DNA from: a virus
IMG/VR virus record: IMGVR_UViG_3300048573_000442
Direction: 5' to 3' (one strand)
Length of the DNA stretch: 64,000 nucleotides
Shown: piece by piece, positions 1 to 64,000 of the stretch
Layout of the letters: each line of letters starts with the position of its first letter
How positions within the stretch are numbered: position 1 is the stretch's first letter
Made by a program: the position numbers and the translations under genes
The notes under the pieces: generated by a model
The model's database searches: none
What the model was told of the DNA's origin: nothing
Seen by the model: the letters and a program-made list of their open reading frames with translations, nothing else

Positions 1-274
1 ACTGAATAATGTAAACCGACTGCGTCTTAATTGTCAGGGTTTTTAAATTAGGGTACAAGAGCTTTACGCGTTCATAAATGCTGCGCTCTTCTACGATGTT
101 TAGCCATCGCTCGGGATAGGAGAAATATAGCGAAGTTGTTTTTTCATCAACTCGTTCATGATCAAATAAGTTCTCTAGATGAGTTTTGCCCATATGCAGT
201 TCATATTCGAGGCTCTCGCAGCGCATATGTGGGCGACGGTGGACATAGACTAAAATTTCAAAAGGGTAATTCAT
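1..274 (-). CDS. hypothetical protein, 3'-truncated by window edge
   Basis: ATG at 274 overlaps the TGA of 271..564 (ATGA); frame open to position 1: MNYPFEILVYVHRRPHMRCESLEY...PERWLNIVEERSIYERVKLLYPNLKTLTIKTQSVYIIQ. Confidence 0.6.
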   Translation of the reverse strand, partial: MNYPFEILVYVHRRPHMRCESLEYELHMGKTHLENLFDHERVDEKTTSLYFSYPERWLNIVEERSIYERVKLLYPNLKTLTIKTQSVYIIQ

Positions 275-564
275 TTTTTAAAGTAAAAAGCTAGTGTAAG
301 CCAAACAGTGTATGCTACGGCAATAGCAACATTAGTCCACATGCTAAACGTTTGCTTAAGCATGTGGAACATATAAATCCCCCAGTACCCCCAAAGAGTA
401 AAGAAGAAAATCATTCCAATGCTTACGCCCTTGAGCTGGCGGTCTTTTAGCAGCATGCGAATGTTATCAAGCAAGAAAATAACTGCTCCGATTTGGAACA
501 AAGAAGTGATAAGGTCGAGTGGCACAAAAATCTCCTGTTTTAACCGTCCAAGCAGATTGTACAC
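271..564 (-). CDS. small 3-TM membrane protein, PQ-loop/SemiSWEET-like
   Basis: 97 aa, three hydrophobic segments; LLKDRQLKGVSIGMIFFFTLWGYWGIY...WTN resembles the SemiSWEET/PQ-loop pattern; no PQ dipeptide. Confidence 0.45.
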   Translation of the reverse strand: MYNLLGRLKQEIFVPLDLITSLFQIGAVIFLLDNIRMLLKDRQLKGVSIGMIFFFTLWGYWGIYMFHMLKQTFSMWTNVAIAVAYTVWLTLAFYFKK

Positions 565-588
565 CGTAAACGGGAGATTTTGAAAATT

Positions 589-2580
589 TTAAACTAGACC
601 AAAGGGAACGGGTTCGCCTCCGAACTGGTCCCCGTCTAAAGATGTATCAAGGTCAGAGTCTGCAGCGACATTCTCATACACTAGTTTCTGCGCAATTTCG
701 CTTTCACCAGAAAGATATTTTAGCAGCTTAATAACAAGTAGGGTTGCTGAAATAGTGTCGTCTGTTGCTCCTTTTTTCGCAGCATAGGACCCACCAGCAG
801 CAATATAATTTTGAAGTTCAAAATGCAAAACATCAGAATTGATGATCAACCCGTTATTAATTCGCTCAATCAAGTTCTTCATTTGCATACACGCTAGCAG
901 TTTTGAAGAGCCCGTAGTATAGCACCCGAACTTTCCATTATTCTCATTATACAAATTGACGCCGTCAATATCAACGCCTTCTCCATCATCATTTTGCAAC
1001 ATTGCAACTAAAGCTTCGCCAATACCATTCCGTTCAAAAGTCCAAAGAACTTCTGCTGAATTACGATTGGCATCAGAAGCCCTAAGGTGTTTAAGAAGCC
1101 ATTTAATTTTGGCATAAATTAATGGGATATTAACAGTGTTTAAGCGAAGTTCGGCGACCTGTTCCAATGACGGAAACTCGAACACTTCTATAGCAGTGAA
1201 ATCGCTTCCTGTGCCAGTAGCAGGATCGACACCGACTAAGTACATTCGGTTGGGGCCTGAAACTTCTTTCCAAAATTTAAAGCCCATATTTTCAAATAGT
1301 GGCGGTTTTGTTTGTAAGGAATGAAGTTTGCGGGTATCTACTAGCAACGCATCTGAAGAAAGGAATTCGCAGTCTACTTCTTGGCGAACTTTAACTGGGC
1401 CCAATTTGCCTTTCATTTCGTCATAGTATTTTTGGTCACGTTCTGGATGTTCATGCCAAAGAGCTTTTACGGGGAAAAATGAATTTTGGCCAGAATTGGC
1501 ACCGCGCCATATAGTTGCAAATAGGTCACTATCTCCGTTGGGAGTACTAGTCAGAATAAATTTGCCACCTGTGGACAATGAAGGCGCAATAGAAGCCCAC
1601 ATTTCTTCTTGAATTCTTCGATTTAAGAAGGCAATTTCATCGATAAAAAGGCAGTTATGACTTATGACGGAATTAGTAATATAAGAATGGACATCTTCAA
1701 CCTGAACCAAATCATAGACCGTTTGGCTTTCGCAGTGTGGCAGTAGACTCAGAACTTTTAAATTCCGGTCAATAATATCGCCAGTCAATAATTCGCTAGC
1801 GGGCCTAAATTCACCGTTGGCAAATATCTTGTGATCTGGTGTGCAAATTAGATTAGACCTATCACTAAACTCCAGTTTCAAAGTTTTGGAGTTTTTAGTT
1901 TCTAGTAATCCGGTAAAGTCTTTAAATCCTGAACCAGTTAAAACCTGAAAGCCCGCTATTTCGTAAAATCCTTTTCGTGGAAGTTCTGATAAGTAGTCTA
2001 CAAGACTAAGGATACGTTCAATCGGAATAACTTGTATTTCACCAGTTTCTTTATTCCTAATGGTTATTTTTGTAGACCCGTCTACGCATGACGGCGAACC
2101 ACCTCGACCTGTCTTTTCGCTAGTTGCTTCAGATTTTATTTTTGATCCATTGTCAAATTCTATACTCGTCCTAGAATAATACCGACATCCCGGTTTCAAC
2201 CAAGCGGGCAATTCTTCATATGCGAATTTTATGCGTGACATAATCTCTGTTGCGTGGTTCATTGCTTTAGATGCAATAACTGCAAGTTTGTCATCTGCAA
2301 AGCATGTTAACCAAAGGATGTACATTGCGACGACAGTTGTTTTTCCCAATTGTCTGCTGGCAAGCACCACCGTGTCCTTTTTCTCATGTATGGCCGCTAA
2401 CATCCGTTTTTGGTATTCATACAGTTCCATTGGCAATATTCCCTTTGTAGGGTGCTGGACTTTTACGAACTTCTCGATGAAATACACCGGATCGCTTTTA
2501 CACCTTATGAGGTCTTGAATTGATTCTGGGGTATACTCAGTTTGAGCATACGCCTTTTTGATTGATAGATTGGTTGCCAT
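589..2580 (-). CDS. gp17: terminase large subunit (T4 gp17-like) with intein
   Basis: ASRQLGKTT Walker A, LFIDEIAF Walker B, TSTPNG coupling motif, GVDPATG nuclease motif. Confidence 0.95.
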   Translation of the reverse strand: MATNLSIKKAYAQTEYTPESIQDLIRCKSDPVYFIEKFVKVQHPTKGILPMELYEYQKRMLAAIHEKKDTVVLASRQLGKTTVVAMYILWLTCFADDKLAVIASKAMNHATEIMSRIKFAYEELPAWLKPGCRYYSRTSIEFDNGSKIKSEATSEKTGRGGSPSCVDGSTKITIRNKETGEIQVIPIERILSLVDYLSELPRKGFYEIAGFQVLTGSGFKDFTGLLETKNSKTLKLEFSDRSNLICTPDHKIFANGEFRPASELLTGDIIDRNLKVLSLLPHCESQTVYDLVQVEDVHSYITNSVISHNCLFIDEIAFLNRRIQEEMWASIAPSLSTGGKFILTSTPNGDSDLFATIWRGANSGQNSFFPVKALWHEHPERDQKYYDEMKGKLGPVKVRQEVDCEFLSSDALLVDTRKLHSLQTKPPLFENMGFKFWKEVSGPNRMYLVGVDPATGTGSDFTAIEVFEFPSLEQVAELRLNTVNIPLIYAKIKWLLKHLRASDANRNSAEVLWTFERNGIGEALVAMLQNDDGEGVDIDGVNLYNENNGKFGCYTTGSSKLLACMQMKNLIERINNGLIINSDVLHFELQNYIAAGGSYAAKKGATDDTISATLLVIKLLKYLSGESEIAQKLVYENVAADSDLDTSLDGDQFGGEPVPFGLV
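1654..2088 (-). mobile_element. mini-intein (145 aa) in terminase
   Basis: Begins CVDGSTKI; CTPDH block B; VYDLVQVEDVHSYITNSVISHN end followed by +1 Cys; inserted just before Walker B; too short to hold an endonuclease. Confidence 0.9.
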
Positions 2581-2608
2581 AATTTTCCATATTTAAAATA
2601 TAACAAAG

Positions 2609-2616
2609 TATTTATC
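2609..2616 (-). promoter_or_regulatory. T4-like late promoter (GATAAATA) for terminase
   Basis: NATAAATA about 30 nt upstream of the gp17 ATG; gp55 is encoded in the window. Confidence 0.6.
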
Positions 2617-2673
2617 AACTACCTAACAGCTAAAGGCTGTTAAGGTTGCTGTTAGGTTTTCTTGCTTATAATT

Positions 2674-2681
2674 TATAAATA
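2674..2681 (+). promoter_or_regulatory. T4 late promoter TATAAATA driving the LRR array
   Basis: Exact T4 late consensus 43 nt upstream of the first array ATG. Confidence 0.75.
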
Positions 2682-2723
2682 AGGAAATGCAATAATTTAC
2701 TGACGCTTGCCACGGGGAATAAA

Positions 2724-3368
2724 ATGAAATTAAAACAATTATTTGAATCTACATCTAAACAAGAAGTTGAAACAGTCTTAAACAGGTACGGGATTGAGAA
2801 CTACACCATCAATGATGACTTGTCCGTGGATGTCGATGGAGATGTTGATCTAAGTGAAAATAAGTTGAGTTCGATTCCTGTCAATTTTGGGAAGATCAGT
2901 GGAATTTTTGACTGCTCTAACAACCTGCTAACCTCTTTACAAGGAGCACCAAGAGAAATAGGCGGGTATTTCGGTTGCTCTGGTAACCAATTAGCCTCCT
3001 TACAAGGAGCACCAAGAGAAGTCGGTGGGGGCTTTAAATGCTCTGATAACAAATTAGCTTCTTTGCAGGGTGCGCCAAAAGAAGTAGGCGGGCATTTTTG
3101 GTGCTATCATAACCAATTAACCTCTTTGCAAGGCGGGCCAAGAGAAGTTAATGAGGGTTTTGATTGCTGTTATAACAAACTGACATCTTTACTGGGCGCG
3201 CCTAGGGTAGTAGGCTGGCATTTCAATTGCTTTAAAAACCGATTAACCTCTTTGCAAGGTGCACCTAGAGAAGTAGGCGGGGAGTTTAATTGCCGTTTTA
3301 ATCCAAAATTGACCTCACTTGACGGAATTGGCAATGTTGCCGGACAAATTAAAAGCGACCTATCATGA
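2724..3368 (+). CDS. LRR-like 21-aa repeat protein 1 (7 repeats)
   Basis: MKLKQLFES leader, NYTINDDLSVDVDGDVDL N-cap, xFxCxxN repeats, LDGIGNVAG C-cap. Confidence 0.9.
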   Translation: MKLKQLFESTSKQEVETVLNRYGIENYTINDDLSVDVDGDVDLSENKLSSIPVNFGKISGIFDCSNNLLTSLQGAPREIGGYFGCSGNQLASLQGAPREVGGGFKCSDNKLASLQGAPKEVGGHFWCYHNQLTSLQGGPREVNEGFDCCYNKLTSLLGAPRVVGWHFNCFKNRLTSLQGAPREVGGEFNCRFNPKLTSLDGIGNVAGQIKSDLS

Positions 3369-4018
3369 AATTAAAACAATTATTCGGATTCTCGTTTTCG
3401 ACCTCAAAAGAAAAAGTTGAAAACGTTCTTAAGAAATACAAAATCACAAACTATACAATCAATGACGATCTGTCTGTTGATGTGGATGAGGATATAGATT
3501 TTCGTGGTTCAAATTTAAAAAGATTTCCAATCAAATTTGGCAAAATAAAGGGAAATTTTAATTGTTCTAACACCCAGTTGGAAACGCTTAAAGATGGCCC
3601 GAATGAAGTCAGCGAAAACTTTTACTGTCACAATAACCAATTAGTATCTTTGGAAGGTGCGCCAAAAGAAGTGGGCGGGAGTTTTTGGTGCATGAAGAAC
3701 GAATTGATTTCTTTGAACGGTTCACCAAGGGAAGTAGGCGGGGATTTCAACTGCGACTTAAACCGACTAGCATCCTTACGGGGGGCCGCGCGTGAAGTGG
3801 GTGGCGCATTTGGCTGCGAGAGTAATGAACTGCAGACTTTGGAAGGATGCCCTCGCATTGTAGGCGGGGATTTTTATTGCTCTAAAAACAAATTAACATC
3901 TTTGCACGGCGCACCTAGAGAAATTGGCGGGGATTTTAATTGCCGTTTTAATCCAAATTTGACCTCACTTGACGGGATCGGCAATGTTGCCGGAGAAATT
4001 GAAAGCGATCTATCATGA
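3365..4018 (+). CDS. LRR-like repeat protein 2 (7 repeats, most divergent)
   Basis: Same caps and repeat; MKLKQLFG leader. Confidence 0.9.
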   Translation: MKLKQLFGFSFSTSKEKVENVLKKYKITNYTINDDLSVDVDEDIDFRGSNLKRFPIKFGKIKGNFNCSNTQLETLKDGPNEVSENFYCHNNQLVSLEGAPKEVGGSFWCMKNELISLNGSPREVGGDFNCDLNRLASLRGAAREVGGAFGCESNELQTLEGCPRIVGGDFYCSKNKLTSLHGAPREIGGDFNCRFNPNLTSLDGIGNVAGEIESDLS

Positions 4019-4788
4019 AATTAAAACAGCTGTTTGAATCAGTGTCTAAACAAGATGTGGAATCCATCTTAAAGAAATACGGGATTAAGAACTATACCAT
4101 CAATGATGACATGTCAGTCGATGTTGATGGGGACGTGAAGCTAAATAATAATCACTTAAGTTCGATTCCTGTTAATTTTGGGAAAGTAAGTGGGCATTTT
4201 TGGTGTCATAAAAACCAATTAACTTCTTTACAAGGTACACCTAAAGAAGTCGGTAAGGATTTTGATTGTTCTCACAACCAATTAACTTCTTTACAAGGTG
4301 CTCCTGGGGAAGTTGGTGGCGGCTGTTTTAATTGCCACAACAACAAATTGACCTCTTTACAAGGTGCACCTAGAGAAATTGGTGGAAGTTTTTGGTGCGC
4401 TGATAACAAATTAACTTCTTTACAAGGCGGGCCAAGAGAAGTCGATGGGAGTTTTTCGTGCGCTAGTAACCAATTGTCCTCTTTACAAGGCGCTCCAAGA
4501 GAAGTTGGTGGGCATTTTTATTGCTCTAAAAACAAATTGACCTCTTTACAAGGTGCTCCTAGAGAAGTTGATGGGCATTTTTATTGCTCTAACAACCAAT
4601 TAACTTCTTTGCAAGGTGCTTCAAGAGAAGTTGGCGGAGGGTTTTGGTGCCATAATAACCAATTAACTTCTCTACAAGGCGCACCTAAGGAAGTCGGTGG
4701 GGATTTTAATTGCTCTAACAATCCGAATTTGGCATCACTTGACGGAATCGGCAATGTTGCCGGGCACATTTTTAGCAATCTATCATGA
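4015..4788 (+). CDS. LRR-like repeat protein 3 (9 repeats)
   Basis: Same caps and repeat. Confidence 0.9.
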   Translation: MKLKQLFESVSKQDVESILKKYGIKNYTINDDMSVDVDGDVKLNNNHLSSIPVNFGKVSGHFWCHKNQLTSLQGTPKEVGKDFDCSHNQLTSLQGAPGEVGGGCFNCHNNKLTSLQGAPREIGGSFWCADNKLTSLQGGPREVDGSFSCASNQLSSLQGAPREVGGHFYCSKNKLTSLQGAPREVDGHFYCSNNQLTSLQGASREVGGGFWCHNNQLTSLQGAPKEVGGDFNCSNNPNLASLDGIGNVAGHIFSNLS

Positions 4789-5492
4789 AATTAAGGCAAT
4801 TATTCGAATCTACATCTAAGCAAGATGTAGAATCCATCTTAAACAAATATAAAATAGCAAACTACGCTATCAATGATGACTTATCAGTAGATGTCGATGG
4901 AGATGTGGATCTGAGTAATAAGAAGTTAAGTTCGATTCCTGTTAATTTTGGGAAAGTAAGCGGAATTTTTGACTGCTCTAACAACCTGCTAACCTCTTTA
5001 CAAGGCGCACCTAGGGAAGTTGGTGGTGATTTTAATTGCTCTTATAGCCAGTTAACTTCCTTACAGGGTGCTCCTACCATAGCCTATGGTAATTTTATTT
5101 GCTCTGCCAACCAATTAACATCTTTGGAAAGGGCACCTAGGGAAGTAGGTGGGGATTTTATTTGCTCTAATAACCGTTTGATTTCTTTAAAGGGTGCACC
5201 TAGAGAAGTTGGAGGGCATTTCAGTTGCGCGCGTGCCAAACTGACATCTTTAGAAGGTGCACCTAGAAAAGTAGGTGGGAATTTTTGGTGTGTTAGCAAC
5301 CAATTGCCCTCTTTACAAGGCGGGCCTAAAGAAGTTGGTGGGGATTTTAACTGTAATAGTAACAAATTGACCTCTTTACAAGGCGCACCAAGAGAAGTTG
5401 GTGGGAGTTTTTGGTGCCGCAACAATCCGAATTTGACCTCACTTAACGGAATCAGTAATGTTGGCGGAGACGTTTTTAGCGACATAAAATGA
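4785..5492 (+). CDS. LRR-like repeat protein 4 (8 repeats)
   Basis: Same caps and repeat. Confidence 0.9.
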   Translation: MKLRQLFESTSKQDVESILNKYKIANYAINDDLSVDVDGDVDLSNKKLSSIPVNFGKVSGIFDCSNNLLTSLQGAPREVGGDFNCSYSQLTSLQGAPTIAYGNFICSANQLTSLERAPREVGGDFICSNNRLISLKGAPREVGGHFSCARAKLTSLEGAPRKVGGNFWCVSNQLPSLQGGPKEVGGDFNCNSNKLTSLQGAPREVGGSFWCRNNPNLTSLNGISNVGGDVFSDIK

Positions 5493-6265
5493 AATTAAAA
5501 CAATTATTTGAATCAGTTGCAGTCCCTAAACAAAAAGTTGAATCCATCCTTAAAAAATACAGGATCGAGAATTACGCCATTAATGATGACTTGTCAGTAG
5601 ATGTCGATGGAGATGTGGATCTAAGCTACAAGAAGTTAAGTTCGATTCCTGTCAATTTTGGGAAGGTTAGTGGCAGTTTTTATTGCTCTGACAACAAATT
5701 GACTTCTTTAGAAGGTGCACCGAGAGAAGTCAGTGGGGATTTTGATTGCACTCATAACCAATTAACTTCTTTACAAGGTTCACCTAGAGAAGTAGGCGGG
5801 CATTTTTACTGCTATCATAACCAATTAACTTCTTTACAGGGTTCACCTAGGGAAGTCAGCGGACATTTTTGGTGCTATAGCAACCAATTAACCTCTTTGC
5901 AAGAAGGTCCTAGAGAAGTCGGAGGGAATTTTAATTGCTCTGATAACGAATTGGTAACCATGCAAGGTTCACCTAGGGAAGTAGGCGGGCATTTTAACTG
6001 CTCTACCAACAAATTGACTTCTTTACAAGGTGCACCTAAAGAAGTAGGTGGGGATTTTAGGTGCTCTGGCAACCAATTAACATCTTTGGAAAGGGCGCCT
6101 AGAGAAGTTGGTAAGGATTTTATTTGCTCTGATAACAAATTAACTTCTTTACAAGGCGCACCTAGAGAAGTTGGTGGGCATTTTTTTTGCTACAACAACG
6201 TAAATTTAAAATCACTTGACGGAATCGGTAATGTAGCCGGAGAAATTGAAAGCGACCTATCATGA
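5489..6265 (+). CDS. LRR-like repeat protein 5 (9 repeats)
   Basis: Same caps and repeat. Confidence 0.9.
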   Translation: MKLKQLFESVAVPKQKVESILKKYRIENYAINDDLSVDVDGDVDLSYKKLSSIPVNFGKVSGSFYCSDNKLTSLEGAPREVSGDFDCTHNQLTSLQGSPREVGGHFYCYHNQLTSLQGSPREVSGHFWCYSNQLTSLQEGPREVGGNFNCSDNELVTMQGSPREVGGHFNCSTNKLTSLQGAPKEVGGDFRCSGNQLTSLERAPREVGKDFICSDNKLTSLQGAPREVGGHFFCYNNVNLKSLDGIGNVAGEIESDLS

Positions 6266-6969
6266 AATTAAAACAATTATTTGATTCAACTTCTAGACAA
6301 AAAGTTGAATCTATCCTGAAAAAATATAAAATAACGAACTACGTCATTAACGACGACTTGTCTGTAGATGTCGATGGGGATGTGGATTTGGATAGTAAAC
6401 GCCTAAGTTCGATTCCTGTTAATTTCGGAAAAGTTAGTGGGAGTTTTGATTGCTATAAAAACAAATTGACCTCTTTACAAGGTGTTCCGAGAGAAGTCGG
6501 TAAGGGTTTTGATTGTTCTCATAACCAATTAACATCTTTACAAGGTGCGCCTGGGGAAGTTGGTAGGGATTTTAACTGCTCTCATAACCAATTAACTTCT
6601 TTACAAGGTTCACCTAGGGAAGTCAACAGACATTTTTGGTGTTCTCACAACCAATTAACTTCTTTGCAAGGAGCACCTAGAGAAGTAGGTGAGCTTTTTA
6701 CTTGCGCTAATAACCAATTAACATCCTTACAAGGTGCACCTAGAGAAGTCGGTGGAGAGTTTTACTGCTATGGTAACAAATTGACCTCTTTGCAGGGTGC
6801 TCCTAGAGAAGTTGGCGGAGGGTTTTGGTGCAATAATAACGAATTGACCTCTTTGCAGGGTGCTCCTAGAGAAGTTGGTAAGGATTTTTGGTGTGGCAAA
6901 AATCCGAATTTGAAATCCCTTGACGGAATCGGCAATGTTGCCGGAGAAATTAAAAGCGACATAAAATGA
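6262..6969 (+). CDS. LRR-like repeat protein 6 (8 repeats)
   Basis: Same caps and repeat; MKLKQLFD leader. Confidence 0.9.
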   Translation: MKLKQLFDSTSRQKVESILKKYKITNYVINDDLSVDVDGDVDLDSKRLSSIPVNFGKVSGSFDCYKNKLTSLQGVPREVGKGFDCSHNQLTSLQGAPGEVGRDFNCSHNQLTSLQGSPREVNRHFWCSHNQLTSLQGAPREVGELFTCANNQLTSLQGAPREVGGEFYCYGNKLTSLQGAPREVGGGFWCNNNELTSLQGAPREVGKDFWCGKNPNLKSLDGIGNVAGEIKSDIK

Positions 6970-7622
6970 AATTAAAACAACTATTTGAATCAGTTGCAGC
7001 CCCTAAACAAGAAGTTGAATCTATCCTAAAGAAATATGGTATCGAAAACTACACCATAAATGATGACTTGTCAGTAGATGTCGATGGAGATGTGGATCTA
7101 AGTAATAAACACCTAAGTTCATTTCCAGTGAATTTCGGAAAAGTTAGCGGGAGTTTTGATTGCTCTGACAACAAATTGGCAACTTTAGAAGGCGCACCAA
7201 GAGAAGTCGGCGGGGATTTTATCTGCTCTTCCAACAAATTGGCCTCTCTAAAAGGAGCGCCTAGAGAAGTCAGCGAGATTTTTAATTGCTCTTATAACCA
7301 ATTAACTTCTTTGCAAGGAGCGCCTAGAGAAGTGGATATAGATTTCATTTGCTCTTATAACAAATTAGCTTCTCTAAACGGCTCGCCAAGGGAAGTCGGT
7401 GGGAGCTTTTATTGCTTTAAAAACCAATTAACATCGCTAAAAGGAGCTCCTTGGGAAGTCAGCGAGAATTTTGATTGCTCTGACAACAAATTGACGACTT
7501 TAGAAGGCGCACCTAGAGAAATAGGTGGAAATTTTTATTGTTATGATAACCCAGATTTAAAATCCCTTGATGGAATCGGTAACGACAGCGTTGCCGGAGA
7601 AATTGGAAGCGACATAAAATGA
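6966..7622 (+). CDS. LRR-like repeat protein 7 (7 repeats)
   Basis: Same caps and repeat. Confidence 0.9.
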   Translation: MKLKQLFESVAAPKQEVESILKKYGIENYTINDDLSVDVDGDVDLSNKHLSSFPVNFGKVSGSFDCSDNKLATLEGAPREVGGDFICSSNKLASLKGAPREVSEIFNCSYNQLTSLQGAPREVDIDFICSYNKLASLNGSPREVGGSFYCFKNQLTSLKGAPWEVSENFDCSDNKLTTLEGAPREIGGNFYCYDNPDLKSLDGIGNDSVAGEIGSDIK

Positions 7623-8515
7623 AATTAAAACAATTATTTGAATCAACTTCTGGACAAGAAGTTGAATCTATCCTAAAGAAATACGGTATCGAAAACTACA
7701 CCATAAATGATGACTTGTCAGTAGATGTCGATGGAGATGTGGAGTTAAATAATAATAGCTTAAGTTCAATTCCTGTCAATTTTGGGAAAGTTAGCGGCAG
7801 TTTTAATTGCCTTTTTAACAAACTGGCTTCTTTGCAAGGCGCACCAAGAGAAGTCGATGGAGATTTTATTTGCTCTCATAACCAATTAACTTCTTTACAA
7901 GGCGCGCCAAGAGAAGTCGGAGGGAATTTTTATTGCTATCACAACAAATTAACTTCTTTGCAAGGTGCTCCTGGGGAAGTTGGTGGAAATTTTTATTGCT
8001 ATCGCAACAAATTAACCTCTTTGCAAGGTGCATCTAGGGAAGTGGGTGGGAGTTTTGATTGCTCTGAAAACCAATTAACATCCTTACAAGGTGCACCGAG
8101 AGAAGTAGGCGGGGCTTTTAATTGCTCTGGCAACCAATTAACATCCCTACAAGGTGCACCTAGGGAAGTAGGTGGAAGTTTTTATTGTTATCACAACAAA
8201 TTAACTTCTTTACAAGGCGCATCTAGGGAAGTTGGTAGGGTTTTTGATTGCTCTTATAATGAATTAATGTCCTTACAAGGTGCACCTAGAGAAGTGGGTG
8301 GGAATTTTGTTTGCTCTCATAACCAATTAACTTCTTTGCAGGGTGCACCGAGAGAAGTTGGCGGGAGTTTTTATTGCGGTAGCAATCATTTGTCCTCTTT
8401 GCAAGGAGCTCCTAGGGAAGTTGGTGGAAATTTTTATTGCTCCAAAAATTCAAATTTGTCCTCACTTGACGGGATCGGCAATGTAGCCGGAGAAATTGAA
8501 AGCGACATTAAATGA
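7619..8515 (+). CDS. LRR-like repeat protein 8 (11 repeats)
   Basis: Same caps and repeat; 298 aa = 235 + 3x21. Confidence 0.9.
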   Translation: MKLKQLFESTSGQEVESILKKYGIENYTINDDLSVDVDGDVELNNNSLSSIPVNFGKVSGSFNCLFNKLASLQGAPREVDGDFICSHNQLTSLQGAPREVGGNFYCYHNKLTSLQGAPGEVGGNFYCYRNKLTSLQGASREVGGSFDCSENQLTSLQGAPREVGGAFNCSGNQLTSLQGAPREVGGSFYCYHNKLTSLQGASREVGRVFDCSYNELMSLQGAPREVGGNFVCSHNQLTSLQGAPREVGGSFYCGSNHLSSLQGAPREVGGNFYCSKNSNLSSLDGIGNVAGEIESDIK

Positions 8516-8548
8516 AATTAAAACTGTCAGTTGCAACCTCTAAACATG
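8512..8548 (+). pseudogene. remnant 5' end of a ninth LRR array unit
   Basis: ATGA overlap then ATGAAATTAAAAC-TG-TCAGTTGCAACCTCTAAACA, matching the unit 5/7 start (atgaaattaaaacaattatttgaatcagttgcagtccctaaaca) with a deletion; no repeats follow. Confidence 0.65.
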
Positions 8549-8557
8549 TTCAGCAAC

Positions 8558-9406
8558 TTATTTCATGTGTTCCGAAAGGTCTTGCCAACTTTTAATTTCG
8601 GGATTAGTTTCTACCAGCTTACGCATTTTGTCCCACACGTTTTGCGGGATAACAATTGCGCCGCCGTCAAACCATACTTCCTGATGTTTCTCTGAATGTC
8701 TAAGAGTTGCTGGAGTACACGCATGCATTTGCAGTTTAGAAGGTGAGTATGCGTCTAAAATTGTTTCTAAAAAATGTTTACGGAAATCGTCGTTCTGCAA
8801 CAGTTCCGAATAATCACTTTGTTGTATTCGTTCGTATGCTTCGCTATCTACATCGCGTATTTGCACATCGAACTGTTCCAGCGATTCAAATGGGTCAGTT
8901 CCTGTGTCCAGTCCTGTATTCAGACCTGTCTCTACAAAGGCAGCCAAATAATCATTCATTTCATTAATTGGTTCCAAATTTCCAAAAAGATCAATAATCT
9001 TTTCCCAGATGTCAAGATCGCCGACTTCTCCGATTTTTGCGTTTTTAACCGGGAGCACAATGTATCTCTCATCGCCAAAACCCTTAGCGTAGGCTAAATT
9101 TGTAGTGCATATCATTGATTGACTTCGCTTAGGAAAATCTTTCATCTCTGGGTGATTATCGAAAATGGTTGTGTACCAATTGGATGTATTTTGGCTTTTG
9201 CGTTTTGTCTTTGTCAAATCAACATAGGAAAAACCTAAACCAGCTCTCATGCCCCGATAGAATGGCTGCTGTTCTTTGAGCATCCAGAATAAATCTGGGC
9301 AATGTTCGTTCAAGTAAAAGGTGATAGGACGAGTAGTAAGCGGTTCAAACACCTGTTTAAGTGAACCTTCTGCTTTTGCTTCTAAGAATGTTTTAAATGT
9401 TTTCAT
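8558..9406 (-). CDS. putative ADP-ribosyltransferase-like protein (R-S-E type), capsid-targeting-like leader
   Basis: MKTFKTFLEA; FYRGM, SMICTT..YAKGFG, QEVWF motifs. Confidence 0.55.
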   Translation of the reverse strand: MKTFKTFLEAKAEGSLKQVFEPLTTRPITFYLNEHCPDLFWMLKEQQPFYRGMRAGLGFSYVDLTKTKRKSQNTSNWYTTIFDNHPEMKDFPKRSQSMICTTNLAYAKGFGDERYIVLPVKNAKIGEVGDLDIWEKIIDLFGNLEPINEMNDYLAAFVETGLNTGLDTGTDPFESLEQFDVQIRDVDSEAYERIQQSDYSELLQNDDFRKHFLETILDAYSPSKLQMHACTPATLRHSEKHQEVWFDGGAIVIPQNVWDKMRKLVETNPEIKSWQDLSEHMK

Positions 9407-10247
9407 TTTTCATAGCTTCCGATAAATCTTGCCAATTTCTAATTCGTTTTTTGCTTGATCTATACATACTTCTCATTTTGTTCCATTCGTCTAATGGAAT
9501 AATAATGGCACCAGTATCAAACCACACCTCATGCCCTATATAAGTCAGTTCTTCGATTTCGCCAAATGCGGACCCATCAATCCGCAGCACTTTCGGCGAA
9601 TACGCCTTCAAAATTGATTCCAAGAACAAATTTGTAAATTCGGTCTTCTCTAATAGGGACGAATATTTGCTGTTTTTAAGTCTTTGAAAAACTTGGCTAT
9701 TTACATCTTTTATTTGGCGGTCAAATTCCTGCAGAAGCCCAAACGAGCATTTTTCTGTTTTTAGTCCACATTGAATGATTCCGGAAAAGAAATCATTCAT
9801 TGTTTTTATTTCTACTTCATCCCCAAAAATTTTAATCCAAAGGTCCCAAATGTCCGACACGTAAATTTCTGCTACTTTAGCATTTTTAACTGGCAGGATA
9901 GCATATACCTGACTTCCAAATCCATGTGCATAATCGAAATCGGTGGTACAAATCATAGACTCGCTTCTTTTCGGGAGATGACTCATTTCAGGATGATTGT
10001 CAAATATTTCCGTGTACCAATTAGAAGAGTTTTGGCTTTTACGTTTTGTCCCTGTCAAATCAACAAATGAAACACTTAGACCTGATCTCATGCCACGGTA
10101 CAGAACTGCTTTCTCCGTCAGCGCCCAGAACGTATCGGGGCAATACTTATTTAGGTAGTAGGCAGCTGGATGTTCCGTAAGGGGCTGATACACTAGCGAA
10201 GCAGAACCTTCTGCTTTTGCTTCTAGGAATGTTTTAAACGTTTTCAT
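9393..10247 (-). CDS. putative ART-like paralog
   Basis: MKTFKTFLEA; LYRGM, SMICTT..YAHGFG, HEVWF. Confidence 0.55.
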   Translation of the reverse strand: MKTFKTFLEAKAEGSASLVYQPLTEHPAAYYLNKYCPDTFWALTEKAVLYRGMRSGLSVSFVDLTGTKRKSQNSSNWYTEIFDNHPEMSHLPKRSESMICTTDFDYAHGFGSQVYAILPVKNAKVAEIYVSDIWDLWIKIFGDEVEIKTMNDFFSGIIQCGLKTEKCSFGLLQEFDRQIKDVNSQVFQRLKNSKYSSLLEKTEFTNLFLESILKAYSPKVLRIDGSAFGEIEELTYIGHEVWFDTGAIIIPLDEWNKMRSMYRSSKKRIRNWQDLSEAMKNENI

Positions 10248-10825
10248 AGTACGGTTCCTTTAACAATTGAATTAATTGCGTTTATAACAGTTGAATGTTG
10301 AACAACTTCAAAATGGTTTGTCGCTAATAGCAATTCATCCGTTGGCTTTACGCATCTTTGGGATTTTACTGATACAACTCCATCATTAGCATTAGCCATA
10401 AACGGCGATCCTCCGCCAGTAGTTACTACATTTAGCCAACGGCATGGAGGAATTATATTTCTCGAGTATGCAACTGAATTGCTATAAGGTGCTAAATCTT
10501 TCATGACTAGCAATTTTGGAAATGCATAACGTAAAAAGGCAGCAGCGTTATGCCCGCCGAACGGTGTTGATATCGTAATAATTCCGACAACATTTGGGTC
10601 TTCGCAGGCGATACGATGTGCCAAAATTCCACCCAAACTATGTGCAACAATAAAGTATTTTTGGGAAAGTTCTTCATGCTTAATAGCGTTATGCACGCTG
10701 TCGATTGATTGCGTGCTGTCGTATTCAGCAACAATTGGAATATGATCTTGTATCTGGGAAATAATGTGATTAAACACAATTCCAGAGCTATTAAATCCGT
10801 GAATGTAAAGAATTGTGGGTTTCAT
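10244..10825 (-). CDS. alpha/beta hydrolase (lipase/esterase-like)
   Basis: YIHGF oxyanion loop, AHSLGG nucleophile elbow, ISTPFGG, NDGVV, NHF. Confidence 0.85.
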   Translation of the reverse strand: MKPTILYIHGFNSSGIVFNHIISQIQDHIPIVAEYDSTQSIDSVHNAIKHEELSQKYFIVAHSLGGILAHRIACEDPNVVGIITISTPFGGHNAAAFLRYAFPKLLVMKDLAPYSNSVAYSRNIIPPCRWLNVVTTGGGSPFMANANDGVVSVKSQRCVKPTDELLLATNHFEVVQHSTVINAINSIVKGTVL

Positions 10826-11072
10826 TTAGGATGTTATGTTCGGGTATTGTTAATTTGCCAGCAGAGATTAGATCTCTTCTAATGACTATTAGTCTAGTCA
10901 ATTCTTTAGACAAATGGGATATTTGATCTGAAGTTGATTGGCGATTATATTTTTGAACGTATTTGTTAATCGCATCTTGAGTCATATAGTTAATGACATC
11001 GGAGTAATGATTTATCCGTTCGCTATCAACCACAAAAGCGGTTTTAACTTTTTCAGTAATAATCTTTGACAT
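10791..11072 (-). CDS. hypothetical protein
   Basis: 93-aa ORF overlapping both neighbours in a dense operon. Confidence 0.55.
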   Translation of the reverse strand: MSKIITEKVKTAFVVDSERINHYSDVINYMTQDAINKYVQKYNRQSTSDQISHLSKELTRLIVIRRDLISAGKLTIPEHNILNETHNSLHSRI

Positions 11073-11835
11073 GTTTCTGTAAATCTTGCCAATCGTCTAT
11101 ATTGATAATGACTGCGCCTTTATCAAACCAAACTTCCCCCTGAATTATTTTCGAGGATTCAAGTGTTGCGGTAGTTTTTGCCAGTAGGCCAGTTTTTCTA
11201 GGAGAATATGCATCAAATAATTCTTTAAGAAAATCGCTTGAAATGACACGTTTATATTTTTCGGCAAAACGCAATCTTTCAATAATTTCACCGTTTTTAT
11301 TTTTTAGGGCTTCATCGAATTTTACCAATGCATTAAAACAGGATTCATCTTCTTCATCATAATCAAGCAGGTTTTTTAAAAAATAATTTGCGTCGATCAG
11401 TGAAAGCGATTTCCCGAATAGGGTTGTCCTAAGATCCCACATGTCCTGTTCGCCAACTAAACCTATTTTTGAACCGTTTACAGGAATCACTGCAAATACT
11501 GATCCAAACGCACTTGCATAACCTTTAGATGTGGAGCAAATTATAGATTTGCTACGTTTGGGAAAGTCCTGCATTTCGGGGTGATTATCAAAAATTTCAG
11601 TATAAAAATTATTGGTGTTTTGGCTTTTCCTGGCCGTCCTTGCCAAATTGACAAAAGCAGGAGGATGATCCCATTGTAGCTTCCCGAATCCCCGATAAAA
11701 TGGTTTATCTTGCTCGATCATCCATAAAGAATCAGAACAATGCCTTTTTAGAAATTCGTGTATGTGATCAATTGGTTCAAATACCTGTTTAGGCGAATCT
11801 TCCGCTTTTGCTTCTAAGAAAGTTTTAAATTTCAT
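11053..11835 (-). CDS. putative ART-like paralog
   Basis: MKFKTFLEA; FYRGF, IICSTS..YASAFG, QGEVWF. Confidence 0.55.
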   Translation of the reverse strand: MKFKTFLEAKAEDSPKQVFEPIDHIHEFLKRHCSDSLWMIEQDKPFYRGFGKLQWDHPPAFVNLARTARKSQNTNNFYTEIFDNHPEMQDFPKRSKSIICSTSKGYASAFGSVFAVIPVNGSKIGLVGEQDMWDLRTTLFGKSLSLIDANYFLKNLLDYDEEDESCFNALVKFDEALKNKNGEIIERLRFAEKYKRVISSDFLKELFDAYSPRKTGLLAKTTATLESSKIIQGEVWFDKGAVIINIDDWQDLQKHVKDYY

Positions 11836-12808
11836 TTTTCAATTTCTCACTGATAAAGTGGGCGACAGATTTAGTCACTAAAATCACAGGACCGCCAATC
11901 CATAATTCTGTCGTACAGTGAAGGTCAAATAAACTAGAGGGCATATTAGCCGTAGTAAAAACTGTATGCTCTGTTGCCTCCGCAGAATATGCTTCCCAAA
12001 TATGATCCAAGAAATGATCCAAGCATTCCGTCGGTGCATTATTAAAAACACTCATGAAAAGCGCAACTGCCGGTTTATTCCTATCCTTCAGTAGTCTGTC
12101 GAATTCTTGAAAACTTTCAAGCGTCTGTTTCAATTTTAAAGCTTCAAACAAATGATTAAAGTGTTCGATATTCCGGTGGGTCCCGAAAAGATTGATTCGG
12201 GTTTGCCACATATCATCATTATTCACTGCACCCATTTTTACTCCATTAAATGGAATAACAACAATATCCTCTCCTTTTGCAGTACTTCCATAACCACTTG
12301 CAATTTTCGGACATGTAGTTGCTATGAAAGAGGCGCTGCGTTTGGGGAAATGGGCCCTTTTTGGATTAGCATCCAAAAGCATATTATAGAAGTTGCCAGC
12401 GCTAATGCTCTTCCTAGAAGTCAACGTCGGATCTGAAACAACTGCACCTGTTGCTAATAGATCGGCCTTCGGGCTTTGGCCGGAAATGCCTCGCCATATA
12501 AACTTTGCGTCCTTTAGAAACGGGACAAAATCTGACGCCTTTTGGCGAATGAGATCTAAGGTTTCATCAAGGGGTTTAGGTTCATAAACAGGCTTTGATT
12601 CCTTTAAGAACTCTGAGAATCTTAAACCTTCTTTTAAGCCCATCATTCGTTTAGTTATTGCCATTCTAAGTGCCCAATGTCTAGGATCATTTTTATCATA
12701 GTCGTATTCAGAACTGATAATTTCTTCAGCTTTATCCCAAAGATGTTCTGCTCTATCAAGAGGTATTTTTGCTTTTTTAGCTAAATGTTTTAGTGCAGTA
12801 AGTGGCAT
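11825..12808 (-). CDS. putative ART-like paralog with extra N-terminal helical domain
   Basis: About 60-aa basic N-domain, internal LRFSEFLKE, then IWRGI, FIATT..IASGYG, TELWI. Confidence 0.5.
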   Translation of the reverse strand: MPLTALKHLAKKAKIPLDRAEHLWDKAEEIISSEYDYDKNDPRHWALRMAITKRMMGLKEGLRFSEFLKESKPVYEPKPLDETLDLIRQKASDFVPFLKDAKFIWRGISGQSPKADLLATGAVVSDPTLTSRKSISAGNFYNMLLDANPKRAHFPKRSASFIATTCPKIASGYGSTAKGEDIVVIPFNGVKMGAVNNDDMWQTRINLFGTHRNIEHFNHLFEALKLKQTLESFQEFDRLLKDRNKPAVALFMSVFNNAPTECLDHFLDHIWEAYSAEATEHTVFTTANMPSSLFDLHCTTELWIGGPVILVTKSVAHFISEKLKNEI

Positions 12809-12809
12809 T

Positions 12810-13466
12810 TTAAAAGTCAGGAAATTGTGGAGGTGGGGCGAAATTTGACGTGTATCTTGCTATTCCACTAGTAAACCTGAAATCGTCAATATATCCAGTA
12901 AAATATTTTGAAACAGATGTATATGCACCAAGTTGGAAATCTCCAGTTGCAAAATCAGTGTTTGCAACTGATGCCACCAAAATGCCATTTTGGTACAATC
13001 GAGTATTTGGGGAATCCAAAACGACCGCAACATGAACCCATTCATTTATTGGCAATGGAGCATTTGCTGTCGCCAAAACGGGAACGACATTTCGTTTGCC
13101 TATAACAAGATTTCCGCTTATTGTTTCCAATGTCAGCCCGCTACCGCTAACAGAAAAAAGAATCCCGACGTCAGAGGCAACGGTTTTATAAAGCCAGAAT
13201 TCAATCGTAAACTTGCTACCAAATAATGACATCGTATTTGACGGTCTAGTCAAATACGATGAGCCGTTTAAATATAGGGACGCTGCGCCAAATTGTTTTT
13301 CTGAGCTACTAATAACTGGGGCCCCAATGCCCGTCCAAACTCCACTTGCCGAATCACCAAAGTTTGAATCAAAGCGTAATAGGCTGATTACGTTAGTCCA
13401 AAATGGATCTGGTGGTTGTGCAGTTGATTGGTAAATTGCGCGGATGAGAACTGAAATGTCTAGCAT
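12810..13466 (-). CDS. LamG/concanavalin A-like lectin domain protein
   Basis: DPFWTNVISLLRFD, FTIEFW, EWVHVAVV, FTGYIDDFRFTSGIARYTSNF; start moved to the internal Met at 13466. Confidence 0.8.
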   Translation of the reverse strand: MLDISVLIRAIYQSTAQPPDPFWTNVISLLRFDSNFGDSASGVWTGIGAPVISSSEKQFGAASLYLNGSSYLTRPSNTMSLFGSKFTIEFWLYKTVASDVGILFSVSGSGLTLETISGNLVIGKRNVVPVLATANAPLPINEWVHVAVVLDSPNTRLYQNGILVASVANTDFATGDFQLGAYTSVSKYFTGYIDDFRFTSGIARYTSNFAPPPQFPDF

Positions 13467-13473
13467 AATTAGT

Positions 13474-13956
13474 TTATTCTTTATTAAAGTCGTCCCAAAT
13501 TTCTTTATCTGCTTTTCTAGCAGGCCCGCCAACAATAAACGAATTCACTCGAGCCATCGCCCATTGTGCTTGGGCAACACCCGGTCTATGCCCAGTTCTC
13601 CAAGCTGCAGAACCCTTATTGAACACTCGCCGTAAAATAGATACGGGAATTCCTGTTTTTTCAGACTTATTCTTGAGCGCAACGTCAATATTTGAAGACT
13701 CGCCAAACAGCTCTTCATACTTTTCAGTATGTTCGCTTTTTGGTATAGATTTTCCTGCCGACTTCAACTGTTTCTTATATTTCCTATCAGCGGTCCAGTT
13801 GTCAGGATAAGCTTTTGGATCTTTATGGTCAAGACGTTTAAACTTATCAATTTCTTTTGACATCTCTTTTTTCAGGGGAGGTTTGTTTTTTGCCCCCTTA
13901 AAATCCAAATACTTTGGATTTGTCTCAGAAATGAACTGTTTAAACGTTATCGTCAT
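13474..13956 (-). CDS. conserved phage protein (DUF5824-like), capsid-targeting-like leader
   Basis: MTITFKQFISE; ALKNKSEKTGIP..L..VFNKG.AAWRTGHRPG...QWA.ARVNSF motif recalled from T4-like phages and giant viruses. Confidence 0.6.
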   Translation of the reverse strand: MTITFKQFISETNPKYLDFKGAKNKPPLKKEMSKEIDKFKRLDHKDPKAYPDNWTADRKYKKQLKSAGKSIPKSEHTEKYEELFGESSNIDVALKNKSEKTGIPVSILRRVFNKGSAAWRTGHRPGVAQAQWAMARVNSFIVGGPARKADKEIWDDFNKE

Positions 13957-13958
13957 GA

Positions 13959-14213
13959 TTATTTTGCTGGCTTAACAACGTCTTTAAACACTACGCCTTC
14001 AGAACCATCCCATTCGCCGACGCCGATAGTCTCCTTGCGCTTATACGGCTTAGTTCCAATGAAAGCATTGCAGATGTCCTGGTCTCCATCAAACCAAGCA
14101 CCTGGCTGATATTTGCGAACGGCAGTTTTCCATGAACTATAAGTCGTGTAAACAGTTTCCCCCATATGGTTCTTTGCTTCTTTAAGATTTACTAGTTGTT
14201 TTAGTAATTGCAT
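13959..14213 (-). CDS. hypothetical protein
   Basis: MQLLKQLVNLKE leader; GATAAATA upstream. Confidence 0.7.
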   Translation of the reverse strand: MQLLKQLVNLKEAKNHMGETVYTTYSSWKTAVRKYQPGAWFDGDQDICNAFIGTKPYKRKETIGVGEWDGSEGVVFKDVVKPAK

Positions 14214-14242
14214 TTTTGTGCCTCTATTGGTTAAATGTATAT

Positions 14243-14539
14243 TTATCTCTTGTCGTAATTAACGTGTATTACTTTTGCTTTAATTACGCCAAGGCCCTGA
14301 AGTATATGTTTTTTCAACCGCAATGTCAACTTTTCAGACAGGTCTTTTTGAAAGCCTAGATCCCTAGGTCTGTCTGCACAATCCGTCCTGAACTCTATAA
14401 CAGTTTGTGGCCCCTCATCTAATAAATGGATGCTAAAGATCTTACAAGCAATGAGTTCTTCTTCAGCAATGTGGTGCAGCATGTTTTCCCATTTTTTAAG
14501 GTGTTCTTCACGCTTAAGGAATTCTTTAAATGTCTTCAT
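14243..14539 (-). CDS. hypothetical protein
   Basis: MKTFKEFLKREE leader; ATGA-coupled to upstream gene. Confidence 0.7.
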   Translation of the reverse strand: MKTFKEFLKREEHLKKWENMLHHIAEEELIACKIFSIHLLDEGPQTVIEFRTDCADRPRDLGFQKDLSEKLTLRLKKHILQGLGVIKAKVIHVNYDKR

Positions 14540-15186
14540 AAAATTTCTGCCAATCTTGGTTTAATGACATCATAAAATAGATTGCTTAAAGTATCTATTT
14601 TGTAATACTGCTTGCATTTCAAATGAATTTCATTGCCGTTATCGATGCATTCTTCAAGCTCTTCATTTACATTCCATCTAGCGTGTGAAAATTTTTTAAC
14701 TAGCATGTCTGCTGCCATAGTCTGACGCTGATCATAGTTGTATTGGTTTTCTTTATCAGCTGCGAATATTTTGCCAGATAAATAGGCTGAAGAGCCGTAT
14801 GCGTCTTTAAATGCGTCCTTGCCCGTATCAGCATTACAAACCCATTGAAATTCCCCAATTGGGAAAATAGCAAATACCTTTCCGTATTGTCTAGCATCGT
14901 TTTGTTGACCAGTAACAAACATCCAATTTCGAATAGGCTCGCCGACTAAATCAACAAAAAAATCATTCATTTTATCATGCAAGTACGTGCTTGAATCCCT
15001 AGGCCCGCCACGTAGCCTAAAATCCCTGATCTCCCAATCGGCAGACCCTCCAGATTCAGAGCCGCGATACATCAATTTGTTTCCGCCGGTTCCTTTTAGT
15101 TGCTTAAATAAAAATGAGCAGTCTTCTTCAAATCGTTTAAGATCAAAAGATTTTTGTTCGTTTAGGAAAGTTTTAAATGTTTTCAT
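14536..15186 (-). CDS. putative ART-like paralog
   Basis: Start moved to MKTFKTFLNE (15186); MYRGS, MFVTG...ARQYG, NEIHL. Confidence 0.45.
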   Translation of the reverse strand: MKTFKTFLNEQKSFDLKRFEEDCSFLFKQLKGTGGNKLMYRGSESGGSADWEIRDFRLRGGPRDSSTYLHDKMNDFFVDLVGEPIRNWMFVTGQQNDARQYGKVFAIFPIGEFQWVCNADTGKDAFKDAYGSSAYLSGKIFAADKENQYNYDQRQTMAADMLVKKFSHARWNVNEELEECIDNGNEIHLKCKQYYKIDTLSNLFYDVIKPRLAEIL

Positions 15187-15880
15187 ATTTAACCCATGGG
15201 TCGTTGATGACAATAGTTCCGTCTTCAGCAATCATAAAATTGCTGCTGTGTAAATCGTTTTGGAACCCGTTCTTGCGCCCAATTTGGACGACATCGAATA
15301 TAGTAGAGGCCAATTTAACTAATTGCTGTTGGCCCATATGGAGTATGAGGTACTCCAAACCTGATGAAATCTCTAGTGCTGTTCTCGTAAAAAACATTTT
15401 GCCTTTTCTTGCAAACAGCGACTGATTATCAATTTCTAAGGCAGCTGGATGTTCTATATAGGTCGTAACAGCTTTAAGATATTCGATCTTTTTGTTGTTA
15501 AATGCGTCTACCTCTGTTGATAAGAACCCAAGTGCGATGCCAGTGTGTTCTGATATAGAACCCATCTCAAAAAGGCGTTCAGATTTTGCTATTAGCACCT
15601 TGGTGCCAGTCTCTGAGTTAACAATTGTTTCCGGGGCGCCAATATCAGGGATAAATTGGTTATTTTTATTTGCCAAACAGTATTTTAGCCACTTGACAAA
15701 TACGCTTGACCTCGAATCGTTTAGTGGACCGATCGCCAACAACACTTCATGTTTTTCATTCATCCAGACCGTCTTATCATATCCACTAGCTTCCATGAAA
15801 TAGCCGCGATCCCTCATTAGATGAAACAACCAAGAACTATCATCAGGTGAAAAATCAGATTCAAATAGGCGATGTTTCAT
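15173..15880 (-). CDS. protein kinase-like (T7 gp0.7-like) 1
   Basis: Start MKHRLFE (ATGA-coupled); ASGYDK, YC..NKNNQFIPDI, DLHSSNFM, INDPW. Confidence 0.75.
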   Translation of the reverse strand: MKHRLFESDFSPDDSSWLFHLMRDRGYFMEASGYDKTVWMNEKHEVLLAIGPLNDSRSSVFVKWLKYCLANKNNQFIPDIGAPETIVNSETGTKVLIAKSERLFEMGSISEHTGIALGFLSTEVDAFNNKKIEYLKAVTTYIEHPAALEIDNQSLFARKGKMFFTRTALEISSGLEYLILHMGQQQLVKLASTIFDVVQIGRKNGFQNDLHSSNFMIAEDGTIVINDPWVKYENI

Positions 15881-16605
15881 TTGTACCATCCATCGGCTTT
15901 CTTTACAAGTACCTCTAATGGGATGATATTTGGCGACAAATATTTCTCAGCCTCTTCTCGCATCTGTTTTAAATATCTTTTCCCTACAGGATTTTTCAAA
16001 GGCTCACTAAAAAACCCCTGAACAGATTTAAAAATTTTCAAGATGGCTTTGTCGTCAAGGGCGCCATCATTTTCAACCTGCTTAAAAAAATCAACTTTCG
16101 CCTGTAGAAACTTTGCGTTTTCCAAATTGACTTCACTGACTTTGCGAATAAATTCTGCGTCAACTTTTCGTCCAGAAATATCAGTTCGAGATTTTGCCCT
16201 TTTAAGAGATGTTTCCAAGCTTGCGTGAACAAACACTACTCCTACATCATATCCTATAGATTCAAGAATGCCTATGCGATGCAATATTTGGGAAACATTA
16301 TTCGAAGTGCTATCAACAAACAGTGGCAGCATCGAATTCATATAGCCTGTTAAAGATTTTTTTGTGATTTTAATCGATGAATCTCTTAATTCGGGCCACG
16401 TTTCAGAGGATACTTCCTTATCAAGTTTAAAGGCCATGAATTCGGTTGCAATGTCAGTATTGACTACTTTTGGGGAAATTTGCCCCCTTAGGTTCCTGAC
16501 TGTGTAACTCTTGCCGGCACCTGGCAAGCCAATCACGAAAACAGCTTTAAGAATGCCAGCATCATTAATGCCTTCTGTTATGTAGGTTTTGAAATTTGTT
16601 GTCAT
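15877..16605 (-). CDS. P-loop kinase (AAA_33/zeta-toxin-like)
   Basis: VFVIGLPGAGKS Walker A, VNTD, FVDST, R..SR lid; MTTNFKTYITE leader. Confidence 0.75.
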   Translation of the reverse strand: MTTNFKTYITEGINDAGILKAVFVIGLPGAGKSYTVRNLRGQISPKVVNTDIATEFMAFKLDKEVSSETWPELRDSSIKITKKSLTGYMNSMLPLFVDSTSNNVSQILHRIGILESIGYDVGVVFVHASLETSLKRAKSRTDISGRKVDAEFIRKVSEVNLENAKFLQAKVDFFKQVENDGALDDKAILKIFKSVQGFFSEPLKNPVGKRYLKQMREEAEKYLSPNIIPLEVLVKKADGWYK

Positions 16606-16609
16606 AATT

Positions 16610-17290
16610 TTAAAAGGATGCCCATGGATCGGTGATAACTAAAGTGCCGTCTGAAGCAATCATAAAGTTACCGGAATGTAAATCTAGAAAGCCGCTGCTA
16701 GGAGTTGCATTAATAATATCTATTAAAGTTCCTAGCAAAAAGTCAAAATCCTCGACGCTTAACACCAATAGCGCCATGCTTTCGGTAATATCCCCACTTG
16801 CTTCTAATCTAGCTTTTGCGTCCGCAATGACTTTTGATTTTAGGTCTTTTTGTAAAATGCTAGTAGAGCCAATAGCACTAGTGCAAGCTTTCACAAGTTC
16901 ATGAATTGCTTCTCGTATCTGGCTGAGTTCGGAAGAGACTTCAAACAAGCGTTCGATGTTGGCGACGATAAACTTCTCACCGCTTATAGTAAGTGGTTTT
17001 GAAAAACTAATATTTGGTAAATGGGGATTGGATGAATGTTGAAAACAAAAACTTACCCACTTTTTGAAATTGGCTGTTTCCCTATAGCTTTCGTCATGTT
17101 GGATTATTTTGACGTTATGTGTTTTTGGATTAACAAATGCTGCTTTAAAAGCGCCAGCTCTCAAAAATTTGTAACCTAAGCCTTTCATATGTTCTAAAAG
17201 AATGCTGCTTCTTCTAGATTCATCATTAAAATCCTGTTCTTCTGTGCTGATGGACTCGACCAAATATTTTTTGAAATTGCGCGCCATCAT
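16610..17290 (-). CDS. protein kinase-like (T7 gp0.7-like) 2
   Basis: MARNFKKYLVE; RAGAFKAAF, VK, FC.QHSSNPHLPNI, DLHSGNFM, ITDPW. Confidence 0.8.
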   Translation of the reverse strand: MMARNFKKYLVESISTEEQDFNDESRRSSILLEHMKGLGYKFLRAGAFKAAFVNPKTHNVKIIQHDESYRETANFKKWVSFCFQHSSNPHLPNISFSKPLTISGEKFIVANIERLFEVSSELSQIREAIHELVKACTSAIGSTSILQKDLKSKVIADAKARLEASGDITESMALLVLSVEDFDFLLGTLIDIINATPSSGFLDLHSGNFMIASDGTLVITDPWASF

Positions 17291-17985
17291 TATGCCCATG
17301 GGTCAGTTATGACTATTGTTCCGTCTTCGCCAAGCATGAAATTTCCTGGATGCAAATCGAGAATTGAGTTACTAGGTGAAAAATCAATAATGTCTATTAT
17401 GGTCCCTATCAAAGAATCGATATCTTCAACACTTAATAGCAGTAATGAATGAGCATCATTTTCAAATTCGTCATTGGAGCCAAAATTTTCAAGAGAGCTT
17501 TTTATTTCAGCTATTAATTCGTCTCGGGGTTTATTTTTGCCGCCGCTCGAAGCTCTTGATGTTTCGCATAAATCCGCAATTTCAGTCAACGCGAAACCGA
17601 TAGAAACAATACTAGAACTGTCTATCGAAAATAGTCTTTCAATGGTGGCAATCTGAAACACATGCTTCGTGCCATCTTCACCTCCTATTTTTAACGGGCG
17701 ATCAAGTTTTATAATCGGGAGATGCGGGTTGTTCTTATGTTGTTTGCAAAAATCTATCCAGCGAGTAAAAGTACTAAATGAAGCTGGATTATTCTTGTAC
17801 AAAATTATTTTTGTCGAGCTAGAATCCATATACGCAGCTTTTTCAACCCCACTGCCGAGAAATTTGAACCCGTTTAGAACCATATATTTGTGCAAAGCAA
17901 AAGCACGTTCGCGATCAGCGAAACTCCCCGATCTCAAATACTTGGGGGCTTCATGGCTTTCGGCTAGAAAATGTTTAAAGTTCAT
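17290..17985 (-). CDS. protein kinase-like (T7 gp0.7-like) 3
   Basis: Start moved to MNFKHFLAE; LGSGVEKAAY, FCKQHKNNPHLP, DLHPGNFM, ITDPW. Confidence 0.8.
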   Translation of the reverse strand: MNFKHFLAESHEAPKYLRSGSFADRERAFALHKYMVLNGFKFLGSGVEKAAYMDSSSTKIILYKNNPASFSTFTRWIDFCKQHKNNPHLPIIKLDRPLKIGGEDGTKHVFQIATIERLFSIDSSSIVSIGFALTEIADLCETSRASSGGKNKPRDELIAEIKSSLENFGSNDEFENDAHSLLLLSVEDIDSLIGTIIDIIDFSPSNSILDLHPGNFMLGEDGTIVITDPWA

Positions 17986-18028
17986 TTTAATGGGAATGTA
18001 ACATTCAGTTAAGTTTGCGCTATCCACT

Positions 18029-18928
18029 TTATTCCTCACGCGATTTGATTTCAATGACAACAGCTTTAAACAATTCTATCGGTACAAGGAAAGCCTTCCC
18101 AGAAAACCAGCACTCCCTACTCTCCGGCAGCTTATCCCCATAATTCGCAACTGACAGATTGAGCGAATCAGGCGTGAATACTGCATCAGCTATCGCCTGA
18201 GTTAGGTTGCTGTGATTCTGTGTGATAAACTCACGAATGTACGTAACGCTTACATTCGGGAAAGTGCGGACAAACGCATCTATTACATCGTCAATAGGGG
18301 CTTTAGCAATAGTCTCTTGAAATTGATGCAAACTGACAACGCTTTCGTATCTATTGGCCAAAGGCAAAGTATGTGTTCCTACTCTATTCACAAACACAAA
18401 AAGTTTGTCACTAAGGTAATCTAACGGCACTTCGCGGCCGAAGAAGTTAACATCGCAATTTAGGAAATCGCGCTTATCACAAAATGTAATTAACGAACTT
18501 GAATTTTTCCCAACCGGGACCACCACTGAAACCGCTCCGTACGAACTAGCAGATGATAGAGAAGTAGAGCAGATGAGAGATTTTGAACGATCTGGAATTC
18601 CTGCCTGATTTAACGGCCCTGAAATTGCCATCATCAATTGATACACGTTGTCAGTATCTTTCGACGTTCTTATGCCAGTAGATGAATCAATATACGATAG
18701 TTTCGGCGCTCTTGGGCTGCTGAGGTCCCTTGAGCTTTTTGAACTCCCTCGATATAAAATGCCGCCATTTTTTAATGCTGATAAGAATCCTGGGCAATGC
18801 TTAAGCAAAGCGTCAGTTGCACTCACGATATCCTTTTCATTGAAGTGTTCAGACTTATTCAATAAGGTCCTTTTTCTCCATGCCTTCACTACGGCTTCAT
18901 TCAGTGCAAGTATTTCTGCCAATTTCAT
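18029..18928 (-). CDS. putative ART-like paralog
   Basis: MKLAEILALNE; LYRGS, LICSTS..ASSYG, RECWF. Confidence 0.55.
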   Translation of the reverse strand: MKLAEILALNEAVVKAWRKRTLLNKSEHFNEKDIVSATDALLKHCPGFLSALKNGGILYRGSSKSSRDLSSPRAPKLSYIDSSTGIRTSKDTDNVYQLMMAISGPLNQAGIPDRSKSLICSTSLSSASSYGAVSVVVPVGKNSSSLITFCDKRDFLNCDVNFFGREVPLDYLSDKLFVFVNRVGTHTLPLANRYESVVSLHQFQETIAKAPIDDVIDAFVRTFPNVSVTYIREFITQNHSNLTQAIADAVFTPDSLNLSVANYGDKLPESRECWFSGKAFLVPIELFKAVVIEIKSREE

Positions 18929-18931
18929 AAT

Positions 18932-19378
18932 TCAATCCAGCTGTTTAATGTTGCCGTCTACTGTTATCATGCGTAATATTTCTTCACGGTTTGCAACGAG
19001 AATATTGTTAGTAGTTTTCCCGCCATTGGCATATGGAACAAAACTTTGATTTGCACGCTTTCTATCAGTCTTTGCTTTTGATCTGCTATTTACAGCGCTG
19101 AGTGCAATGTTGAGATAATTTGCAGCTACCTCGGCATTTCGAGCAGCATATCTTGGCTCAATGACTTCTAAATAATCCTGCTGGGTTTTAAATGCATCTA
19201 GCGCCGCAGTATAAATTTCATCAATTCTTTGCTCTATAAGAACATCATCGGCATCTTTGTGATCCACTGGCGGCTCTGTTGCAGAAAGTTCCTGCTTGGG
19301 CTGTTCAACCATGCCATATTCTTCTTCAATGTCAAACTCTTCACTCATGTTAAATGCTTGTTCCAATGGATTTCTCAT
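18932..19378 (-). CDS. possible terminase small subunit (gp16-like)
   Basis: 148 aa, helical; R.AEVAA.. segment and C-terminal TTNNILV..REEILRM resemble T4-like gp16 tails. Confidence 0.45.
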   Translation of the reverse strand: MRNPLEQAFNMSEEFDIEEEYGMVEQPKQELSATEPPVDHKDADDVLIEQRIDEIYTAALDAFKTQQDYLEVIEPRYAARNAEVAANYLNIALSAVNSRSKAKTDRKRANQSFVPYANGGKTTNNILVANREEILRMITVDGNIKQLD

Positions 19379-19857
19379 TTTCGTGTTCCTTTAGTTCCTC
19401 TAGACTTAATAGCACCTTTAGTTTGTCTCGTAGACGGCCGTTTTTGTGCTTGTGCAAACAATTCGCGTTCAGTGACCAGCCTAAATCGAGCGCCAATGGC
19501 TTTTGCAAGATTTTCTGCAGCTTGCCACTTCGCAGCGTTTCTGATGAGCATAAGCTTATCGTAATTTGATTTAGCTTCTGACATCATTGCTTCTTTTAAT
19601 GGCTTAATCTCAACAATTTCTAAAGTGTTGTTAGTATACTGGACTAAAAAGTCTGGCCAATAATGTTTGACTTGCTTAGTAATTGGGTCCAAATATGTTA
19701 TATTTAGATTTTTCGGTTCACTGAACCATTTAGACACATGAATAGAATTATCTAGTGCCCGCATATAAGCTATTTCCCAACTAGAGCGGGCAACAATTCG
19801 CCTTGCATCCCCTGCATATTTCTTTGGGTTAGTTGGAACAAAAACGAGATTTGCCAT
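19375..19857 (-). CDS. gp4: head completion nuclease gp4-like (TnsA N-terminal fold), paralog 2
   Basis: PKKY.G, RSSWE, Y.DP..K..HYWPDF, EIKP. Confidence 0.8.
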   Translation of the reverse strand: MANLVFVPTNPKKYAGDARRIVARSSWEIAYMRALDNSIHVSKWFSEPKNLNITYLDPITKQVKHYWPDFLVQYTNNTLEIVEIKPLKEAMMSEAKSNYDKLMLIRNAAKWQAAENLAKAIGARFRLVTERELFAQAQKRPSTRQTKGAIKSRGTKGTRK

Positions 19858-19859
19858 AA

Positions 19860-20300
19860 TTATTTCTTAGCCTTTTTAACGCCTTGGTGGAAAATGCTTT
19901 TTTCGGTAAGCACGCGAAATTTCATTCCTCGCTCTTGGCAATAAATTGCTGCGCTCTTCCATTTAGCTTCATTGACAACCAATGCATCCTTTGATCTCTG
20001 GCTTTTAGCAAATTGTTTGTCAGATTCATGAAGTGGTTTAACTTCTACCAATTCTTTAATTAGATTTCCGTCTTTGTCCATGTATTCGACAAAGAAATCC
20101 GGAAAATAGCGGTGCACTTTACTATCGAGTGGACTCAAATAAGGGATAACTATTTCTTCTGAACCCCATTTTAAGACATCTGGGCGACTGTCAAAATACT
20201 TCATGCATGCAACTTCCCAAGAAGAACGGGCAAAAATAGCATTTGGATCCCCAACGTATTTGGTGGGGTTTTTAGGTATGAAACGAGCGTTAAGCGCCAT
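19860..20300 (-). CDS. gp4: head completion nuclease gp4-like, paralog 1
   Basis: PKNPTKYVGD, RSSWE, WGSEEI.IPY.SPLD.KVHRYFPDF, EVKP, NEAKW. Confidence 0.9.
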   Translation of the reverse strand: MALNARFIPKNPTKYVGDPNAIFARSSWEVACMKYFDSRPDVLKWGSEEIVIPYLSPLDSKVHRYFPDFFVEYMDKDGNLIKELVEVKPLHESDKQFAKSQRSKDALVVNEAKWKSAAIYCQERGMKFRVLTEKSIFHQGVKKAKK

Positions 20301-21582
20301 TGTCGTACGGCACTGAAAGGTCTGTTACTGGGGCAGCATTGTCAGTAATAGCGGGTTTAGTAGGAAGCGCAAAACCCTGTACTACGCCAGTACCAATAGA
20401 ATTAATCGTCCTATTTGCTGCAGCGCCTAATGAACCCGAAACCGAACCTATTGCCCCATTTAAAGCGCGACCGACTGCATTATTCCCGACTACCTTTCGT
20501 AATGCTCCACTAATAGCGCTCTGAACTGCTCGTTCGCCTTGGCGTGCAAGAATGTCAACAAATGGGTTGCGCTCATTTCCTGGAGAAGTTTTTGCGCCCC
20601 TAACAATATACGCTGAACCTTCGTTATATCCGGACAATATGTCTATGATCATTGGCGCTGAAGGGGATCTATGTTGTCTTGCAGTGCTAGAATCCTTAGC
20701 AGCAGAAAGGCCTGTTTCTATATAAAGCGTATCGAAATCAAAGGTCCCAGTAATCAAATTGAAATTGGTGTCCTCATGATCATGATCGCCAAGTGATAAT
20801 TTGGAAATCCGCGGATTCGTAAAAACAAAGTCGTTTACTTTTACTGGGTCATGTGAACCCATCTCCATGTAATATTGATGGATTATGATTTTTGCAAGAA
20901 CGTTATTGTTCCCGCCATACAGCGCGCCTCTGTTTGATGAGTCGAGTTCATTAGGGGAATTACTAAATGAAAAACCATAGTCTCCTAAATTTGTTGAAGC
21001 CTCATGTTCCCTTCTAGATATTGGCACATGCAGCATGCGATAAAGATTTGCAAAATCCAGCGATTTGTTAGAAACGTCATCATAGAAAGTAAATGAAATT
21101 TCATCATGTGTTATGCTTTTTAGAACCTTAGTTCTAAAATTATACATATTAACCATTTCATAATCAAACGATACCGACGGAAGATCTATCTGCTTAACAG
21201 AATAATCTAACCCGCGCATTAACTCATCAACAGTTTTGCCACCAAGCGTCGATGCATATTCGGCAATGCCCGAATTGAAAATAAATGAAACTTTAAAAAG
21301 GAACTTTGTTCTTGGAATATTTGATGCAGTTGAATTCCTGCCAGTCGAGACATTTTGGGCTGCGTATCTAGTAGAATCCCAAACAAGGGGGGTTATTTGG
21401 GCAATTGCGTCAGCAGCTGAAACTGCATCGCTATCGCCTGTTAATTCGGTTGCGCCAGTAGATTTAAAAATCCCAGAAAGCGCGCGATCGGCAACACCTT
21501 GGACTGCAGCTCCAAACTGTTTAAAGGCTTCTGCTTCTAAAGCAACACCCGTAGATTTGATAATGTTTTTCACATCGCGCAT
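20290..21582 (-). CDS. tail-tube-fold baseplate/tube initiator (gp54/gp48-like)
   Basis: IDLPSVSFDYE..NMYN...ISFTFYDD tube-type pattern; adjacent to tube gene. Confidence 0.55.
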   Translation of the reverse strand: MRDVKNIIKSTGVALEAEAFKQFGAAVQGVADRALSGIFKSTGATELTGDSDAVSAADAIAQITPLVWDSTRYAAQNVSTGRNSTASNIPRTKFLFKVSFIFNSGIAEYASTLGGKTVDELMRGLDYSVKQIDLPSVSFDYEMVNMYNFRTKVLKSITHDEISFTFYDDVSNKSLDFANLYRMLHVPISRREHEASTNLGDYGFSFSNSPNELDSSNRGALYGGNNNVLAKIIIHQYYMEMGSHDPVKVNDFVFTNPRISKLSLGDHDHEDTNFNLITGTFDFDTLYIETGLSAAKDSSTARQHRSPSAPMIIDILSGYNEGSAYIVRGAKTSPGNERNPFVDILARQGERAVQSAISGALRKVVGNNAVGRALNGAIGSVSGSLGAAANRTINSIGTGVVQGFALPTKPAITDNAAPVTDLSVPYDNGA

Positions 21583-21607
21583 AATAATTCCTAAGACTAA
21601 TAAGAAG

Positions 21608-21615
21608 TATTTATG
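21608..21615 (-). promoter_or_regulatory. late promoter (CATAAATA)
   Basis: NATAAATA 26 nt upstream of 21582. Confidence 0.6.
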
Positions 21616-21653
21616 GCAGACGTAACAATTTGGGCATCCTAACCGGAAATGAA

Positions 21654-21681
21654 TAAAGGCTACTTTAAAAGTAGCCTTTAT
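21654..21681. terminator. hairpin terminator after tail tube gene
   Basis: taaaggctactt-taa-aagtagccttta inverted repeat. Confidence 0.6.
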
Positions 21682-21719
21682 CTTTAACTGATAACGAGTT
21701 GAACCCGTTATCTTACAGC

Positions 21720-22310
21720 TTAAAGATTACCGCCCAATGCAGTACCATAGCCAGCACCAAGCAGTTCTTGACGTGCATGGTCATAACGAAGTTGCAAACT
21801 AATTGTTGCAGCAGTTGAATCAGAGTAATCCATATCGCCATAATCAACCGATGCGATAAAGCAGCCTTCAAGTTTCCAACGCTCAACTACGCCTTCGCCA
21901 CCGTCTAGGGCCTCAAGGATAGTTCCGAATTTGTAATCAGAACCCGTAGCAGCTTGAGCTAGCCACTCGCCAGGAAGATCTCCGCCGATCAAACGCTGTT
22001 GAGTTTCCAGCTGACCCTGAATGGCACCTGAAGCCAAACCGGTAATATCGTCTTCAACCGTTAATGAAATCGGTTCGAAAGTGTGCTTTCCAGCAACATA
22101 GGCAGTGGAGTTATAGCGGTGCATCGTCACTTGTTCAAATGACAGGTTCGGACGCTGAACGTTAGTTGCCTGACGAGTAAGTTCGCGTGAAGATGCGCCG
22201 GGTACCAAACGCGCTAAGCCCACAAAGGTTACTTGCCAGCGGTGCTTTAGCTTAGGGTGAAGTATGCCGGAACCAGCGGCAGGAATACCAATTTGTGATA
22301 ATGTCGACAT
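21720..22310 (-). CDS. gp19: tail tube protein
   Basis: RWQVTF, RPNLSFE, YVAGKHTFEPISLTVEDD, W.LEGCF, LRYD; close to sheath; own late promoter at 22369-22376. Confidence 0.85.
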   Translation of the reverse strand: MSTLSQIGIPAAGSGILHPKLKHRWQVTFVGLARLVPGASSRELTRQATNVQRPNLSFEQVTMHRYNSTAYVAGKHTFEPISLTVEDDITGLASGAIQGQLETQQRLIGGDLPGEWLAQAATGSDYKFGTILEALDGGEGVVERWKLEGCFIASVDYGDMDYSDSTAATISLQLRYDHARQELLGAGYGTALGGNL

Positions 22311-22403
22311 TTTTTCTCCTTGAATAAGTAATGCAATCGCCCGAGTGGCAAATGTTTAAATCATTGCCTATTTATGGGAACAATCAAAAAACACACAAAC
22401 CTC

Positions 22404-23216
22404 TTAATTTAGGCTATCTAAGAATGAACTATACGCTGTTGTAACAGGAACTCCTGACTTTGCAATCAAGTGAAACGGGACTAAAATATATCCATCAGAA
22501 TCATAGAAGAATATTTCGTTGCGCGACGTAATTGCTTCGGCAAAGCTTTCGTTGTTCTTATAATAATCTAGAGCAAACAGCTTTATCGCCTTAATAAGAT
22601 CAGCGTGCTTTAGCTTTAAAATATTTCTATCTGAGCATTTACGAGCAGCTGCTTCTGTATGTTGTTCGGCATTTCCGTCGAGATTGTGAACCCAAACAGC
22701 TGATGAAACACTTCCTATAATCGTGAAAAGATTTTCAAAGAACTCGATTAGTTCAAAAGCCGTAATAGGGAATTTACTACGCGGCAACAAATCCCTAATA
22801 CTTTCGGCAAAAAACTCAAGGCCTCCGTCTTCGCCAACATAAGAATCTTGTAGTTTTTTAGACCATGCCCACTGAAAATTTCCACATGGGAAGCAAAATG
22901 CTAAATGTTTTGCGTACTTAGAGGCCTCTGTCAAGGAACCGACTGCAAAAAAGGATCGTTGGCGAATATCAGGTATGCCATATGCAGCGTCAATTGCGGC
23001 GTTGAATGCGAAACTGAATTCTTGGCTTGAATCTCTTGGCGGACGGTATTTGGGATGCGGAATTATTAAAGCTTTTTCAACAGGCCTACTTACAGATCTG
23101 AACAATGCTTTGCCATCAGACAGCGCTAAAAATGGTTGACAGTGTTGCTTAATCAGCTCTGAGGCGTTTTTAAGTAGGTCGTCCTGCTCTGTCAAAAATT
23201 GCCTAAACTGGGTCAT
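22404..23216 (-). CDS. putative ART-like paralog (divergent)
   Basis: MTQFRQFLTE; LFRS, IRQRSFFAVGS..EASKY, NEIFF. Confidence 0.45.
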   Translation of the reverse strand: MTQFRQFLTEQDDLLKNASELIKQHCQPFLALSDGKALFRSVSRPVEKALIIPHPKYRPPRDSSQEFSFAFNAAIDAAYGIPDIRQRSFFAVGSLTEASKYAKHLAFCFPCGNFQWAWSKKLQDSYVGEDGGLEFFAESIRDLLPRSKFPITAFELIEFFENLFTIIGSVSSAVWVHNLDGNAEQHTEAAARKCSDRNILKLKHADLIKAIKLFALDYYKNNESFAEAITSRNEIFFYDSDGYILVPFHLIAKSGVPVTTAYSSFLDSLN

Positions 23217-23566
23217 TTTAAATTTTCGATTTTATAACGGGCTTTAAAAGCTGTTGCAATAACTGCATCCCACTCATTTTGAATAAACGAATCTTGTGGG
23301 ATTTCGGTTTTTGCTGTTTCTGCCCATTCAGTAAAGTTTTTAATAAAAGCTTCTGCGTCGTTAGTAGGAAAACCATTTGAATCGGGAGTCGTATCCTGCA
23401 TGACCCCATATTTTCCCTGGTACATCTCTGCTAAGCCATCGATAAGTTCTATTAGCGCATCGTAAAAATCATTAAGGGCCACGTGAACCGCAAATGATTT
23501 CGTTTTAAGGTGCAGAGCGTGAGAAATATCTCTAGCTGCAAAAAGATTGGCAATGATTTTGTCCAT
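23213..23566 (-). CDS. ferritin-like four-helix protein (DUF5856-like)
   Basis: SH.LHL.T.SFA.H.AL..FYD.L..L.D..AE.YQG.YG; late promoter at 23591-23598. Confidence 0.7.
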   Translation of the reverse strand: MDKIIANLFAARDISHALHLKTKSFAVHVALNDFYDALIELIDGLAEMYQGKYGVMQDTTPDSNGFPTNDAEAFIKNFTEWAETAKTEIPQDSFIQNEWDAVIATAFKARYKIENLK

Positions 23567-23647
23567 GTTTTTCCTGTTAGCAACACAACATATTTATCCA
23601 CTTAAAGGGAAGGTTCTTTTAGAACCTTCCCTGTCCAGCGAAACTTG

Positions 23648-25486
23648 TTAAGAAATTTCTGCGCCAGTTGACAATACTCGCAGTGGGATGTGCACGAATT
23701 CTGCAACCTTCGTTGGCTTAATTGCAACCTCAAGATACAGTTCATTATTGTCAATTCTGAACGGGGTGTTATTTGACTCATCACAGAGGGTGGCGAAGTC
23801 ATATAAGCCGCGTTTAGTCAACACATCATTTAGCAAGCCATCGGCCATGGACTTAATGTTGTCGCGAGTCACCTTATCATTTGGTTCAAACACGAACGGG
23901 AATGAACCTTTACGAAGCTGACGTCTAAGGAACATAACCAGTCTAATCACGTTGACGCGATCAAGGGCTGAAGTAACAGGCGATGAAGTTTTCTGCCCCC
24001 ATACCAAAAGGCCGCGACCTGGGAATTGAACAATCGGGTTGATGTTTCTAAATGATTCATACAAGCCATCACGCTGACCAATGTTGAGGTTGGCTTCCAC
24101 GAAAGTAGTTGCTGAACCCAGGGTTCCAGAAACGTAACCGACTTGAGAAACTCCAGTCACGCGACCGCGGTTTACGCCAGCAGGAGCAAACCAGATGTAT
24201 GATTGATTGTCACTATAGGCATAAGTGCGAAGAGCGATACCTGATGGGGCAACGCACACATTGCGGCCGTCCAAGTTGCTTGCCAAGCCCCAAGGGTAGT
24301 AATAAGCGGCGTTCTGTGACTGAACCCGTGCAGATGTCAGTGACCAAGTTGGAACTTGCTCTGGGGTTTTATCGACCGGGGTATCTGCGATAACCATTGC
24401 TTCTTCTAAAACGTCATTGCTAAGAGCCACGAGTTCGTCGACTACTTCATGATAACCAGGGCACAGGATCAAATTGTATTCGTAAATTTCGGAACGAACT
24501 TCTGTGTTGCTGTTGATTTCTGCCTGCAGAGCGGTCACAATTGAAGCGCGGCGAGCTGCATCATTGGCGCCAAGCGGATTAAAGATGCTTACGCTAGCCA
24601 AGTTGACAGTAAACACGTCGCCTGCAACGAATGGGACTGTACCTGCAACAGCCGTAAAGTTCAGTTCGCTTGCGGTGAAAGGAACGTTTAGGGTGCCAGT
24701 GCCAATTGAACCAGACACAGAACCGGCGACATCAAATATTGATGCGCTTGTAAACGTTACAGTGATGGTCTCTGCAGTAGAATCCTGAGTTGTTGCAATG
24801 TCAATTAGTTCACCATTACCAACACCAGCAAATGCAGCTTGATATAACAGTTCAAATTGGAAATAATCGCCCGCGACAAACGGTGTGGTCCCTGCGTTAA
24901 CAGTGAAGCTGACGATAGATGAGCTAAAAGCTGCGCCTACGGTACCTGCACCGAGCGTTCCAGAGTCTGAACCGATAACAGTAAACTGTGTTGCGCTTGA
25001 CATCACTACTGAAATTGTTTCTGGGCGAACCATTTGTGAAGGGGCTGCAATAGCTGCAATAGTCCCGTTGCCAGTACCTACTCTGGTTACATCGCCAGAA
25101 ACTGGGGTCCCAGCGGAAATAAATGTGGTGGTTTCGTCGCTTAGGTCAATATTAGCACGTACAACATATGCACGATTGCCAACTCCAAGGAATTGATTAA
25201 GGGCAAAAAGACCGTATTCATTTCGAGCATCACCGTGATACTCATTTCCAGAAACATCGTTTCTGAATGCTGGTACGCCATACAATTGAATACTTTGGCC
25301 AAGTGAAGTAACGGTCCTTACTGTGCTGTGCTCGTAGGTTGCTCCCGCTGGTGTAACACCGTTGGGCTGCATCTTGTTTTTACGAGTTGCAATAAAGAAA
25401 AGTGGAACCGTCGGTGCACTTGAAGGGATATAAAACGATTCGTCTATTAGCGTAACTGAAACGCCTGGGCTGATTAATGATGCCAT
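23648..25486 (-). CDS. gp18: tail sheath protein
   Basis: SPGVSV, WFAPAGVNRG, INPIV.FPGRG..VWGQKT, DRVNV.RL, FVFEPND; promoter at 25541-25548. Confidence 0.95.
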   Translation of the reverse strand: MASLISPGVSVTLIDESFYIPSSAPTVPLFFIATRKNKMQPNGVTPAGATYEHSTVRTVTSLGQSIQLYGVPAFRNDVSGNEYHGDARNEYGLFALNQFLGVGNRAYVVRANIDLSDETTTFISAGTPVSGDVTRVGTGNGTIAAIAAPSQMVRPETISVVMSSATQFTVIGSDSGTLGAGTVGAAFSSSIVSFTVNAGTTPFVAGDYFQFELLYQAAFAGVGNGELIDIATTQDSTAETITVTFTSASIFDVAGSVSGSIGTGTLNVPFTASELNFTAVAGTVPFVAGDVFTVNLASVSIFNPLGANDAARRASIVTALQAEINSNTEVRSEIYEYNLILCPGYHEVVDELVALSNDVLEEAMVIADTPVDKTPEQVPTWSLTSARVQSQNAAYYYPWGLASNLDGRNVCVAPSGIALRTYAYSDNQSYIWFAPAGVNRGRVTGVSQVGYVSGTLGSATTFVEANLNIGQRDGLYESFRNINPIVQFPGRGLLVWGQKTSSPVTSALDRVNVIRLVMFLRRQLRKGSFPFVFEPNDKVTRDNIKSMADGLLNDVLTKRGLYDFATLCDESNNTPFRIDNNELYLEVAIKPTKVAEFVHIPLRVLSTGAEIS

Positions 25487-25662
25487 GATTTGCCTCTCCT
25501 ATAAATGTTCTAAGCAAAAAGAATTGTCTTTCGATACGAATATTTATGAAGTTGCAGATTTTGGGGCGAAATTCGAACCTTTTTTCAAAAACTGTGCAAC
25601 ATTGAATAAGAAACTCAGTTAAAGATAAATAGGCAATCCACGTTACTAAAAGGATTCCAACC

Positions 25663-26289
25663 ATGAAAATGACACTTCTAGCTTCCTTCATCACTGAAGC
25701 CCGTGATAAAGATTTAAAATACACTGAAAAAGTGGTCAAGAATAAAATTGACCGCGTTACAGTTGAACTCCACGGCCACCATTCTGGTGCGATGTCTGCG
25801 TTAACCAATCGTTACGACCGCTTAGATCGTGCTATTAAAGAGATGACGATTCGCCGTAATGAAATGAACGAAAAAATCAAAGATAAAGTTACTGATCTTT
25901 TTGACGCCGAGGATATTGTTTTGACGCGTGTTGTTGAAACGGTATCATTCACTTTGACCTTATCAAAATTGGTTAAGGCTGCAGAACAGAAAGACAAGGT
26001 CGTAGTGGATTACGAATCCATCGCAAAAGAACTGGCCAAGCTAATTCCAGATGAATTACAGAAAGCTGTTCAAGAAATTACAGATCGATATACAGAGGTT
26101 TCGCTAGCTGCCGATAAATCTCCGGCTTTAAGAGTAAAGAACAAGAACGATGACAAGTTGACCGAAGACGTTTTGAGTTCCCTGAAGCGCTACATGGAAA
26201 GCATCCATAAATGGGTGTCAAGCATGGTAAAATGGGGTAATAAGTACGACAAGAAGCTTGATAAACTTAAAGAAAAAATAAAAGCATAA
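25663..26289 (+). CDS. hypothetical coiled-coil protein with capsid-targeting-like leader
   Basis: MKMTLLASFITEA; GATAAATA at 25624-25631 and AAGGA SD. Confidence 0.75.
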   Translation: MKMTLLASFITEARDKDLKYTEKVVKNKIDRVTVELHGHHSGAMSALTNRYDRLDRAIKEMTIRRNEMNEKIKDKVTDLFDAEDIVLTRVVETVSFTLTLSKLVKAAEQKDKVVVDYESIAKELAKLIPDELQKAVQEITDRYTEVSLAADKSPALRVKNKNDDKLTEDVLSSLKRYMESIHKWVSSMVKWGNKYDKKLDKLKEKIKA

Positions 26290-26313
26290 GAAAAGGGGCC
26301 TAGGCCCCTTTTT
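26290..26313. terminator. bidirectional terminator
   Basis: Perfect palindrome aaaaggggcctaggcccctttt between convergent genes. Confidence 0.85.
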
Positions 26314-26323
26314 CAATTTTTGA

Positions 26324-27073
26324 CTAGCGCCTATCGACAGTTATTGTCCCATACGAGCTTCCTGGTTCAAATGGGACCATTTGTCCATTTTCGTCAAATT
26401 CGTTGACTTGGAACCCGTCTAAGTTACCTATTTGCACAAAAATCTTCCTAACCATTTCATCCTTAATGTCTATTGGAACTGAAATATAGAACGGAATGAC
26501 GAATTGCAAAGACCAAACAATAATACGCCTATCGCCACCTGGTGGAAAATTCTCTTCATTATTAATTCCGACTAATTCAACCGATGCAATTTTAGTCCAA
26601 TCGAAGGCCGCATCTGATGTCTGTATCTGTAGCGTAGGATCAAATAGCATAAGCAGCTGCTCGAGAATTTGATGCATCTGATTTGAATTGGATGCGTAGA
26701 TAGACAGATCCACATTCATGATATACGGGATTGGCATAACCCTTACTACAGTTTTTAAATCATTTGGAAAAACTCCACCAGCTGGCAAATAAACCCTGCG
26801 GTCTACGACTCCTGTCCCCTTTTTATTAGGCGACAAATTCAGTCCCGTCATATTTGCAGACATGATAGGTAACGAAAACGGCTTATTTTGTGTATTGCCT
26901 GCCTGTAACGCAGCGACTACGCGATCTCTGCTACCTACAGTGATAGGAACTCCTAAAAATTCCTGATCCCCGCATTCATTTCTACCAGTAGAAACTGTAA
27001 GACCTGCAAAAATGTTGCAGAATTGGAGAAGAGCAGCTTTCATTTGCCCTTCATAAAAGTGCTGATTAATCAT
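26324..27073 (-). CDS. gp15: tail terminator/sheath stabilizer
   Basis: HFY...LQFCNIF, VPITVG.RDR, LP.MS, PIPY...L.IY, QILEQLL..FDP; synteny gp13-gp14-gp15-gp18. Confidence 0.8.
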   Translation of the reverse strand: MINQHFYEGQMKAALLQFCNIFAGLTVSTGRNECGDQEFLGVPITVGSRDRVVAALQAGNTQNKPFSLPIMSANMTGLNLSPNKKGTGVVDRRVYLPAGGVFPNDLKTVVRVMPIPYIMNVDLSIYASNSNQMHQILEQLLMLFDPTLQIQTSDAAFDWTKIASVELVGINNEENFPPGGDRRIIVWSLQFVIPFYISVPIDIKDEMVRKIFVQIGNLDGFQVNEFDENGQMVPFEPGSSYGTITVDRR

Positions 27074-27088
27074 GATTTCCTATTTAGT

Positions 27089-27550
27089 CTATGTGTTTAC
27101 AATTTCGCCGTCCACGTTCCCGATTCCGTCAAGCGTTTTCAGCATCGGATTGTTAAAGCACCAAAAATCTCTACCAACTTCTCTAGGTGAACCTTTTAAA
27201 GATGTCAATTGGTTTTCAGAGCACTTAAAGCTCCCACCGACTTCTCTTGGGGCACCTTGTAAAGAGATCAATTTGTTGGCATGGCACCAAAACCCTCCGC
27301 TTACTTCTCTCGGCGCACCTTGTAAAGATGCCAATTGGTTGCCAGAGCAATCAAAATATTTTGTTACTTTGCCAAATTGAACAGGGATTACAGTTAAAGA
27401 CTTCCCATATAAATCTACTCCGCCATCCACATCAACAGTCAAGTCATCATTGATTGCGTAGTTCGTTATTTTATATTTATTTAGGATCGATTCAACTTCT
27501 TCTTTAGAAGAAGGAAATCTGGTATTTTCAAACAGCTGTTTTAACTTCAT
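27089..27550 (-). CDS. LRR-like repeat protein 9 (4 repeats)
   Basis: MKLKQLFE leader, same caps and 21-aa repeat as the array. Confidence 0.9.
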   Translation of the reverse strand: MKLKQLFENTRFPSSKEEVESILNKYKITNYAINDDLTVDVDGGVDLYGKSLTVIPVQFGKVTKYFDCSGNQLASLQGAPREVSGGFWCHANKLISLQGAPREVGGSFKCSENQLTSLKGSPREVGRDFWCFNNPMLKTLDGIGNVDGEIVNT

Positions 27551-29394
27551 AACTTCTTCTTTAAGCTTTGCTTGGTATCTGATTGCAAAATGTTTCTAAC
27601 ACTTGGGCGATGTGAACTATAATCTCCGCGCCGGTCAGTTTCCATGAATATCCAACGATTTTTGATCGCGGAGAATTTATAAAGCCTTGGCGGGATTTTT
27701 GTTTCAGGCGCATAATATAATCTGAAATAATCCCCGTCAGAAACCCCAGCGGCCTCTGGCAATTTATAACCTTCTCCATAAGGTTCACCATTACTTGGCA
27801 ACCCATCTTCAATATGTGGCCCCTGAGGTCCTGCCGGGAACGGCTGCTGGGCGACAGCTTCTGGCTGCCCTTTTGCATTTGCACTTGGCAATGCGGCCTT
27901 TAATGGCTGGCCGACAGTCACTATCAAATCATCTGACCCGACTTCTGGAACTGCATCTGCTGCAATTTTAATGATCTCTTCAGTTTGTGTTAACGGCGTA
28001 GTATCCAGCTGATTATTAAACTGCAGCAAATCATCTGACAGCAAATATTTTTGCGTGTTTAAAGAACCAAAAATATCGCGGGTTTCTTGTGATGGCAGTG
28101 CCTGTTGTGCCTGAAACCTATAAAGCATTGGTTGCCATTGTGGGCCAAAGCCTTCAGATGCCCATCCCGTATCAGTAACTTCTAAGAATTTTCTAACCGG
28201 ATTCAAATTGTGATCATACTGCATTTCAGGAACAACTTCAATAATGTCGCCGACGACTATTGGCCGCCCGAGTAATTGAACCATACTATTAAATGAAGCA
28301 GTAAAGGAATACTGATCTAATATATTAATGCCGAATCTGGACAAATCTGACGTTGAATCTGCAGGATTGAATTGAACTCTTAGGGTTATTGGCGAATCCG
28401 CATAATCTCTATCACGATTTTCGTTAAAAAACAGGTCTTGAATATTATTGATATCAGTGGGAACCGAATCTCTTACATCGAATTCTGAAACTTCCCAACT
28501 ACCTGTTCCCGTAAACATTGTCGGGACCACACGAACCGCATTTGCTAGCAGCGCCGATTTAAGCCCAAGTGTTTGTGGTAATGGCGACTGGACTAGATTA
28601 AAAATTCCGGCACGCTTCCACACATAATCGATTGCAACAGTAAACATATCGCCGATCGAATAGGGAGTAGAACCAGCAATAACCGAGAAATTCAAAATTG
28701 TGCTGTTAAATGCTTCGCCAACAGTCGCAAAGCCAAAGGTTCCAGGGATACCGCTAACAAAGACTTCAAATTCAAAAGAACTCACTGCTATAAGAGTTAC
28801 CGTGCATGGCGCTGCGTTGACACCAACTGACCTAATAGTTACCGACCCATTACCAATGCCAGAATAAAGCGGCTGTGCAACCGTGCATGAACCATCTGAT
28901 ATATCAAGGCGAACCTGTTTTGCCCATCTATTTGGATCAGTAGATTGAGTAAGCGCAACTGACCCTATTTCAAGCATTTTGGGCTTACTGGGAGCGTAAG
29001 CGGGTTGGCCATTATGCAACTTAAACCCGAAACTTGCGCCTATCCAGGATGATCCTGGCAGTCCAGGACCCTGCATAGAAGATCTCCAAGAACCGCCAGA
29101 ATTTATCCCTGCTAATGGGAACCCAGGATACGCAGACGTTGCGAATAGGGTTGATTCAGATAATAGTGAACCTTTGCCCTGTTCATGAACGCCAAGCAAC
29201 TTGTAAATGTTTATTGGCGCACCACTAATATTTAACACTTCAGCAACATAGGTTTCTTGGCGCTTCCGATCATTTAATTCACAAATATCTGGAACTAATG
29301 AATTTATTTGCCATGTCCCCACGCACAGCTCTTGCGCAACATATGGTGATGGTTGCGTTCCGCTGTTTATTGACCCGTTGCAATTATCTGGCAT
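27547..29394 (-). CDS. gp14: neck/head-closure protein gp14-like with insertion
   Basis: E.L.ISGAPINIY, DLFFNENRDRDY, LSRFGINI.D, GDII motifs; about 250-aa beta-rich insert. Confidence 0.7.
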   Translation of the reverse strand: MPDNCNGSINSGTQPSPYVAQELCVGTWQINSLVPDICELNDRKRQETYVAEVLNISGAPINIYKLLGVHEQGKGSLLSESTLFATSAYPGFPLAGINSGGSWRSSMQGPGLPGSSWIGASFGFKLHNGQPAYAPSKPKMLEIGSVALTQSTDPNRWAKQVRLDISDGSCTVAQPLYSGIGNGSVTIRSVGVNAAPCTVTLIAVSSFEFEVFVSGIPGTFGFATVGEAFNSTILNFSVIAGSTPYSIGDMFTVAIDYVWKRAGIFNLVQSPLPQTLGLKSALLANAVRVVPTMFTGTGSWEVSEFDVRDSVPTDINNIQDLFFNENRDRDYADSPITLRVQFNPADSTSDLSRFGINILDQYSFTASFNSMVQLLGRPIVVGDIIEVVPEMQYDHNLNPVRKFLEVTDTGWASEGFGPQWQPMLYRFQAQQALPSQETRDIFGSLNTQKYLLSDDLLQFNNQLDTTPLTQTEEIIKIAADAVPEVGSDDLIVTVGQPLKAALPSANAKGQPEAVAQQPFPAGPQGPHIEDGLPSNGEPYGEGYKLPEAAGVSDGDYFRLYYAPETKIPPRLYKFSAIKNRWIFMETDRRGDYSSHRPSVRNILQSDTKQSLKKKL

Positions 29395-29418
29395 AGTGTT
29401 CTACCCTATTTTGGGGTT

Positions 29419-29946
29419 TCATGTTAAATCGCTCGCTATTTCGTCTTCGACACTGCCGATTCCGTCAAGAGACGTCAAATTCGGATTCTTAGAACAATTA
29501 AAACTTCCACCTACTTTTCTAGGAGCGCCCCGTAAAGATGTTAATCGATTGCTATTGCACCAAAACCCGCCATTAACTTCTCTAGGTGCGCCTTGCAAAG
29601 AAGTCAAATTGTTGTTAGAGCAATCAAAATCCCCACTCACTTCTCTAGGAGCACCTTGTAAAGATGTCAATTGATTAGCAAAGCAATTAAAACCTCCACC
29701 CACTTCTTTAGGCGCTCCTTGTAAAGAAGTCAGATGGTTAGCAGAGCAATTAAAATCCCCATTTACTTCCCCGAATTTAACAGGAATAGCTGTCAGTTGT
29801 TGCCAATACAGATCCACGTCCCCGTCAACATCAACCGTCAAGTCGTTGTTGATAACGTAATGCTTGATTCGGTATTTTTCCAGTACCTCTTCTACTTCTT
29901 GTTTAGAAGTGGGAAAGTGCGATTCAAATAATTGTTTTAATTTCAT
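29419..29946 (-). CDS. LRR-like repeat protein 10 (5 repeats)
   Basis: MKLKQLFE leader, same caps and repeat. Confidence 0.9.
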   Translation of the reverse strand: MKLKQLFESHFPTSKQEVEEVLEKYRIKHYVINNDLTVDVDGDVDLYWQQLTAIPVKFGEVNGDFNCSANHLTSLQGAPKEVGGGFNCFANQLTSLQGAPREVSGDFDCSNNNLTSLQGAPREVNGGFWCNSNRLTSLRGAPRKVGGSFNCSKNPNLTSLDGIGSVEDEIASDLT

Positions 29947-29949
29947 GTT

Positions 29950-31818
29950 TTATCCCATTAAAAATGCGGTATTTTGCCATGTGACCCCACCATTACCGAC
30001 TTCATAATCCATCAATTGGCGAAGCAATTCTGTCTGTTTTTCCGAAGCCATATTCAGTAACGTATCCCCGTTCATAGTAATACCGCCATTAGGACCTGGT
30101 AACGTACCATATCGGGTTCTAATCAGACCGAGCATTTCTAACATTTCAGATTCTGCCCAACCTTGCAGCCATTGTTTACACCAGCGATCTAGCAACAGCT
30201 CTTGCTCAGTTCGTTCGATTGCAACTTCTAAAACCACACGTTCTTCATTATTAGTAAGATTGCGTAAAATGACAAGTTGTCGAGATGCTTCGTCCCAAGT
30301 GAACACTAAATTACCCGCGAAAATCTTTTCAAACTGTTCAGACATTTGGTGGAACAAATGTACAGCAGTCAAATCAACCATACCGCCTTGAAATAGCTGA
30401 TTAAAGAATACCTGTGCGTACATTCCGCGTTCTGCGGAAAGGTTTGTTAACCCCATCATATTCACGCGATGAACTTTTATAACGTTGACAATTCGATCAG
30501 TTTTATTCCTAGGGTCATTCAAATAATAAACTGATTGCCCCTTTTTAAGGGAGATGGAAATGTGCCGGTGCGCATAGGCATTATCTGCACGTTGTCTAAA
30601 TGTTTCAAGCGCGTTATCTACCGCAATTTGAAATTGTTCTTCTGCTAATTCGACACATGTTTGGGGGTAACCTAATTGATGCTTGAGAACATTGATCAAA
30701 CGTAAACGCTCATCTTGTGTTCCATCTGTTCCTACGCCTATACGATCCGTTGTTGGGGAGCCCTCGCTATCAGTATCGGCCTTAACCCAGCTGGTTCCGT
30801 CCCATGCTAACAGATCACGTTTTGCAGAGTTGTAGAAAAAATCACCGACATCTGGTTTTACCGGATCTTCTTGGCCTGCAGGGGTATCTGATAATAACCC
30901 GTTCTCCCAATTTACTCCATCGCTAGTTATTTGAATGAGGTTGCCAGAAAGATCGAACCAGCCTCCCAAAGTAAAAACCTTCAGTTTTATTGTTCCTGGG
31001 CCTCCGTGTGTTGCTCTGGTGTAAAAACAAATTACTTGCCCGACAGATGGAACCGCTGGATAATCGGGAACAGTATTTGCACTAGAAAATGGTGCCCAAC
31101 TTGCACCCATTTTGATTCTAGTGTTTGCTGAATTACAAGCACTCCATGCCCCATTCGAAAAGAATTTCAAATCGTTTTCAGTGGTATTAAAGAATATAGA
31201 ATTCTGTGAAATCAGCGGCGCATTGCCAGTCTGTATCACTTTATCACCAGCGTTGACCCATACCTGTGCAACATCATTCCATGCAAATACAGTATTTGCA
31301 GCAGGGTCATAATAGACTTGACCGCTATAAGGATTTTCAGGTGCAATACTTGAACGGGGTATTGCACCTGCATATGTTTGAGAATCCTTTTCGAACCTTG
31401 ATGATTCTAGCGGATATGATTGTTTACCAATTGTAAAGTACTGGAGAATATTAGAAGCGACATGAATAGAAGCGTAGTAAATCTTATTGTCGTCAATATT
31501 AAAAACTTCTACTGAAGTCTGCGTGGTGTTGTCGCCAAAAAAACCGTAAAACGCTGCAACTACTTTACTGTTCCCGACCGTATCGGATGGGAGCGCCCAA
31601 TCGGTTGAAGCGCTATATCTAACGCCGTCCTCTGGAAACTCTGTCGATGAAAACTTTTGCTCTGATAAAAGAACAACCGCGCCATTATAGGCGACAATTG
31701 GACTTGGCAAATTCCAAGTCAATCTGATTGAAGTCGGAGAAGTTTTAATTGCGGATATATTAACCTGGCGGCCATCAATCCACAGTTGATGAGTCGTCAT
31801 TTGAGTTTGATCTGGCAT
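29950..31818 (-). CDS. gp13: neck protein gp13-like with long N-terminal extension
   Basis: C-terminal LG.P...VEL.EEQF..AVDNALE.F, W...W..A....LG.IR..Y..LPGP.GG..NG; promoter at 31848-31855. Confidence 0.8.
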   Translation of the reverse strand: MPDQTQMTTHQLWIDGRQVNISAIKTSPTSIRLTWNLPSPIVAYNGAVVLLSEQKFSSTEFPEDGVRYSASTDWALPSDTVGNSKVVAAFYGFFGDNTTQTSVEVFNIDDNKIYYASIHVASNILQYFTIGKQSYPLESSRFEKDSQTYAGAIPRSSIAPENPYSGQVYYDPAANTVFAWNDVAQVWVNAGDKVIQTGNAPLISQNSIFFNTTENDLKFFSNGAWSACNSANTRIKMGASWAPFSSANTVPDYPAVPSVGQVICFYTRATHGGPGTIKLKVFTLGGWFDLSGNLIQITSDGVNWENGLLSDTPAGQEDPVKPDVGDFFYNSAKRDLLAWDGTSWVKADTDSEGSPTTDRIGVGTDGTQDERLRLINVLKHQLGYPQTCVELAEEQFQIAVDNALETFRQRADNAYAHRHISISLKKGQSVYYLNDPRNKTDRIVNVIKVHRVNMMGLTNLSAERGMYAQVFFNQLFQGGMVDLTAVHLFHQMSEQFEKIFAGNLVFTWDEASRQLVILRNLTNNEERVVLEVAIERTEQELLLDRWCKQWLQGWAESEMLEMLGLIRTRYGTLPGPNGGITMNGDTLLNMASEKQTELLRQLMDYEVGNGGVTWQNTAFLMG

Positions 31819-31859
31819 CTCTAATTCCCTATAACAAAATATATGGCTATTTATGAAAA

Positions 31860-32732
31860 TTAGTCAACTGGGCAACCAGCAATCATCCAATCATGAAGAT
31901 GCCTATCAAGGCAGATTTTCGGTTTCCAATTGGGCGGATTCTCAAACGTGTTCTCACTGCTTAAAGATGCTCCGCTAGATCGATTTTCTATTCTTACCCC
32001 TGTAAAGTGCAAACCTTCTATGATTTTGTCATATGGGACCAAAGGACTAGTGTTCGACGAATCAAATACTAGTCCTTTAACTTCATCAAAAATGAGATGT
32101 TTTATGCACCGTACAGCATCAAAGACGTGTACATATTGCTGCACATTGGTATTGCATTTGGTCAAATCAACTGTTTCGCCATTAATGATAGCGTTTTTGA
32201 TTTGCCAGGTTATCGATGTTGGACGATTAAGCCTGAGTTCTCCAGGCCCAAACACATGAACCATCCTAAGAATTTTGGCATCTATATGATGTTCGTCTAC
32301 ATAGAACTTGACTAGCTGCTCGCTTTGGTTTAAGTCTAGCTGCGCATGTGGATATAATGAAGCAGATGGCAAAACTACCAAGATAGGGGTTTTAGAGATA
32401 CGCGAATATTCCAAAATAGAAATCAGCGTCCTATAATTGGCAGCTATTTCTGAAGCGTCAAAAACTGGCGAATCTATATGACCGTGTGCTAAATGTACTA
32501 CATGATCAAATTGAGTTGCGAGCCCTAAAACATCTGCCAAATTTGGAAGATTAAAATACATCTGTTGCTGAAGAAAGAAAAGCTCACATTCCTGTGGATA
32601 AAAAACCTGAGCCATACACGCTGGCTTAGAATTCCTATCTACCACAGTAACATGAGCTTTGTCTTCTAACAAACTAGAAACTAGTTGTTGGCCAATATAT
32701 CCTTGGCCACCCGTGATCAGGATTGATTTCAT
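31860..32732 (-). CDS. NAD-dependent epimerase/dehydratase (extended SDR)
   Basis: ILITGGQGYIG, VVHLA, LR..HVFGPG, YVHV.D. Confidence 0.8.
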   Translation of the reverse strand: MKSILITGGQGYIGQQLVSSLLEDKAHVTVVDRNSKPACMAQVFYPQECELFFLQQQMYFNLPNLADVLGLATQFDHVVHLAHGHIDSPVFDASEIAANYRTLISILEYSRISKTPILVVLPSASLYPHAQLDLNQSEQLVKFYVDEHHIDAKILRMVHVFGPGELRLNRPTSITWQIKNAIINGETVDLTKCNTNVQQYVHVFDAVRCIKHLIFDEVKGLVFDSSNTSPLVPYDKIIEGLHFTGVRIENRSSGASLSSENTFENPPNWKPKICLDRHLHDWMIAGCPVD

Positions 32733-32801
32733 TCGTCCTCATAAGTGGTTGTTTATTAACACTTATTTATTAAGTCGGATATGTCCATGCGTCTGGCATT
32801 T

Positions 32802-33145
32802 TTACATTTCACGGTCCGCACTGTATACGGTTCCTGAACAGATCTGATAAATTGCGTTTAATGCGAACGATGCGTTTGTTAGATCTTGTCTTATTTCAAA
32901 AATTATGTCGTGGACATTGTTCGAATCGAAATCTTCAACAAAAGCTTCTGCGGCATCTCGGTCAAACACGGCTATAAACTTTTTAAATCGATAGAGTCAG
33001 TAAACTTTTGGATTTTGTCAAGTTCCCCGTCAATATCTGTAAATTTTTCTTGCATCCTAGCTTGAAAATTTGCATTATTTCTTAAATCAGCATTTTCAGA
33101 TATTGTTGCTAATCCAGCAAGTTTGCGCAATTTGTTTTGGTCCCT
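32802..33145 (-). pseudogene. disrupted gene with N-terminal LRKLAG motif
   Basis: AAGGAA SD, then AGG (no ATG) GAC CAA AAC AAA TTG CGC AAA CTT GCT GGA = DQNKLRKLAG; one-base frameshift in the A5 run at 32980-32984 joins to an open frame ending TAA at 32802. Confidence 0.55.
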
Positions 33146-33402
33146 TTCGTTTCCTTAAATAGTTTGGCTAATGTAGCCATTTATGTTTAAGACGCTTTAT
33201 CTTTTCAATCTATGCAATGGAACAATAAAAACGACCCGTCGCCGCGATCAACTTCCAAACAATCGGCCCCATCTACTGAATACTGTTGCCACTTATTTAA
33301 TTTCGGAAGTATCGTACCCTTCGCAATTAACATTTTTATGGTTCCTCTATGCCTAATAACTGCATCATCTGTAAACTCGATACGCTCACCAACTTTGAAT
33401 TC

Positions 33403-33888
33403 TTAAAGTGAATATCCCATTTTCAATTCATCTTTTAGAACGCCTTCAATTTTGACATGTTTTGATGCGTCAAAAACTGCCAAAGACAATGATGACCCCG
33501 AATTAAAATCATTAGGGTCGTAATCTTCTATATAAGAGCCATCAAATCCGGCTTCGACCATCAGGGATAAAAAAGATCTTACTTCGCCCTCATCAAATTC
33601 TCCAACATTTTCGTCGAACATTGAATACAAAAAGTCCTCATCCGGCCAGATGCGTTTTGCAATATTTTCCGCCTGTTTTATAGATGCAATTTTCCCCCCA
33701 GTGAACCGACAGATATACGTTATCTGTTTATCGTTATTTTCTTTGCCAGATTTGTGCCAACCTAAAGCATCTGCCTTATTTAGAGAAAACCATGCAATAC
33801 CAGCCTTAAAAATACTAAATTTTTCTGTTGATGAATGATAAATTTTCTTTGTAAATGCCTCTGTGAATATTAATTCTTTTAATAGCAT
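33403..33888 (-). CDS. putative His-type ADP-ribosyltransferase-like protein
   Basis: MLLKELIFTE leader; IYHSS..F..F..GIAWFS.NK..A, ending SLAVFD. Confidence 0.45.
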   Translation of the reverse strand: MLLKELIFTEAFTKKIYHSSTEKFSIFKAGIAWFSLNKADALGWHKSGKENNDKQITYICRFTGGKIASIKQAENIAKRIWPDEDFLYSMFDENVGEFDEGEVRSFLSLMVEAGFDGSYIEDYDPNDFNSGSSLSLAVFDASKHVKIEGVLKDELKMGYSL

Positions 33889-33947
33889 GGTGCCCTCGAC
33901 GTCAGATGTGGAAATTTTTAACCCATGTCTATTTACTCTCGAATAGA

Positions 33948-34220
33948 CTAATTTAAATATTCTGACAACACGTCAATTTTGAATTCTAGTTGAACTTTTT
34001 GAACTCGAAGACTCTTAACAGCCTCGACACAAATATCATTACTATGCGTTCGGGCAGCATTCGCAAATACATTTGACTGTGTCGCATGCGCGATAGCTGC
34101 AGAAATCAATCGATGCTCCGCAATCAATTTGTCTTTATAGTCGTGAGAAAATATTTCCATATGTTTTGGTATTTTTATAGGTTTGTGTTTATTAAAGAAG
34201 CTTTTAAAAAATTTCAGCAT
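33948..34220 (-). CDS. hypothetical protein
   Basis: Likely start MLKFFKSFF at 34220, overlapping the upstream stop. Confidence 0.55.
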   Translation of the reverse strand: MLKFFKSFFNKHKPIKIPKHMEIFSHDYKDKLIAEHRLISAAIAHATQSNVFANAARTHSNDICVEAVKSLRVQKVQLEFKIDVLSEYLN

Positions 34221-34863
34221 AGTGTCCCAGAAGTCGAGCATCGTATTGGTACTTTCGCTTATTCGGCACTTTTTGTGATTGGATAATTTCTGGCAAAATT
34301 TTATCCTTCTGCTTAATAAATCCATCAATAAACCATTGTGGAATCTCTCGCTGCTTCCATCTTGCAAAGCGCCACTTTTCAGAAACGTAATAATCTCGAT
34401 ACGATTGCATTACGTCACTAGGGATATATTTATCAGGCATTGCTGGAGTCGGCGGCGTGAACACTCCGGCCTTAATATTTTTTGGCGAATTTTTCAAAAA
34501 CGGAATAAGCTGTTCACATGCGTGAATTTTTCCATAACGACGCGTATACTCTTTCGCCATTTCCACAAATAACTGAAAATGCCAGTCATAGTTCTCCTTG
34601 CACTTCATTGTCCACACAGTAGATGGATGCGAAGGATGCGCAACCTGATAACAAACTGGCTGCAAAATGGTATTGCTAGCAGAATCATACTCTTCGCCAG
34701 GCAAAACAAATTTTGGCTTTTTGTTACCTGTTTTTACCCCATCCAAAATACGGTGGGCGGTCGACAGCATTTGTGCCGACTCGGTGACCATTTTGACGAC
34801 ATGCCGGTCTATGAGCGAAACCGCAATATCCGCTGGAGTTTCATCGATGTAAAAAATATTCAT
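34204..34863 (-). CDS. pyrimidine dimer DNA glycosylase family protein
   Basis: MNIFY.D..P......D.HVVKM..ESAQMLSTAHR, HP.HPST.W, EYT.RYGK.H, AMPD.Y, YR.YY. Confidence 0.8.
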   Translation of the reverse strand: MNIFYIDETPADIAVSLIDRHVVKMVTESAQMLSTAHRILDGVKTGNKKPKFVLPGEEYDSASNTILQPVCYQVAHPSHPSTVWTMKCKENYDWHFQLFVEMAKEYTRRYGKIHACEQLIPFLKNSPKNIKAGVFTPPTPAMPDKYIPSDVMQSYRDYYVSEKWRFARWKQREIPQWFIDGFIKQKDKILPEIIQSQKVPNKRKYQYDARLLGHYAEIF

Positions 34864-35264
34864 GCTGCGAGAGCTTCCAGTTTTTCAAAGTCTTTATCAA
34901 TGCTTCCGCGGCCTTTCTTACGATCTGTGGCTTTATACTTGATCAGCTTTTCGAGCTGCTCAAGTGCTTCGTACTTGGTAGGGAAGTTCCACTCTTTTTC
35001 TTCTTTCCAATCTTTTGCAAGGGAAATAACCCGCCAGCCTTCAGTTGCGTGCTCTTCTACTTTGTAGAATTTTTTGACTGCTTCCCACCAGTCTGAACCA
35101 GCGAACTTAGAATCCAGCGAATCTTGTGTACGCTTGAACTGCTCGTCCATGAGAGCATTTGCGATGCTCAATACTTTTGCCAGAAGCTCAGCGCTGGCAT
35201 TCGACCGCTTCAGCGAGTTAAAACGTTCAAAAGCTTCAGCTGCGGTTTCTTTTTTAAGCTTCAT
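34860..35264 (-). CDS. hypothetical protein
   Basis: 134-aa ORF with upstream GGAG and ATGA coupling. Confidence 0.7.
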   Translation of the reverse strand: MKLKKETAAEAFERFNSLKRSNASAELLAKVLSIANALMDEQFKRTQDSLDSKFAGSDWWEAVKKFYKVEEHATEGWRVISLAKDWKEEKEWNFPTKYEALEQLEKLIKYKATDRKKGRGSIDKDFEKLEALAA

Positions 35265-35339
35265 ATTAAGCTCCGTTAAGTTGGTATGAAGTTATTGTAC
35301 CGCAAAAGAGGCACATTTTTCGCTAGTGCGTAAAACTTT

Positions 35340-36845
35340 TTATGAAACCTGACAAACAAAATTGATAGTCCCAGCATCAAAAATCTGGTAGAACCCCAAC
35401 TCCTTGTTCCATTGTTCTTCTGTCATTACTGTGCCGGCAGGTTTTCTTCTGCTAAGCCTATGAACTCTAGAAGTCAAATCTGTGTACGAATAGCCAACAG
35501 AGCTCTCGGCGTACACAGCGAACCCATTTGCCAAGTAAACATTTTTAAAAGGATTCGCCCATCGCAAATCTGCCCAAGAGTAAACCTTCTGAATGTTCAT
35601 GACTTTGCACACATGTTTTAACAGCTTAGAGAATGCGCCAGGAATTCTACCACTTGACGCAAACCGTACCAACTCAACAGCACCATCTTCTTTCTTCTGG
35701 TTCATAGCTGCACGCTTCTGTTGAAATGTCATTACTGCGACAACATTGCCATCCTTCTTAAGGGCAAAATTAAACTTCGTTCCAGCTCCACTACCCTGTA
35801 AATGATTATCATTTAAAAATGCTGAAGCTTCTTTAAACGGAATCGATTCAATAATACACTGCCTAGCATACGCTAATGTTATCCCCGAACCTAATAGAGA
35901 CAGCAGCCGCGATTTAACAATGTCCTGCTTTTGTAGCCACTCATCTTCGAAAATTTGAATCAAATGAATTCCTCTATCCCGACACAATTCGTATTTCAAT
36001 CGATGCTTGCCTTTAGGGTAATCCATTGCACCAGAATGCCAATATAGCCCGTGGTATTCGATTGCAATCTTCCTAACACCGTCATAGAAATCAAGCTCTA
36101 ACCCGCCAGGTAAAATTCCTTTGCAATGTCTTTGGAAATGTATTCCATTAGCTATAAGAAATTCATTAATGTGTTCTTCTGCTTCTGAAGTACCATTTAG
36201 CGGAGGATGACACGTATGACAGATGGTAGGTCCCCAAGAATGCTTTTTAAATGTTTGCAAATGCCTTGTAACAACTCCGTTACACTTGCAACAAGTCGCA
36301 CTGACTTTAATCTTCTGTTCATCAATAAAAACATTACAGTCTTTCGCCCAAGAACTTATTAGTCGCGGAACCTCTTCAGTAATTTTGTCCCAATTTTCAC
36401 TTTTCCTTTCAGCGCCTAATTCTGTTAGATGCTCAAGCTGATTCGAATAACGTGCTGAATCTTTATAAGGCGGACGTTCATTCTCTGCGTAGTACGCCTG
36501 TAAAGCGGCAGAAAGATTTCTTTTATTCTGCTCTGTGACATTACGTTTGCGACCAATATTTGATTGTCCTGCAACAAGCGCGTTCTTCGAACTTGCTCTC
36601 CTCTGTGCATCAGTTCTAACTGGCGGTTCGTTCTTTAATTTTTCACTAATTTTTGCTTTCGTCTCATCTGACATGGGAGAACGGGATTTAACAGCTTGAC
36701 CAAGTTTCAGTTTCGTCTCAGCAGATGCGCCTAAAGGACCATCAGGATAAAGCTCAAGATACTGATCCTTCGTTAAAGAATGCTTCTTTAAGTGCTGAGA
36801 ATCAATTTTCTTGAATTGTTGTTTACAGATTGGGCATGTTAGCAT
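35340..36845 (-). CDS. free-standing homing endonuclease (Zn finger + NUMOD3-like + PD-(D/E)XK, Hef-like)
   Basis: CPICK...HLKKH, SDETKAKIS repeats, ELDFY..IAIEYHGLYWH, IFEDEW, YSWAD.RW, FD.G. Confidence 0.75.
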   Translation of the reverse strand: MLTCPICKQQFKKIDSQHLKKHSLTKDQYLELYPDGPLGASAETKLKLGQAVKSRSPMSDETKAKISEKLKNEPPVRTDAQRRASSKNALVAGQSNIGRKRNVTEQNKRNLSAALQAYYAENERPPYKDSARYSNQLEHLTELGAERKSENWDKITEEVPRLISSWAKDCNVFIDEQKIKVSATCCKCNGVVTRHLQTFKKHSWGPTICHTCHPPLNGTSEAEEHINEFLIANGIHFQRHCKGILPGGLELDFYDGVRKIAIEYHGLYWHSGAMDYPKGKHRLKYELCRDRGIHLIQIFEDEWLQKQDIVKSRLLSLLGSGITLAYARQCIIESIPFKEASAFLNDNHLQGSGAGTKFNFALKKDGNVVAVMTFQQKRAAMNQKKEDGAVELVRFASSGRIPGAFSKLLKHVCKVMNIQKVYSWADLRWANPFKNVYLANGFAVYAESSVGYSYTDLTSRVHRLSRRKPAGTVMTEEQWNKELGFYQIFDAGTINFVCQVS

Positions 36846-36862
36846 GATGCGATTGTACCATG

Positions 36863-36888
36863 AAAAATGGTGTCCCGAAGAACACCAT
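36863..36888 (-). terminator. terminator with cUUCGg loop
   Basis: Minus strand atggtgttc-TTCG-ggacaccat-TTTT. Confidence 0.6.
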
Positions 36889-36922
36889 ACAAAATTAACT
36901 TCTTATTAGCCGTGAGAACTTT

Positions 36923-37243
36923 TTAATCTACAAACAACATAATTTCATCCAAAGGCAGGCGCAGTATCGAAGCTACTTCTTCTGGAGACGTGCCGTTTTT
37001 AAGAAGCTCAAATAATTCTTGAGCTTCGGAATCAGTAATTTTAGAAGTTTTTGGCATTTTTTTAAATTGATCTATCTGGCCGAAATCTACATTGGTAGTA
37101 CCGCCATCTTGGAATTTAACAGCATAATACTCCCACGCCTTATTCACTGAGGCCACGGTTCCAATTTTCCCCTTTGCCAAAAGGATTACCTTATCACCCT
37201 TTTTAAAAGGGGTTGCAGCATTAAGCGTTTCTAGTAAGTTCAT
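36923..37243 (-). CDS. hypothetical protein with SH3/KOW-like N-terminus
   Basis: FKKGDKV...GTV; TATAAATA at 37274-37281. Confidence 0.65.
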   Translation of the reverse strand: MNLLETLNAATPFKKGDKVILLAKGKIGTVASVNKAWEYYAVKFQDGGTTNVDFGQIDQFKKMPKTSKITDSEAQELFELLKNGTSPEEVASILRLPLDEIMLFVD

Positions 37244-37301
37244 AATTGATCCTTCATATGGATTATAAAGCCGTATTTATATAGGAGCTTTTAATCAAGT
37301 G

Positions 37302-37937
37302 TCATAATGTTTTATGACCTTTAAGGATGTTTTCTTCCCATTTCAGCATTTGTAAGTTCGAAATATCTGAAGCTTGTTCTACCGACCATCCACGTTTAAA
37401 ACATTCCATGATAGACACTTTATGATCGAGATGGTATGCGCCTACTTCACCAGCCAAACCCCTTTGATGCCCATCAGGATTTAGAATTTCTATTTTGTCC
37501 TGGTAAATTTTGTTAGATTGGGATCTAACTTTTTGCTTATAGCTATAATAGGCAGCTTCGTCATAATCTATGCCATGCTTATCTTCATATGCTTTCAATG
37601 CGGTAGCCATACGATTTTTAGGCCCACAAGTTCCACAAGGAAGTTGTTCATAGCCAGATTGCTCATTTTTCTTAATACCAGTCAATAGGTTGCCAAAGAC
37701 TGTGGGCCATTCTTTTCCGCAACATGGCGCAATCAACCGATAAACGCGCTTATTATGCTTATTGACTTCTGGTTCGCCGACTACTTTATAGCCATAGTCT
37801 TCAATGATTCCCTTTTCAACAGTGACGCGATCGTCCTTCTTGTTTTTAGCGCAACACGAAATGCATGTATCAGATCGACTAGCTGTTAATAACACTTCTC
37901 CACAAGCAACGCATTCTCTTTCTTTCCACTTTGCCAC
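37302..37937 (-). CDS. HNH endonuclease
   Basis: CxxC zinc pairs; YHLDHKVSI...SNLQML...EN..KG. Confidence 0.75.
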   Translation of the reverse strand: MAKWKERECVACGEVLLTASRSDTCISCCAKNKKDDRVTVEKGIIEDYGYKVVGEPEVNKHNKRVYRLIAPCCGKEWPTVFGNLLTGIKKNEQSGYEQLPCGTCGPKNRMATALKAYEDKHGIDYDEAAYYSYKQKVRSQSNKIYQDKIEILNPDGHQRGLAGEVGAYHLDHKVSIMECFKRGWSVEQASDISNLQMLKWEENILKGHKTL

Positions 37938-38014
37938 AAAAATCTCCTTGTCAGTTAATTGAGATTTAATTGTAACTCTTAGGCTGATTGCTCAAAATCT
38001 TTTTTCGAGAAAAT

Positions 38015-38040
38015 AAAAAAGGGGCCGAAGCCCCTTTTTA
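38015..38040 (-). terminator. terminator after major capsid gene
   Basis: Minus strand aaaaaggggc-TTCG-gcccc-TTTTTT, cUUCGg tetraloop. Confidence 0.85.
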
Positions 38041-38058
38041 TTTGGAAATCTGATTCGA

Positions 38059-39303
38059 TTAAACGAAAGACAGATTGGCTACGGAGATGCGCCCGTAATA
38101 GTCCGCAGAGTTCCCTAGTGAAGTTGCAGTAGATGTGAAAGTCGCTTTTCCGTAGCGGGTCATCAATGACACGTGAGGATTGAAGGTATCAGCGTTCACA
38201 ACCACACCAGATGAAACCAGAGGAACATATGGGCAATAGAAGTAACCGCTATCCATTTCACCGGTGCCACCTTTGTAACCCATCAGGATTGGCTCAGTGC
38301 CTTGATCGTGATAGATGTAGGTATACACTTTGATTGAACCGTTTAGGGTACCAACCAACTTGGTGTTATTAGGACCTTCGAAAGAACCAGAAACAGCAGG
38401 TGCGAATACTGATTTAGCAGCACTTTGCAGTACTGATACGACCAGAGGAGACACAACGATAAAGTTTGCTGGGCCCTTACGGGTTTTACGAGCGATTTCG
38501 TTAGCTACCTTGTTGATTAGCACGCCGAGAACAGCATGACGATCGCCAACATAGTTAGGCACGCCAGTCATAGGACCAGCCATATCGAATGATTCGGTAG
38601 TACCGGCCAAAGCGATCAGGTCGTTAATGATTTCGTTGTCGATTTCAGAAACGATGGCGGCTGACAGAGAAGCGGTGATTTCTGATTCCAGATCCAAACC
38701 GTGTGAAGCCTTCAAATCTTGCATAGCTTCTGGGGTCCAGCGAGCTTGCAGTTTACGTGAACCGGCAGTCACAGTCTGCTTCAACACTTCAAGAGTCATA
38801 CCGCGACCGCCGAATGCTTCCAGGTTGCCGGTCAAGCCGCTTGAACCGTTAGAAGTACCAACGCCAGATGGGAATGCACCTGAAGATACAGAAGCGTCTA
38901 CTGAAGAGTAGAAACGACGCAGTTTAGCGTCTACGTGGCCAAATACTTCGTCACCAGCGGTGATGTCGTCATTTGGGTTTGACAGGGTACCAGCAGCAGC
39001 TGTAGCGTTCACTGATTCAGAGAACAGGAAGCGCATTGAGTATACCAGGCCAACAGGACCGCTCATTGGCTGGGTGCCAACAATTTCGGTAGCCATGGTA
39101 CCAGGGATAATACGACGCAGCATAGGAATGACAATCTTCTGGAAGTTGCCGATGGTGCCAGCTGAATTAACGCCTGCGCCAGCAGTTTCGCGAAGATGCT
39201 GCATTTGGTTTTCTAACACGGGAGCCAGAATTGCCTTCTTGCGCTCGCTCAGACCATCTAAGAGGGTCTCTTTACTTTCTTGCCAATTTTCAAATAGTTC
39301 CAT
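38059..39303 (-). CDS. gp23: major capsid protein
   Basis: QPMSGPVGL, RKLQARWT.E..QDL.A.HGLD.E, EID.EI, GYKG....DSG.FYCPYVP, MTRYG. Confidence 0.97.
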   Translation of the reverse strand: MELFENWQESKETLLDGLSERKKAILAPVLENQMQHLRETAGAGVNSAGTIGNFQKIVIPMLRRIIPGTMATEIVGTQPMSGPVGLVYSMRFLFSESVNATAAAGTLSNPNDDITAGDEVFGHVDAKLRRFYSSVDASVSSGAFPSGVGTSNGSSGLTGNLEAFGGRGMTLEVLKQTVTAGSRKLQARWTPEAMQDLKASHGLDLESEITASLSAAIVSEIDNEIINDLIALAGTTESFDMAGPMTGVPNYVGDRHAVLGVLINKVANEIARKTRKGPANFIVVSPLVVSVLQSAAKSVFAPAVSGSFEGPNNTKLVGTLNGSIKVYTYIYHDQGTEPILMGYKGGTGEMDSGYFYCPYVPLVSSGVVVNADTFNPHVSLMTRYGKATFTSTATSLGNSADYYGRISVANLSFV

Positions 39304-39321
39304 TTGTTTCTCCTTGTGGAC

Positions 39322-40224
39322 TTAGCGGGACGGCATACCGGCAAGCTTACGCAGATGAGCTAATTGATCATCCTTGGCTGCTGGTGCTTGTTTTGCCTTA
39401 TAACCGGCATCATCGCCAGTGTATAGGACTGCTTTTGACTCTTTTAGGGGAGCCATAACAGATTTTCTTCCAGATGCGACATCAGAGGAATCTTCTTCCT
39501 TCAGAATGCGACCAATGAAGTTTGTGTATGCTTCTTCGAGGCGTTCGGTATCAACGTTCTGAAGCACGAATGCCATCTGTTCACGTTTGCGACCGTTCAA
39601 AGGAGCAAGAATTTTTTCCATTTTTGCTTCACGTACGACTGCAGCTTTGGACTCTTCCAATGCGCCGATGGTCTTTTCAGCATCTTTGAGTTTTGCAATA
39701 GCAGCGCTCAGTTTAGCCTGTGCTGAATTTTCGTCGTGATGTGACTTACCGAATTCATTAGCAAATGCTTCGAAAATCTTGCGACCGAATTCATTCTGCT
39801 TAACAACTTCCATGTCTTCACGAAGTTCTTGGAATTCTTCTGCTAGACGCATTTCAAAGAATGCATCCATTTTGTCAATCAACTCGTCGAGTTCAGAAGA
39901 CAATTGTTCGGCCATAACATGCTTTTCTTCAACCACTTTTTTGGCAAATTCTGCCTCAAGGTCGCGAAAGCGTTCAATGTCGCCTTTTAGTTCTTCAACT
40001 TCTTCAATTAATTTTGAAGTAACAAATGAATCGATCTGTTCGGCTAGAGCAGCTTTTTCACTTGTCCACATCTCGGCTAATTCGGTTCTGACTTCACCAG
40101 AAACTTCTTCTTTGATCGTCTGCTTGTATTGGTTAACAGCGTCTGACCACTTTGAAGAAATTTCAGTCTTAGCATCTTCGCTAAGCAGTTCAGAACTTAG
40201 CAATTTCTGAAGGATTTCATCCAT
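39322..40224 (-). CDS. gp22: prohead core scaffolding protein
   Basis: Acidic coiled coil upstream of gp23; start moved to MDEIL with AGGAGA SD; FGRKIFEAF; TATAAATA at 40304-40311. Confidence 0.85.
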   Translation of the reverse strand: MDEILQKLLSSELLSEDAKTEISSKWSDAVNQYKQTIKEEVSGEVRTELAEMWTSEKAALAEQIDSFVTSKLIEEVEELKGDIERFRDLEAEFAKKVVEEKHVMAEQLSSELDELIDKMDAFFEMRLAEEFQELREDMEVVKQNEFGRKIFEAFANEFGKSHHDENSAQAKLSAAIAKLKDAEKTIGALEESKAAVVREAKMEKILAPLNGRKREQMAFVLQNVDTERLEEAYTNFIGRILKEEDSSDVASGRKSVMAPLKESKAVLYTGDDAGYKAKQAPAAKDDQLAHLRKLAGMPSR

Positions 40225-40353
40225 GCGGTTCTCCTTTTTCTTTAAAATTTTTGACTTCTTACTGATGAATTTTCTTTTCAAGATATCAGTATCTCTCGAA
40301 AAGTATTTATAAAGACTGTCGCAAATTTTAAAAAATTATGACAGTCTTATGAA

Positions 40354-40776
40354 TTAACGGTAATCTTCGTCGTCTTCTTGATCGTCACCATCATGAGAAG
40401 GCGCTAATTGGGCTGCCAAGCTTTCTTGCCATTCAGAATTGCGCTGGGTTTGAATCCACTCAACCATTGCTTGAATAGCACCAGAATTATCGGCTAGAAA
40501 TTCTCGAATATCACGATAGTTGGAATCAAGGGTGCTGACAAGTTTTTCAAAATTACGAACGCCACGTTCGCCCTCAAGACTATACACTTCTTCTTGGTCC
40601 ATGAACTCATCAACCAACTCGCCCATATCTTTATCATCATGGCCGCCAAAGTTCTCTTTAATACCAGCAACTTGTTGCATTTTAGCAGTCAGGTAATCAT
40701 GAAGAGCCGTTGAGGCCTGCTCCTGTTTGTCATTGATTAAGCTATCGATGACTTTTGAAAGTTGTTCTTTACTCAT
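40354..40776 (-). CDS. prohead core protein-like (gp67/68 position)
   Basis: Acidic; located between protease and scaffold; promoter at 40828-40835. Confidence 0.5.
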   Translation of the reverse strand: MSKEQLSKVIDSLINDKQEQASTALHDYLTAKMQQVAGIKENFGGHDDKDMGELVDEFMDQEEVYSLEGERGVRNFEKLVSTLDSNYRDIREFLADNSGAIQAMVEWIQTQRNSEWQESLAAQLAPSHDGDDQEDDEDYR

Positions 40777-40874
40777 ATAGTTTCTCCTTAGGGGTAAGAT
40801 TAAGATGCTTTTTGCATCAGCTCGCAGTATTTATGTCTACTGTCAATCTGTGCACGGCTGGTATTGATAAAACA

Positions 40875-41432
40875 TTACCGTCTCGGTGTGTACAAATCCT
40901 TTGGTTTCTTGGTAACAGCAGCCTTTAAATCCACTTGATAATAACTTTCTTCTCCAGTATGGAGATTTTTAAAACTTACTATACCAGGAAGGGTTTGATC
41001 GGGGTGTTTTGCGTTTACCATGTGAAACGAATATTTGTTATGCGCAGATTGTAGGAATTTCTGTAAATGATTTCCCTTAACACTGTATCTAGCTGAGGTT
41101 CCAGAAGTATTAACTACTTTATGAACTGCAGTTGATGTAATGGCATCAAGCAGTTTAGCGTATTTTTCTGAAGAAATTTCTTTTGCGGCACCAGAAGCGT
41201 CTAGTGGAATATTCCAATCTGCTGTTGGCAACATTTTCAGAATAGCTTCACGATCTTCAGCGGCCAATCTTTTAAGAGCTCGATTTTTAGCCTCAATAAC
41301 CTCGGGCTGATTATCAATGTCTATCTTGGCAGACTCGGTCATTAAAACAGCTTGACTTTCGCCATCATAGTTGCCAGCTGCTTCCATAATTGGGGGAAGA
41401 CCAGCAAGCTTGCGTAATTGGTTTTTATCCAT
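40875..41432 (-). CDS. hypothetical head-associated protein with N-terminal LRKLAG motif
   Basis: MDKNQLRKLAGLPPIME; located in the head operon. Confidence 0.6.
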   Translation of the reverse strand: MDKNQLRKLAGLPPIMEAAGNYDGESQAVLMTESAKIDIDNQPEVIEAKNRALKRLAAEDREAILKMLPTADWNIPLDASGAAKEISSEKYAKLLDAITSTAVHKVVNTSGTSARYSVKGNHLQKFLQSAHNKYSFHMVNAKHPDQTLPGIVSFKNLHTGEESYYQVDLKAAVTKKPKDLYTPRR

Positions 41433-41444
41433 TTTCGTTCTGCC

Positions 41445-42059
41445 TCATTTGTAAGAAAGTAAAGAATTCAAGAAATTTTGAATTTCGGTTTTAAGGTATT
41501 TTTGAGCCTTAGGATCATGAGCAACAGCTTCTGCCAAACTCATGATTTTAGGGTTTTCAACTGATTCGCGGACAACGTCGGGATAACAACCAGGGCCAGA
41601 TGGCGTTGCAACAACGTCGACTGTCAGAAATGAGAAATCTTCTACGATACCTTCGCTTGTTACATTACCTGTTCCACGACTTGAAACTCCGAGTTTAACT
41701 CCTCCTTCAATCAAGCTCTTAACGATTAAACCGGATGGAGTATCCAAAATTTTGCATTTGCCGACGGCATTATTTCCGTCCATCCAAGCTTCAGTAATAA
41801 TGTGAGAAACGTTTTTCAAATCAATTGACAAACCATCAGGGTGGTTTAATTCGCCCATGACGTAAGTGCCTTCTTTGATACCGGCATTAATCACGCTAAC
41901 GGCTCGTTCAATTTGTGCTTTTGGATAGACTCGTTGATTAAGATTTCGCTGTTCGGCAGCCATCATGCGGCCAACAAGAAATAGATTCCTTGCTTGATCG
42001 CGTGATTCAAGAAGTTGTGCCTGTGATGGAGCCAAATGCTCGATAAGAAGTTGGTTCAT
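41445..42059 (-). CDS. gp21: prohead protease
   Basis: N.N.RVYP, GELNHP, VSH.I, ILDTP.G.IV, LGVSSRG.G, VATPS; TATAAATA at 42090-42097. Confidence 0.95.
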   Translation of the reverse strand: MNQLLIEHLAPSQAQLLESRDQARNLFLVGRMMAAEQRNLNQRVYPKAQIERAVSVINAGIKEGTYVMGELNHPDGLSIDLKNVSHIITEAWMDGNNAVGKCKILDTPSGLIVKSLIEGGVKLGVSSRGTGNVTSEGIVEDFSFLTVDVVATPSGPGCYPDVVRESVENPKIMSLAEAVAHDPKAQKYLKTEIQNFLNSLLSYK

Positions 42060-42123
42060 GTGTTCACCTCGCTTTTACATGTAATTACGTATTTATAATG
42101 TCAATGTAAAAGCGAGGGTATTT

Positions 42124-44331
42124 TCAACGCGGTGCTGTTTCTTCTGGCGCTGGAGCTGAAACAGGTTCGGCTATAGGGGCTTCTGCTGGAGCGCTTTCTG
42201 GCTGTTCTGGTTGAGAGGCTTCTTCTGGCTCTGGCGGTGAGAATTCTTGTCTAGCAGTTTCGTCGTAAATCATTCGCAGATCAATATCATCGTCATCTGT
42301 CTCTTCAATGTTGAGTTCCTGTTTAAGCAGGGTTTCGTTCAGTTTGATATCATCTTCAGTCAATCCCAAATATCGTTTCATTGCAAACCGCTTAGAGATA
42401 AATTTAGTTGGCTCGATTGCGTTAAAACTGTTTATTAAATCTGCATCTAGCGCTGCTTGACGGTACAATGCAAAGTTTTGAGGCTCTGGTAATCTAAGCT
42501 GAAACAACTCTGAATCGACATTGATGCCTGTGACCTTAAGATATGTTTTAAACTGTTCGTCTAAAACATCTTCGATTTGCGCTTGTAGGCGAATGATGTA
42601 ATTGGCAAACCTAAGTTCTTCAATATAAGCAATGCCAACTTTGCCATCAGTAAATTGCGCTCCCTGTGCATCAGGACCCTTCATATAAGACGTAGGAACC
42701 CTTAGCGCGCGGAACACTTTGTTTAGAAAGTAATCAAGCTCTGGAATTTCCCATGCTTGGCCGCCAGGTAAAGTTTCTACACGTGACCCTCGGCCTGCGG
42801 CAGTAACAGGAAAGAAATAGTCCTCGCTGATCGAGTTTTTAGTATAAACTCCTGCGTCCAATGCAAATGTGTGGAAGTCGTGGAATTTTTCACTTCCGTC
42901 AATGGTCAATGTTCCAACGTCTGCATCTTCTACGAATTCGACTGACACTATTTTACAATCTTTAAGTTTCTCTTCAGGCGTTCCAGTATCTTTAGATGGA
43001 GCTAAATCAATTTCAATTTCGTGTTCCTTCTTAAAGTCGTTAACGACTTTACCTAATAGCACGAATTCAGCCAAAGATGTGTCAAAAATCAATTCTTCTG
43101 TTTCTTCAGCCTTTCGCAAGAATGGGAAAAAGCTATCATTTTTTGAAATATGTTGGGCCTCAATAAACCCCTTGCCCTGAATTGGGAATTTATGATCTGG
43201 GGTGCAGATAATATTTTTCCCATTGTCAAGCGTGAGTTTGATGCGCTTAGTATTTTTGCGAGTAACACCAGCCCAAGTAATTAAACCTGGCGCGAATTTA
43301 CCAGTGATGGGATCAATGGAATATGCCCAATTTGTTTTACCTTGTGTGTGCTCAGTAATAATTTCCTGAAGCTCAAGAGTTCTTCCATCCAGAAGGGGAA
43401 TTTTCGTGTCTAATGCTAGACATTCCGGATTATATGAAGAATCTGTTTGATTGGCATTAGATGCACTCGGCACCCGTTTTTGCCTAATGTCGTTTTTAAT
43501 TTGCTCTAGATACTGCTTAACCTTATTAGGCATCATGTTGCCGACATCGATATAAAACACTCTTCGCTCAGGTGCACGAACTACTCGATAGATAATTGCT
43601 GCATCTTCAAGCATAATCAATTTTTGCCAATCGCGATAGGCAGATTGCAGAATTGACAGTCCAAATGGGGCAGATTCGCCCATGTCGTCTGATAAAGAGA
43701 AATGCAGAATGGCCGCTGCAGGACTAATTTCTATTGACTCTGAACTTTGAAAAGTCGAATTAGACATGCGCTGTGTCTGGAAGAACGTAGACGGCCGTAT
43801 GTGATATGCCATCTTGTTACCGCTTTCATCCAATTCGATGCCAACAACTCGAGTAGGATGAACAAACTCCCATGGAGCGGTATCTGAGGTTTTTCTAAAA
43901 AAGCAATCCCCATACTTAATCATGCAACGAGCAATGCTAAAATTCTTTTTTGTGAGGCCGTGAAATTTGCTCCAATGTCTAAGAGATGCCCGAATAGTCG
44001 TCGTCAACCCGTCGCTTAGTTGTTGATTTTCTTCAGTTTGATAATCTATCGTAAATGGTAAACTAGTTCGCTTATCCATATTCGAAATTTCTTCTGCTAT
44101 AGTATCAAGCGCACGAGTAATATCCCCAATGTCCATTGCGTCGTATTGCTTATATCGAGCCAGTCTTGATGAGGACCCGCGTAATAAATTAGCAAACCAA
44201 GACACTGACGAATGAGTTGCATAGCCAGCAGAATTAGTATCAACCCCATCGCCAATTGTGCTCTGGTGACTGTAGCTATCTTTACGAGATGGAGGAGTTA
44301 CGATTCTGAAATAATTTGTCCATTGTGACAT
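42124..44331 (-). CDS. gp20: portal protein with intein
   Basis: LED...IYR..RAPERRVFYIDVGNM, EDYF, VETLPGG, YF..K..RAL.VP.S, EE.RF..YI.RLQ. Confidence 0.95.
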   Translation of the reverse strand: MSQWTNYFRIVTPPSRKDSYSHQSTIGDGVDTNSAGYATHSSVSWFANLLRGSSSRLARYKQYDAMDIGDITRALDTIAEEISNMDKRTSLPFTIDYQTEENQQLSDGLTTTIRASLRHWSKFHGLTKKNFSIARCMIKYGDCFFRKTSDTAPWEFVHPTRVVGIELDESGNKMAYHIRPSTFFQTQRMSNSTFQSSESIEISPAAAILHFSLSDDMGESAPFGLSILQSAYRDWQKLIMLEDAAIIYRVVRAPERRVFYIDVGNMMPNKVKQYLEQIKNDIRQKRVPSASNANQTDSSYNPECLALDTKIPLLDGRTLELQEIITEHTQGKTNWAYSIDPITGKFAPGLITWAGVTRKNTKRIKLTLDNGKNIICTPDHKFPIQGKGFIEAQHISKNDSFFPFLRKAEETEELIFDTSLAEFVLLGKVVNDFKKEHEIEIDLAPSKDTGTPEEKLKDCKIVSVEFVEDADVGTLTIDGSEKFHDFHTFALDAGVYTKNSISEDYFFPVTAAGRGSRVETLPGGQAWEIPELDYFLNKVFRALRVPTSYMKGPDAQGAQFTDGKVGIAYIEELRFANYIIRLQAQIEDVLDEQFKTYLKVTGINVDSELFQLRLPEPQNFALYRQAALDADLINSFNAIEPTKFISKRFAMKRYLGLTEDDIKLNETLLKQELNIEETDDDDIDLRMIYDETARQEFSPPEPEEASQPEQPESAPAEAPIAEPVSAPAPEETAPR
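42835..43422 (-). mobile_element. mini-intein (196 aa) in portal
   Basis: Begins CLALDTKIPLLDG; CTPDHKF block B; DVGTLTIDG..FHTFALDAGVYTKN end with +1 Ser; no LAGLIDADG motifs seen. Confidence 0.88.
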
Positions 44332-44343
44332 GTTTGGTACCTA

Positions 44344-47268
44344 TTAAAAAGCGTCTACTGCTTGTGGGGTGTTTCTACGCCCGAACATTGGCTCGGAAAT
44401 TTTAAACGTTGGCGTATTTTGGGGGGCGATAATAGCCAATAATCTAACAGCTTCATTTAGAACCTGTGTTATTTGGACTAATTGGTTTTGAGCGGCAACA
44501 TCAGAAACTTGAATGATTCCTGATGCTGATCGTGAACTATTTATCAGTTCTGACGAAGCTGCTTCCCGTTCTGGCGGGGAAATAGAAGATTTTGACGTTG
44601 ATGAAGGGCTCGCGTTATAAACATCGTAAACGCCTGTTGCGAGCCCGCTTGCTGCTTTTGTCGTCTTGGTGCCAAAGTCCGCGGCTTCGTCGCCGCCATT
44701 GAACAGATCGTAAATCCAGCCACCCAGGGTGGTCTGACTGCCCGTCAGTGTACTGGTCAGCTTGTTGATGGGCTCGACCAGCAGCGTGCCGACTCCGTAC
44801 ATAGCAACGCCAACGCCTGCGACAAGGCCAGCAGAACCAAGCGCTGCACCGCCTCTTAGCATTGTTGCGCCCAATGGCAATAATGCTTTGCCCAACCCGG
44901 ATACCAACGATCCTGCGCCAGCGCCTCCAAGCGCAAGTAATGATTTTGCAGCTAGCCCACTTGAAAATGCGAGGCCAGTGATTGCGGCTGCTCCAGCTAA
45001 AGCAGCAACTGTTAGGGAATTAGTTGCAATAGAAACTGCAGTTTCCCTAATTTCAGTAAGGTGCATAATCGTATTATCAGGTTTGGCAGCCTCTTGTGAC
45101 CTAGCTCGCGCTTCTTCACTGGTCCCGATTTTTGCCCGCTCCTTAATTGCCATTTGCGAGTACATATCTAGCTGATTCTCAATGTCTGCTCCAGGAGAAG
45201 TAGCTTCAAGCATAAAATCGCGAATCGTCCCCTGTTGGAGGCCTACGGCCTCTGTTTCATATGTTCCCCTTCTTGCAGCAACGCGTTCTAAAAGTTTCTG
45301 ATATTCTTCAGTTTCGCTACCTTTACCGGTAGTCTTCCTCATACCTTTTACAGATAAATGATATGCGCGCATTTGTTCCTCTGCGCTGAAACCAAGTGCT
45401 CCCATTTGAACCATTAGTTTCGCACCACCTTCAAATCGTTCACGGACCTTTGCGCGTTTTGCAGCTTCTTGTATCTTTATTGCGTCCTGCGCCTGCTGAA
45501 TGCTTAAGCCCCGAACATGTAGTTCGTTTCGCTGGGATTCCAAATTATCGCTGTATGCTTGAGACTGTGCAGCAGTCATGCCAAGCATGGTCTTCATGAC
45601 ATCTTCGCCGCCAAATAATTCGCTATTCAGGCTAGCATATTCAGCAGCGTTTATGTTTATAGTTCCCGATAGCTTATTAAAGGACTCCATCGTCTTTCGC
45701 ATATACCCGTTTAATGCATTTTCGTTAGACGTATCAACTCCGCTTGAGATTGCCGCTTCAGTTGCGGGAGCTATTATTGCAGCCGCCTGTTTAAATGAGT
45801 ATCCGAACTCGTTAAAAGTGTTTTCAAAACCACTGCGAAGCGAGCCAAATGCGCTTGCACCATAATTTGCCATTACCCTTTTGTTATCCAGCATGAACTT
45901 TGTAGTTTCATCAAAGCTCATTCCCATTGCAATCGACTTTTGCTGAACATCAAGATACGATGTTGCTATGCTAGCTACGTTGAAGTCTGAAGTCTCAGAC
46001 ATAATGGTCAGTAAGGCAGTTGCGGTTTTACTAAGTGCTGCTACTGTTCCGGCGTAGGTAGAAAGTTCGCCGATCTTATTGGTTCCTGCCTCAGCTAGCC
46101 CATCAAGAGAAAACTTACGTTTGATGGCGCCTAATGCAGTGTTCGCATTGACGCCAATCTTATCTAGGCGCTGGGTAGTTTCGGCTGTGGTTTTATAAAA
46201 GGTTTCTAAAACTTCTGCGAGACGACTAAGTTCTTTATTAACTGTTATTTTCGCTTCTTCATCTTTGGGATCGACATTGCCGAAATCCCCGCTTTGCATG
46301 CGTGAAAGAATCTCTGTAACATCTGAAGGAAGTTTGACCTTTAGGGATTTTAGTTGTTCGAATGCAGCCGCCATAGATGCTTGCATTTCTTCGCCTTGTC
46401 CAGGAACGGCGTTGCTTGCGTTGGCATCGTTATACGTTTTTAGAATACCTTCAGACAGCATCTCCTCGACAGACTTTCCACTCATACTCGAGAAATCTTT
46501 AAATGCTTCTCCGAGTGCAACGTTTGCCTCGCCCATCCTTATTCGGAGTTGGGAAAAGTCATCCGGCATCAAGTTGTTATTAAACTCGTTTGCCGCTTCA
46601 TCGATCAAGTTCATTGCGACCAACATGCTTCTTGACATGTCGTTGGCCTTCAAAATCTTTGTCGCATCAGTCAACTGCGAGACATATTTTGCATGATCTG
46701 CAGATGTAGCATCCGAATTAATTTCTGCTGCTCTACTAATAAGAGCTGCATTCATAAGGCTCGAGTTTCTTTGAACTACGCTGAAATTGTTTGATAACCC
46801 GGTTGTTCCCTTAACAAGGTTTTTAAACGCCGCAACCTGTTGCGGAAGCGATAACCTAATGAGTTTTGTATACTCAATCGTGAGTTTGTCTTGGGTTTGC
46901 TTTACCCCCTCGGTAGATTGGGCAAGTTGTTCTTGAGCTTTTTTAACCCGTTCGGCTTTACTTCCGCTAGACGTGCCCCGTGGATCACTTGCTGCAGCAC
47001 CGATTAAATTTCTGAATGCAGCAGTAGACTCCTTTAAAAGGCGGTTTTGCGCAGTCAGGTTTTTTGAATTCAGACGAAGCTGACGTTCATAATCGTCCAT
47101 CGCAGCTTCACCGAAAGCACTCATGTTTGAAGAGCGCGTGGAACGTGAAGAACTTGCTGCTCCGCCACCACTATGAGATGCGCCTGTTACTCGAGCAAGT
47201 GTGTTTACGCTTGAAGTAAGAGCTGTTATAAGCGCGTTTAATTGTGCATCAGAGTATTGTGTTGACAT
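44344..47268 (-). CDS. tape-measure-like protein
   Basis: 974 aa, Ala/Ser-rich and helical, with Gly/Ala-rich hydrophobic segments; divergent from gp26/gp51. Confidence 0.55.
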   Translation of the reverse strand: MSTQYSDAQLNALITALTSSVNTLARVTGASHSGGGAASSSRSTRSSNMSAFGEAAMDDYERQLRLNSKNLTAQNRLLKESTAAFRNLIGAAASDPRGTSSGSKAERVKKAQEQLAQSTEGVKQTQDKLTIEYTKLIRLSLPQQVAAFKNLVKGTTGLSNNFSVVQRNSSLMNAALISRAAEINSDATSADHAKYVSQLTDATKILKANDMSRSMLVAMNLIDEAANEFNNNLMPDDFSQLRIRMGEANVALGEAFKDFSSMSGKSVEEMLSEGILKTYNDANASNAVPGQGEEMQASMAAAFEQLKSLKVKLPSDVTEILSRMQSGDFGNVDPKDEEAKITVNKELSRLAEVLETFYKTTAETTQRLDKIGVNANTALGAIKRKFSLDGLAEAGTNKIGELSTYAGTVAALSKTATALLTIMSETSDFNVASIATSYLDVQQKSIAMGMSFDETTKFMLDNKRVMANYGASAFGSLRSGFENTFNEFGYSFKQAAAIIAPATEAAISSGVDTSNENALNGYMRKTMESFNKLSGTININAAEYASLNSELFGGEDVMKTMLGMTAAQSQAYSDNLESQRNELHVRGLSIQQAQDAIKIQEAAKRAKVRERFEGGAKLMVQMGALGFSAEEQMRAYHLSVKGMRKTTGKGSETEEYQKLLERVAARRGTYETEAVGLQQGTIRDFMLEATSPGADIENQLDMYSQMAIKERAKIGTSEEARARSQEAAKPDNTIMHLTEIRETAVSIATNSLTVAALAGAAAITGLAFSSGLAAKSLLALGGAGAGSLVSGLGKALLPLGATMLRGGAALGSAGLVAGVGVAMYGVGTLLVEPINKLTSTLTGSQTTLGGWIYDLFNGGDEAADFGTKTTKAASGLATGVYDVYNASPSSTSKSSISPPEREAASSELINSSRSASGIIQVSDVAAQNQLVQITQVLNEAVRLLAIIAPQNTPTFKISEPMFGRRNTPQAVDAF

Positions 47269-47291
47269 GGGCTTTTACGCTCTCAGGACTG

Positions 47292-47322
47292 TATAAATAG
47301 AATAGGGCTTAGTCTATTTATT
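47292..47322. promoter_or_regulatory. pair of oppositely oriented late promoters
   Basis: TATAAATA (+) 47292-47299 toward gp26; AATAAATA (-) 47315-47322 toward the tape measure gene. Confidence 0.6.
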
Positions 47323-47373
47323 GCTCAATGTAAAACCCTGAACTAGACCATAATTTATAATATCGGAGAAACA

Positions 47374-48159
47374 ATGTCAGATACAAACCCCCTTTTAAGT
47401 TCACTAAAATTGCCAGGGCGCATTTTCCAAATCCCTTCGCGCGGGGTGTTTTATACAAATGGTGAACTATCGCCAAATGTAAAAAATGGCGAACTTCATG
47501 TTCGCGCGATGTCAGCGCTTGATGAAATCAACTTAAAAAATCCTGATCAATTGTTTTCCGGTGACGCTTTGAATGCAGTGTTTAAAACGTGTATTGATGG
47601 AGTTGAAAAGCCGACAGAGCTTTTAGCTAAGGACGTTGATGCTATTATGATGTTTTTACGAACTGTTACATATGGCCCAAATTACGAGTTCATCGCAAAA
47701 CATACTTGCGAAAATGCTAAAGAGCATACTTACGTTGGCAACGTTGACGAAATGATTAATCGAAGCGTCATGATTGACCCGACACAGGCGGAGAAACAGT
47801 ACACTGTCACGCTTTCAAATGGGCAGACGGTCTACATTAATCCGAACCGCTACCAGCAGATCCTGGATGTCATCAAATTCAATCAGGGCAAAACTGAAAT
47901 CACTGTTAAGGACCAACAAGACAACTTGATCATGATGCTCCTGGCAGTCGTCAGCCGCATTGATGCTGTTACAGATAGAAAGCATATTGAAGAGTGGTTG
48001 CGTTCGGCTCCTGTTACATATATTAACAAGATTGCATTTCAATCTGAAGCTGTTAATAGCTGGGGCCCCAATCTCAAATATACATGTAAGTGTAAAGATT
48101 GTGGTGAAGAATTTGAAGTTGATATCCCTATCAACCCAGTAACTTTTTTCACAGAATGA
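47374..48159 (+). CDS. gp26: baseplate hub assembly protein
   Basis: LKLP...IPSRG, R.M...DE..L, D...L....R..TYG, H.C, C.C..CG.E..I..NPVTFF. Confidence 0.8.
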   Translation: MSDTNPLLSSLKLPGRIFQIPSRGVFYTNGELSPNVKNGELHVRAMSALDEINLKNPDQLFSGDALNAVFKTCIDGVEKPTELLAKDVDAIMMFLRTVTYGPNYEFIAKHTCENAKEHTYVGNVDEMINRSVMIDPTQAEKQYTVTLSNGQTVYINPNRYQQILDVIKFNQGKTEITVKDQQDNLIMMLLAVVSRIDAVTDRKHIEEWLRSAPVTYINKIAFQSEAVNSWGPNLKYTCKCKDCGEEFEVDIPINPVTFFTE

Positions 48160-48380
48160 TTAAAGCTGGTAATATGTCCGCTATTGAGCAGCATATTATC
48201 AAGTTGGGCAATGAAATCAAGCACTTAGTCAAAGCGGCCTTTGAAATTTCTTACTGGTCAAGAGGCGCTTGGAGCTATCACAGTGTTTTGGCAATGTCTC
48301 AGGCTGAAAGAGAAATAGCAACAGATTTCATTAATGAGCGACTAAAGGTCGCTTCAAAGTCCGCGCATCCAGTTTATTGA
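48156..48380 (+). CDS. gp51: baseplate hub chaperone gp51-like
   Basis: Small ORF coupled to gp26; M...ERE....I.E pattern. Confidence 0.6.
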   Translation: MIKAGNMSAIEQHIIKLGNEIKHLVKAAFEISYWSRGAWSYHSVLAMSQAEREIATDFINERLKVASKSAHPVY

Positions 48381-48418
48381 TCAGCTGCCCAATTCATACA
48401 CTTCTAAGCAGCAAAAAG

Positions 48419-48445
48419 AAAACCCGCTCAAGAGCGGGTTTTTTG
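48419..48445. terminator. bidirectional terminator
   Basis: aacccgctc-aa-gagcgggtt with A/T flanks between convergent genes. Confidence 0.85.
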
Positions 48446-48467
48446 TGTTCTTCATACTAATAGTAAC

Positions 48468-49736
48468 TTATTCGCAATATGATTCGACTTTAATTCGAAG
48501 TCCATGTTTTTCAAACACATCATTCGCAAACGTGTTCTCATCACTAATAATAACTCCGTCGAGCCCATCATGAGCATTGACTCCACTGAAGTTAGTCATT
48601 TCCCAAATGTTGTATCTCTGTTCCCGTTCCCATGAGAAATACATTTGAAACACCTTTTTAAGGTTTTCAGAAGTCGGCTTTATCTTTAAGACGTTAAGAC
48701 AAATATCCTTCTTAGCAGCCCTAAATTGCCTAGTTATAGTTTGCAATCTGTTACCAGCGCTAATGAGTTGCTCAGCAGTCAGTGTTGGGTTAGCCTGCAT
48801 AACAACCCGAACTGCTTCTGAACGTGAAGAACCATCTAGCATAAGGCCGGGACTGGCCCTAGATCCATTTGACAGGGCCATAATTAAGGTTTTTACATGT
48901 TTTAAATTCTCACTGCTAATAGGTAGATGCAGAACATTCTTACATATGTCCTCTCTAAACTCTTTTTTCTGCCTGTCCGCCTTTAACAGTTCGGGATATT
49001 TTAGCTCGAGCAACTTCATATTTCCCATGTATTTTCGATATAAATGACTTACGAGAAACTGGCAATATGAATTCTCAATGTCGACTACCGTCCCGAATAA
49101 TTCCTTTCGAAGCCAACCCGGCCACATTTCAAGGCTCCTAATTGGCCAAACAGAAACATCGCGGGCTTGTAGTTTCCCAGCGGCTTTGTAATAAAACGTG
49201 ACACGCTCTGCTTCATAAAGCCAATTCACTGCACTAATAAGTTCTTCTTTGCCTTCTGAATGTAATCGCTCTTTGACATATAGCCAACGATCTTTTCTAA
49301 CAACGACTTCTGAAGTTACATAATCTTTTTCGTCTGGTTCAGGCCCAGGACAAAACTTTGATGTGTTCAGAAGCTGTTCAATTGCTGAGATTAACTCGTC
49401 AGAAATCTTTTTAGGGCTTACTAATGTTGCGCTCTTGGTGCCATTGTTGAAATTGAACCCAGTTCTTTTAATTGTGAAAAAATGCGTAAGAATCTTTTTT
49501 GCATCGCCAACTTGAGAAGTCAGGGCAGTCAGCAACATTTCTTCTTCTAATAACCCTGGAGCCTTTCGAAGTTTTGAAGTTGCATGATACCAAGCGACAG
49601 CAATGGACAAAACCATTGCCTGTCGCCGTTTTCTTTTACTCCACCACATGCCCTCAAGATTATAAAAATTGCTGACATGTAACGGGTTAGTGCGTTCAAT
49701 TTCTAATGAGGTCCTTATGGGGTGAAAAAATATCAT
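48468..49736 (-). CDS. hypothetical protein with family-A polymerase-like palm motifs
   Basis: AGKL..SLEMWP.WLR..LF, DIENSYCQFL (motif A-like), VKTLIMALSNG (B-like), NAHDGL (C-like). Confidence 0.4.
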   Translation of the reverse strand: MIFFHPIRTSLEIERTNPLHVSNFYNLEGMWWSKRKRRQAMVLSIAVAWYHATSKLRKAPGLLEEEMLLTALTSQVGDAKKILTHFFTIKRTGFNFNNGTKSATLVSPKKISDELISAIEQLLNTSKFCPGPEPDEKDYVTSEVVVRKDRWLYVKERLHSEGKEELISAVNWLYEAERVTFYYKAAGKLQARDVSVWPIRSLEMWPGWLRKELFGTVVDIENSYCQFLVSHLYRKYMGNMKLLELKYPELLKADRQKKEFREDICKNVLHLPISSENLKHVKTLIMALSNGSRASPGLMLDGSSRSEAVRVVMQANPTLTAEQLISAGNRLQTITRQFRAAKKDICLNVLKIKPTSENLKKVFQMYFSWEREQRYNIWEMTNFSGVNAHDGLDGVIISDENTFANDVFEKHGLRIKVESYCE

Positions 49737-50206
49737 CGACGACGAATTACTGAACGAAGTTTAATACGGGAAATAAGTTCTTCAAGAGTTGAGAAAAGCG
49801 GGATTTCGAACCGATCACATACCATTTCCACATTGCCCTTTCGCCAATAGCCCTCTGGGCAGCAAACAAAGACTTTATTGGACTTTGCATAAAGCCCTAG
49901 TTCCATCAGAGTAATTGGCGCTTTGGTTTTTGGGTCAAAATAGTAAACGATTAGATCTGCAGAATCTTGATTATCTAACTCCCAAGTAACTTGCTCATTA
50001 AACTGCGGGTCCTTTATGCTTTGAACCCAGGAGGAATCCCAATCATCCCGCCGAGGATTTAGCAGGATTACATTAAACTTTTCTAAGTTACGGGCGACAG
50101 TTTCTTGCCAATTTTCGGCTTCTCCCATCTCAATGGAGCCACCGAGAAATACTGACAATGCACCAGTATTATTTTCCCACTGATTTGGAGACTTAATTTC
50201 TGTCAT
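49733..50206 (-). CDS. nucleoside 2-deoxyribosyltransferase-like protein
   Basis: VFLGGSI, NWQ, LNPRRDDWD, QV.WEL, APITLMELG. Confidence 0.85.
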   Translation of the reverse strand: MTEIKSPNQWENNTGALSVFLGGSIEMGEAENWQETVARNLEKFNVILLNPRRDDWDSSWVQSIKDPQFNEQVTWELDNQDSADLIVYYFDPKTKAPITLMELGLYAKSNKVFVCCPEGYWRKGNVEMVCDRFEIPLFSTLEELISRIKLRSVIRRR

Positions 50207-50376
50207 TTTTTATTTCGCTTCATTGATTGGTAGATAGAACGCCCACAAGCGGGATCATTCATTTTGGCACCCGTCTTTTTATCTTTGCCGCCTGTCAACC
50301 AATTTTCATCAATTGCCCCCTTATCTTGGAGATGACGAACCAGGGCTCGAAGGTTTTTAGCGCGTTTTGAGTTCAT
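50203..50376 (-). CDS. small basic hypothetical protein (57 aa, below ORF-track cutoff)
   Basis: AAGGG SD, MNSKRAKNLRALVRHLQ...YQSMKRNKK; TGA overlaps next ATG. Confidence 0.6.
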   Translation of the reverse strand: MNSKRAKNLRALVRHLQDKGAIDENWLTGGKDKKTGAKMNDPACGRSIYQSMKRNKK

Positions 50377-50386
50377 TGTTTTCCCT

Positions 50387-51019
50387 TTACAAAATGCCAG
50401 AATATCTAGGATTATAATCAGAATCAGTATGTTCGACCATATAATCGGTCTTTGAAGTGAATAAAAGAGCTTCCCAGCGAGTTACGCTAGCCGTACCAAG
50501 CTTGCCCAACTTTGGGCGCAAGATAACAAATTTAATTTTGTCTGGATCTACGCCAAGGTTTTCGATGAAAAGTGGGGCATCAGCACCAAATACGTTTAAT
50601 TCGTGCAAAGTTTTTTGAGGTCTACGGGTTCCCTTATCGTCCCTTAAAACTGTTGACTTTTCACACTTAGAAATTTTGAAAGCCCCAGTAGAAAATTGTG
50701 CTGAATGATGCGTAGTGGGATTTGGAGTAATCATTGCCCTTCGACCATTTGACCTAATCGCAAAATCAAAGAGCGAATCTATGAACTTGGAGTATGTTCC
50801 TTGGCTGATTACGCTTCTTGGTTTGCCGACAGCTGCGGCGATAACCTCTTTATTCGGCGAAAGCATCGCATTCCCGTTCTGCTTCGCGATCCATGGACCC
50901 ATAAAATCGTACGCTCGTGAATACATTTCATAGTTGGCTGCCACGATTCGCAGTACGTCAGAAAAAGAAGTCGTGGGTCGGAACACATCGACCCTGATAT
51001 TATTTGTATTATAGCTCAT
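50387..51019 (-). CDS. hypothetical protein
   Basis: 210-aa ORF in operon. Confidence 0.7.
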   Translation of the reverse strand: MSYNTNNIRVDVFRPTTSFSDVLRIVAANYEMYSRAYDFMGPWIAKQNGNAMLSPNKEVIAAAVGKPRSVISQGTYSKFIDSLFDFAIRSNGRRAMITPNPTTHHSAQFSTGAFKISKCEKSTVLRDDKGTRRPQKTLHELNVFGADAPLFIENLGVDPDKIKFVILRPKLGKLGTASVTRWEALLFTSKTDYMVEHTDSDYNPRYSGIL

Positions 51020-51026
51020 GATATTT

Positions 51027-51575
51027 TTATTGTAAACCAGTGTACCAAAAATCTTTCTGTGGTAGCAGGTCTTCTAGCAGAAAGATGTCGATCGATGTCC
51101 CATTTTGAGCAATAGTCATTTTCGGCGGGATGTTCATGTCCTTACTTAGGCCAGCTACAAAGGTTGATGAACGATTCCATTTAAAAATAAGCAACGGGAT
51201 TTTATTAATTTTGACAGCATCTACTACAGATTCTTGCATCCATTTAAAAATGTTTGCATTGCCTGCAACCATAATTTCAAAGCTATCAGATTTCGCGTAT
51301 GATTTACACTCTATAGAGAAATTAAAACACACCTTTGCTTCTTTCTGATTGACAGGCACTACATCCCCGACAAATATGTTTAGGGCTTCTTGCCCAAATA
51401 ATTCGCCATAAGCTTGGAAGTTTTTTCCGCCTACTCTGGCTCCGCTGCCTGGGGTCCTGATAAATTTTAGTGGAGCTAATGCCGTTGAAAGCTTTTTAGC
51501 AACCTGATTTTCGAACCCCGACCCTTTAGCTTTGCTGTTAAATCGCTTAGTCTTCTTTTCCTTGATTTGGTCCAT
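51027..51575 (-). CDS. Holliday junction resolvase-like PD-(D/E)XK nuclease
   Basis: KAKG..FE..VAK.L, RTPGSG, GD, IECK. Confidence 0.75.
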   Translation of the reverse strand: MDQIKEKKTKRFNSKAKGSGFENQVAKKLSTALAPLKFIRTPGSGARVGGKNFQAYGELFGQEALNIFVGDVVPVNQKEAKVCFNFSIECKSYAKSDSFEIMVAGNANIFKWMQESVVDAVKINKIPLLIFKWNRSSTFVAGLSKDMNIPPKMTIAQNGTSIDIFLLEDLLPQKDFWYTGLQ

Positions 51576-51650
51576 AGACCTCCCATATAGTTTTGTTTAT
51601 GTGTATCGTGTTCTTGGCACGGTGGTATTTATCACATGAACAAAACTAAA

Positions 51651-52220
51651 TTAGGGGCAATCTGTCCCGAGAAAAATTGAAGTTTCCCTTAATAAGCCAT
51701 ACCCGCATTCTGTGACGGGTTTACCGAATAAGCGATATTGTTCCAGCATTAAGCGTTCATTGCTGGAGTTTGCAAGTTCGAAGTCTGCCAACTTTGAATC
51801 TCGCTTAATTTCACCGGTTAGGGCGTCAATGACTTTAACAGAATAATACTGAGATAGCTTTTTCCAAATTGAGATAGATTCTGGGCTCAACTCTACATCA
51901 GAAATAATGCTGTTGCCGTTACCCCGCAAAGTCCGATGAAGAGAAGTAATGAAACCCCGGTTTCTCCATTTAGGGACAACAAAAGTCCTATTGATTACAA
52001 GTGCTTTTGGTTGCAAAATTTGCACTGCTTTAGCAAATGCGACCATTTCATTATCAACGACAATAACAAAGAAAAAATCATTTGCAAATTGCTGATAGAG
52101 CAATTTATGACCTTCGACGTTCGCCGTTTTATAAGGTTGCAGATCTGTTAAAATTGACAGTTCAAACGGGTTAGCGTTTGGTTGCTGCGGAATTCGCGTA
52201 ATTTCGCTAAGTTTTACCAT
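51651..52220 (-). CDS. GNAT-like acetyltransferase 2
   Basis: FVVPKWRNRGF motif A; SD..LSPESI.IWK.L. Confidence 0.6.
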   Translation of the reverse strand: MVKLSEITRIPQQPNANPFELSILTDLQPYKTANVEGHKLLYQQFANDFFFVIVVDNEMVAFAKAVQILQPKALVINRTFVVPKWRNRGFITSLHRTLRGNGNSIISDVELSPESISIWKKLSQYYSVKVIDALTGEIKRDSKLADFELANSSNERLMLEQYRLFGKPVTECGYGLLRETSIFLGTDCP

Positions 52221-52795
52221 TATGGTAACGATTCGCCTATAAAAATTTGGTGCTCAAGTGTTTGGAAATTGTTTGGGGAATAAAGCCATTTGTGAATTCG
52301 TTCTAAAAGAAAATGATCAGCGTTTACATACGCGGGGTTGTCAAAATCACAATCAACCGCGTTACGCCTTCCCCCGGAATCCCTATCTACTACTTTCATT
52401 CCGTTAGTATGTTTCCTCAAATTCTTCCAAATTGAAATTGATTCCGGTGAAAGTTGCGAATCTGAAACCAGCACAAACCCCTGGTTATGAAGCGTCAAAT
52501 AAAGTGCGGTCATTAATCCTCGGTTCCTGAATTTCAGCGGAGCCCAAGTTTGCTTTATGATTATGCCGCCTTCAATATCATCTAGCTTGACAGCCTTCAT
52601 ATACGCAGCATTTTCCCCATTTACTTGAACTACGAAAAAATAACTGTCGCCCACTTCATTACATAGTAACGGATACTGTTCGACTTTGGCCTTCCTAAAC
52701 TGTGTCGCGCAATCAAACACCCCATGTTCAAATTGGAAAATGTTTGACTGCTTCGGAATTTTTGAAACTTCAGCTAATTTCATCAATTTCGCCAT
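52220..52795 (-). CDS. GNAT-like acetyltransferase 1
   Basis: WAPLKFRNRGL motif A; SD..LSPESI.IWK.L; paralog of neighbour. Confidence 0.6.
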   Translation of the reverse strand: MAKLMKLAEVSKIPKQSNIFQFEHGVFDCATQFRKAKVEQYPLLCNEVGDSYFFVVQVNGENAAYMKAVKLDDIEGGIIIKQTWAPLKFRNRGLMTALYLTLHNQGFVLVSDSQLSPESISIWKNLRKHTNGMKVVDRDSGGRRNAVDCDFDNPAYVNADHFLLERIHKWLYSPNNFQTLEHQIFIGESLP

Positions 52796-54527
52796 TGACG
52801 ATTATTCTGCTGAATCCGTTCTGTTTGCGAATTGTTACTGTTCGATCAAATCGGCCAACTGCTTCAGGACGATGGGAGATGATCCAAAGTCCTAAGCCCT
52901 CATCCCGTGTTTTATCTTTAAGCAGCTTGAACACATTTTCTACACCAGAAGCATCTAAACTCGCATCAATCTCATCAATAAACATTAGGTTGACACGGCT
53001 ATGCAGATGGTGAAGAACGTCCCTGAAAGCTAAAGACATAGACAGGTTTACTCGTTTCTTTTCACCGCTTGAAAGATTGCCAAAATCAAGTTCCCGCCCG
53101 TATTCTGCAACACAGCAACTCATATCATCGTCAAATCGCACAACATGTGGCAATCCGAGCTCTTTAGTATAATGGACCAAGCGATTGTTTAGGAATGGGA
53201 TGGTTTTTTGAATAATCTTCCGGCGAATAAACGAGTTTTTATCAGTCAGCAGTTTTAGAAGGAACTGCTGGTGGTCCAAAACCTTTTTTAGTTCATTTAG
53301 GTCAGTATAGTCAATAGAAGTAACTGGATTTAACACAAGCTGTTCATATGCTTCTTCATGGGGGTTTAAAGCTGATAAGTTTTCCTGAATTTTCTGTGAA
53401 GCAGTGGAAGCAATCGCTTCAGCTTTTATTGCCTCTGACAATGAAGCGAATTTCATGAGAGACTTTGCGTTTTTGCGCTGCTCAATAATCTCTGCGGCTT
53501 CATCTGATAAGGTTTTAACAATACCCTCAAATTCTTCTTGCTGAATAATCTTTTCTTCAAGAAGCGCCCGTTTTTCTTCAAGCTTAACCATCGCCCCAGC
53601 ATATTCTTGTAAGCAGTAAGGACATTTTGCATCCTCAAGATGTTCAAGTTCGGCCACAAGCTTTTTAACTTCTTGCGCAATCGCGGTCTTGTCCTTTTTA
53701 GCAACGGAAAGTTTTTTCTCAATACTAGCTTCTTGATCCTTTAACATTGAAACCAGGGAATGCAATTCCTTCTCTTCGTCCATGTTTACAGCTTCCATCA
53801 GTTCGAGCTGCTTTTTTAGGCTTTCCACTTGATTACTGCGGTCGGTTTCCCATCGCTCAATGCGCGACTTTGCATCTTTAACATGCTTATTGTAAAGTGT
53901 TACGGCAGCTTCACGTTCTCGAATGATTGCCTCTTGAACAGAAATGCTTCCTTCGGTTTGCTTAATGCGTTCTTTGAGCTTAATAGCTTTCTCTGTCAAT
54001 ATAGTGATATTAAACAGTTCTTCGATTTGCTGGCGTTGCTGGGAAACTGGCACCATAAGAAACGGCATGCTGTTCCCTGAAAAGATTATGACTTTGGTAA
54101 ACAAATCATAGCTCATGCCAATAATTTCTTGAACTAGCGCATCGTTTCCAGTAACACTGTCTAATGTAATATCTTCGCCGTTTTTTAGGACCTGAATGTT
54201 AAAGGTTTCTCCCCTACAACGGTAGACTTCATATTCGTCATCTCCCTTTGAAAAGAAAATGCGGACCTCCATCAGCGTGCCTTTAAGCCCGTTTGTCTTA
54301 TTCACTAAGTTGTTTAGGGAAATTGAATCAAACGGTTTGTTATATAGCGCATAGCATATTGCGTTAATGATTGCACTTTTACCGCAGCCATTTGCGCCCA
54401 TCGTGTCTAAGTTTTCCCCGACGATTAAGGTACTTCCCAAAGTGGTCAGATCAATCGTAATGGTTGCATTTCCGAATGAGAGCAAATTTCTGAGTTCAAT
54501 ATATTTTAAAATTAACGGATTTGACAA
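52770..54527 (-). CDS. gp46: recombination endonuclease ATPase subunit (Rad50/SbcC-like)
   Basis: GANGCGKS, CPYC zinc hook, LSSGEKKR signature, FIDEIDASLD, ISH. Confidence 0.95.
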   Translation of the reverse strand: MSNPLILKYIELRNLLSFGNATITIDLTTLGSTLIVGENLDTMGANGCGKSAIINAICYALYNKPFDSISLNNLVNKTNGLKGTLMEVRIFFSKGDDEYEVYRCRGETFNIQVLKNGEDITLDSVTGNDALVQEIIGMSYDLFTKVIIFSGNSMPFLMVPVSQQRQQIEELFNITILTEKAIKLKERIKQTEGSISVQEAIIREREAAVTLYNKHVKDAKSRIERWETDRSNQVESLKKQLELMEAVNMDEEKELHSLVSMLKDQEASIEKKLSVAKKDKTAIAQEVKKLVAELEHLEDAKCPYCLQEYAGAMVKLEEKRALLEEKIIQQEEFEGIVKTLSDEAAEIIEQRKNAKSLMKFASLSEAIKAEAIASTASQKIQENLSALNPHEEAYEQLVLNPVTSIDYTDLNELKKVLDHQQFLLKLLTDKNSFIRRKIIQKTIPFLNNRLVHYTKELGLPHVVRFDDDMSCCVAEYGRELDFGNLSSGEKKRVNLSMSLAFRDVLHHLHSRVNLMFIDEIDASLDASGVENVFKLLKDKTRDEGLGLWIISHRPEAVGRFDRTVTIRKQNGFSRIIVNGEIDEIS

Positions 54528-54537
54528 TTTCTATCCT

Positions 54538-55569
54538 TTATAGGTTTTGATAGATTTCTACGAGGCGTTTTGATTCAATCGACGATGCATTAGTCAATCC
54601 AGTCTGAAGCATTTTTATAACTGCATCGTTTAACGAGCTCAAGTCAAAGTTCTCTAAAACTTCTTCCCCGGCTATAGCTTCTTTTCGCTCGGCAGTGTTT
54701 TCTTCTAGGACAAATTCCCTTAAAGAAAAAAGTTTAACCATTTCGTCTTTAAGCGTCTGAGCATCCATGTAACTGATTTCAACATCTAACAGGCAGCGAA
54801 CTCTGCATTTAGTCGGAAAGTCTGGAACCTTCCCATCTAGAATATCTGACAGTTTCACTTTGCGATATTTGGGGCAATCATCCCAGTCGATGAAATCAAC
54901 ATCGGCAGTTTCTGTGTCCAATATGCACATTCCTCGCGCATCATCCCAAGCATCTCCATAATTTGTCGGGAACGTATTGCCGATATAAACGATGTTATCG
55001 GTTGCTTGGCGCTTATGAAAATGCCCAGAGAAAATGTATTCAGGTCCAGCAAACTGTTTATGGTCTGGGCCATGTTCGATTCGTCGGTCTGAACCGGTCA
55101 CGATAAAGTTTCTAAATTCAAAATGACCGAATACGTATTTCGGCTTATTTTTGGTAATTCCTTCTGCCATTAACGGATATTCTTCGTTGAAAAGAAACGG
55201 GAAGAAGGCAAACTTGTCAACGTATTTTGCTTCATTGACTATAATAACGTTTTTGAATTGGGAAAAATGGTATGTTGAAAATTGCTGGCGGGTCGATCGA
55301 TGGAATAAATCGTGATTGCCTACGCAAAAATAAATTGGTAGCCCCAACGCATCTAATTTCAGAAGACCGTCAAATGAAGCATTTAGTGTTGCCACATTTA
55401 TGGAATTCCGGTTTTCAAACCAATCGCCCATAAACACGATGGCATCACATTTCTCTCTTACCGCTGTATTTGCGAACCAATCAATGTAGTCTAAACAGTC
55501 TTGGTTATGAAGAGAGGAATTACCCTTTGCGCCCCAATGAATATCAGTAAAAAGCGCTGGCTTCTTCAT
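54538..55569 (-). CDS. gp47: recombination endonuclease nuclease subunit (Mre11/SbcD-like)
   Basis: TDIHWG, GDWF, GNHD, GHFE, SGHFH. Confidence 0.95.
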   Translation of the reverse strand: MKKPALFTDIHWGAKGNSSLHNQDCLDYIDWFANTAVREKCDAIVFMGDWFENRNSINVATLNASFDGLLKLDALGLPIYFCVGNHDLFHRSTRQQFSTYHFSQFKNVIIVNEAKYVDKFAFFPFLFNEEYPLMAEGITKNKPKYVFGHFEFRNFIVTGSDRRIEHGPDHKQFAGPEYIFSGHFHKRQATDNIVYIGNTFPTNYGDAWDDARGMCILDTETADVDFIDWDDCPKYRKVKLSDILDGKVPDFPTKCRVRCLLDVEISYMDAQTLKDEMVKLFSLREFVLEENTAERKEAIAGEEVLENFDLSSLNDAVIKMLQTGLTNASSIESKRLVEIYQNL

Positions 55570-56135
55570 TCGGCAGCCTTTCTCACAAAACTGCGAGTTT
55601 CTGCATCATAAACCAAATCAGCGCCGGTTAAGATAGTTACTTCGCCAGGTTCCCGACCTGGGTATCTTGCGGTTTCTTCACACTCGCCAATATCATTAGG
55701 ATTTACCAAATCCCCGTCTAGTTCTTTAAGAACTGTGCTATCAACATAGTTAAAACTCGGGTTTGACCCAGCATTTATTAGCAGTTTGTCTCTAATGTTT
55801 TGTTGCTTTTTCTCATTTGCAATAAACTGTAGAAACGAATTATGAATTGCGGTCGTATAGAAAGCAAATGGGTTATCATACTTTTCGCAATTAAATTTTA
55901 AGGCATTTTTACAAAGGTTTTCAACTGCAGAAGAAACCATATCAGCTCGAAATGAATAGTTGACAAAACTACCCTTTTTAGAGTACCGATCTGCAATCAT
56001 CCAAACCATTTTGATAAGGCGCTCCGTGACCTCGCCTTTTGCTTTCGCTTCGATTACTGCCGGTAAAAGATCGGCATTCCTTACATAGTGTCCTGTGGTA
56101 GTTGTTGATTTTTCTCTTTTGGTTTTAGGTTTCAA
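55566..56135 (-). CDS. gp55: late transcription sigma factor
   Basis: HYV.N..L, F.NYSFR.DM...A.EN....A..F.....NPFAFYT...NSF...I..EKKQ. Confidence 0.9.
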   Translation of the reverse strand: MKPKTKREKSTTTTGHYVRNADLLPAVIEAKAKGEVTERLIKMVWMIADRYSKKGSFVNYSFRADMVSSAVENLCKNALKFNCEKYDNPFAFYTTAIHNSFLQFIANEKKQQNIRDKLLINAGSNPSFNYVDSTVLKELDGDLVNPNDIGECEETARYPGREPGEVTILTGADLVYDAETRSFVRKAAE

Positions 56136-56245
56136 AGTAAAGTTCTCCTTGTTGCTGAAGGAGCTATTTTTATTATACTACGTATAGTAAGAAAGTTAAA
56201 CTCTGTTCATAAATACCCATGAACTTCACTTCCTGAGACAAAAAT

Positions 56246-56947
56246 ATGGTAGACGAACAGTATTATTTATTTGAAGCAATGGCTGCCATGGGTAGCAAAC
56301 GAGTCGCGGTCGTAATTGGCCGATTTAACCCTCCCACATTAGGACACTACGCAATTTTTAATAAGGTTAAAAGTGTTCTTCGTGCTAATAGTAAGTTTGA
56401 TCTCGATGTTATTCCTGTAGTCATTGTCATTGGTGGCAGCAAGTCTGATGCTGATAAGTCAAGGAATCCCCTATCAGTAGACGACCGGATAATGTTTATG
56501 CAGGCCTCTGGACATGCTGATGGGATTACGTTCATGTCTGCAAAAAACGCATACGCTGCTCTGGCAAACTTGCGAAATTCAGATTTAGAACCTATTGCTA
56601 TTGCTGCAGGCTCTGACAGAATCGCAGATTATAAACGGATCCTAGATGATAATTTTAAAGACCCAAAGGGCGAGAAAATTAGGCATCATACTATTACTCT
56701 ACAGAGGGATGAAGATTCTGGCGTTGAATTAAACGCACAAGATAAAAATGACGCCCTAGATACATTGCTTGATGAATTAAAGAAAACCGGAAAAATAGAT
56801 GTTGACCTTATTTCTGGCTCACTTGCTAGACGGGCAGTAGAGTTAAATCGACTTGAAGAATTTTCGATTATTACGGGGTTGAAGTCTAAGCCAGTCCTTG
56901 CCAAAAAAATGTTTGGCAAAATACAAACTTCTTTAAGGGGGTCATAA
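56246..56947 (+). CDS. cytidyltransferase-like nucleotidyltransferase
   Basis: IGRFNPPTLGH (HxGH-like), KSRNPLS, AGSDR, ISGS..R; CATAAATA at 56208-56215. Confidence 0.8.
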   Translation: MVDEQYYLFEAMAAMGSKRVAVVIGRFNPPTLGHYAIFNKVKSVLRANSKFDLDVIPVVIVIGGSKSDADKSRNPLSVDDRIMFMQASGHADGITFMSAKNAYAALANLRNSDLEPIAIAAGSDRIADYKRILDDNFKDPKGEKIRHHTITLQRDEDSGVELNAQDKNDALDTLLDELKKTGKIDVDLISGSLARRAVELNRLEEFSIITGLKSKPVLAKKMFGKIQTSLRGS

Positions 56948-58024
56948 ATGCCTTCATTTAATTTGGGTAAAACCCTGGCAGCGTCCTTATCAGTACCGTT
57001 AGCAAATGTTGCAAATGCCGCTTCAAACGCAGTTGCTGATAGCGTTGGCAGAGTTGTTTCATCTGCTGCCCAGAGCGTAGCGAATTACGCTCTACCAGAC
57101 GGCGTAACTAAAGCTGCCGAAGCTGCAAACAAGTTACTAAAACAAAACAATATCGGGGACTTTTCAAATCTTACGTCCACTGTTAAATTGGAAACGAAAA
57201 GTGGAGTAACTTCCATTTCTGATGCAGCCAGCGGGAAAATATTAACGCAAGTTGGCCAAGAAGAAACAAATAACGAAGAAGCGGAATTTACTCCGCCCAC
57301 AAAAGAGTTAAAGGTTACCATTTATCAAGAGCCTGCTGGAATCCGACCGGTTATTTTTGATGTCATGCCCACCATTTCAGAAGATGGTTCAGCTTCATAT
57401 GAAGCGTTTTCACCAATTCACCATCCTGGCGAAATCCTAAAATACGTAGGTTCGTCTGCTCGCTCGTGGCAAATTAGTGCCCAATTAGTTTCTCGTAATA
57501 TTGCAGAGGCAAGTAAAAACTTAACGACTCTAAATATTATTAGATCTTGGCGCATGCCGTTTTATGGGCTTGGAACGGAAGCAACAGATGCAGAACTCCT
57601 TGGCGCACCGCCGCCAATTCTGACGTTATCAGCTTATGGCAATAGCGTAATTGGCCCGGTAAAATGTGTCCTAGAATCATATTCTACTAGCTGGCCAAAC
57701 GACGTAGATTATCTGCAGGCAATAGATGAATTGACGGGACAATCTTCCCCGTTTCCTGTAATCTTATCAATAAACATCAACTTGAAAGAGTCTTGGTCTC
57801 CAAAGGAGTTTAGCAATTTCAGCTTGCGAGGTTACCAACGCGGTGACATGCAGTCTGCTTTTTCTGCTGTTAGGGGGCCAAGGCCGACTATAGGGGCAGG
57901 AACGGGAACAACAGGGTCATGGGGTGGCGAAGCGAGAGATGCTTCTGGGAAACGGTACAGCTTAAATGAACCTGCAACTTGGGGCGGAGAAGCAAGGGAT
58001 GCTTCTGGCACAAGGTTTAACTAA
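56948..58024 (+). CDS. baseplate/tube-cap protein (gp48-like tube fold)
   Basis: P.ISE...ASY.....HPG...Y..S..R.W, PPP.L.L, P..L.I...LKE; start of the baseplate cluster. Confidence 0.5.
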   Translation: MPSFNLGKTLAASLSVPLANVANAASNAVADSVGRVVSSAAQSVANYALPDGVTKAAEAANKLLKQNNIGDFSNLTSTVKLETKSGVTSISDAASGKILTQVGQEETNNEEAEFTPPTKELKVTIYQEPAGIRPVIFDVMPTISEDGSASYEAFSPIHHPGEILKYVGSSARSWQISAQLVSRNIAEASKNLTTLNIIRSWRMPFYGLGTEATDAELLGAPPPILTLSAYGNSVIGPVKCVLESYSTSWPNDVDYLQAIDELTGQSSPFPVILSININLKESWSPKEFSNFSLRGYQRGDMQSAFSAVRGPRPTIGAGTGTTGSWGGEARDASGKRYSLNEPATWGGEARDASGTRFN

Positions 58025-58048
58025 ACAATCCTACATAGCAATCAAAAC

Positions 58049-58423
58049 ATGACTAATAGCAACTCTTTATACAACAAATTCTCAAGATATGTAGGTGGAG
58101 GAATTACTGAAACCTCTGGCGACTTCCTAGAATGGTGGGAACGCGCTGAATTTGAGCAAGATGAATCAGATATAGTTTACCCAGTTGAAAACTTTTATGA
58201 GGGTCGATTAGATTTAATCGCTTCAGTTTTCTACAATGAACCAAGATTGTGGTGGTTTATTGCCCAATACAACAACATCCTTAACCCTGCAGAAGAAATA
58301 ACTGCTGGCCGCATTTTGCTAATACCTACAAAATCAAGGATTGCGTTAATGATAAATAGTAGACACGGTGGAGTGCAAAGCACTAGAGCGCCTGTCAATA
58401 CTATTTCCCAAATCATAAAATGA
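58049..58423 (+). CDS. gp53: baseplate wedge protein (LysM-like)
   Basis: YEGRLDLIASVFYNEPRLWWFIAQYNNI.NP..E..G..L.IP. Confidence 0.8.
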   Translation: MTNSNSLYNKFSRYVGGGITETSGDFLEWWERAEFEQDESDIVYPVENFYEGRLDLIASVFYNEPRLWWFIAQYNNILNPAEEITAGRILLIPTKSRIALMINSRHGGVQSTRAPVNTISQIIK

Positions 58424-60567
58424 CCACAAATTACGCAAACCCCTTGGATGACTTTAGGTCGTACACGTACCATCATATTCTCACGATTAGTAATACGACA
58501 GAGGCGTTCAGAAAAATGGTTTCACCCGATAAGGGAAAACCTCGTATTTTATCTGCTATCGAACGTGCCTCAATTGGGGATAAAATTGACATAGATGGCG
58601 ACCCAGCATATTTGCTGGTAGATACCAGAAGATTTTCACAATTTTCTATTACGGAAGTCGAGATGGAGCATATCTACGGCACCGGCCCAGTTTCAAATCC
58701 GTCCGTTCCGTCTGGAACAATGCGTGTCAAGCTCATAGACACAACAGGACTCACGTTTTTTAACTTCCTATCAGATGTATTAAGAAACAAGCTTAAGACT
58801 ACTAGGGCTTCTGCGTTCTTTCTTTTGACTATCGTGTTTGTTGGCCATAGACACGACGGAACCACAGAAACTATTTCAACGTGTAACATCCCGCTGATTT
58901 TGCTGTTAATGGGCTTTAAATTTAGTAGCAGCGGCACAGTGTTCGATATCGAGTTCATGGAAACAGAGGGTTCTGCTCAACGGGGAATGTCTTTCGAACA
59001 AATTAATAATTGCGGGTATGTTCGTTCAGCAACCACGAAGGGAGGACCCCCTACAGTTGGGCAAATGGCCCTCAATTTTGAAAAGCAGCTAAACATTAGA
59101 GCGCTAGAATTTTATCAAAAATACCAAAACTCTGCATTAAGCGAAACAGAAAAGGCTAATAGCTCAAGAGCTGGCAAACTGGTTCAGTACATGATTACTT
59201 TGCCAAATTCGAAGCAATTCAATTGGGCCGACGGATTTAAAATTACTGTAGCCAATCCGTCCCAACACCAAGAACAATACTTTATCGCAGGCGGGGAGGC
59301 GTTGGGCCAAAACGAACTTTTGGGGATTGGGGCCCAAAATTCTTTTGCAGGAGAACCCGAGGAAGAAAAAGAAGGCTTGACACAAAGCTCAAACGGAAAA
59401 GAAATCGATTACACTTTAAGCTTCTCAAAAAATGCTTCAATTGCAGACGTGCTTAAAAAAATTCTTGAGAGTTCCGAGGACTTTCTAAAATTGGCAGGTC
59501 AGAAATCAATAGAAGCTAACAATGGATTGACTTGCAAAATTGTTACTAATATCACCAGTGATAAAAACACGTATTTGATTCACTACGACATTTACCCCGT
59601 AACTATCCCAAAGGCCGTAACGGGTCCAAAAACTGGGGCTACAGCGACTGGACTCTCAGTCAACGGTTTAAATTTGTTAAACTATGATTATATTTTCACG
59701 GGTAAAAATAGTCACATTAAAGATTTGGACATCATCTATAAGCCAGAGAGCGCAGTAGCATTGGACACAGAGGTAGATATCGGTGTTAGTCGGCATAAGC
59801 GAATTGCAGAAAGTGGTAACACCAAGGCTGGAGTCAAGGCTGCAGAAAAAGGGTCAGCTAAATCAAGTGACACGGCTTTTTTATTGCGCCCGAACGATCC
59901 AATATTTCCCCCTGAAGAAACTTCTGACCAACAGAAAAATAACAATTCAAATAGGAAAGAAACTGCGACAAGAGATGAAGCGATTGAAAGCTTTAGGGTT
60001 AAACAGGAATATGTCAGGAGCTTAGCATTTTTCCATTTTGTGAGTTCCTTAGATCTGGAAATGACAATTCGCGGAAACCCAAACATTATGCGAAAATATG
60101 CCGATCGCGAAGAACGTGGCGGTGTTGCCCCGCACGGAAACATAATTGATACCAAAGTTCTAGAATCACTGAATAAACAGAAACCTGATTCAGCAGGCTC
60201 GAATTATAGCACCGCAATTGCCGAAAGGCTTAACACTGCGAAGAAGCAATACTACGAAGAATACTATCAGCCGAGATTGCAAAAAATAACGACTGCGCAG
60301 CCAAGACCGAATGATTCGTTATTGGGAAATGGGGATATAGTCACATCCCCGATATTCGTGAAACTAAATATTAGGGCCCCAAACGTAGACAACCTTGGAG
60401 CCGCGCTTGCTGATGGCCCGATGTTTACCGACCAGTTTTTCTATGATGGGCCGTACATGGTTCTTTTTGTTAAACACTCGCTAATTAACGGGGAATTTAC
60501 GCAAACATTAAGCTTAATACCTTTTGATATTAATGGGAAATTTTCCACTTCTGGGGATGCACCATGA
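58420..60567 (+). CDS. baseplate hub protein (gp27-like)
   Basis: 715 aa between gp53 and gp5; NPL..F.SY.Y, ITEVEM, M.IRGNP, H....G.FTQ.L end. Confidence 0.55.
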   Translation: MTTNYANPLDDFRSYTYHHILTISNTTEAFRKMVSPDKGKPRILSAIERASIGDKIDIDGDPAYLLVDTRRFSQFSITEVEMEHIYGTGPVSNPSVPSGTMRVKLIDTTGLTFFNFLSDVLRNKLKTTRASAFFLLTIVFVGHRHDGTTETISTCNIPLILLLMGFKFSSSGTVFDIEFMETEGSAQRGMSFEQINNCGYVRSATTKGGPPTVGQMALNFEKQLNIRALEFYQKYQNSALSETEKANSSRAGKLVQYMITLPNSKQFNWADGFKITVANPSQHQEQYFIAGGEALGQNELLGIGAQNSFAGEPEEEKEGLTQSSNGKEIDYTLSFSKNASIADVLKKILESSEDFLKLAGQKSIEANNGLTCKIVTNITSDKNTYLIHYDIYPVTIPKAVTGPKTGATATGLSVNGLNLLNYDYIFTGKNSHIKDLDIIYKPESAVALDTEVDIGVSRHKRIAESGNTKAGVKAAEKGSAKSSDTAFLLRPNDPIFPPEETSDQQKNNNSNRKETATRDEAIESFRVKQEYVRSLAFFHFVSSLDLEMTIRGNPNIMRKYADREERGGVAPHGNIIDTKVLESLNKQKPDSAGSNYSTAIAERLNTAKKQYYEEYYQPRLQKITTAQPRPNDSLLGNGDIVTSPIFVKLNIRAPNVDNLGAALADGPMFTDQFFYDGPYMVLFVKHSLINGEFTQTLSLIPFDINGKFSTSGDAP

Positions 60568-61832
60568 ACCGACAAATACAGCGATCACTTAATGACTCGA
60601 TTCCATTTATAGTAGAGGGTCAAGTAGTTGACACTTCTGACCCGGACCAAATGGGTCGAGTTAAAATTTGGATCCCATCTATTGATGGAGAAACTATAAG
60701 CGTTGATATTTTGCCCTGGGCAAACTATGCTTCGCCCCTGTTTGGTTTCACAGTTGAATACCCTCATGGTTCTGGGTCATCAGAAAATAAATCTGACTCG
60801 GCTTATGGATTATGGGCGATACCGAAAATCGGGGCGACCGTTTATGTTTTCTTTCTAAACGCAAACCCTGACGTAAGATGTTATTTTGCATGCTCTACAC
60901 GATTGCATCGCAATCGTTCGCTGCCTGCAGGCCGGAACATGGACCCAAATGGAAAAGTTGGTCCGTGGGGAGATTCTGGCGATGGGCGCGGAAATCTTCG
61001 TCCTTTACAACCTGCGTTTGATAATCTTCGTATTCAGTTCCAAAATAAATTGAATGAGTCGCAAGCCCAATCTCGTGGTGCCGTAGAGCGACAGGTTGCC
61101 CAAGCAAAAACAAACAAAGACGGACTCGAAGGCTATTCAAACGGCGCCAAAGACCAATCATCCTTGGAGCCACAAACTTATTCTTTGACAACACCAGGAG
61201 GCCACGCGCTCATTTTCCAGGATGACCCCACGGGAGCTCGGGCGAGATTAAAAACCGCAGATGGGAATCAAATCATTCTTGATGATGTCAACGAGAGAAT
61301 TTATATTAGTACTGCTCACGGAAAATCTTGGTTTGAAATGGATAAGGATGGGCATGTTCATGTTTACGGAGCATCCTCAATAAGCATGCGTGCGGGCAAA
61401 GATTTCAACATTGCTGCTGATGGGAACATCAATATGGAAGCGATGGGCGACATCAATCTTAAAGCTGGAGGAAATACAAACACTACTTCTGGCGGTGATT
61501 TGAATGCTGCTTCAGTAGGTTCTACGTCAATTTCTTCATGCGATAATGTAAATATCTCCAGCGAGAAAAAGGTAATGGTCACTGCGACTTCTGATTTGCA
61601 TTTATTGGCGCAACAGTCGTTAAAATTAACTGCCCGATCTGGAGCAGATTTTAGCGGCGGGGCATACATTTATGCTACGGCTTCAGCGATTCATTTGAAT
61701 GGTCCCGCTGCAAGTGCTGCTGATTCTGCAAAATGTGCAGCTCAAGCTTCTGGCCCAGTAATTATTCCTTCGCATGAACCATGGGTTAGACCTGAATCCC
61801 AAGACTCTCGCGGACCGAATTGGAAACCTTGA
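60564..61832 (+). CDS. gp5: baseplate central spike (gp5/VgrG-like)
   Basis: G.VVD..DP.QMGRVK OB-fold, LPWA, P.IG..V.V.F, T.GGH.....DD, beta-helix repeats, HEPW. Confidence 0.85.
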   Translation: MNRQIQRSLNDSIPFIVEGQVVDTSDPDQMGRVKIWIPSIDGETISVDILPWANYASPLFGFTVEYPHGSGSSENKSDSAYGLWAIPKIGATVYVFFLNANPDVRCYFACSTRLHRNRSLPAGRNMDPNGKVGPWGDSGDGRGNLRPLQPAFDNLRIQFQNKLNESQAQSRGAVERQVAQAKTNKDGLEGYSNGAKDQSSLEPQTYSLTTPGGHALIFQDDPTGARARLKTADGNQIILDDVNERIYISTAHGKSWFEMDKDGHVHVYGASSISMRAGKDFNIAADGNINMEAMGDINLKAGGNTNTTSGGDLNAASVGSTSISSCDNVNISSEKKVMVTATSDLHLLAQQSLKLTARSGADFSGGAYIYATASAIHLNGPAASAADSAKCAAQASGPVIIPSHEPWVRPESQDSRGPNWKP

Positions 61833-61845
61833 TTAGGGAAACAAC

Positions 61846-62217
61846 ATGACACGTGCTTTATACAAGGGATTTTCTACAGCAAATTGGAGAAAATCTCGTT
61901 CATTACAAGTTAACAACATTGATTTGGTTAAAATTGATCTACTCGCTCACATTTATACAGAACGCGGCGAACGAGTCATGATGCCAGGTTTCGGAACGAG
62001 AATCCCAGCATTAGCGTTTGAACCCAATGATGAAAACACTCGTAGAATTGTCGAGGAAGACTTAACAGAAGTGTTTAATTACGATCCGCGCGTTAGGTTA
62101 ATTTCCCTTAACGTGCTGTCGTTGCCCGATAACAACGCCATTGTTGCAATTGCAGATCTCCTTTATATTGAATTCGATGTTCGCGATAACCTGCGCATTG
62201 AAGTTGCCACACAATAA
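61846..62217 (+). CDS. gp25: baseplate wedge protein
   Basis: DL..HI.T..GERVMMPGFG..I..L.FEP, YDPRV. Confidence 0.9.
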   Translation: MTRALYKGFSTANWRKSRSLQVNNIDLVKIDLLAHIYTERGERVMMPGFGTRIPALAFEPNDENTRRIVEEDLTEVFNYDPRVRLISLNVLSLPDNNAIVAIADLLYIEFDVRDNLRIEVATQ

Positions 62218-62282
62218 AGTTCTTCACGCTATAGAACGTTTAGCTTTGCTGTCATAAATAACAAAAACACAATGGGACCACA

Positions 62283-64000
62283 ATGACTATCAAGAACACT
62301 TACGCAAGCGAAGCTTGGGATAAAGCATATAACGCATTCCAACAAATAAATTTTACTGCTTATGACTATGACACTATTAAAGAGTCACTGATACAGCACC
62401 TTAAGGTATATCACCCAGAAGACTTTAATGATTTTATTGAATCTTCGTCTCTAATTGCTATTTTGGAACTTTTTGCTTATATCGGCGAACAGCTTGCATA
62501 TCGTGTTGATGCCAATGCACATGAAAACTTTATTTCAACCGCGCAGAGAAAACAGTCAATCTTACGTCTTGCCCGCCTTGTATCTTATAAGGCGTCAAGA
62601 AATATTCCCGCGCGAGGTTTGGCAAAAATCGAATCGATCAGGACCTCAGAAACCGTATTTGATTCACTCGGAAATAACTTAGCTAATCTAGTTATAAACT
62701 GGAACGATTCTAACAACGTGAACTGGAAGGAACAGTTTTTCCTTGTACTAGGTCGTGTTTTGACTTCTAAGTTTGGACAGCCTGTTAAGGCCAACCAAAT
62801 CGGCGACGTTGCGATGAATCTATACACCCTGAACAATCAATTAAGTTCTTTCAGAAACGGCGTCTATGCCTTCTCCGCTTCTGGTGCCAACGAGCAAGTT
62901 CAAATGGAAGCGGTTCCTGCGGACATTGATGAAAATGGCCCAAGCGAAAGGGGACCAGACCTAAATGCGCAATTCAACATCATTTATGCAAGCGATGGAA
63001 AAGGCGATGGCTCAGATTATACTGGCTTCTTGCTATTTTTGAAACAGGGTACACTCTTACGAACCGACTATCGTATTACTGAACCTACTGCTAACCGCAG
63101 ACTTGAACTTGACGCCATCAACGTTAATGACACAGACGTATGGGTATATGGCGTAGACGAAAATGATACCATTACTGATGTATGGCATAAAGTCGATACG
63201 CTAAATGAGCAGAATCTGCAGTTCAATGATGTCAAAAAACGCAAAAAATATGAGATCGAAACTTTAGAGAATGATAGAGTTGCTTTCTTATTTGGTGACG
63301 GGAATTTTAGCGATTCTCCAGTTGGACGGTTCCAGCTATGGACCCGGGTTTCTGCAAATCAAACCGTTAACATTCCAAAAAACCGCATTTCGGGTCAACC
63401 GCTTTCATTCACCTACCTAAATGCACAACGTAATTCTCACAACTGTGACATTACATTCTCTTTGACTGCAGCAATGCAGAACAATTCTGCATCTGAAACC
63501 ATAGAGCAGATTAGACAGTCTGCGCCAGCCTCATATTCTGCCCAAAATCGGATGGTAAACGGCCAAGATTACAACACTTATATGCTAAAGGACCCGTCGG
63601 TCCTAAGGCTTAAAACTATTAACCGCACATTTGCAGGCCAGCCCAAGTATATCGAGTGGAACGATGCTTCGCGAAAATACGAAAATGTCAAATTGTTCGG
63701 CGACGATCTGACATTATTTTCCGATATTTCTGTTGACATGATTGAAACACGCGCAGCGCCGAGAACGCTCATTGACAGCACAATAGAACCACTACTTCAG
63801 ACAAATGGAGTATTCAATAGTATAGTTCACGCAATGGCGACTACGCCTAGTGCAGATGGTATTATTGTCTATCCGAGAAGAAAGTTGCTTGATGATAATC
63901 AAACAAAATATTTTAATTTAGACGGCACACCAGTTGCCCCATATGGCGAACTCTACAATGCATGGGTTCAAAGCACTATTACTAATGGCGGCGATGGATC
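62283..64000 (+). CDS. gp6: baseplate wedge protein, 3'-truncated by window edge
   Basis: Read directly: MTIKNTYASEAW...DYDTIKESLI..PEDFNDFIESS..ILELFAY....AYR.D....ENFI.TAQR..SILRLA; CATAAATA at 62253-62260. Confidence 0.9.
   Translation, partial: MTIKNTYASEAWDKAYNAFQQINFTAYDYDTIKESLIQHLKVYHPEDFNDFIESSSLIAILELFAYIGEQLAYRVDANAHENFISTAQRKQSILRLARLVSYKASRNIPARGLAKIESIRTSETVFDSLGNNLANLVINWNDSNNVNWKEQFFLVLGRVLTSKFGQPVKANQIGDVAMNLYTLNNQLSSFRNGVYAFSASGANEQVQMEAVPADIDENGPSERGPDLNAQFNIIYASDGKGDGSDYTGFLLFLKQGTLLRTDYRITEPTANRRLELDAINVNDTDVWVYGVDENDTITDVWHKVDTLNEQNLQFNDVKKRKKYEIETLENDRVAFLFGDGNFSDSPVGRFQLWTRVSANQTVNIPKNRISGQPLSFTYLNAQRNSHNCDITFSLTAAMQNNSASETIEQIRQSAPASYSAQNRMVNGQDYNTYMLKDPSVLRLKTINRTFAGQPKYIEWNDASRKYENVKLFGDDLTLFSDISVDMIETRAAPRTLIDSTIEPLLQTNGVFNSIVHAMATTPSADGIIVYPRRKLLDDNQTKYFNLDGTPVAPYGELYNAWVQSTITNGGDG

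Follow-up and report, generated by a model that had tools for sequence, protein, structure and literature searches.

A probable T4-type capsid-targeting leader on accessory proteins of a jumbo phage: a candidate set of head-packaged cargo

Head genes and leader-bearing genes in the window

The window (the whole 64-kb stretch of viral DNA analysed) contains a T4-like group of head genes, all on the minus strand. The major capsid protein (38059..39303) has the sequence L-R-E followed by T-A at residues 37-41, the propeptide site of the original prediction; aligned by BLAST, it falls no more than two residues from the position at which T4 gp23 is cleaved. The gp22 position is occupied by an acidic scaffold protein (39322..40224) with 22 hydrophobic-x-Glu sites, and its N-terminus, MDEILQKLLSSELLSE, is almost invariant across the clade. 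A gp21-type prohead protease (41445..42059; phrog_207, E = 1.6e-55), presumably responsible for leader removal, shares 34% identity with T4 gp21 and keeps the GELNHP and GVSSRG blocks with the conserved His and Ser. Between the protease and scaffold genes, at the gp67/68 position, two small proteins (40354..41432) have early I-K-E and I-M-E sites. The T4-type late promoter sequence TATAAATA lies 38 nt upstream of the protease gene, and again on the plus strand at 2674..2681, 43 nt upstream of an array of leucine-rich repeat (LRR) genes. Boxes of this (T)ATAAATA form are found ahead of the gp21, gp22, tube, sheath and TerL genes, the gene beginning at 25669 and operons holding other leader genes.

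The original prediction held that about 28 unrelated accessory genes share a short N-terminal leader ending in Glu. All the leaders it quoted were found at the gene starts given, six of which (15186, 15880, 17287, 17985, 25669 and 52783) are internal to the longest ORF. Leaders are indeed present on accessory genes; the number is however reduced to about 22-26 genes in some ten families. With the first 15 residues trimmed the 28 genes fall into about 12 BLAST families, three of which are fused by PHROG profiles into a single ART-like superfamily. The families comprise LRR proteins (ten genes), ART-like proteins (seven), T7 gp0.7-like kinases (three), a P-loop kinase, a DUF5824 protein, a GNAT-like pair and singletons. 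Credible leaders number about 22; those of the GNAT-like pair and of one or two other genes are weak. Judged by sequence the leader comes in two flavours, an IP-type M-(K/T)-x-F-K-x-F-L-x-E and an Alt/gp24-type M-K-L-x-x-L-F-E, and these subtypes exchange among orthologues and paralogues.

The LRR array comprises eight tandem genes on the plus strand (2724..8515, starting at 2724, 3365, 4015, 4785, 5489, 6262, 6966 and 7619), successive genes overlapping by ATGA. Each begins MKL[KR]QLF followed by E, replaced by G in unit 2 and D in unit 6 as originally reported; the residue after MKLKQLFE is S. The MKLKQLFE leader is also carried by two minus-strand paralogues, at 27089..27550, flanked by tail and neck genes, and at 29419..29946. 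The protein encoded at 7619-8515 matches Pfam LRR_4 with 31.3 bits (cut-off 27). An AF2 model of an LRR protein has a pLDDT of 95, and Foldseek matches it to the LRR domains of IpaH3, IpaH7.8 and SspH1 at probability 1.0. In the model the leader continues into the N-cap helix (helix 2-21), and cleavage is therefore less certain in the LRR proteins. LRR relatives in a related locus (L044) and in RsoM2USA have the canonical leaders MKTFKRFLTE and MKTFKQFLSE.

The ART-like genes are all on the minus strand. Within family B, MKTFKTFLE then A opens the genes starting at 9406 (8558..9406) and 10247 (9393..10247), MKFKTFLE then A opens that starting at 11835 (11053..11835), and an Alt/gp24-type variant, MKLAEILALNE then A, is found at 18029..18928. 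A further paralogue (11825..12808) has an added N-domain, some 58 residues long with L-K-E at its end, that is homologous to RsoM2USA ORF381, a head-module gene; a leader-like LRFSEFLKE then S follows it. In this N-extended subfamily the canonical leader is kept internally, about 60 residues in, between two hydrophobic-x-E sites. Two remote members (phrog_11975) carry MKTFKTFLNE then Q (14536..15186) and MTQFRQFLTE then Q (22404..23216), the latter encoded by a gene that stands second in an operon beginning at an ATAAATA box. The AF2 model of the 8558-9406 protein has a pLDDT of 90 with residues 1-8 and 10-15 below 50; as modelled, the leader is a flexible, low-confidence tag preceding a confident fold. 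A fold search gave Arr as the top match (Z 6.2), followed by numerous chains with the ART fold at Z 3-4. At the sequence level family B matches neither Alt nor any solved ART, and the ART label is a weak one, suggested by the modelled fold together with a conserved R/S/E pattern.

The kinase genes also lie on the minus strand. In family K a T7 gp0.7-like protein kinase (16610..17287; PHROG, E = 1.6e-9) begins MARNFKKYLVE then S, a paralogue (17290..17985) begins MNFKHFLAE then S, and a kinase-like member (15173..15880) has the degenerate leader MKHRLFE then S. A P-loop kinase (Zeta_toxin/AAA_33; 15877..16605) begins MTTNFKTYITE then G, with the Walker A motif immediately after the leader, and its RsoM2USA orthologue (41% identity) begins MTTFKEYLLE then G. 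It matches phrog_12810, the profile of which covers family B too.

Four of the remaining genes are again on the minus strand. The DUF5824 protein (13474..13956) begins MTITFKQFISE then T. An 84-residue protein (13959..14213) has a possible weak leader, MQLLKQLVNLKE then A (matrix p=0.18; see below), and a 98-residue protein (14243..14539) begins MKTFKEFLKREE, its residues 1-7 being identical to those of T4 IPI. A 161-residue protein (33403..33888) begins with the Alt-type MLLKELIFTE then A, which has moderate support. On the plus strand a 206-residue helical protein (25669..26289), with its own ATAAATA box, begins MTLLASFITE then AR, and its orthologues begin MKVAELFE, MLVQELFE or MLILDLFE, each then AR. 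Lastly, two GNAT-like paralogues on the minus strand (51651-52220 and 52220-52783; Pfam Acetyltransf_1, 23 bits, cut-off 20.7) begin MVKLSE and MKLAE. They lie downstream of gp46/47/55 homologues in a non-late-looking operon with no late box, and their place in the tagged set is doubtful.

Statistics and conservation of the leader

Seven matches to the strict core F-[KR]-x-[FY]-[LI]-x-E are present in the approximately 128,000 six-frame codons of the window. Six of them sit 0-3 residues past the start Met of a genuine ORF, and they span at least five unrelated families. A leave-one-family-out weight matrix was scored against 17,733 internal windows as background, giving empirical p values. Nine genes in six families have p<6e-5, a score reached by none of the 17,733 internal windows; p is 0.004 for 14243-14539 and 0.01 for 25669-26289. 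By the matrix alone MKLKQLFE, MKLAEILALNE, MKHRLFE and MLLKELIFTE do not separate from chance, but they are rescued because orthologues or paralogues bear canonical leaders. MVKLSE, MKLAE and MQLLKQLVNLKE score no better than chance, and as leaders these three stay weak. By the same matrix the strong motif is absent from the core tail and baseplate genes of the window, as claimed, and also from its replication genes. The leader is likewise absent from the capsid, sheath and tube genes, the most highly expressed.

The related loci extend these observations. Seventy IMG/VR relatives were gathered around the capsid gene (948 kb in total), and the tag is kept on orthologues in these and in RsoM2USA. 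The strict motif occurs 33 times after a start Met compared with 16 times elsewhere in long ORFs, and 18 cargo clusters bear the same tag. Family B has 43 metagenomic homologues, down to 25% identity, that mostly retain the leader, positions F4, K5, F7, L8 and E9 being 74-89% conserved.

Could the pattern arise from paralogy and chance, a few duplicated families inheriting their N-termini while others have coincidental Lys-rich starts? Three expanded families do hold 20 of the 28 genes, and several of the short leaders score no better than chance would. Against this, at least six BLAST-unrelated families reach p<6e-5 with their own family left out of the matrix. Together with the placement at the start Met, the 70 related loci and the 18 cargo clusters this largely refutes the explanation, which we consider extremely improbable.

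The likeness might alternatively reside in the nucleic acid, as an A/T-rich translation start or a DNA stretch used for cassette recombination. The leaders are rich in AAA, ACA and TTT codons, which would suit initiation regions, and Repoila et al. reportedly proposed in 1994 that cassettes exchange at shared leaders in the ip loci of T-even phages. Yet different families use different synonymous codons in the leader and share no upstream DNA, and at the terminal Glu and the aromatic positions it is the residue that is conserved. Moreover, one subfamily retains the leader some 60 residues from its start, and the most highly expressed genes lack it. We therefore regard this explanation as improbable; the sequences point to selection on the peptide and not on the DNA.

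Probable packaging of the tagged proteins

Taken together, the likeness to T4, the protease, the late promoters, the selection on the peptide and the homologues in phage Atu_ph07 support the original proposal that the leader is a T4-type capsid-targeting sequence marking head-packaged cargo. We think it probable that the tagged proteins are packaged, cleaved and injected. They would be produced late, alongside the head proteins, and be recruited by the tag to the scaffolding core of the prohead, where the gp21-type protease would cleave past the terminal Glu of the hydrophobic-x-Glu site. The mature proteins would then stay with the DNA inside the head until infection carries them into the host. 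The cargo would comprise IpaH-like LRR binders, ART-like enzymes, T7 gp0.7-like protein kinases, a P-loop kinase and small proteins, and could act ahead of any phage gene expression. Core binding, cleavage, head residence, injection and cargo action are steps that we infer.

Virion data are available for homologues of family B. Atu_ph07 gp53-gp63 (E = 3e-11) begin M[RK]WxQLxE or a close variant, such as MRLFQLLE, and all were found in virions by ESI-MS/MS (Attai et al. 2018, Table S5, PMC6102473). Across gp19-77 of that phage 13 of 13 leader proteins were detected compared with 19 of 46 others, an enrichment that is not significant (p=0.08) if counted as three independent families instead of 13 proteins. 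A loose hydrophobic-x-E rule is not predictive, as it fits ten undetected Atu_ph07 proteins. These data speak only to virion association, not to head location or cleavage, and concern a different leader variant. In the studies of RsoM2USA and XacN1 just a few gel bands were analysed.

The tag might direct proteins to the virion or to gp21-type processing but not to the head interior, in which case they could belong to the tail or baseplate, be attached to the surface, or be assembly factors lost after cleavage. Virion association is all that the mass spectrometry provides, two LRR genes are located between tail and neck genes, and LRR and lectin-like domains are typical of adhesins too. [quoted passage not shown] We consider this unlikely, though the most plausible of the alternatives. 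Recognition of the N-terminus by a different partner, for example a modifying enzyme, chaperone or export system, has a low probability, since the tag terminates at a protease motif and is similar to the T4 tag that experiments have proven, the 64-kb window encodes no CxxxCxxC protein, and tagged genes lie within 10 kb of the capsid gene in the related loci (which were gathered around that gene).

With a near-T4 tag on about two dozen accessory proteins, the phage probably injects a large set of host-manipulating proteins with its DNA. If so, the injected set is predictable from sequence.

Comparison with known systems

The phage is an uncultured jumbo phage of the RsoM2USA/XacN1 clade, its capsid protein 27% identical to T4 gp23. 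It has a gp21 homologue, a scaffold and T4-type late promoters in common with T4. In T4 (NC_000866) IPI begins MKTFKEFTSTTTPVSTITE then A, with MKTFKEF at its start, and the MKTYQEFIAE tag cited in the original prediction is read on IPII and IPIII, then A; the wording here (MKTFKEFL.., MKTFKTFLE, MxxFKxFLxE) is near-identical. In both phages the tag is N-terminal, 8-12 residues long with a hydrophobic-x-Glu end, and is carried by otherwise unrelated non-essential proteins. The T4 tag suffices for loading foreign proteins, and is the sole common feature of diverse T-even internal proteins (PMC3012670, PMC7697877, PMC12373910). [quoted passage not shown] None of the predicted cargo is homologous to IPI-III; it is made up of enzymes and LRR arrays, 150-330 residues in length, whereas the T4 internal proteins are small and basic. 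The proposed mechanism is a known one, with a cargo set that is new and much enlarged.

T4 Alt is a head-packaged ADP-ribosyltransferase with the propeptide MELITELFDE, and ARTs associated with the head form a broader group among phages (Iyer et al. 2022, PMC9503650); T4 gp24 begins MAKINELLRE. Like Alt, the ART-like proteins here have a short ..ELF(D)E-type leader and genes among morphogenesis genes; Alt-type variants include MKLKQLFE and MKLAEILALNE here and MKLEDLFE in RsoM2USA. Atu_ph07 gp53-gp63, like family B, form a tandem paralogue array with an 8-residue leader ending L-x-E. That phage belongs to a different jumbo lineage, with the wording M[RK]WxQL[TN]E and at least 11 copies of the ART-like family compared with seven here, and its paper (PMC6102473) did not interpret these proteins as capsid-targeted cargo.

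In the phiKZ-like giants (SPN3US, phiKZ, 201phi2-1) many inner-head proteins are cut after Glu by a gp21-related protease, and their propeptides are regarded as prohead-targeting signals (PMC5694885). Those propeptides are mostly 80-130 residues long with the cleavage motif (S/A/G)-x-E, whereas the tags here are of the short T4 type. Outside the phages, the best structural matches to the LRR proteins are the LRR domains of the type III effectors IpaH/SspH/YopM (probability 1.0, TM 0.62). Both have short repeats of about 21 residues forming a target-binding module on a protein that is delivered, or in the phage would be delivered, to another cell, although the likeness is at the level of the fold only and the phage proteins lack the E3 ligase domain. 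Delivery would use the phage head where the effectors use a secretion system.

The structural module and its N-terminal leaders

The window corresponds to the late structural module of an uncultured jumbo myovirus whose core is of the T4 type. For the major capsid protein (38059-39303, minus strand), identity is 62% with the Ralstonia phage RsoM2USA counterpart, 54% with the Xanthomonas phage XacN1 counterpart and 27% with T4 gp23. PHROG and Pfam scans find the large terminase (589-2580, minus strand), neck and tail-completion genes, the tail tube (20290 and 21720), the sheath (23648-25486), baseplate genes, the portal (42124-44331, minus strand), a prohead protease of the gp21 type (41445-42059), a putative scaffold gene located where gp22 is expected (39322-40224, minus strand) and homologues of gp46, gp47 and gp55.

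The terminase and portal each seemingly contain an intein-like insertion, the PHROG and Pfam matches to the host protein being interrupted by an insert of about 120-320 residues. Over 111 residues the inserts share 27% identity; against Pfam Intein_splicing terminase and portal score 27 and 32.7 bits, below the cut-off of 35.8. Directly downstream of the major capsid gene lie an HNH/homing-endonuclease-like gene (35340-36845, minus strand; phrog_3339, E 5e-78) and an endonuclease VII-like gene (37302-37937, minus strand), and phage PA5oct has a Hef-like homing endonuclease at the equivalent place. We also note an NAD-dependent epimerase/dehydratase gene (31860-32732, minus strand) amid the tail and neck genes, and a nucleoside 2-deoxyribosyltransferase-like gene (49733-50206, minus strand) close to the recombination genes.

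All the N-termini quoted in the original prediction are present at the coordinates given for them, with the leader Met internal to the longest ORF in six cases. A short leader of about 10-19 residues, resembling MKTYQEFIAE or beginning in the manner of MKTFKEF, is carried by otherwise unrelated proteins. It ends at hydrophobic-x-Glu followed by a small or polar residue, mostly as I/L-x-E, with F-L-E instead in family B, the ART-like paralogues (8558-9406 and others). The cleavage motif is missing from two of the LRR units, which have G or D instead of E, and the end of the leader of 14243-14539 is ambiguous (FLKREE).

The six-frame translation contains seven matches to the strict core F-[KR]-x-[FY]-[LI]-x-E, six of which lie 0-3 residues downstream of the start Met in a genuine gene. 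When leaders were scored with a leave-one-family-out weight matrix against 17,733 internal windows, nine genes gave p<6e-5: three of family B, two of the kinase-like family K (15173, 16610, 17290), and 13474-13956, 14536-15186, 15877-16605 and 22404-23216. The values for 14243-14539 and 25669-26289 were p=0.004 and p=0.01 respectively, and the leaders MQLLKQLVNLKE, MVKLSE and MKLAE scored at chance level. The core tail and baseplate genes were said to be free of the leader, and the strong motif is indeed absent there; it is likewise absent from the replication genes of the window.

The presence of the leaders is confirmed, but the approximately 28 genes proposed to be unrelated fall into about ten families by BLAST after trimming together with PHROG assignment. 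Removal of the first 15 residues left about 12 BLAST families; the PHROG count is lower because family B, 14536-15186 and 22404-23216 share phrog_11975. The families comprise ten LRR genes, seven ART-like genes, three kinase-like genes, a P-loop kinase, a DUF5824 protein, two GNAT-like genes and four singletons.

The leader at the peptide level

Four lines of evidence say that the leader acts as a peptide signal. Family B has 43 metagenomic homologues, down to 25% identity, in which the leader is mostly kept; F4, K5, F7, L8 and E9 are conserved at 74-89%, more strongly than the protein body on average. Between families the same leader residues are encoded by different codons and the upstream DNA is unrelated, which speaks against an origin of the similarity in recombination cassettes or in an effect on the mRNA alone.

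An N-extended subfamily of family B, including 11825-12808, has a 58-residue N-domain terminating in G-[IL]-S-E (L-K-E in 11825-12808), after which comes an internal leader of canonical form (MITFKQYLSE, ISFKEFIGE or LRFSEFLKE). The tag thus functions, or is at any rate preserved, at a distance from the start codon and between two protease motifs. Residues 1-58 of 11825-12808 are homologous to RsoM2USA ORF381, a head-module gene. ORF381, 75 residues long, is encoded between the protease and the scaffold, and the domain homologous to it is fused ahead of the ART-like protein in 11825-12808. The architecture of N-domain and internal leader is found again in several metagenomic proteins about 320 residues long. 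For family B, the AlphaFold model (pLDDT 90.4) scores residues 1-8 and 10-15 below 50, with a short helix at 4-10 before the confident fold. In the LRR model (pLDDT 95) the N-cap helix begins within the first ten residues, whose average is 64.

The leaders MKLKQLFE (LRR genes), MKLAEILALNE, MKHRLFE and MLLKELIFTE do not score with the matrix for the type found in the T4 internal proteins (IP type). Comparison with relatives ties them to the same tag. LRR relatives on two IMG/VR contigs (L044 and L045) bear the canonical IP-type leaders MQSFKSFLNE, MRFKQFLTE and MKTFKRFLTE, and those of RsoM2USA bear MNFKEFLNE and MKTFKQFLSE. Adjacent family B paralogues of RsoM2USA begin MTFKAFLQE, MTTFKEYLTE and MKLEDLFE, and the orthologues of 25669-26289 begin MKVAELFE, MLVQELFE and MLILDLFE, in each case with AR after the predicted cut. 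This second flavour resembles the T4 propeptides of Alt (MELITELFDE) and gp24 (MAKINELLRE).

Tagged proteins and their relatives

The LRR genes, eight in tandem at 2724-8515 and two elsewhere, have tandem repeats of about 21 residues of the LxxLxLxxN type, forming a solenoid. They match Pfam LRR_4 at 31.3 bits (cut-off 27), and the AF2 model has strands approximately every 21 residues; in structure it comes closest to the LRR domains found in IpaH3, IpaH7.8 and SspH1 (Foldseek probability 1.0, TM 0.62). In family B R51, within a YRG motif, is invariant, and an RSxSxICS[TS] block and E243 are conserved, for comparison with the R / S-x-S / E catalytic pattern of the ART fold. No match was found to PDB sequences, nor to its model by Foldseek; VIA-align placed Arr first (Z 6.2), followed by many ART-fold chains at Z 3-4. 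Family B is described here as ART-like, an assignment that is unproven.

Family K matches the T7 gp0.7-like kinase PHROG (phrog_15752, E 1.6e-9) and has a DLH[SP]GNFM motif near the C-terminus, for comparison with the catalytic-loop D-L-H-x-G-N of the phage Ser/Thr kinases; the Pfam scan gave no match. It has only two metagenomic homologues, and tblastn against the phage collection found nothing. By Pfam, 15877-16605 is a Zeta_toxin/AAA_33 P-loop kinase and 13474-13956 is a DUF5824 protein. One member of the GNAT-like pair (51651-52220 and 52220-52783) matches Acetyltransf_1 marginally at 23 bits (cut-off 20.7), and the other has no match.

Two untagged genes lie inside the leader-gene block, one alpha/beta-hydrolase-like (10244-10825, minus strand) and the other a Laminin_G_3, concanavalin-like gene (12810-13466, minus strand). 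A lipase (ORF279) is reported in virions in the XacN1 paper.

In 70 IMG/VR loci around related capsid genes the strict core occurs 33 times right after Met, compared with 16 times elsewhere in long ORFs, and these matches map to 18 BLAST cargo clusters. Genome-wide counts of the back-translated strict core, each with its control count in brackets, are 10 (4) for RsoM2USA, 20 (2), 7 (0), 3 (2), 12 (1) and 13 (4) for the IMG/VR relatives G002 to G006, and 1 (1) and 1 (0) for XacN1 and PA5oct. In RsoM2USA the tags sit on ORF385, on ORF403-405 and on genes near 47, 57, 66 and 165 kb. Among complete relatives the count ranges from 3 to 20 per genome, and given this variation the tagged arsenal varies within this lineage and is not common to every jumbo phage that has a T4 core. 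The variability points to a fast-evolving arsenal for host takeover or anti-defence. [quoted passage not shown] The pattern suggests that tagged paralogues form a long tandem array there, one exceeding any in the window.

Virion data come from Agrobacterium phage Atu_ph07, in which family B homologues are present. Its gp53-gp63 form a tandem array, with M[RK]W[EHQD]QL[TN]E, or a sequence close to it such as MRLFQLLE, at the N-terminus of every protein. The gene numbers were paired with the published table through gene order and molecular weight, and on that pairing ESI-MS/MS of purified virions found all of gp53-gp65, each through 3-31 unique peptides (Table S5, PMC6102473). Over gp19-77, all 13 proteins with the specific leader were detected compared with 19 of the 46 others (Fisher p=9e-5; p=0.08 with the array counted as a single family), detection here signifying virion association only, not head location or cleavage, and the leader being analogous. 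Whether an Atu_ph07 protein was detected in virions could not be predicted from a looser rule, hydrophobic-x-E within the first 13 residues, but only from the specific leader. The family phrog_12810 covers both family B and the P-loop kinase 15877-16605, in agreement with the fused 778-residue gp53 of Atu_ph07. The virion studies of XacN1 and RsoM2USA are limited to a few gel bands and are silent on the tagged proteins.

Comparison with the T4 head

The T4 leaders were read from the T4 genome itself. IPI starts with MKTFKEFTSTTTPVSTITE and IPII and IPIII with MKTYQEFIAE, each followed by A after the cut. The start of 14243-14539, MKTFKEFL, has 7/7 residues the same as IPI, and family B can be set beside these with MKTFKTFLE, again followed by A.

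The head module includes a gp21-family protease with catalytic His and Ser (41445-42059; phrog_207, E 1.6e-55). Its identity to T4 gp21 is 34%, the GELNHP and GVSSRG blocks align, and both proteins have QLLIE at the beginning. The capsid protein, as had been proposed, has L-R-E/T-A, within two residues of the gp23 cleavage site in an alignment. The acidic product of 39322-40224 has 22 hydrophobic-x-E sites and is homologous to the RsoM2USA gene at the gp22 position beside the capsid gene; its likeness to T4 gp22 is by position only. The N-terminus of this putative scaffold, MDEILQKLLSSELLSE, is almost invariant in about 65 relatives (loci L005-L074) that are otherwise 40-70% identical, and is similar in XacN1 and RsoM2USA. 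It may itself be a processed or interaction segment.

Late-promoter boxes of the (T)ATAAATA kind were found as motif matches only. Each of the five TATAAATA boxes in the window precedes a gene start by 38-87 nt, the genes being the first LRR gene, gp21, gp22, 36923 and 47374, and a shorter ATAAATA box precedes nearly every late operon, including those of 25669-26289 and the 23213-22404 pair. The block 8558-18928 is densely overlapping and lies behind the tube, neck and small-terminase genes, and therefore reads as one late operon. The GNAT-like pair lies downstream of the gp55, gp47 and gp46 homologues and has no box of its own. Back-to-back boxes, one per strand, are seen in the divergent intergenic regions 2580-2724 and 47268-47374. 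The first gene of the late-box operon containing tagged 22404-23216 is a DUF5856 gene (23213-23566, minus strand), described in PHROGs as a starvation-inducible regulator.

In T4 the tag alone suffices to load foreign proteins into heads, it is the sole common feature of the diverse T-even internal proteins, and Ip1-3 are injected inhibitors of GmrSD-type restriction enzymes (PMC3012670, PMC7697877, PMC12373910). Head-associated ARTs are common in myoviruses (PMC9503650). We consider it probable that the shared leader is a capsid-targeting sequence of the T4 type. This was the original reading and is the best explanation, in which the tagged proteins would be packaged, cleaved and injected. 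For the alternative of a tag recognised by a radical-SAM enzyme, the window encodes no CxxxCxxC protein of that type.

A more speculative proposal, which we hold only tentatively and think rather unlikely, is that the ten LRR genes, eight of them in tandem behind a late promoter, encode diversifying binders that are packaged in the head and injected, the variable IpaH-like concave face of each copy neutralizing a different host defence or takeover target at DNA entry. They would then be an LRR-based counterpart of T4 Ip1-3, and with injected ART-like enzymes and kinases would form an injectome of the clade, the whole of it readable through the tag.

We found no description in the open-access literature of cargo tagged in this way in the RsoM2USA/XacN1 clade. 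What is novel is the lineage, the scale and the cargo; the mechanism is already known. If the tag works as in T4, the proteins delivered with the DNA by a widespread clade of soil and freshwater jumbo phages could be listed from sequence alone, and since RsoM2USA is a cultured relative with the same tags the idea is directly testable. If this is true, the T4 capsid targeting sequence has been kept almost letter for letter across phages with capsid proteins that are only 27% identical, and the classes of cargo extend beyond small inhibitors to arrays of LRR binders, ART-like enzymes and kinases resembling T7 gp0.7.

What the first reader, a model, noticed from the sequence alone, without database searches (positions are those of the whole stretch)
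2724..8515. Translationally coupled tandem array of eight 21-aa LRR-like solenoid genes
Seen: eight head-to-tail paralogs, each joined by an ATGA overlap, sit under one TATAAATA late promoter on the strand opposite their neighbours. They share N- and C-caps but carry 7-11 copies of a 63-bp repeat, and lengths step by about 21 aa (214, 235, 298). Inference: a gene accordion producing a library of solenoid binding proteins late in infection. I cannot tell from the sequence whether this family has been characterised.
Basis: partly seen in the sequence, partly recalled or inferred. Interest (0 to 1): 0.88.

Follow-up and report, generated by a model that had tools for sequence, protein, structure and literature searches.

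The report
Head-tagged LRR binder gene array
A giant T4-related phage carries eight back-to-back late genes (ten in the window) for small leucine-rich-repeat binding proteins that differ mainly on their binding face. Each starts with a short peptide resembling the tag phage T4 uses to load proteins into its head, so they are probably packed into the particle and injected into the host; no experiment has tested this.

Summary
Eight + strand genes (2724-8515; 214-298 aa) are joined by seven ATGA overlaps, lie 43 nt downstream of a TATAAATA, and face opposite to their neighbours. Each has constant caps around 7-11 units of 21 aa (63 bp).

The fold is a leucine-rich-repeat solenoid with Cys and Asn ladders (AlphaFold pLDDT 94). 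The nearest solved relative is internalin J. Variation is concentrated at four concave-face positions.

- Two more members sit inside the neck operon.
- The phage has T4-type late sigma, head protease and capsid genes.
- The first 8 residues (MKLKQLFE) are predicted unfolded and are missing from bacterial homologues.
- These residues resemble the T4 capsid-targeting sequence, and seven unrelated gene families in the window carry a similar tag.

Best reading (about 0.45): late, head-loaded, injected binders.

"Gene accordion" is only partly right. Copy number differs between relatives (3 versus 8), but the copies are old and diverged. A diversity-generating retroelement and an assembly artefact are both rejected.

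The family is large in metagenomes, and I found no paper describing it. This scan has already reported similar tagged LRR arrays on other phage DNA.

The parts
2674..2681 (+). TATAAATA, a T4-type late promoter element 43 nt upstream of the first ATG
   Evidence: All 5 copies in the window lie in non-coding DNA upstream of a gene on the same strand. A gp55-type late sigma factor is present.
2714..2718 (+). GGGGA, a Shine-Dalgarno-like site 5 nt before the first ATG. Genes 2-8 have GGAG only at about -22.
2724..3368 (+). LRR gene 1, 214 aa, 7 units
3365..4018 (+). LRR gene 2, 217 aa, 7 units. The most divergent copy; orthologous to the first gene of the array in relative L004.
4015..4788 (+). 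LRR gene 3, 257 aa, 9 units (one unit of 22 aa)
4785..5492 (+). LRR gene 4, 235 aa, 8 units
5489..6265 (+). LRR gene 5, 258 aa, 9 units
6262..6969 (+). LRR gene 6, 235 aa, 8 units
6966..7622 (+). LRR gene 7, 218 aa, 7 units
7619..8515 (+). LRR gene 8, 298 aa, 11 units. This is the protein that was modelled.
8512..8524 (+). Vestige of a ninth gene start (ATGAAATTAAAAC) overlapping the stop of gene 8
27089..27550 (-). Family member N1, 153 aa, same tag. Lies between a virion protein gene and the sheath-stabiliser gene, with an ATGA overlap to the upstream gene.
29419..29946 (-). Family member N2, 175 aa, same tag. Lies between the head-tail adaptor gene and a virion protein gene. It is 97% identical to the copy in a related phage fragment.
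41445..42059 (-). T4 gp21-type prohead core serine protease (Peptidase_S77), the candidate enzyme for removing the tag
   Evidence: E = 1.6e-24.
55566..56135 (-). T4 gp55-type late sigma factor
   Evidence: phrog_234, E = 3.2e-28.
8558..18928 (-). Neighbouring island of genes from unrelated families. Most start with a similar tag (MKTFKTFLEA, MTITFKQFISE, MNFKHFLAE and others).

Best explanation
The array encodes small, signal-peptide-free LRR binding proteins.

Proposed expression: they are made late from one polycistronic message. A T4-type late promoter drives it, gene 1 starts from its own ribosome-binding site, and genes 2-8 start by termination-reinitiation at the ATGA overlaps.

Proposed structure: each protein has three parts.
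1. An 8-residue N-terminal tag, MKLKQLFE.
2. A short linker that varies in length.
3. A constant N-cap, 4-11 Cys-ladder LRR units and a constant C-cap.

Proposed route: the tag acts like the T4 capsid-targeting sequence. It takes the protein into the prohead core, and the phage's gp21-type protease cuts it after Glu8 (L-F-E|S). The mature binders stay in the head and enter the host with the DNA.

Proposed function: inside the host, their differing concave faces bind different host proteins, most plausibly variable defence proteins. T4 IPI* does this for the GmrSD restriction enzyme.

Shown here: gene structure, LRR fold, position of the variation, presence of late sigma, protease and capsid genes, and the presence and portability of the tag.
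Inferred: packaging, cleavage, injection and the targets.
For: Fold
- The AlphaFold model of gene 8 has pLDDT 94.1 and pTM 0.88.
- All top Foldseek matches are LRR proteins: YopM, SspH1/2, IpaH3, SDS22, VLR, InlJ.
- A profile of the family matches InlJ (3bz5) at E = 1.9e-21 with the Cys columns aligned, then SspH1 and IpaH.

Binding face
- In 64 units, F1, C3 and L8 are invariant and N6 occurs in 61 of 64.
- Entropy is high only at unit positions 21, 2, 4 and 5, which are x3, x5, x7 and x8 of LxxLxLxxN. These positions are rich in W, Y, H, D and N.
- In one orthologue-like pair, 22 of 28 such sites differ with 1 synonymous-only change. Elsewhere there are 34 amino-acid changes and 36 synonymous-only changes (Fisher p = 4e-5).

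Tag
- Residues 1-8 have pLDDT below 50 while the rest is above 90.
- A variable-length linker follows the tag.
- The first 26 nt are identical in copies that are otherwise 67% identical.
- Bacterial homologues keep the N-cap but lack the tag.
- A similar hydrophobic-K/R-x-hydrophobic-hydrophobic-(x)-E peptide heads 17 of 73 ORFs in seven unrelated families, against 7 of 1126 internal 16-aa windows (motif defined after the fact). These families include kinase-like and Zeta-toxin-like proteins.
- The neighbour at 8558 also has an unfolded tag, residues 1-17.
- T4 IPII and IPIII start MKTYQEFIAE and T4 Alt starts MELITELFDE. The IP peptide is the known capsid-targeting sequence, cut once by the head protease (bioRxiv 10.1101/2021.01.19.427310; PMC3012670; PMC5694885).

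Machinery
- Peptidase_S77, E = 1.6e-24, and Gp23 capsid protein, E = 1.2e-91.
- Late sigma factor, E = 3.2e-28.
- All three near-complete phage records that carry LRR arrays give an S77 match, two of them above the family cut-off.

Context
- The array lies in a variable island between the TerS and TerL genes.
- Two members lie inside the neck operon.
- Arrays in other jumbo phages carry different but similar tags, such as MKLQELFLKEE and MKRISNYKTFINES.
Against: - No virion proteomics or cleavage data exist for this phage or any close relative.
- The tag match to T4 is short (about 4-5 of 8-10 residues), and my motif was defined after seeing the data.
- The proteins are acidic to neutral (pI 4.6-7.5), unlike the basic T4 internal proteins.
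- A conserved, flexible N-terminal peptide could instead dock the protein onto a virion part, or serve translation initiation.
- The position of two members among neck genes fits a structural role just as well.
- No target is known.
Confidence: 0.45

Rival explanations
1. Virion-surface adhesins. The LRR proteins attach to the neck, collar or capsid exterior, with the N-terminal peptide as a docking strand, and broaden or tune host or surface binding.
For: Two members are encoded between the head-tail adaptor, a virion protein and the sheath stabiliser. In T4 the whisker gene lies in this region (my own knowledge). Expression appears to be late. LRR modules are proposed host-recognition parts in phage Goslar (bioRxiv 10.64898/2026.04.21.720040). 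A variable concave face would suit variable surface receptors.
Against: There is no anchoring or oligomerisation domain beyond a roughly 50-aa cap. The same kind of tag heads kinase-like and Zeta-toxin-like enzymes, which make sense only inside a cell. One buried Cys per repeat and the absence of a signal peptide say nothing either way.
Confidence: 0.2
2. Late cytoplasmic binders that are not packaged. They act in the infected cell, for example by blocking host defence or proteases late in infection, chaperoning assembly or excluding superinfecting phages. The conserved N-terminus would then serve translation re-initiation or stability.
For: The first 26 nt are conserved at the DNA level, including synonymous sites. 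This fits an RNA-level role in coupled translation. The fold and the variable face only imply binding.
Against: Other jumbo phages use different codons and different residues but keep the same peptide pattern. Unrelated genes that are not translationally coupled share the pattern. Bacterial homologues lack the tag.
Confidence: 0.2
3. Programmed hypermutation. A diversity-generating retroelement writes the variable codons (adenine mutagenesis of AAY codons).
For: The variable codons are mostly NNY.
Against: Third-codon positions of invariant framework residues vary just as much (0.5-0.7 diversity), so the divergence is general and not targeted. TGG occurs 11 times at a variable position, and AAY mutagenesis cannot produce TGG. 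There is no near-identical template repeat: the longest exact block is 59 nt and lies in the cap. The NNY pattern follows simply from the preference for D, N, H, Y and S. None of the ORFs scanned against PHROGs, Pfam or NCBIfam matched a reverse transcriptase, but the window was not scanned exhaustively.
Confidence: 0.02
4. Assembly artefact, or non-coding satellite DNA that happens to be open.
For: The DNA is repetitive, and repeat-derived open frames also appear on the antisense strand.
Against: The copies are well diverged and so assemble unambiguously. Framework residues are conserved while synonymous sites vary. The model is confident. More than 5,500 homologues are found, and independent contigs carry similar arrays.
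Confidence: 0.01

Closest known systems
Listeria monocytogenes internalin J (InlJ, PDB 3bz5), the 21-residue cysteine-ladder LRR
   Same: Both have a 21-residue unit with Cys replacing the second core Leu (LxxLxCxxNxL). It is the best sequence match among solved structures (E = 1.9e-21) and the best NCBIfam hit.
   Different: InlJ is a secreted, cell-wall-anchored bacterial surface protein of about 850 aa (846-position NCBIfam model) with other domains. The phage proteins are 153-298 aa and have no signal peptide or anchor. Their loop is a fixed G-A-P-R-E-V-G-G and their caps differ. The NCBIfam score (41 bits) is far below the family cut-off (1700).
T4 internal proteins IPI, IPII, IPIII and Alt (capsid-targeting sequence, cut by the gp21 protease, injected with the DNA)
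   Same: Both have a short N-terminal peptide of the same pattern (T4 MKTYQEFIAE and MELITELFDE versus MKLKQLFE), ending in hydrophobic-x-E before a small residue. The phage has gp21-type protease and gp23-type capsid genes. The genes lie in a variable island, and unrelated cargo shares the tag (PMC3012670).
   Different: The cargo is an LRR family in ten copies, acidic rather than basic. Packaging and cleavage have not been shown. The tag is 8 residues long, not 10.
Bacterial type III effector LRR domains (YopM, SspH1/2, IpaH, SlrP)
   Same: Both are short 'bacterial-type' LRRs with an NxLTSL motif that are delivered into another cell to bind its proteins. These are the top fold matches and they also match by sequence.
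   Different: The effector units are 20 residues with an LPxLP loop and no Cys ladder. Most are fused to an E3 ligase domain and are delivered by a secretion system into eukaryotic cells.
Jawless-vertebrate variable lymphocyte receptors (VLR)
   Same: Both have constant caps around a variable number of LRR units, with variation concentrated at concave-face positions rich in aromatic and polar residues. A VLR structure is among the fold matches.
   Different: VLR diversity is assembled somatically from cassettes. Here the repertoire is fixed in the genome as separate genes, and I saw no sign of active cassette exchange in this window.

Membership tests
Leucine-rich repeat (LRR) superfamily | Tandem units carrying LxxLxLxxN/CxL | tested here: met
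   64 units read (V)xxxFxCxxNxL. F, C and L are invariant and N occurs in 61 of 64. Pfam LRR_4 matches at 42.6 and 31.3 bits for two genes, above the 27-bit cut-off.
Leucine-rich repeat (LRR) superfamily | Curved solenoid with a parallel beta-sheet on the concave side | tested here: met
   Model pLDDT is 94.1. Short strands recur every 21 residues. Foldseek probability is 1.00 to many LRR structures.
InlJ-type cysteine-ladder LRR | 21-residue unit with Cys at the second core position | tested here: met
   The HMM alignment to 3bz5 places Cys on Cys.
Internalin family (class 1 internalin InlJ) | Signal peptide, inter-repeat domain and cell-wall anchor; full-length similarity | tested here: not met
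   The N-terminus is MKLKQLFES with no hydrophobic stretch, and the proteins end 15-20 residues after the last unit. The NCBIfam score is 40.8 bits against a cut-off of 1700.
T4-type capsid-targeted internal proteins | N-terminal 10-20 residue targeting peptide resembling MKTYQEFIAE, outside the folded domain | tested here: met
   MKLKQLFE has pLDDT below 50. T4 sequences were read. The similarity is short.
T4-type capsid-targeted internal proteins | Phage encodes a gp21-type prohead protease and builds a gp23-type head | tested here: met
   Peptidase_S77, E = 1.6e-24. Gp23, E = 1.2e-91.
T4-type capsid-targeted internal proteins | Same tag on otherwise unrelated cargo proteins | tested here: met
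   Seven unrelated families in the window carry it.
T4-type capsid-targeted internal proteins | Protein present in the mature head, with the tag removed after Glu | not testable with these tools
   Needs virion mass spectrometry.
Diversity-generating retroelement target | Reverse transcriptase plus a template repeat that differs from the variable repeat only at adenines | tested here: not met
   There is no near-identical template, and variation is equal at synonymous framework sites.

The most novel reading that the evidence does not exclude
Jumbo T4-superfamily phages carry a genome-encoded repertoire of LRR 'antibody-like' binders that are preloaded in the capsid and injected ahead of gene expression. 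Each paralogue would neutralise a different variant of host immune proteins. This would be a binder-library form of counter-defence whose composition turns over between closely related phages.
Probability: 0.2. Interest if true: 0.85.

Novelty: new variant of a known kind. Interest (0 to 1): 0.6.

Why it matters
LRR binders and T4 head-targeting tags are each well known. I found no paper describing a phage that combines them into a diversified multi-copy set; three full-text searches pairing LRR with jumbo/huge phages, ejection proteins or the cysteine ladder turned up none.

If the proteins are packaged and injected, they would be first-minute weapons whose targets could reveal host defence or takeover points.

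The family would also offer small, stable, naturally diversified binder scaffolds and a short portable tag for loading cargo into large phage heads.

The family is large: more than 5,500 metagenomic relatives, and arrays of 3 to 14 genes in other jumbo phage contigs.

One virion mass-spectrometry experiment on any cultured carrier would settle the main question.

Tried and rejected
- Diversity-generating retroelement: rejected.
- Assembly artefact or recent amplification: rejected. Units are about 71% identical and the longest shared block is 59 nt.
- Active cassette exchange inside this window: no long identical blocks between repeat regions.
- Near-identical phage in GenBank: none found.
A single protein was used instead.
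- ADP-ribosyltransferase reading of the neighbouring paralogues: Foldseek found nothing significant. VIA-align gave mostly ART-fold proteins, but only at Z 3-5.6, so this is inconclusive.
- PHROG and Pfam gave no name for the scaffold candidates.
- Literature searches for LRR together with jumbo or huge phages, ejection proteins or the cysteine ladder found no description of this family. Matsushima et al. 2021 on LRRs of dsDNA viruses (cited in PMC10945359) is not held and was not read.


Full report
**1. What is there**

The window is part of a jumbo myophage of the T4 superfamily.
- The terminase large subunit is closest to Ralstonia phage RsoM2USA (45%), then PA5oct, XacN1 and Atu_ph07.
- The window encodes a gp23-type capsid protein and a gp21-type prohead protease.
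- It also encodes portal, sheath, tube, neck and head-completion proteins and a gp55-type late sigma factor next to gp46/gp47 homologues.
- No near-identical phage is in GenBank, and the assembly itself is not held.

The eight ORFs are exactly as described.
- All seven junctions read ATGA.
- Only gene 1 has a well-placed Shine-Dalgarno (GGGGA, 5 nt upstream). Genes 2-8 have GGAG about 22 nt upstream, so their translation probably depends on termination-reinitiation.
- A 13-nt copy of the conserved gene start overlaps the stop of gene 8. This is a footprint of a lost ninth copy.

TATAAATA lies 43 nt before gene 1. The motif is not over-represented in the window (5 found, 3.1 expected). However, all five copies fall in the 5.6% of the window that is non-coding (0.056^5 = 5.5e-7), each upstream of a gene on the same strand. 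One of those genes is the prohead protease. With gp55 present, late transcription is a sound inference.

**2. The proteins**

In protein register, each has these parts in order:
- MKLKQLFE(S)
- a 3-8 residue linker that varies in length
- a constant N-cap
- 7-11 units, counted by their F-x-C motifs and including the C-cap unit (4-5 in the two extra members)
- a constant C-cap, NPxLxSLDGIGNVAGEIxSD

Across 64 internal units, the consensus is F-x-C-x-x-N-x-L-T-S-L-Q-G-A-P-R-E-V-G-G-x. F, C and L are invariant and N occurs in 61 of 64. High entropy is confined to four positions that map to x3, x5, x7 and x8 of LxxLxLxxN, the solvent-exposed concave strand by established LRR geometry. These positions are rich in W, Y, H, D and N.

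AlphaFold gives a confident solenoid (pLDDT 94.1, pTM 0.88). Foldseek returns only LRR proteins at the top. A family profile hits InlJ (3bz5) at E = 1.9e-21 with Cys aligned to Cys, then SspH1 and IpaH. Pfam gives only weak LRR_4 matches, the PHROG families are of unknown function, and NCBIfam gives InlJ far below its cut-off.

**3. Age and mode of variation**

Units are about 71% identical in DNA, both within and between genes. Third-codon diversity at invariant residues is 0.5-0.7, and first- and second-position diversity at the four variable codons is equally high. N-cap DNA identity between genes is 64-89%, and the longest exact shared block is 59 nt.

The copies are therefore old. The framework is under purifying selection, and the concave face is free or driven to change.

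In an orthologue-like pair from two related contigs (L029 and L004, both 215 aa):
- 22 of 28 concave-face sites differ, with one synonymous-only change.
- Elsewhere there are 34 amino-acid changes and 36 synonymous-only changes (Fisher p = 4e-5).
- Repeat shuffling could contribute to this signal.

A retroelement mechanism is excluded on these data.

**4. Relatives and copy number**

A contig whose terminase is 89% identical (L004) has the same slot, between the same paralogous neighbours and TerL. It holds only three LRR genes, and one of them is broken or ambiguous in the assembly.

An N-cap tree pairs window gene 2 with the first L004 gene (support 96/76). It places the other seven window genes with those of a different phage (L030, eight genes) and not with the remaining L004 genes, but most branches are weakly supported.

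Other jumbo-phage contigs carry arrays of 14, 11, 5, 4 and 3 genes. More than 5,500 metagenomic proteins match. Some carry the same LRR module behind a dUTPase, a PcfJ-like domain or an unknown domain of about 250 aa.

Bacterial genome bins and one complete Halarcobacter chromosome also encode homologues.

**5. The tag**

Several independent observations point the same way.
- (a) Residues 1-8 are the only low-confidence part of the model.
- (b) An indel-rich linker follows them.
- (c) Bacterial homologues keep the N-cap helix and strands but start without the tag.
- (d) LRR arrays in other phages have different caps but similar heads, such as MKLQELFLKEE, MKRISNYKTFINES, MKYIKKYQLFE and MRFKEYITEE.
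- (e) In this window a similar head opens seven unrelated families, 17 of 73 ORFs, against 0.6% of internal 16-aa windows (motif chosen after the fact). The families are:
  - a five-member paralogue family, three of whose members match the motif;
  - three T7 gp0.7-like kinase paralogues;
  - a Zeta-toxin/AAA_33-like kinase;
  - a DUF5824 protein;
  - two further families, plus the LRR family itself.
- (f) The model of one neighbour also leaves its first 17 residues unfolded.
- (g) The capsid protein itself starts MELFEN.

T4 IPII and IPIII start MKTYQEFIAE and T4 Alt starts MELITELFDE. The former is the capsid-targeting sequence, removed by one cut of the head protease, and it loads any fused protein into heads (10.1101/2021.01.19.427310; PMC5694885). 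T-even internal proteins are described as a diverse set of anti-restriction proteins that share only this tag (PMC3012670).

All three near-complete LRR-array phage records give an S77 protease match, two of them above the family cut-off.

**6. Reading**

I put about 0.45 on 'late, head-loaded, tag-cleaved, injected binders'. About 0.2 each goes to surface adhesins and to unpackaged late binders. The main weaknesses are the shortness of the tag match, the acidic charge of the proteins and the complete lack of particle data.

**7. Relation to earlier work in this scan**

Earlier notes on other genomes report the same kind of LRR array, InlJ as the nearest structure, and T4-like tags on many cargo genes. 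I reached the InlJ match, the tag and its controls with my own calls on this window. The earlier notes are not independent evidence, but they do show that the scan has found this theme before.

Noticed in passing
window 8558-18928 and 22404-23216 (- strand): Island between the TerS and TerL genes. It holds five paralogues (phrog_12810), three T7 gp0.7-like kinase paralogues, a Zeta-toxin/AAA_33-like kinase, a DUF5824 protein and others. Most start with a T4 capsid-targeting-like peptide (MKTFKTFLEA, MTITFKQFISE, MNFKHFLAE, MTQFRQFLTE). The fold of the 8558 family is weakly ART-like (Z up to 5.6), which is inconclusive.
   Followed up: partly
window 589-2580 (-) and L004:4223-7507: TerL in the window has about 140 extra residues (about 165-305) that the 89%-identical relative lacks, with a weak intein-splicing hit at 283-309. 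This may be a mini-intein. In the relative, TerL is instead split by a 405-aa ORF at a different site.
   Followed up: partly
window 8512-8524: A 13-nt vestige of a ninth LRR gene start overlaps the stop of gene 8. It suggests a deletion or unequal crossover at the conserved gene start.
   Followed up: yes
window 27072-27380 (+), 2801-3052 (-), 5084-5485 (-) and others: The antisense strand of the LRR repeats is also open and repetitive (for example ...PTSLGAPCKE...). This is most likely a by-product of the repeat and not a gene.
   Followed up: no
window 35340-36845 (-): A 501-aa HNH/homing endonuclease gene lies among head-region genes.
   Followed up: no
window 19375-19857 and 19860-20300 (-): Two adjacent paralogues of the head-closure (gp4-like) protein, 42% identical.
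   Followed up: no
P0029, P0033, P0034, P0054; L047 (Halarcobacter CP182347.1): The same 21-aa LRR module is fused to a dUTPase or a PcfJ-like domain in metagenomic proteins. Tag-less 499-aa versions occur in bacterial chromosomes.
   Followed up: partly
window 29419-29946 versus L028: The neck-embedded copy N2 is 97% identical to the copy in a related phage fragment, with 1 change in 20 concave-face sites. The two phages are too close overall for this to say much about selection.
   Followed up: partly

Follow-up and report, generated by a model that had tools for sequence, protein, structure and literature searches.

Eight genes for small LRR proteins lie back to back in an uncultured freshwater jumbo phage, and the window, i.e., the whole stretch of 64,000 nucleotides that was analysed, has ten such genes. 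Each repeat combines a strictly conserved scaffold with four variable positions on what is predicted to be the ligand-binding face.

Organization of the LRR gene family

The eight genes of the array lie on the plus strand, adjoining genes overlap by 4 bases (ATGA), and the array adjoins the terminase gene. Two outlying paralogues are found on the minus strand, embedded in the neck and virion operon.

2674..2681, + strand, T4-type late-promoter-like box TATAAATA, 43 nt before the g1 start codon
2724..3368, + strand, LRR paralogue g1, 214 aa, 7 units
3365..4018, + strand, LRR paralogue g2, 217 aa, 7 units; most diverged copy, leader MKLKQLFG
4015..4788, + strand, LRR paralogue g3, 257 aa, 9 units, one of 22 residues; Pfam LRR_4, 42.6 bits
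4785..5492, + strand, LRR paralogue g4, 235 aa, 8 units
5489..6265, + strand, LRR paralogue g5, 258 aa, 9 units
6262..6969, + strand, LRR paralogue g6, 235 aa, 8 units; copy used for the AlphaFold2 model
6966..7622, + strand, LRR paralogue g7, 218 aa, 7 units
7619..8515, + strand, LRR paralogue g8, 298 aa, 11 units; matches phrog_21719 and phrog_7816 (both of unknown function)
27089..27550, - strand, outlying LRR paralogue g9, 153 aa, 4 units; 4-base overlap with the upstream virion structural gene
29419..29946, - strand, outlying LRR paralogue g10, 175 aa, 5 units; between neck and virion genes

When the units were counted from the invariant Cys, the array (2724-8515) held 66, and the 75 repeats of the first-pass annotation were reached only by adding g9 and g10. 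The period is exactly 21 residues, with the single 22-residue unit of g3 as the sole exception in the array. All ten proteins are single-domain solenoids of 17-32 kDa and pI 4.6-7.5, running from a short N-terminal leader through an N-cap (helical and LRR) and 4-11 units to a conserved C-cap, and no signal peptide was visible in the LRR protein sequences of the window. The N-terminal domains of the paralogues differ with pairwise pS of 0.26-0.86, the best 300-nt identity within the array is 83% with no near-identical blocks, and all ten genes retain open frames. This divergence indicates that the paralogues are old and not the product of a recent burst. The best-conserved DNA of the array is the gene junction together with the leader, up to 100% over 31 nt. 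Copy number varies among close relatives, from eight array genes here to two in phage L003.

Variation within the repeat unit

The unit was numbered V1 G2 G3 x4 F5 x6 C7 x8 x9 N10 Q11 L12 T13 S14 L15 Q16 G17 A18 P19 R20 E21. It had been proposed from the letters alone that the variation is concentrated at the four x positions, and the eight heptads quoted for this are all present in the array. Among 58 internal units, the Shannon entropy at positions 4, 6, 8 and 9 was 2.99, 2.89, 2.56 and 3.24 bits, respectively, with 11-14 residue types at each, while the remaining positions did not exceed 1.84 bits and F5, C7 and L12 were invariant; position 11 (Q/K) is a fifth, weaker variable site. In 589 units from 120 metagenomic homologues, variability again peaked at these four positions (2.98-3.39 bits), so the pattern belongs to the family as a whole and did not arise by chance in this window.

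The residues used at these sites are restricted. Together, S, N, D, Y, H, G and W account for 80% of them, which argues against free drift of the sites. Enrichment is strong for Y, W, H, N, D and S, aliphatic residues and K/R/E/Q are depleted, and neither P nor Q occurs (p between 1e-5 and 1e-18 per residue class). Aromatics account for 28% as compared to 11% in the proteome of the window, in agreement with the aromatic-rich surface claimed earlier, and aliphatics for 9% as compared to 31%. The codons are mostly NAY and NNT. At three of the four positions adjacent repeats show no correlation, and the variable residues thus form no structural ladder.

Predicted fold and binding surface

The AlphaFold2 model of g6 (mean pLDDT 96.1, pTM 0.89) is a short-repeat LRR solenoid, in which the beta-strand spans x4-F5-x6 and the Cys ladder is predicted to be buried. 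Unit positions 4, 6, 8 and 9 correspond to the canonical LRR positions 3, 5, 7 and 8, so the placement of the x positions on the LRR beta-strand was borne out. The best VIA-align matches were YopM, IpaH1.4, IpaH7.8 and SspH1 (Z 17.0-17.9, rmsd 3.0-3.2 over about 200 residues), and a phmmer search of solved structures with g6 returned SspH2 (6.5e-18) and InlJ (4.3e-15). The lamprey VLR was a distant fold match only (5uf1, Foldseek E 1e-2). Several of the closest solved folds (IpaH, SspH1, YopM) are in complex with a host protein, which favours the earlier reading of the x positions as a ligand surface.

From the strand register of the model and textbook LRR geometry, it is fairly safe to say that the concave sheet and its ascending edge are lined by these four positions. 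The binding surface would therefore differ from one paralogue to the next, and the family is, again fairly safely, a germline-encoded set of protein binders. LRR proteins in general have variable x positions, which counts against the strength of this conclusion.

Selection and stability

The dN/dS ratio was 0.12-0.17 at scaffold sites and about 1 (0.7-1.2) at variable sites, i.e., 6-8 times higher. Codon comparison indicates that the 17 scaffold positions of each unit, including the buried Cys ladder, are under strong purifying selection. The diversifying selection proposed for the variable sites stood only in part: their ratio exceeds that of the scaffold, but it is never clearly above 1 and synonymous sites are saturated among repeats and among paralogues, so positive selection is unproven. 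Apparent ratios of 2.5-4 in the "closest" repeat pairs were rejected as a selection artefact. Among the strain variants listed within the repeats, non-synonymous to synonymous changes were 4:1 at variable codons and 4:9 at scaffold codons.

The only clean orthologue pair compared was g10 and its counterpart in a 99%-identical sister phage (G001), which differ at 13 of 528 bases (2.5% DNA divergence, eight changes being synonymous) and share 19 of 20 variable residues. Nothing indicates somatic or programmed diversification, so the term "antibody-like" fits only loosely, for a germline family of binders.

The leader and possible packaging

The LRR leader, MKLKQLFE, resembles the capsid-targeting sequence of T4, MKTYQEFIAE (PMC8442874), in which residues 4 and 7 act in targeting and residues 8 and 10 in processing (PMC9026906). 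The match is one of pattern only, because the phage leader is one residue shorter and has E directly after the hydrophobic pair. The motif hydrophobic-x-x-hydrophobic-hydrophobic-(x)-E is present in the first 13 residues of 19 out of 72 genes, as compared to 1.9% of internal windows (p = 7e-17). They belong to about ten unrelated families, among them the head protease, a weakly ART-like family and a zeta-toxin/AAA_33 kinase-like protein. In one homologue (P0134), about 100 residues lie between the same leader and the LRR cap, which marks the leader as a separable module, and on another phage contig (L028) this leader recurs in a tandem run of at least four genes, after which comes a related repeat protein that carries a GH19 lysozyme as a fusion. 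The first 10 residues of the g6 model (pLDDT 61) are its sole low-confidence part, and the leader is disordered in the model of a neighbouring leader-bearing family.

The window also encodes a gp23-type capsid protein and the following enzyme:

41445..42059, - strand, T4 gp21-type prohead protease; Pfam Peptidase_S77, 1.6e-24; phrog_207

This protease carries LIE at its own N-terminus and would be the enzyme that cuts off an (L/I)-x-E leader. All five TATAAATA boxes of the window are intergenic and point to the next gene, 23-75 nt ahead, and one of them precedes the head protease gene. Gene layout and promoter-like box together identify the array as one late operon of eight translationally coupled paralogues.

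Our best explanation is a germline binder repertoire that is probably packaged and injected, with targets that are a guess, and we give it a probability of about 0.4. The LRR proteins would be made late, and the leader (MKLKQLFE|S) may act like the T4 capsid-targeting sequence and lead to uptake into the prohead, where the gp21-type protease would trim it. The proteins might then be ejected with the DNA into the next host and bind host proteins there, e.g., defence or sensor proteins. In two of the ten copies the leader E is replaced by G or D, which counts against packaging. Since the junction and leader are the best-conserved DNA of the array, this conservation could also serve translational coupling or recombination instead of targeting.

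Alternative explanations

The LRR proteins may instead be unpackaged cytoplasmic binders, produced late and active in the cell that makes them, where they could block late-acting abortive-infection or defence proteins, exclude superinfecting phages or chaperone assembly. The conserved N-terminus would then be a translation or coupling signal, or a part of the N-cap helix. The missing signal peptide and the buried Cys ladder fit this explanation, as does the start region, which is conserved in DNA including synonymous sites, and DSSP assigned a single continuous helix to residues 2-21 of the g6 model. The acidic to neutral pI, whereas T4 internal proteins are highly basic, and the homologue of the cultured Vibrio phage SRILMA, which lacks the leader and adjoins a helicase gene, also favour it and count against packaging. 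However, the leader pattern is common to unrelated families and the head protease, is separable from the LRR cap and is of low confidence or disordered in the two models, and there is a late promoter at the array and two copies among virion genes. We consider this explanation somewhat unlikely.

Adhesins or decoration proteins of the virion surface (neck, collar or capsid), whose variable faces would attach to environmental polymers or to structures of the host envelope and affect host range, are a less probable choice. The position of g9 and g10 between neck and virion structural genes with 4-base overlaps, the late expression of the array next to the terminase gene and the fusion of a related repeat module to the GH19 cell-wall hydrolase are consistent with it; LRR domains of phage Goslar are proposed host-recognition elements, and copy-number differences like that from L003 are common for host-range genes. 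On the other hand, each protein is one small solenoid with no recognisable virion-anchoring domain, no trimerisation or fibre motifs were seen when the sequences were inspected by eye, and a leader shared with enzyme-like cargo families points inward.

It is very unlikely that the array is a neutral lineage-specific expansion, without specific binding, in which the four positions vary because they are exposed and unconstrained. The variable-site dN/dS is indistinguishable from 1 and such variability is generic to LRR proteins, as this would predict, but the residue alphabet is strongly non-neutral and the same in the 120 distant homologues, ten old paralogues have kept open frames and a constrained scaffold, and the variable residues are almost all kept in the orthologue. 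Programmed variation, by a diversity-generating retroelement or VLR-like cassette assembly, is hardly credible: NAY and NNT codons and joints between paralogues in metagenome contigs hint at it, but those contigs are short and match at 88% likeness, and the joints may reflect noise from assembly or cross-mapping, the array has no near-identical block, the sister-phage orthologue is stable, and the repeats differ equally at synonymous scaffold sites and variable sites, so there is no template/variable pair differing only at adenines.

Comparison with known systems

If the preferred reading of packaged and injected binders is true, the family would correspond to T4 IPI* in how it is delivered and to the LRR domains of IpaH, SspH and YopM in how it recognises its targets. 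IPI*, once injected, inhibits a restriction enzyme of the host (PMC3012670). Like the phage LRR proteins, the T4 internal proteins begin with a short leader in which Glu follows a hydrophobic triad, are expressed late, come from a genome with a gp21-type protease and are encoded in a plastic locus whose gene content differs among relatives. They are small, very basic and of another fold, and the leader, known here from sequence, is alike in pattern only.

The best structural matches, the LRR domains of IpaH1.4, IpaH7.8, IpaH9.8, SspH1, SspH2 and YopM, belong to the short "bacterial" class of 20-22 residues, have the same xxNQLTSLxxxP core and the same domain size with a helical N-cap, and several were solved with a bound host protein; an injection device delivers them into another cell. 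The phage unit has 21 residues as compared to 20 or 22, and Cys for the second core Leu. Unlike these type III effectors, the phage proteins lack both a NEL ubiquitin-ligase domain and a type III secretion signal, their genes form tandem arrays, and delivery, if any, would be through capsid and tail. Listeria internalin J (PDB 3bz5), a "cysteine-ladder" LRR protein, has the same 21-residue period, and in each of its repeats a buried Cys takes the position of a core Leu. As an adhesin, however, it is secreted and anchored to the wall, and it has a signal peptide and additional domains; the phage proteins are bare solenoids without a signal peptide. The phage unit also fits, as VxGxFxCxxNxL, an LRR class with the core VxGx(L/F)x(L/C)xxNxL that was reportedly described by Miyashita et al. 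2014.

The lamprey VLR is likewise an LRR solenoid with constant scaffold and caps and a variable number of modules, and its variation is concentrated on concave-strand positions. Its diversity is somatic, with cassettes assembled by cytidine-deaminase-driven gene conversion, and it has Cys-knotted LRRNT/LRRCT caps and a stalk; the phage diversity, in contrast, is inherited across ten fixed genes and stable in the sister phage. DARPins and repebodies resemble the phage LRR proteins in that only a few surface positions of each repeat vary on an otherwise near-identical consensus scaffold, but these are designed consensus binders, whereas the phage family consists of natural, evolved and fixed surfaces.

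The phage and its LRR array

The window belongs to an uncultured jumbo phage, known from freshwater metagenomes only, whose structural core is of the T4 type, and the array which it carries is most likely an old, inherited repertoire of small leucine-rich repeat (LRR) binders, made late in infection. The DNA of the window was found in at least 24 freshwater metagenome runs, and a T4-type head module and a gp21-type prohead protease are encoded together in it. The landmark genes and the outlying LRR paralogues are as follows.

589-2580, minus strand, large terminase (nearest cultured relatives Ralstonia phage RsoM2USA, 45% identity; Pseudomonas phage PA5oct, 39%; Xanthomonas phage XacN1, 37%)
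23648-25486, tail sheath
27089-27550, minus strand, outlying LRR paralogue (g9), 4 units
29419-29946, minus strand, outlying LRR paralogue (g10), 5 units
38059-39303, gp23-type major capsid protein (Gp23, 1.2e-91)
41445-42059, gp21-type prohead protease (Peptidase_S77, 1.6e-24)
42124-44331, portal (phrog_213)

The array itself is composed of eight plus-strand genes (g1-g8) at 2724-8515, with an ATGA overlap at every junction. The units, anchored on the invariant Cys, number 7, 7, 9, 8, 9, 8, 7 and 11 from g1 to g8, 66 in total, and the period is exactly 21 residues with the single exception of one 22-residue unit. Unit positions are counted as V1 G2 G3 x4 F5 x6 C7 x8 x9 N10 Q11 L12 T13 S14 L15 Q16 G17 A18 P19 R20 E21. 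Together with the nine units of the two outlying minus-strand genes this reaches the 75 repeats counted in the first-pass annotation, and all eight of the heptads quoted there were found in the array. The entropy at unit positions 4, 6, 8 and 9 was 2.99, 2.89, 2.56 and 3.24 bits, and at most 1.84 bits elsewhere; F5, C7 and L12 are invariant. When N10 is set as the canonical Asn-9, the variable sites correspond to canonical LRR positions 3, 5, 7 and 8. The same four positions were also the most variable across 589 units of 120 metagenomic homologues, and the four-site variability is, on these alignments, a property of the whole family. The near-constant scaffold with variable positions that had been described earlier is confirmed by the per-position entropy and by this recurrence, and the variation had been located correctly, as the entropy peaks fall at those canonical positions.

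No other DNA of the array is as well conserved as the gene junctions (3305-3384 and six others), in which C-cap, ATGA overlap and leader codons meet. Over 80 nt their identity was 69-89%, with five of the six others at 80-89%, and over 31 nt it reached up to 100%; this conservation exceeds that of synonymous sites elsewhere in the array. Within the array, no recent cassette exchange was found above 83% identity over 300 nt. The contigs lying over 2600-8600 in four freshwater metagenome runs (X5, X10, X15 and X22) were short, many of them joining one paralogue to another, and one joint, seen in three runs, skips 396 bases between 6755 and 7152. Such contigs reflect either strain-level rearrangement of the array or noise from assembly and cross-mapping; since the comparison was made at 88% likeness, where cross-mapping is possible, the joints were not used as evidence of rearrangement.

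Fold and class of the repeat proteins

The AlphaFold2 model of g6, built from a 40-sequence alignment, had a mean pLDDT of 96.1 and a pTM of 0.89, the sole uncertain stretch being the first ten residues (mean pLDDT 61). DSSP assigned one strand per unit, over x4-F5-x6. The model is a curved solenoid with a parallel beta-sheet on its concave side, and its closest solved folds were YopM, IpaH1.4, IpaH2.5, IpaH7.8 and SspH1 (Z 17.0-17.9, rmsd 3.0-3.7, about 200 residues). Sequence search alone returned SspH2 at 6.5e-18 and internalin J, a 'cysteine ladder' LRR protein, at 4.3e-15. All 66 units carry F5-x-C7-x-x-N10-x-L12-x-x-L15, in agreement with the LRR conserved segment LxxLxLxxNxL, and C7 is kept in every one of them, giving one Cys per 21 residues in the place of a core Leu, predicted to be buried, as in the cysteine-ladder (InlJ) type. 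LTSLQGAPRE could be aligned with LTSLPxLPxx of SspH2, the 21-residue period lies inside the 20-22 range of the short bacterial class, and Pfam LRR_4 scored above its gathering threshold in four of the eight array genes and slightly under it in two. By sequence and predicted structure, the array proteins genuinely belong to the LRR class of short bacterial and cysteine-ladder repeats. From the strand register, the SspH2 alignment and textbook LRR geometry, the four variable sites are predicted to lie on the concave side.

Membership among the IpaH/SspH effectors with a NEL E3 ligase was rejected, because the phage proteins end 8-10 residues past the C-cap with nothing modelled beyond the LRR, whereas IpaH and SspH carry the ligase domain. 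No signal peptide was found in the LRR proteins.

Composition and evolution of the variable sites

Seven residues (S, N, D, Y, H, G and W) account for 80% of the 264 variable residues. As compared to the proteome of the window, the variable sites are rich in aromatics (28% vs 11%) and in D and N (29% vs 11%), and poor in aliphatics (9% vs 31%) and in K, R, E and Q (8% vs 21%); P and Q do not occur at all, and distant homologues use the same alphabet. No correlation between neighbouring repeats was detected at positions 4, 6 and 8, therefore the variable residues form no structural ladders of like residues; position 9 showed a weak aromatic tendency between neighbours (p = 0.018). The restricted alphabet together with the uncorrelated neighbours gives each paralogue a unique mosaic surface, which would be compatible with a ligand-binding face. 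The possibility that these sites are purely relaxed, i.e., simply unconstrained, is opposed by this mosaic surface and its restricted alphabet, and the proposal that they form a binding surface is probably right on the same grounds.

The first-pass annotation had further attributed the variation to DIVERSIFYING selection giving an antibody-like repertoire. When all internal units were compared in pairs, the scaffold showed pS 0.61, pN 0.14 and omega 0.12. The variable sites showed pN 0.54, and their omega was 1.2 with their own pS as the reference and 0.75 with scaffold dS. In positionally orthologous first and last repeats, omega was about 1.0-1.2 at the variable sites and 0.15-0.17 elsewhere, in a comparison with N-cap dS which is saturated. 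The variable sites thus change 6-8 times as fast as the scaffold, which is close to the neutral rate. The paralogues are old, judging from their divergence, and pS between their N-terminal domains is 0.26-0.86. An omega of 2.5-4 among the 'closest' repeat pairs (low scaffold pS bins) was rejected as selection on noise: pairs chosen on half of the scaffold codons had a pS of 0.58 in the held-out half, against 0.61 overall, and because the held-out half is as diverged as all pairs, the high values are an artefact.

Strain differences from four metagenomes (40 listed of 114) were 4 non-synonymous to 1 synonymous at variable codons, 4 to 9 at scaffold codons and 6 to 16 in the N-terminal domain, a weak trend with a one-sided p of about 0.04 by hand calculation and three of the four variable-site changes linked. 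The outlying g10 and its orthologue in a sister phage fragment (G001), which form the one clean orthologue pair, differ at 13 of 528 bases (8 synonymous and 5 non-synonymous), with one non-synonymous change among the 20 variable codons, and g10 is no more diverged than the neighbouring gene. At short range, as far as this pair represents the family, the surfaces are stable. The dN/dS comparison thus gave the expected 6-8-fold excess over the scaffold, but DIVERSIFYING selection overreaches, omega at the variable sites being about 0.75-1.2 and the surfaces being stable in the sister phage; 'antibody-like' is likewise too strong for an old, inherited repertoire in which the g10 surface has stayed stable in that phage.

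Two known diversification mechanisms were rejected. For a diversity-generating retroelement (DGR), the units are equally diverged at synonymous scaffold sites, so no pair differs only at template adenines, and no reverse transcriptase turned up in an unsystematic scan of the window genes. For a VLR-like cassette mechanism, there are ten complete genes, no near-identical array cassettes and a stable orthologue in G001.

Across 13 kb (28001-41024) G001 is 99.1% identical to the window overall, but the identity is mosaic, with zero differences in several genes and 1.3-2.5 differences per 100 bases in the block 27547-31818 and in the gene at 35340-36845. This pattern suggests, from the alignment, recent recombination between strains. 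The gene at 35340-36845 encodes a homing/HNH endonuclease (phrog_3339, 5e-78; phrog_559, 2.2e-66) and lies amid mostly unassigned genes, downstream of the major capsid gene at a distance of about 1.2 kb.

Relatives and distribution

More than 2,700 homologues of the LRR family were scored, and contigs of 100-380 kb carry many of these; their N-terminal modules vary, and some are dUTPase fusions. By tblastn, true relatives were confined to two Vibrio phages and uncultured huge phages, and no match was obtained when the array was compared by megablast with 50,697 phage records. The Vibrio phages are the only cultured phages with homologues, and their repeats are far more uniform than those of the window; in Vibrio phage VB_VaC_SRILMA the homologue (L027:3947-4582) is a single leaderless gene beside a DnaB-like helicase gene. 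The closest relative, a phage contig (L003) with a terminase 89% identical, has two LRR genes in the same place with the same neighbours, against eight in the window, and relatives with terminase identity of 67% or less had no LRR gene within 10 kb. In L003 (4539-7507) the first ~150 residues of the terminase frame look Hint/intein-like by eye (C...SHN|T) and a 405-aa endonuclease-like ORF precedes the frame; the window terminase is uninterrupted. On another phage contig (L028:8890-13525), at least four tandem LRR genes with the same kind of leader, MKL(I/T)QLFE, are followed by a 478-aa protein that combines a GH19 lysozyme domain with a related repeat module. Both matching PHROGs families are annotated 'unknown function', a survey of 224 jumbo phage genomes makes no mention of LRRs, and a literature search on LRRs in jumbo and huge phages found nothing on this family.

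Late expression and the leader

A TATAAATA box lies 43 nt ahead of the first ATG of the array. The window has five such boxes, each of them in intergenic DNA, oriented towards the next gene and 23-75 nt before it; the other four lie ahead of the genes for the prohead protease and a probable scaffold protein and of two further genes. By this placement, the array belongs to the late regulon. Just upstream of the late-promoter box, an inverted repeat (AACAGC...GCTGTT, 2625-2655) occupies part of the stretch that separates the LRR operon from the divergently oriented terminase gene.

The LRR genes all start with MKLKQLFE(S/N) except for two copies, whose position 8 is G in the one and D in the other; the stretch after this leader carries insertions and deletions. 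Confidence in the LRR model is low over the leader. The ...LFE(S/N) motif is kept in many distant homologues, and in one metagenomic homologue (P0134) about 100 residues separate the leader from the LRR cap. The capsid-targeting sequence of T4 is MKTYQEFIAE (PMC8442874), in which targeting depends on residues 4 and 7, and gp21 cleavage, at (L/I)-x-E, on residues 8 and 10; with Asp at residue 10 the protein is packaged and left uncleaved (PMC9026906). MKLKQLFE|S resembles T4 in pattern only: L3, L6 and F7 are followed by E8, and L-F-E fits LxE, in a leader which is one residue shorter and which lacks the E in two of ten copies. Of the 72 predicted genes, 19 show the pattern hydrophobic-x-x-hydrophobic-hydrophobic-(x)-E in their first 13 residues, against 1.9% of internal windows (p = 7e-17), and the pattern is common to about ten unrelated families, e.g., MKTFKTFLE, MTITFKQFISE, MTTNFKTYITE and MNFKHFLAE. 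The prohead protease has LIE near its own N-terminus, as in T4. Examples of leader-bearing accessory genes, which range over 8558-26289, are listed here.

8558-9406, YRG/R-S family
9393-10247, YRG/R-S family
11053-11835, YRG/R-S family
13474-13956, accessory gene
14536-15186, YRG/R-S family
15877-16605, zeta-toxin/AAA_33 kinase-like P-loop domains (Pfam 3.8e-10 and 2.5e-10)
17290-17985, accessory gene
22404-23216, accessory gene
25663-26289, accessory gene

The paralogous family with invariant YRG and R-S motifs also includes 11825-12808 and 18029-18928. Its model had a pLDDT of 86 with leader residues 1-17 disordered. Foldseek gave no match for 8558-9406 at E of 0.001 or less, and a wide fold search returned weak ADP-ribosyltransferase-type matches only (Arr, Z 5.5; diphtheria toxin, Z 4.0; PARPs, about 3; ART-PolyVal in the Atlas, TM 0.33). 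An assignment of the family as an Alt-like ART is tentative.

Possible roles of the LRR proteins

Packaging of the LRR proteins in the capsid and their injection is the reading that we tentatively prefer, with a probability of about 0.4. Counted against it are the pI of the LRR proteins (4.6-7.5, at 17-32 kDa), which are not basic, whereas the internal proteins of T4 are small and highly basic; the leader, which is like that of T4 in pattern only; the junction-plus-leader DNA, whose standing as the best conserved of the array could reflect translational coupling or recombination; and the cultured Vibrio phage homologue, leaderless and adjoining a helicase gene. The pI, the conserved junction DNA and the leaderless homologue speak for the alternative that the proteins act in the cytoplasm and are not packaged, which we consider unlikely; the leader pattern shared by unrelated families of the window and the separable leader of P0134 speak against it. 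That they are adhesins of the virion surface is more improbable still: g9 and g10, which overlap virion genes inside the neck operon, speak for it and the targeting-like leader against it.

If the proteins are packaged, the T4-like leader would load about ten or more different LRR 'paratopes' into the capsid, they would be injected before gene expression, and every paralogue would have its own target among the defence or sensor proteins of the host, which it would neutralise. This full scheme, which would be widespread in uncultured large phages because more than 2,700 homologues exist and many lie on contigs of 100-380 kb, is doubtful as a whole.

LRR solenoids are among nature's main molecular-recognition scaffolds. 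Phage LRR proteins are essentially uncharacterised, and this family, whose members in metagenomic phages number in the thousands, recurs as tandem arrays. If packaged and injected, they would constitute a large class of modular binders, made in advance and directed against the host, and every paralogue would serve as a probe for a host factor. The very regular scaffold, with four defined variable positions per 21 residues, may also be an attractive natural template for engineered binders. The scaffold is known; its context in a phage, in a tandem late operon with a targeting-like leader, was not found described in the searchable literature. The earlier comparison with the lamprey VLR holds for the variation at concave-strand positions (predicted ones in the phage), which is common to both, and fails for somatic assembly: the VLR is assembled from flanking cassettes, whereas the phage has ten complete genes without near-identical cassettes and a stable sister-phage orthologue, and a VLR is only a distant fold match to the g6 model. 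As packaged binders, the array proteins would correspond, in a phage, to the LRR effectors which Shigella, Salmonella and Yersinia inject.
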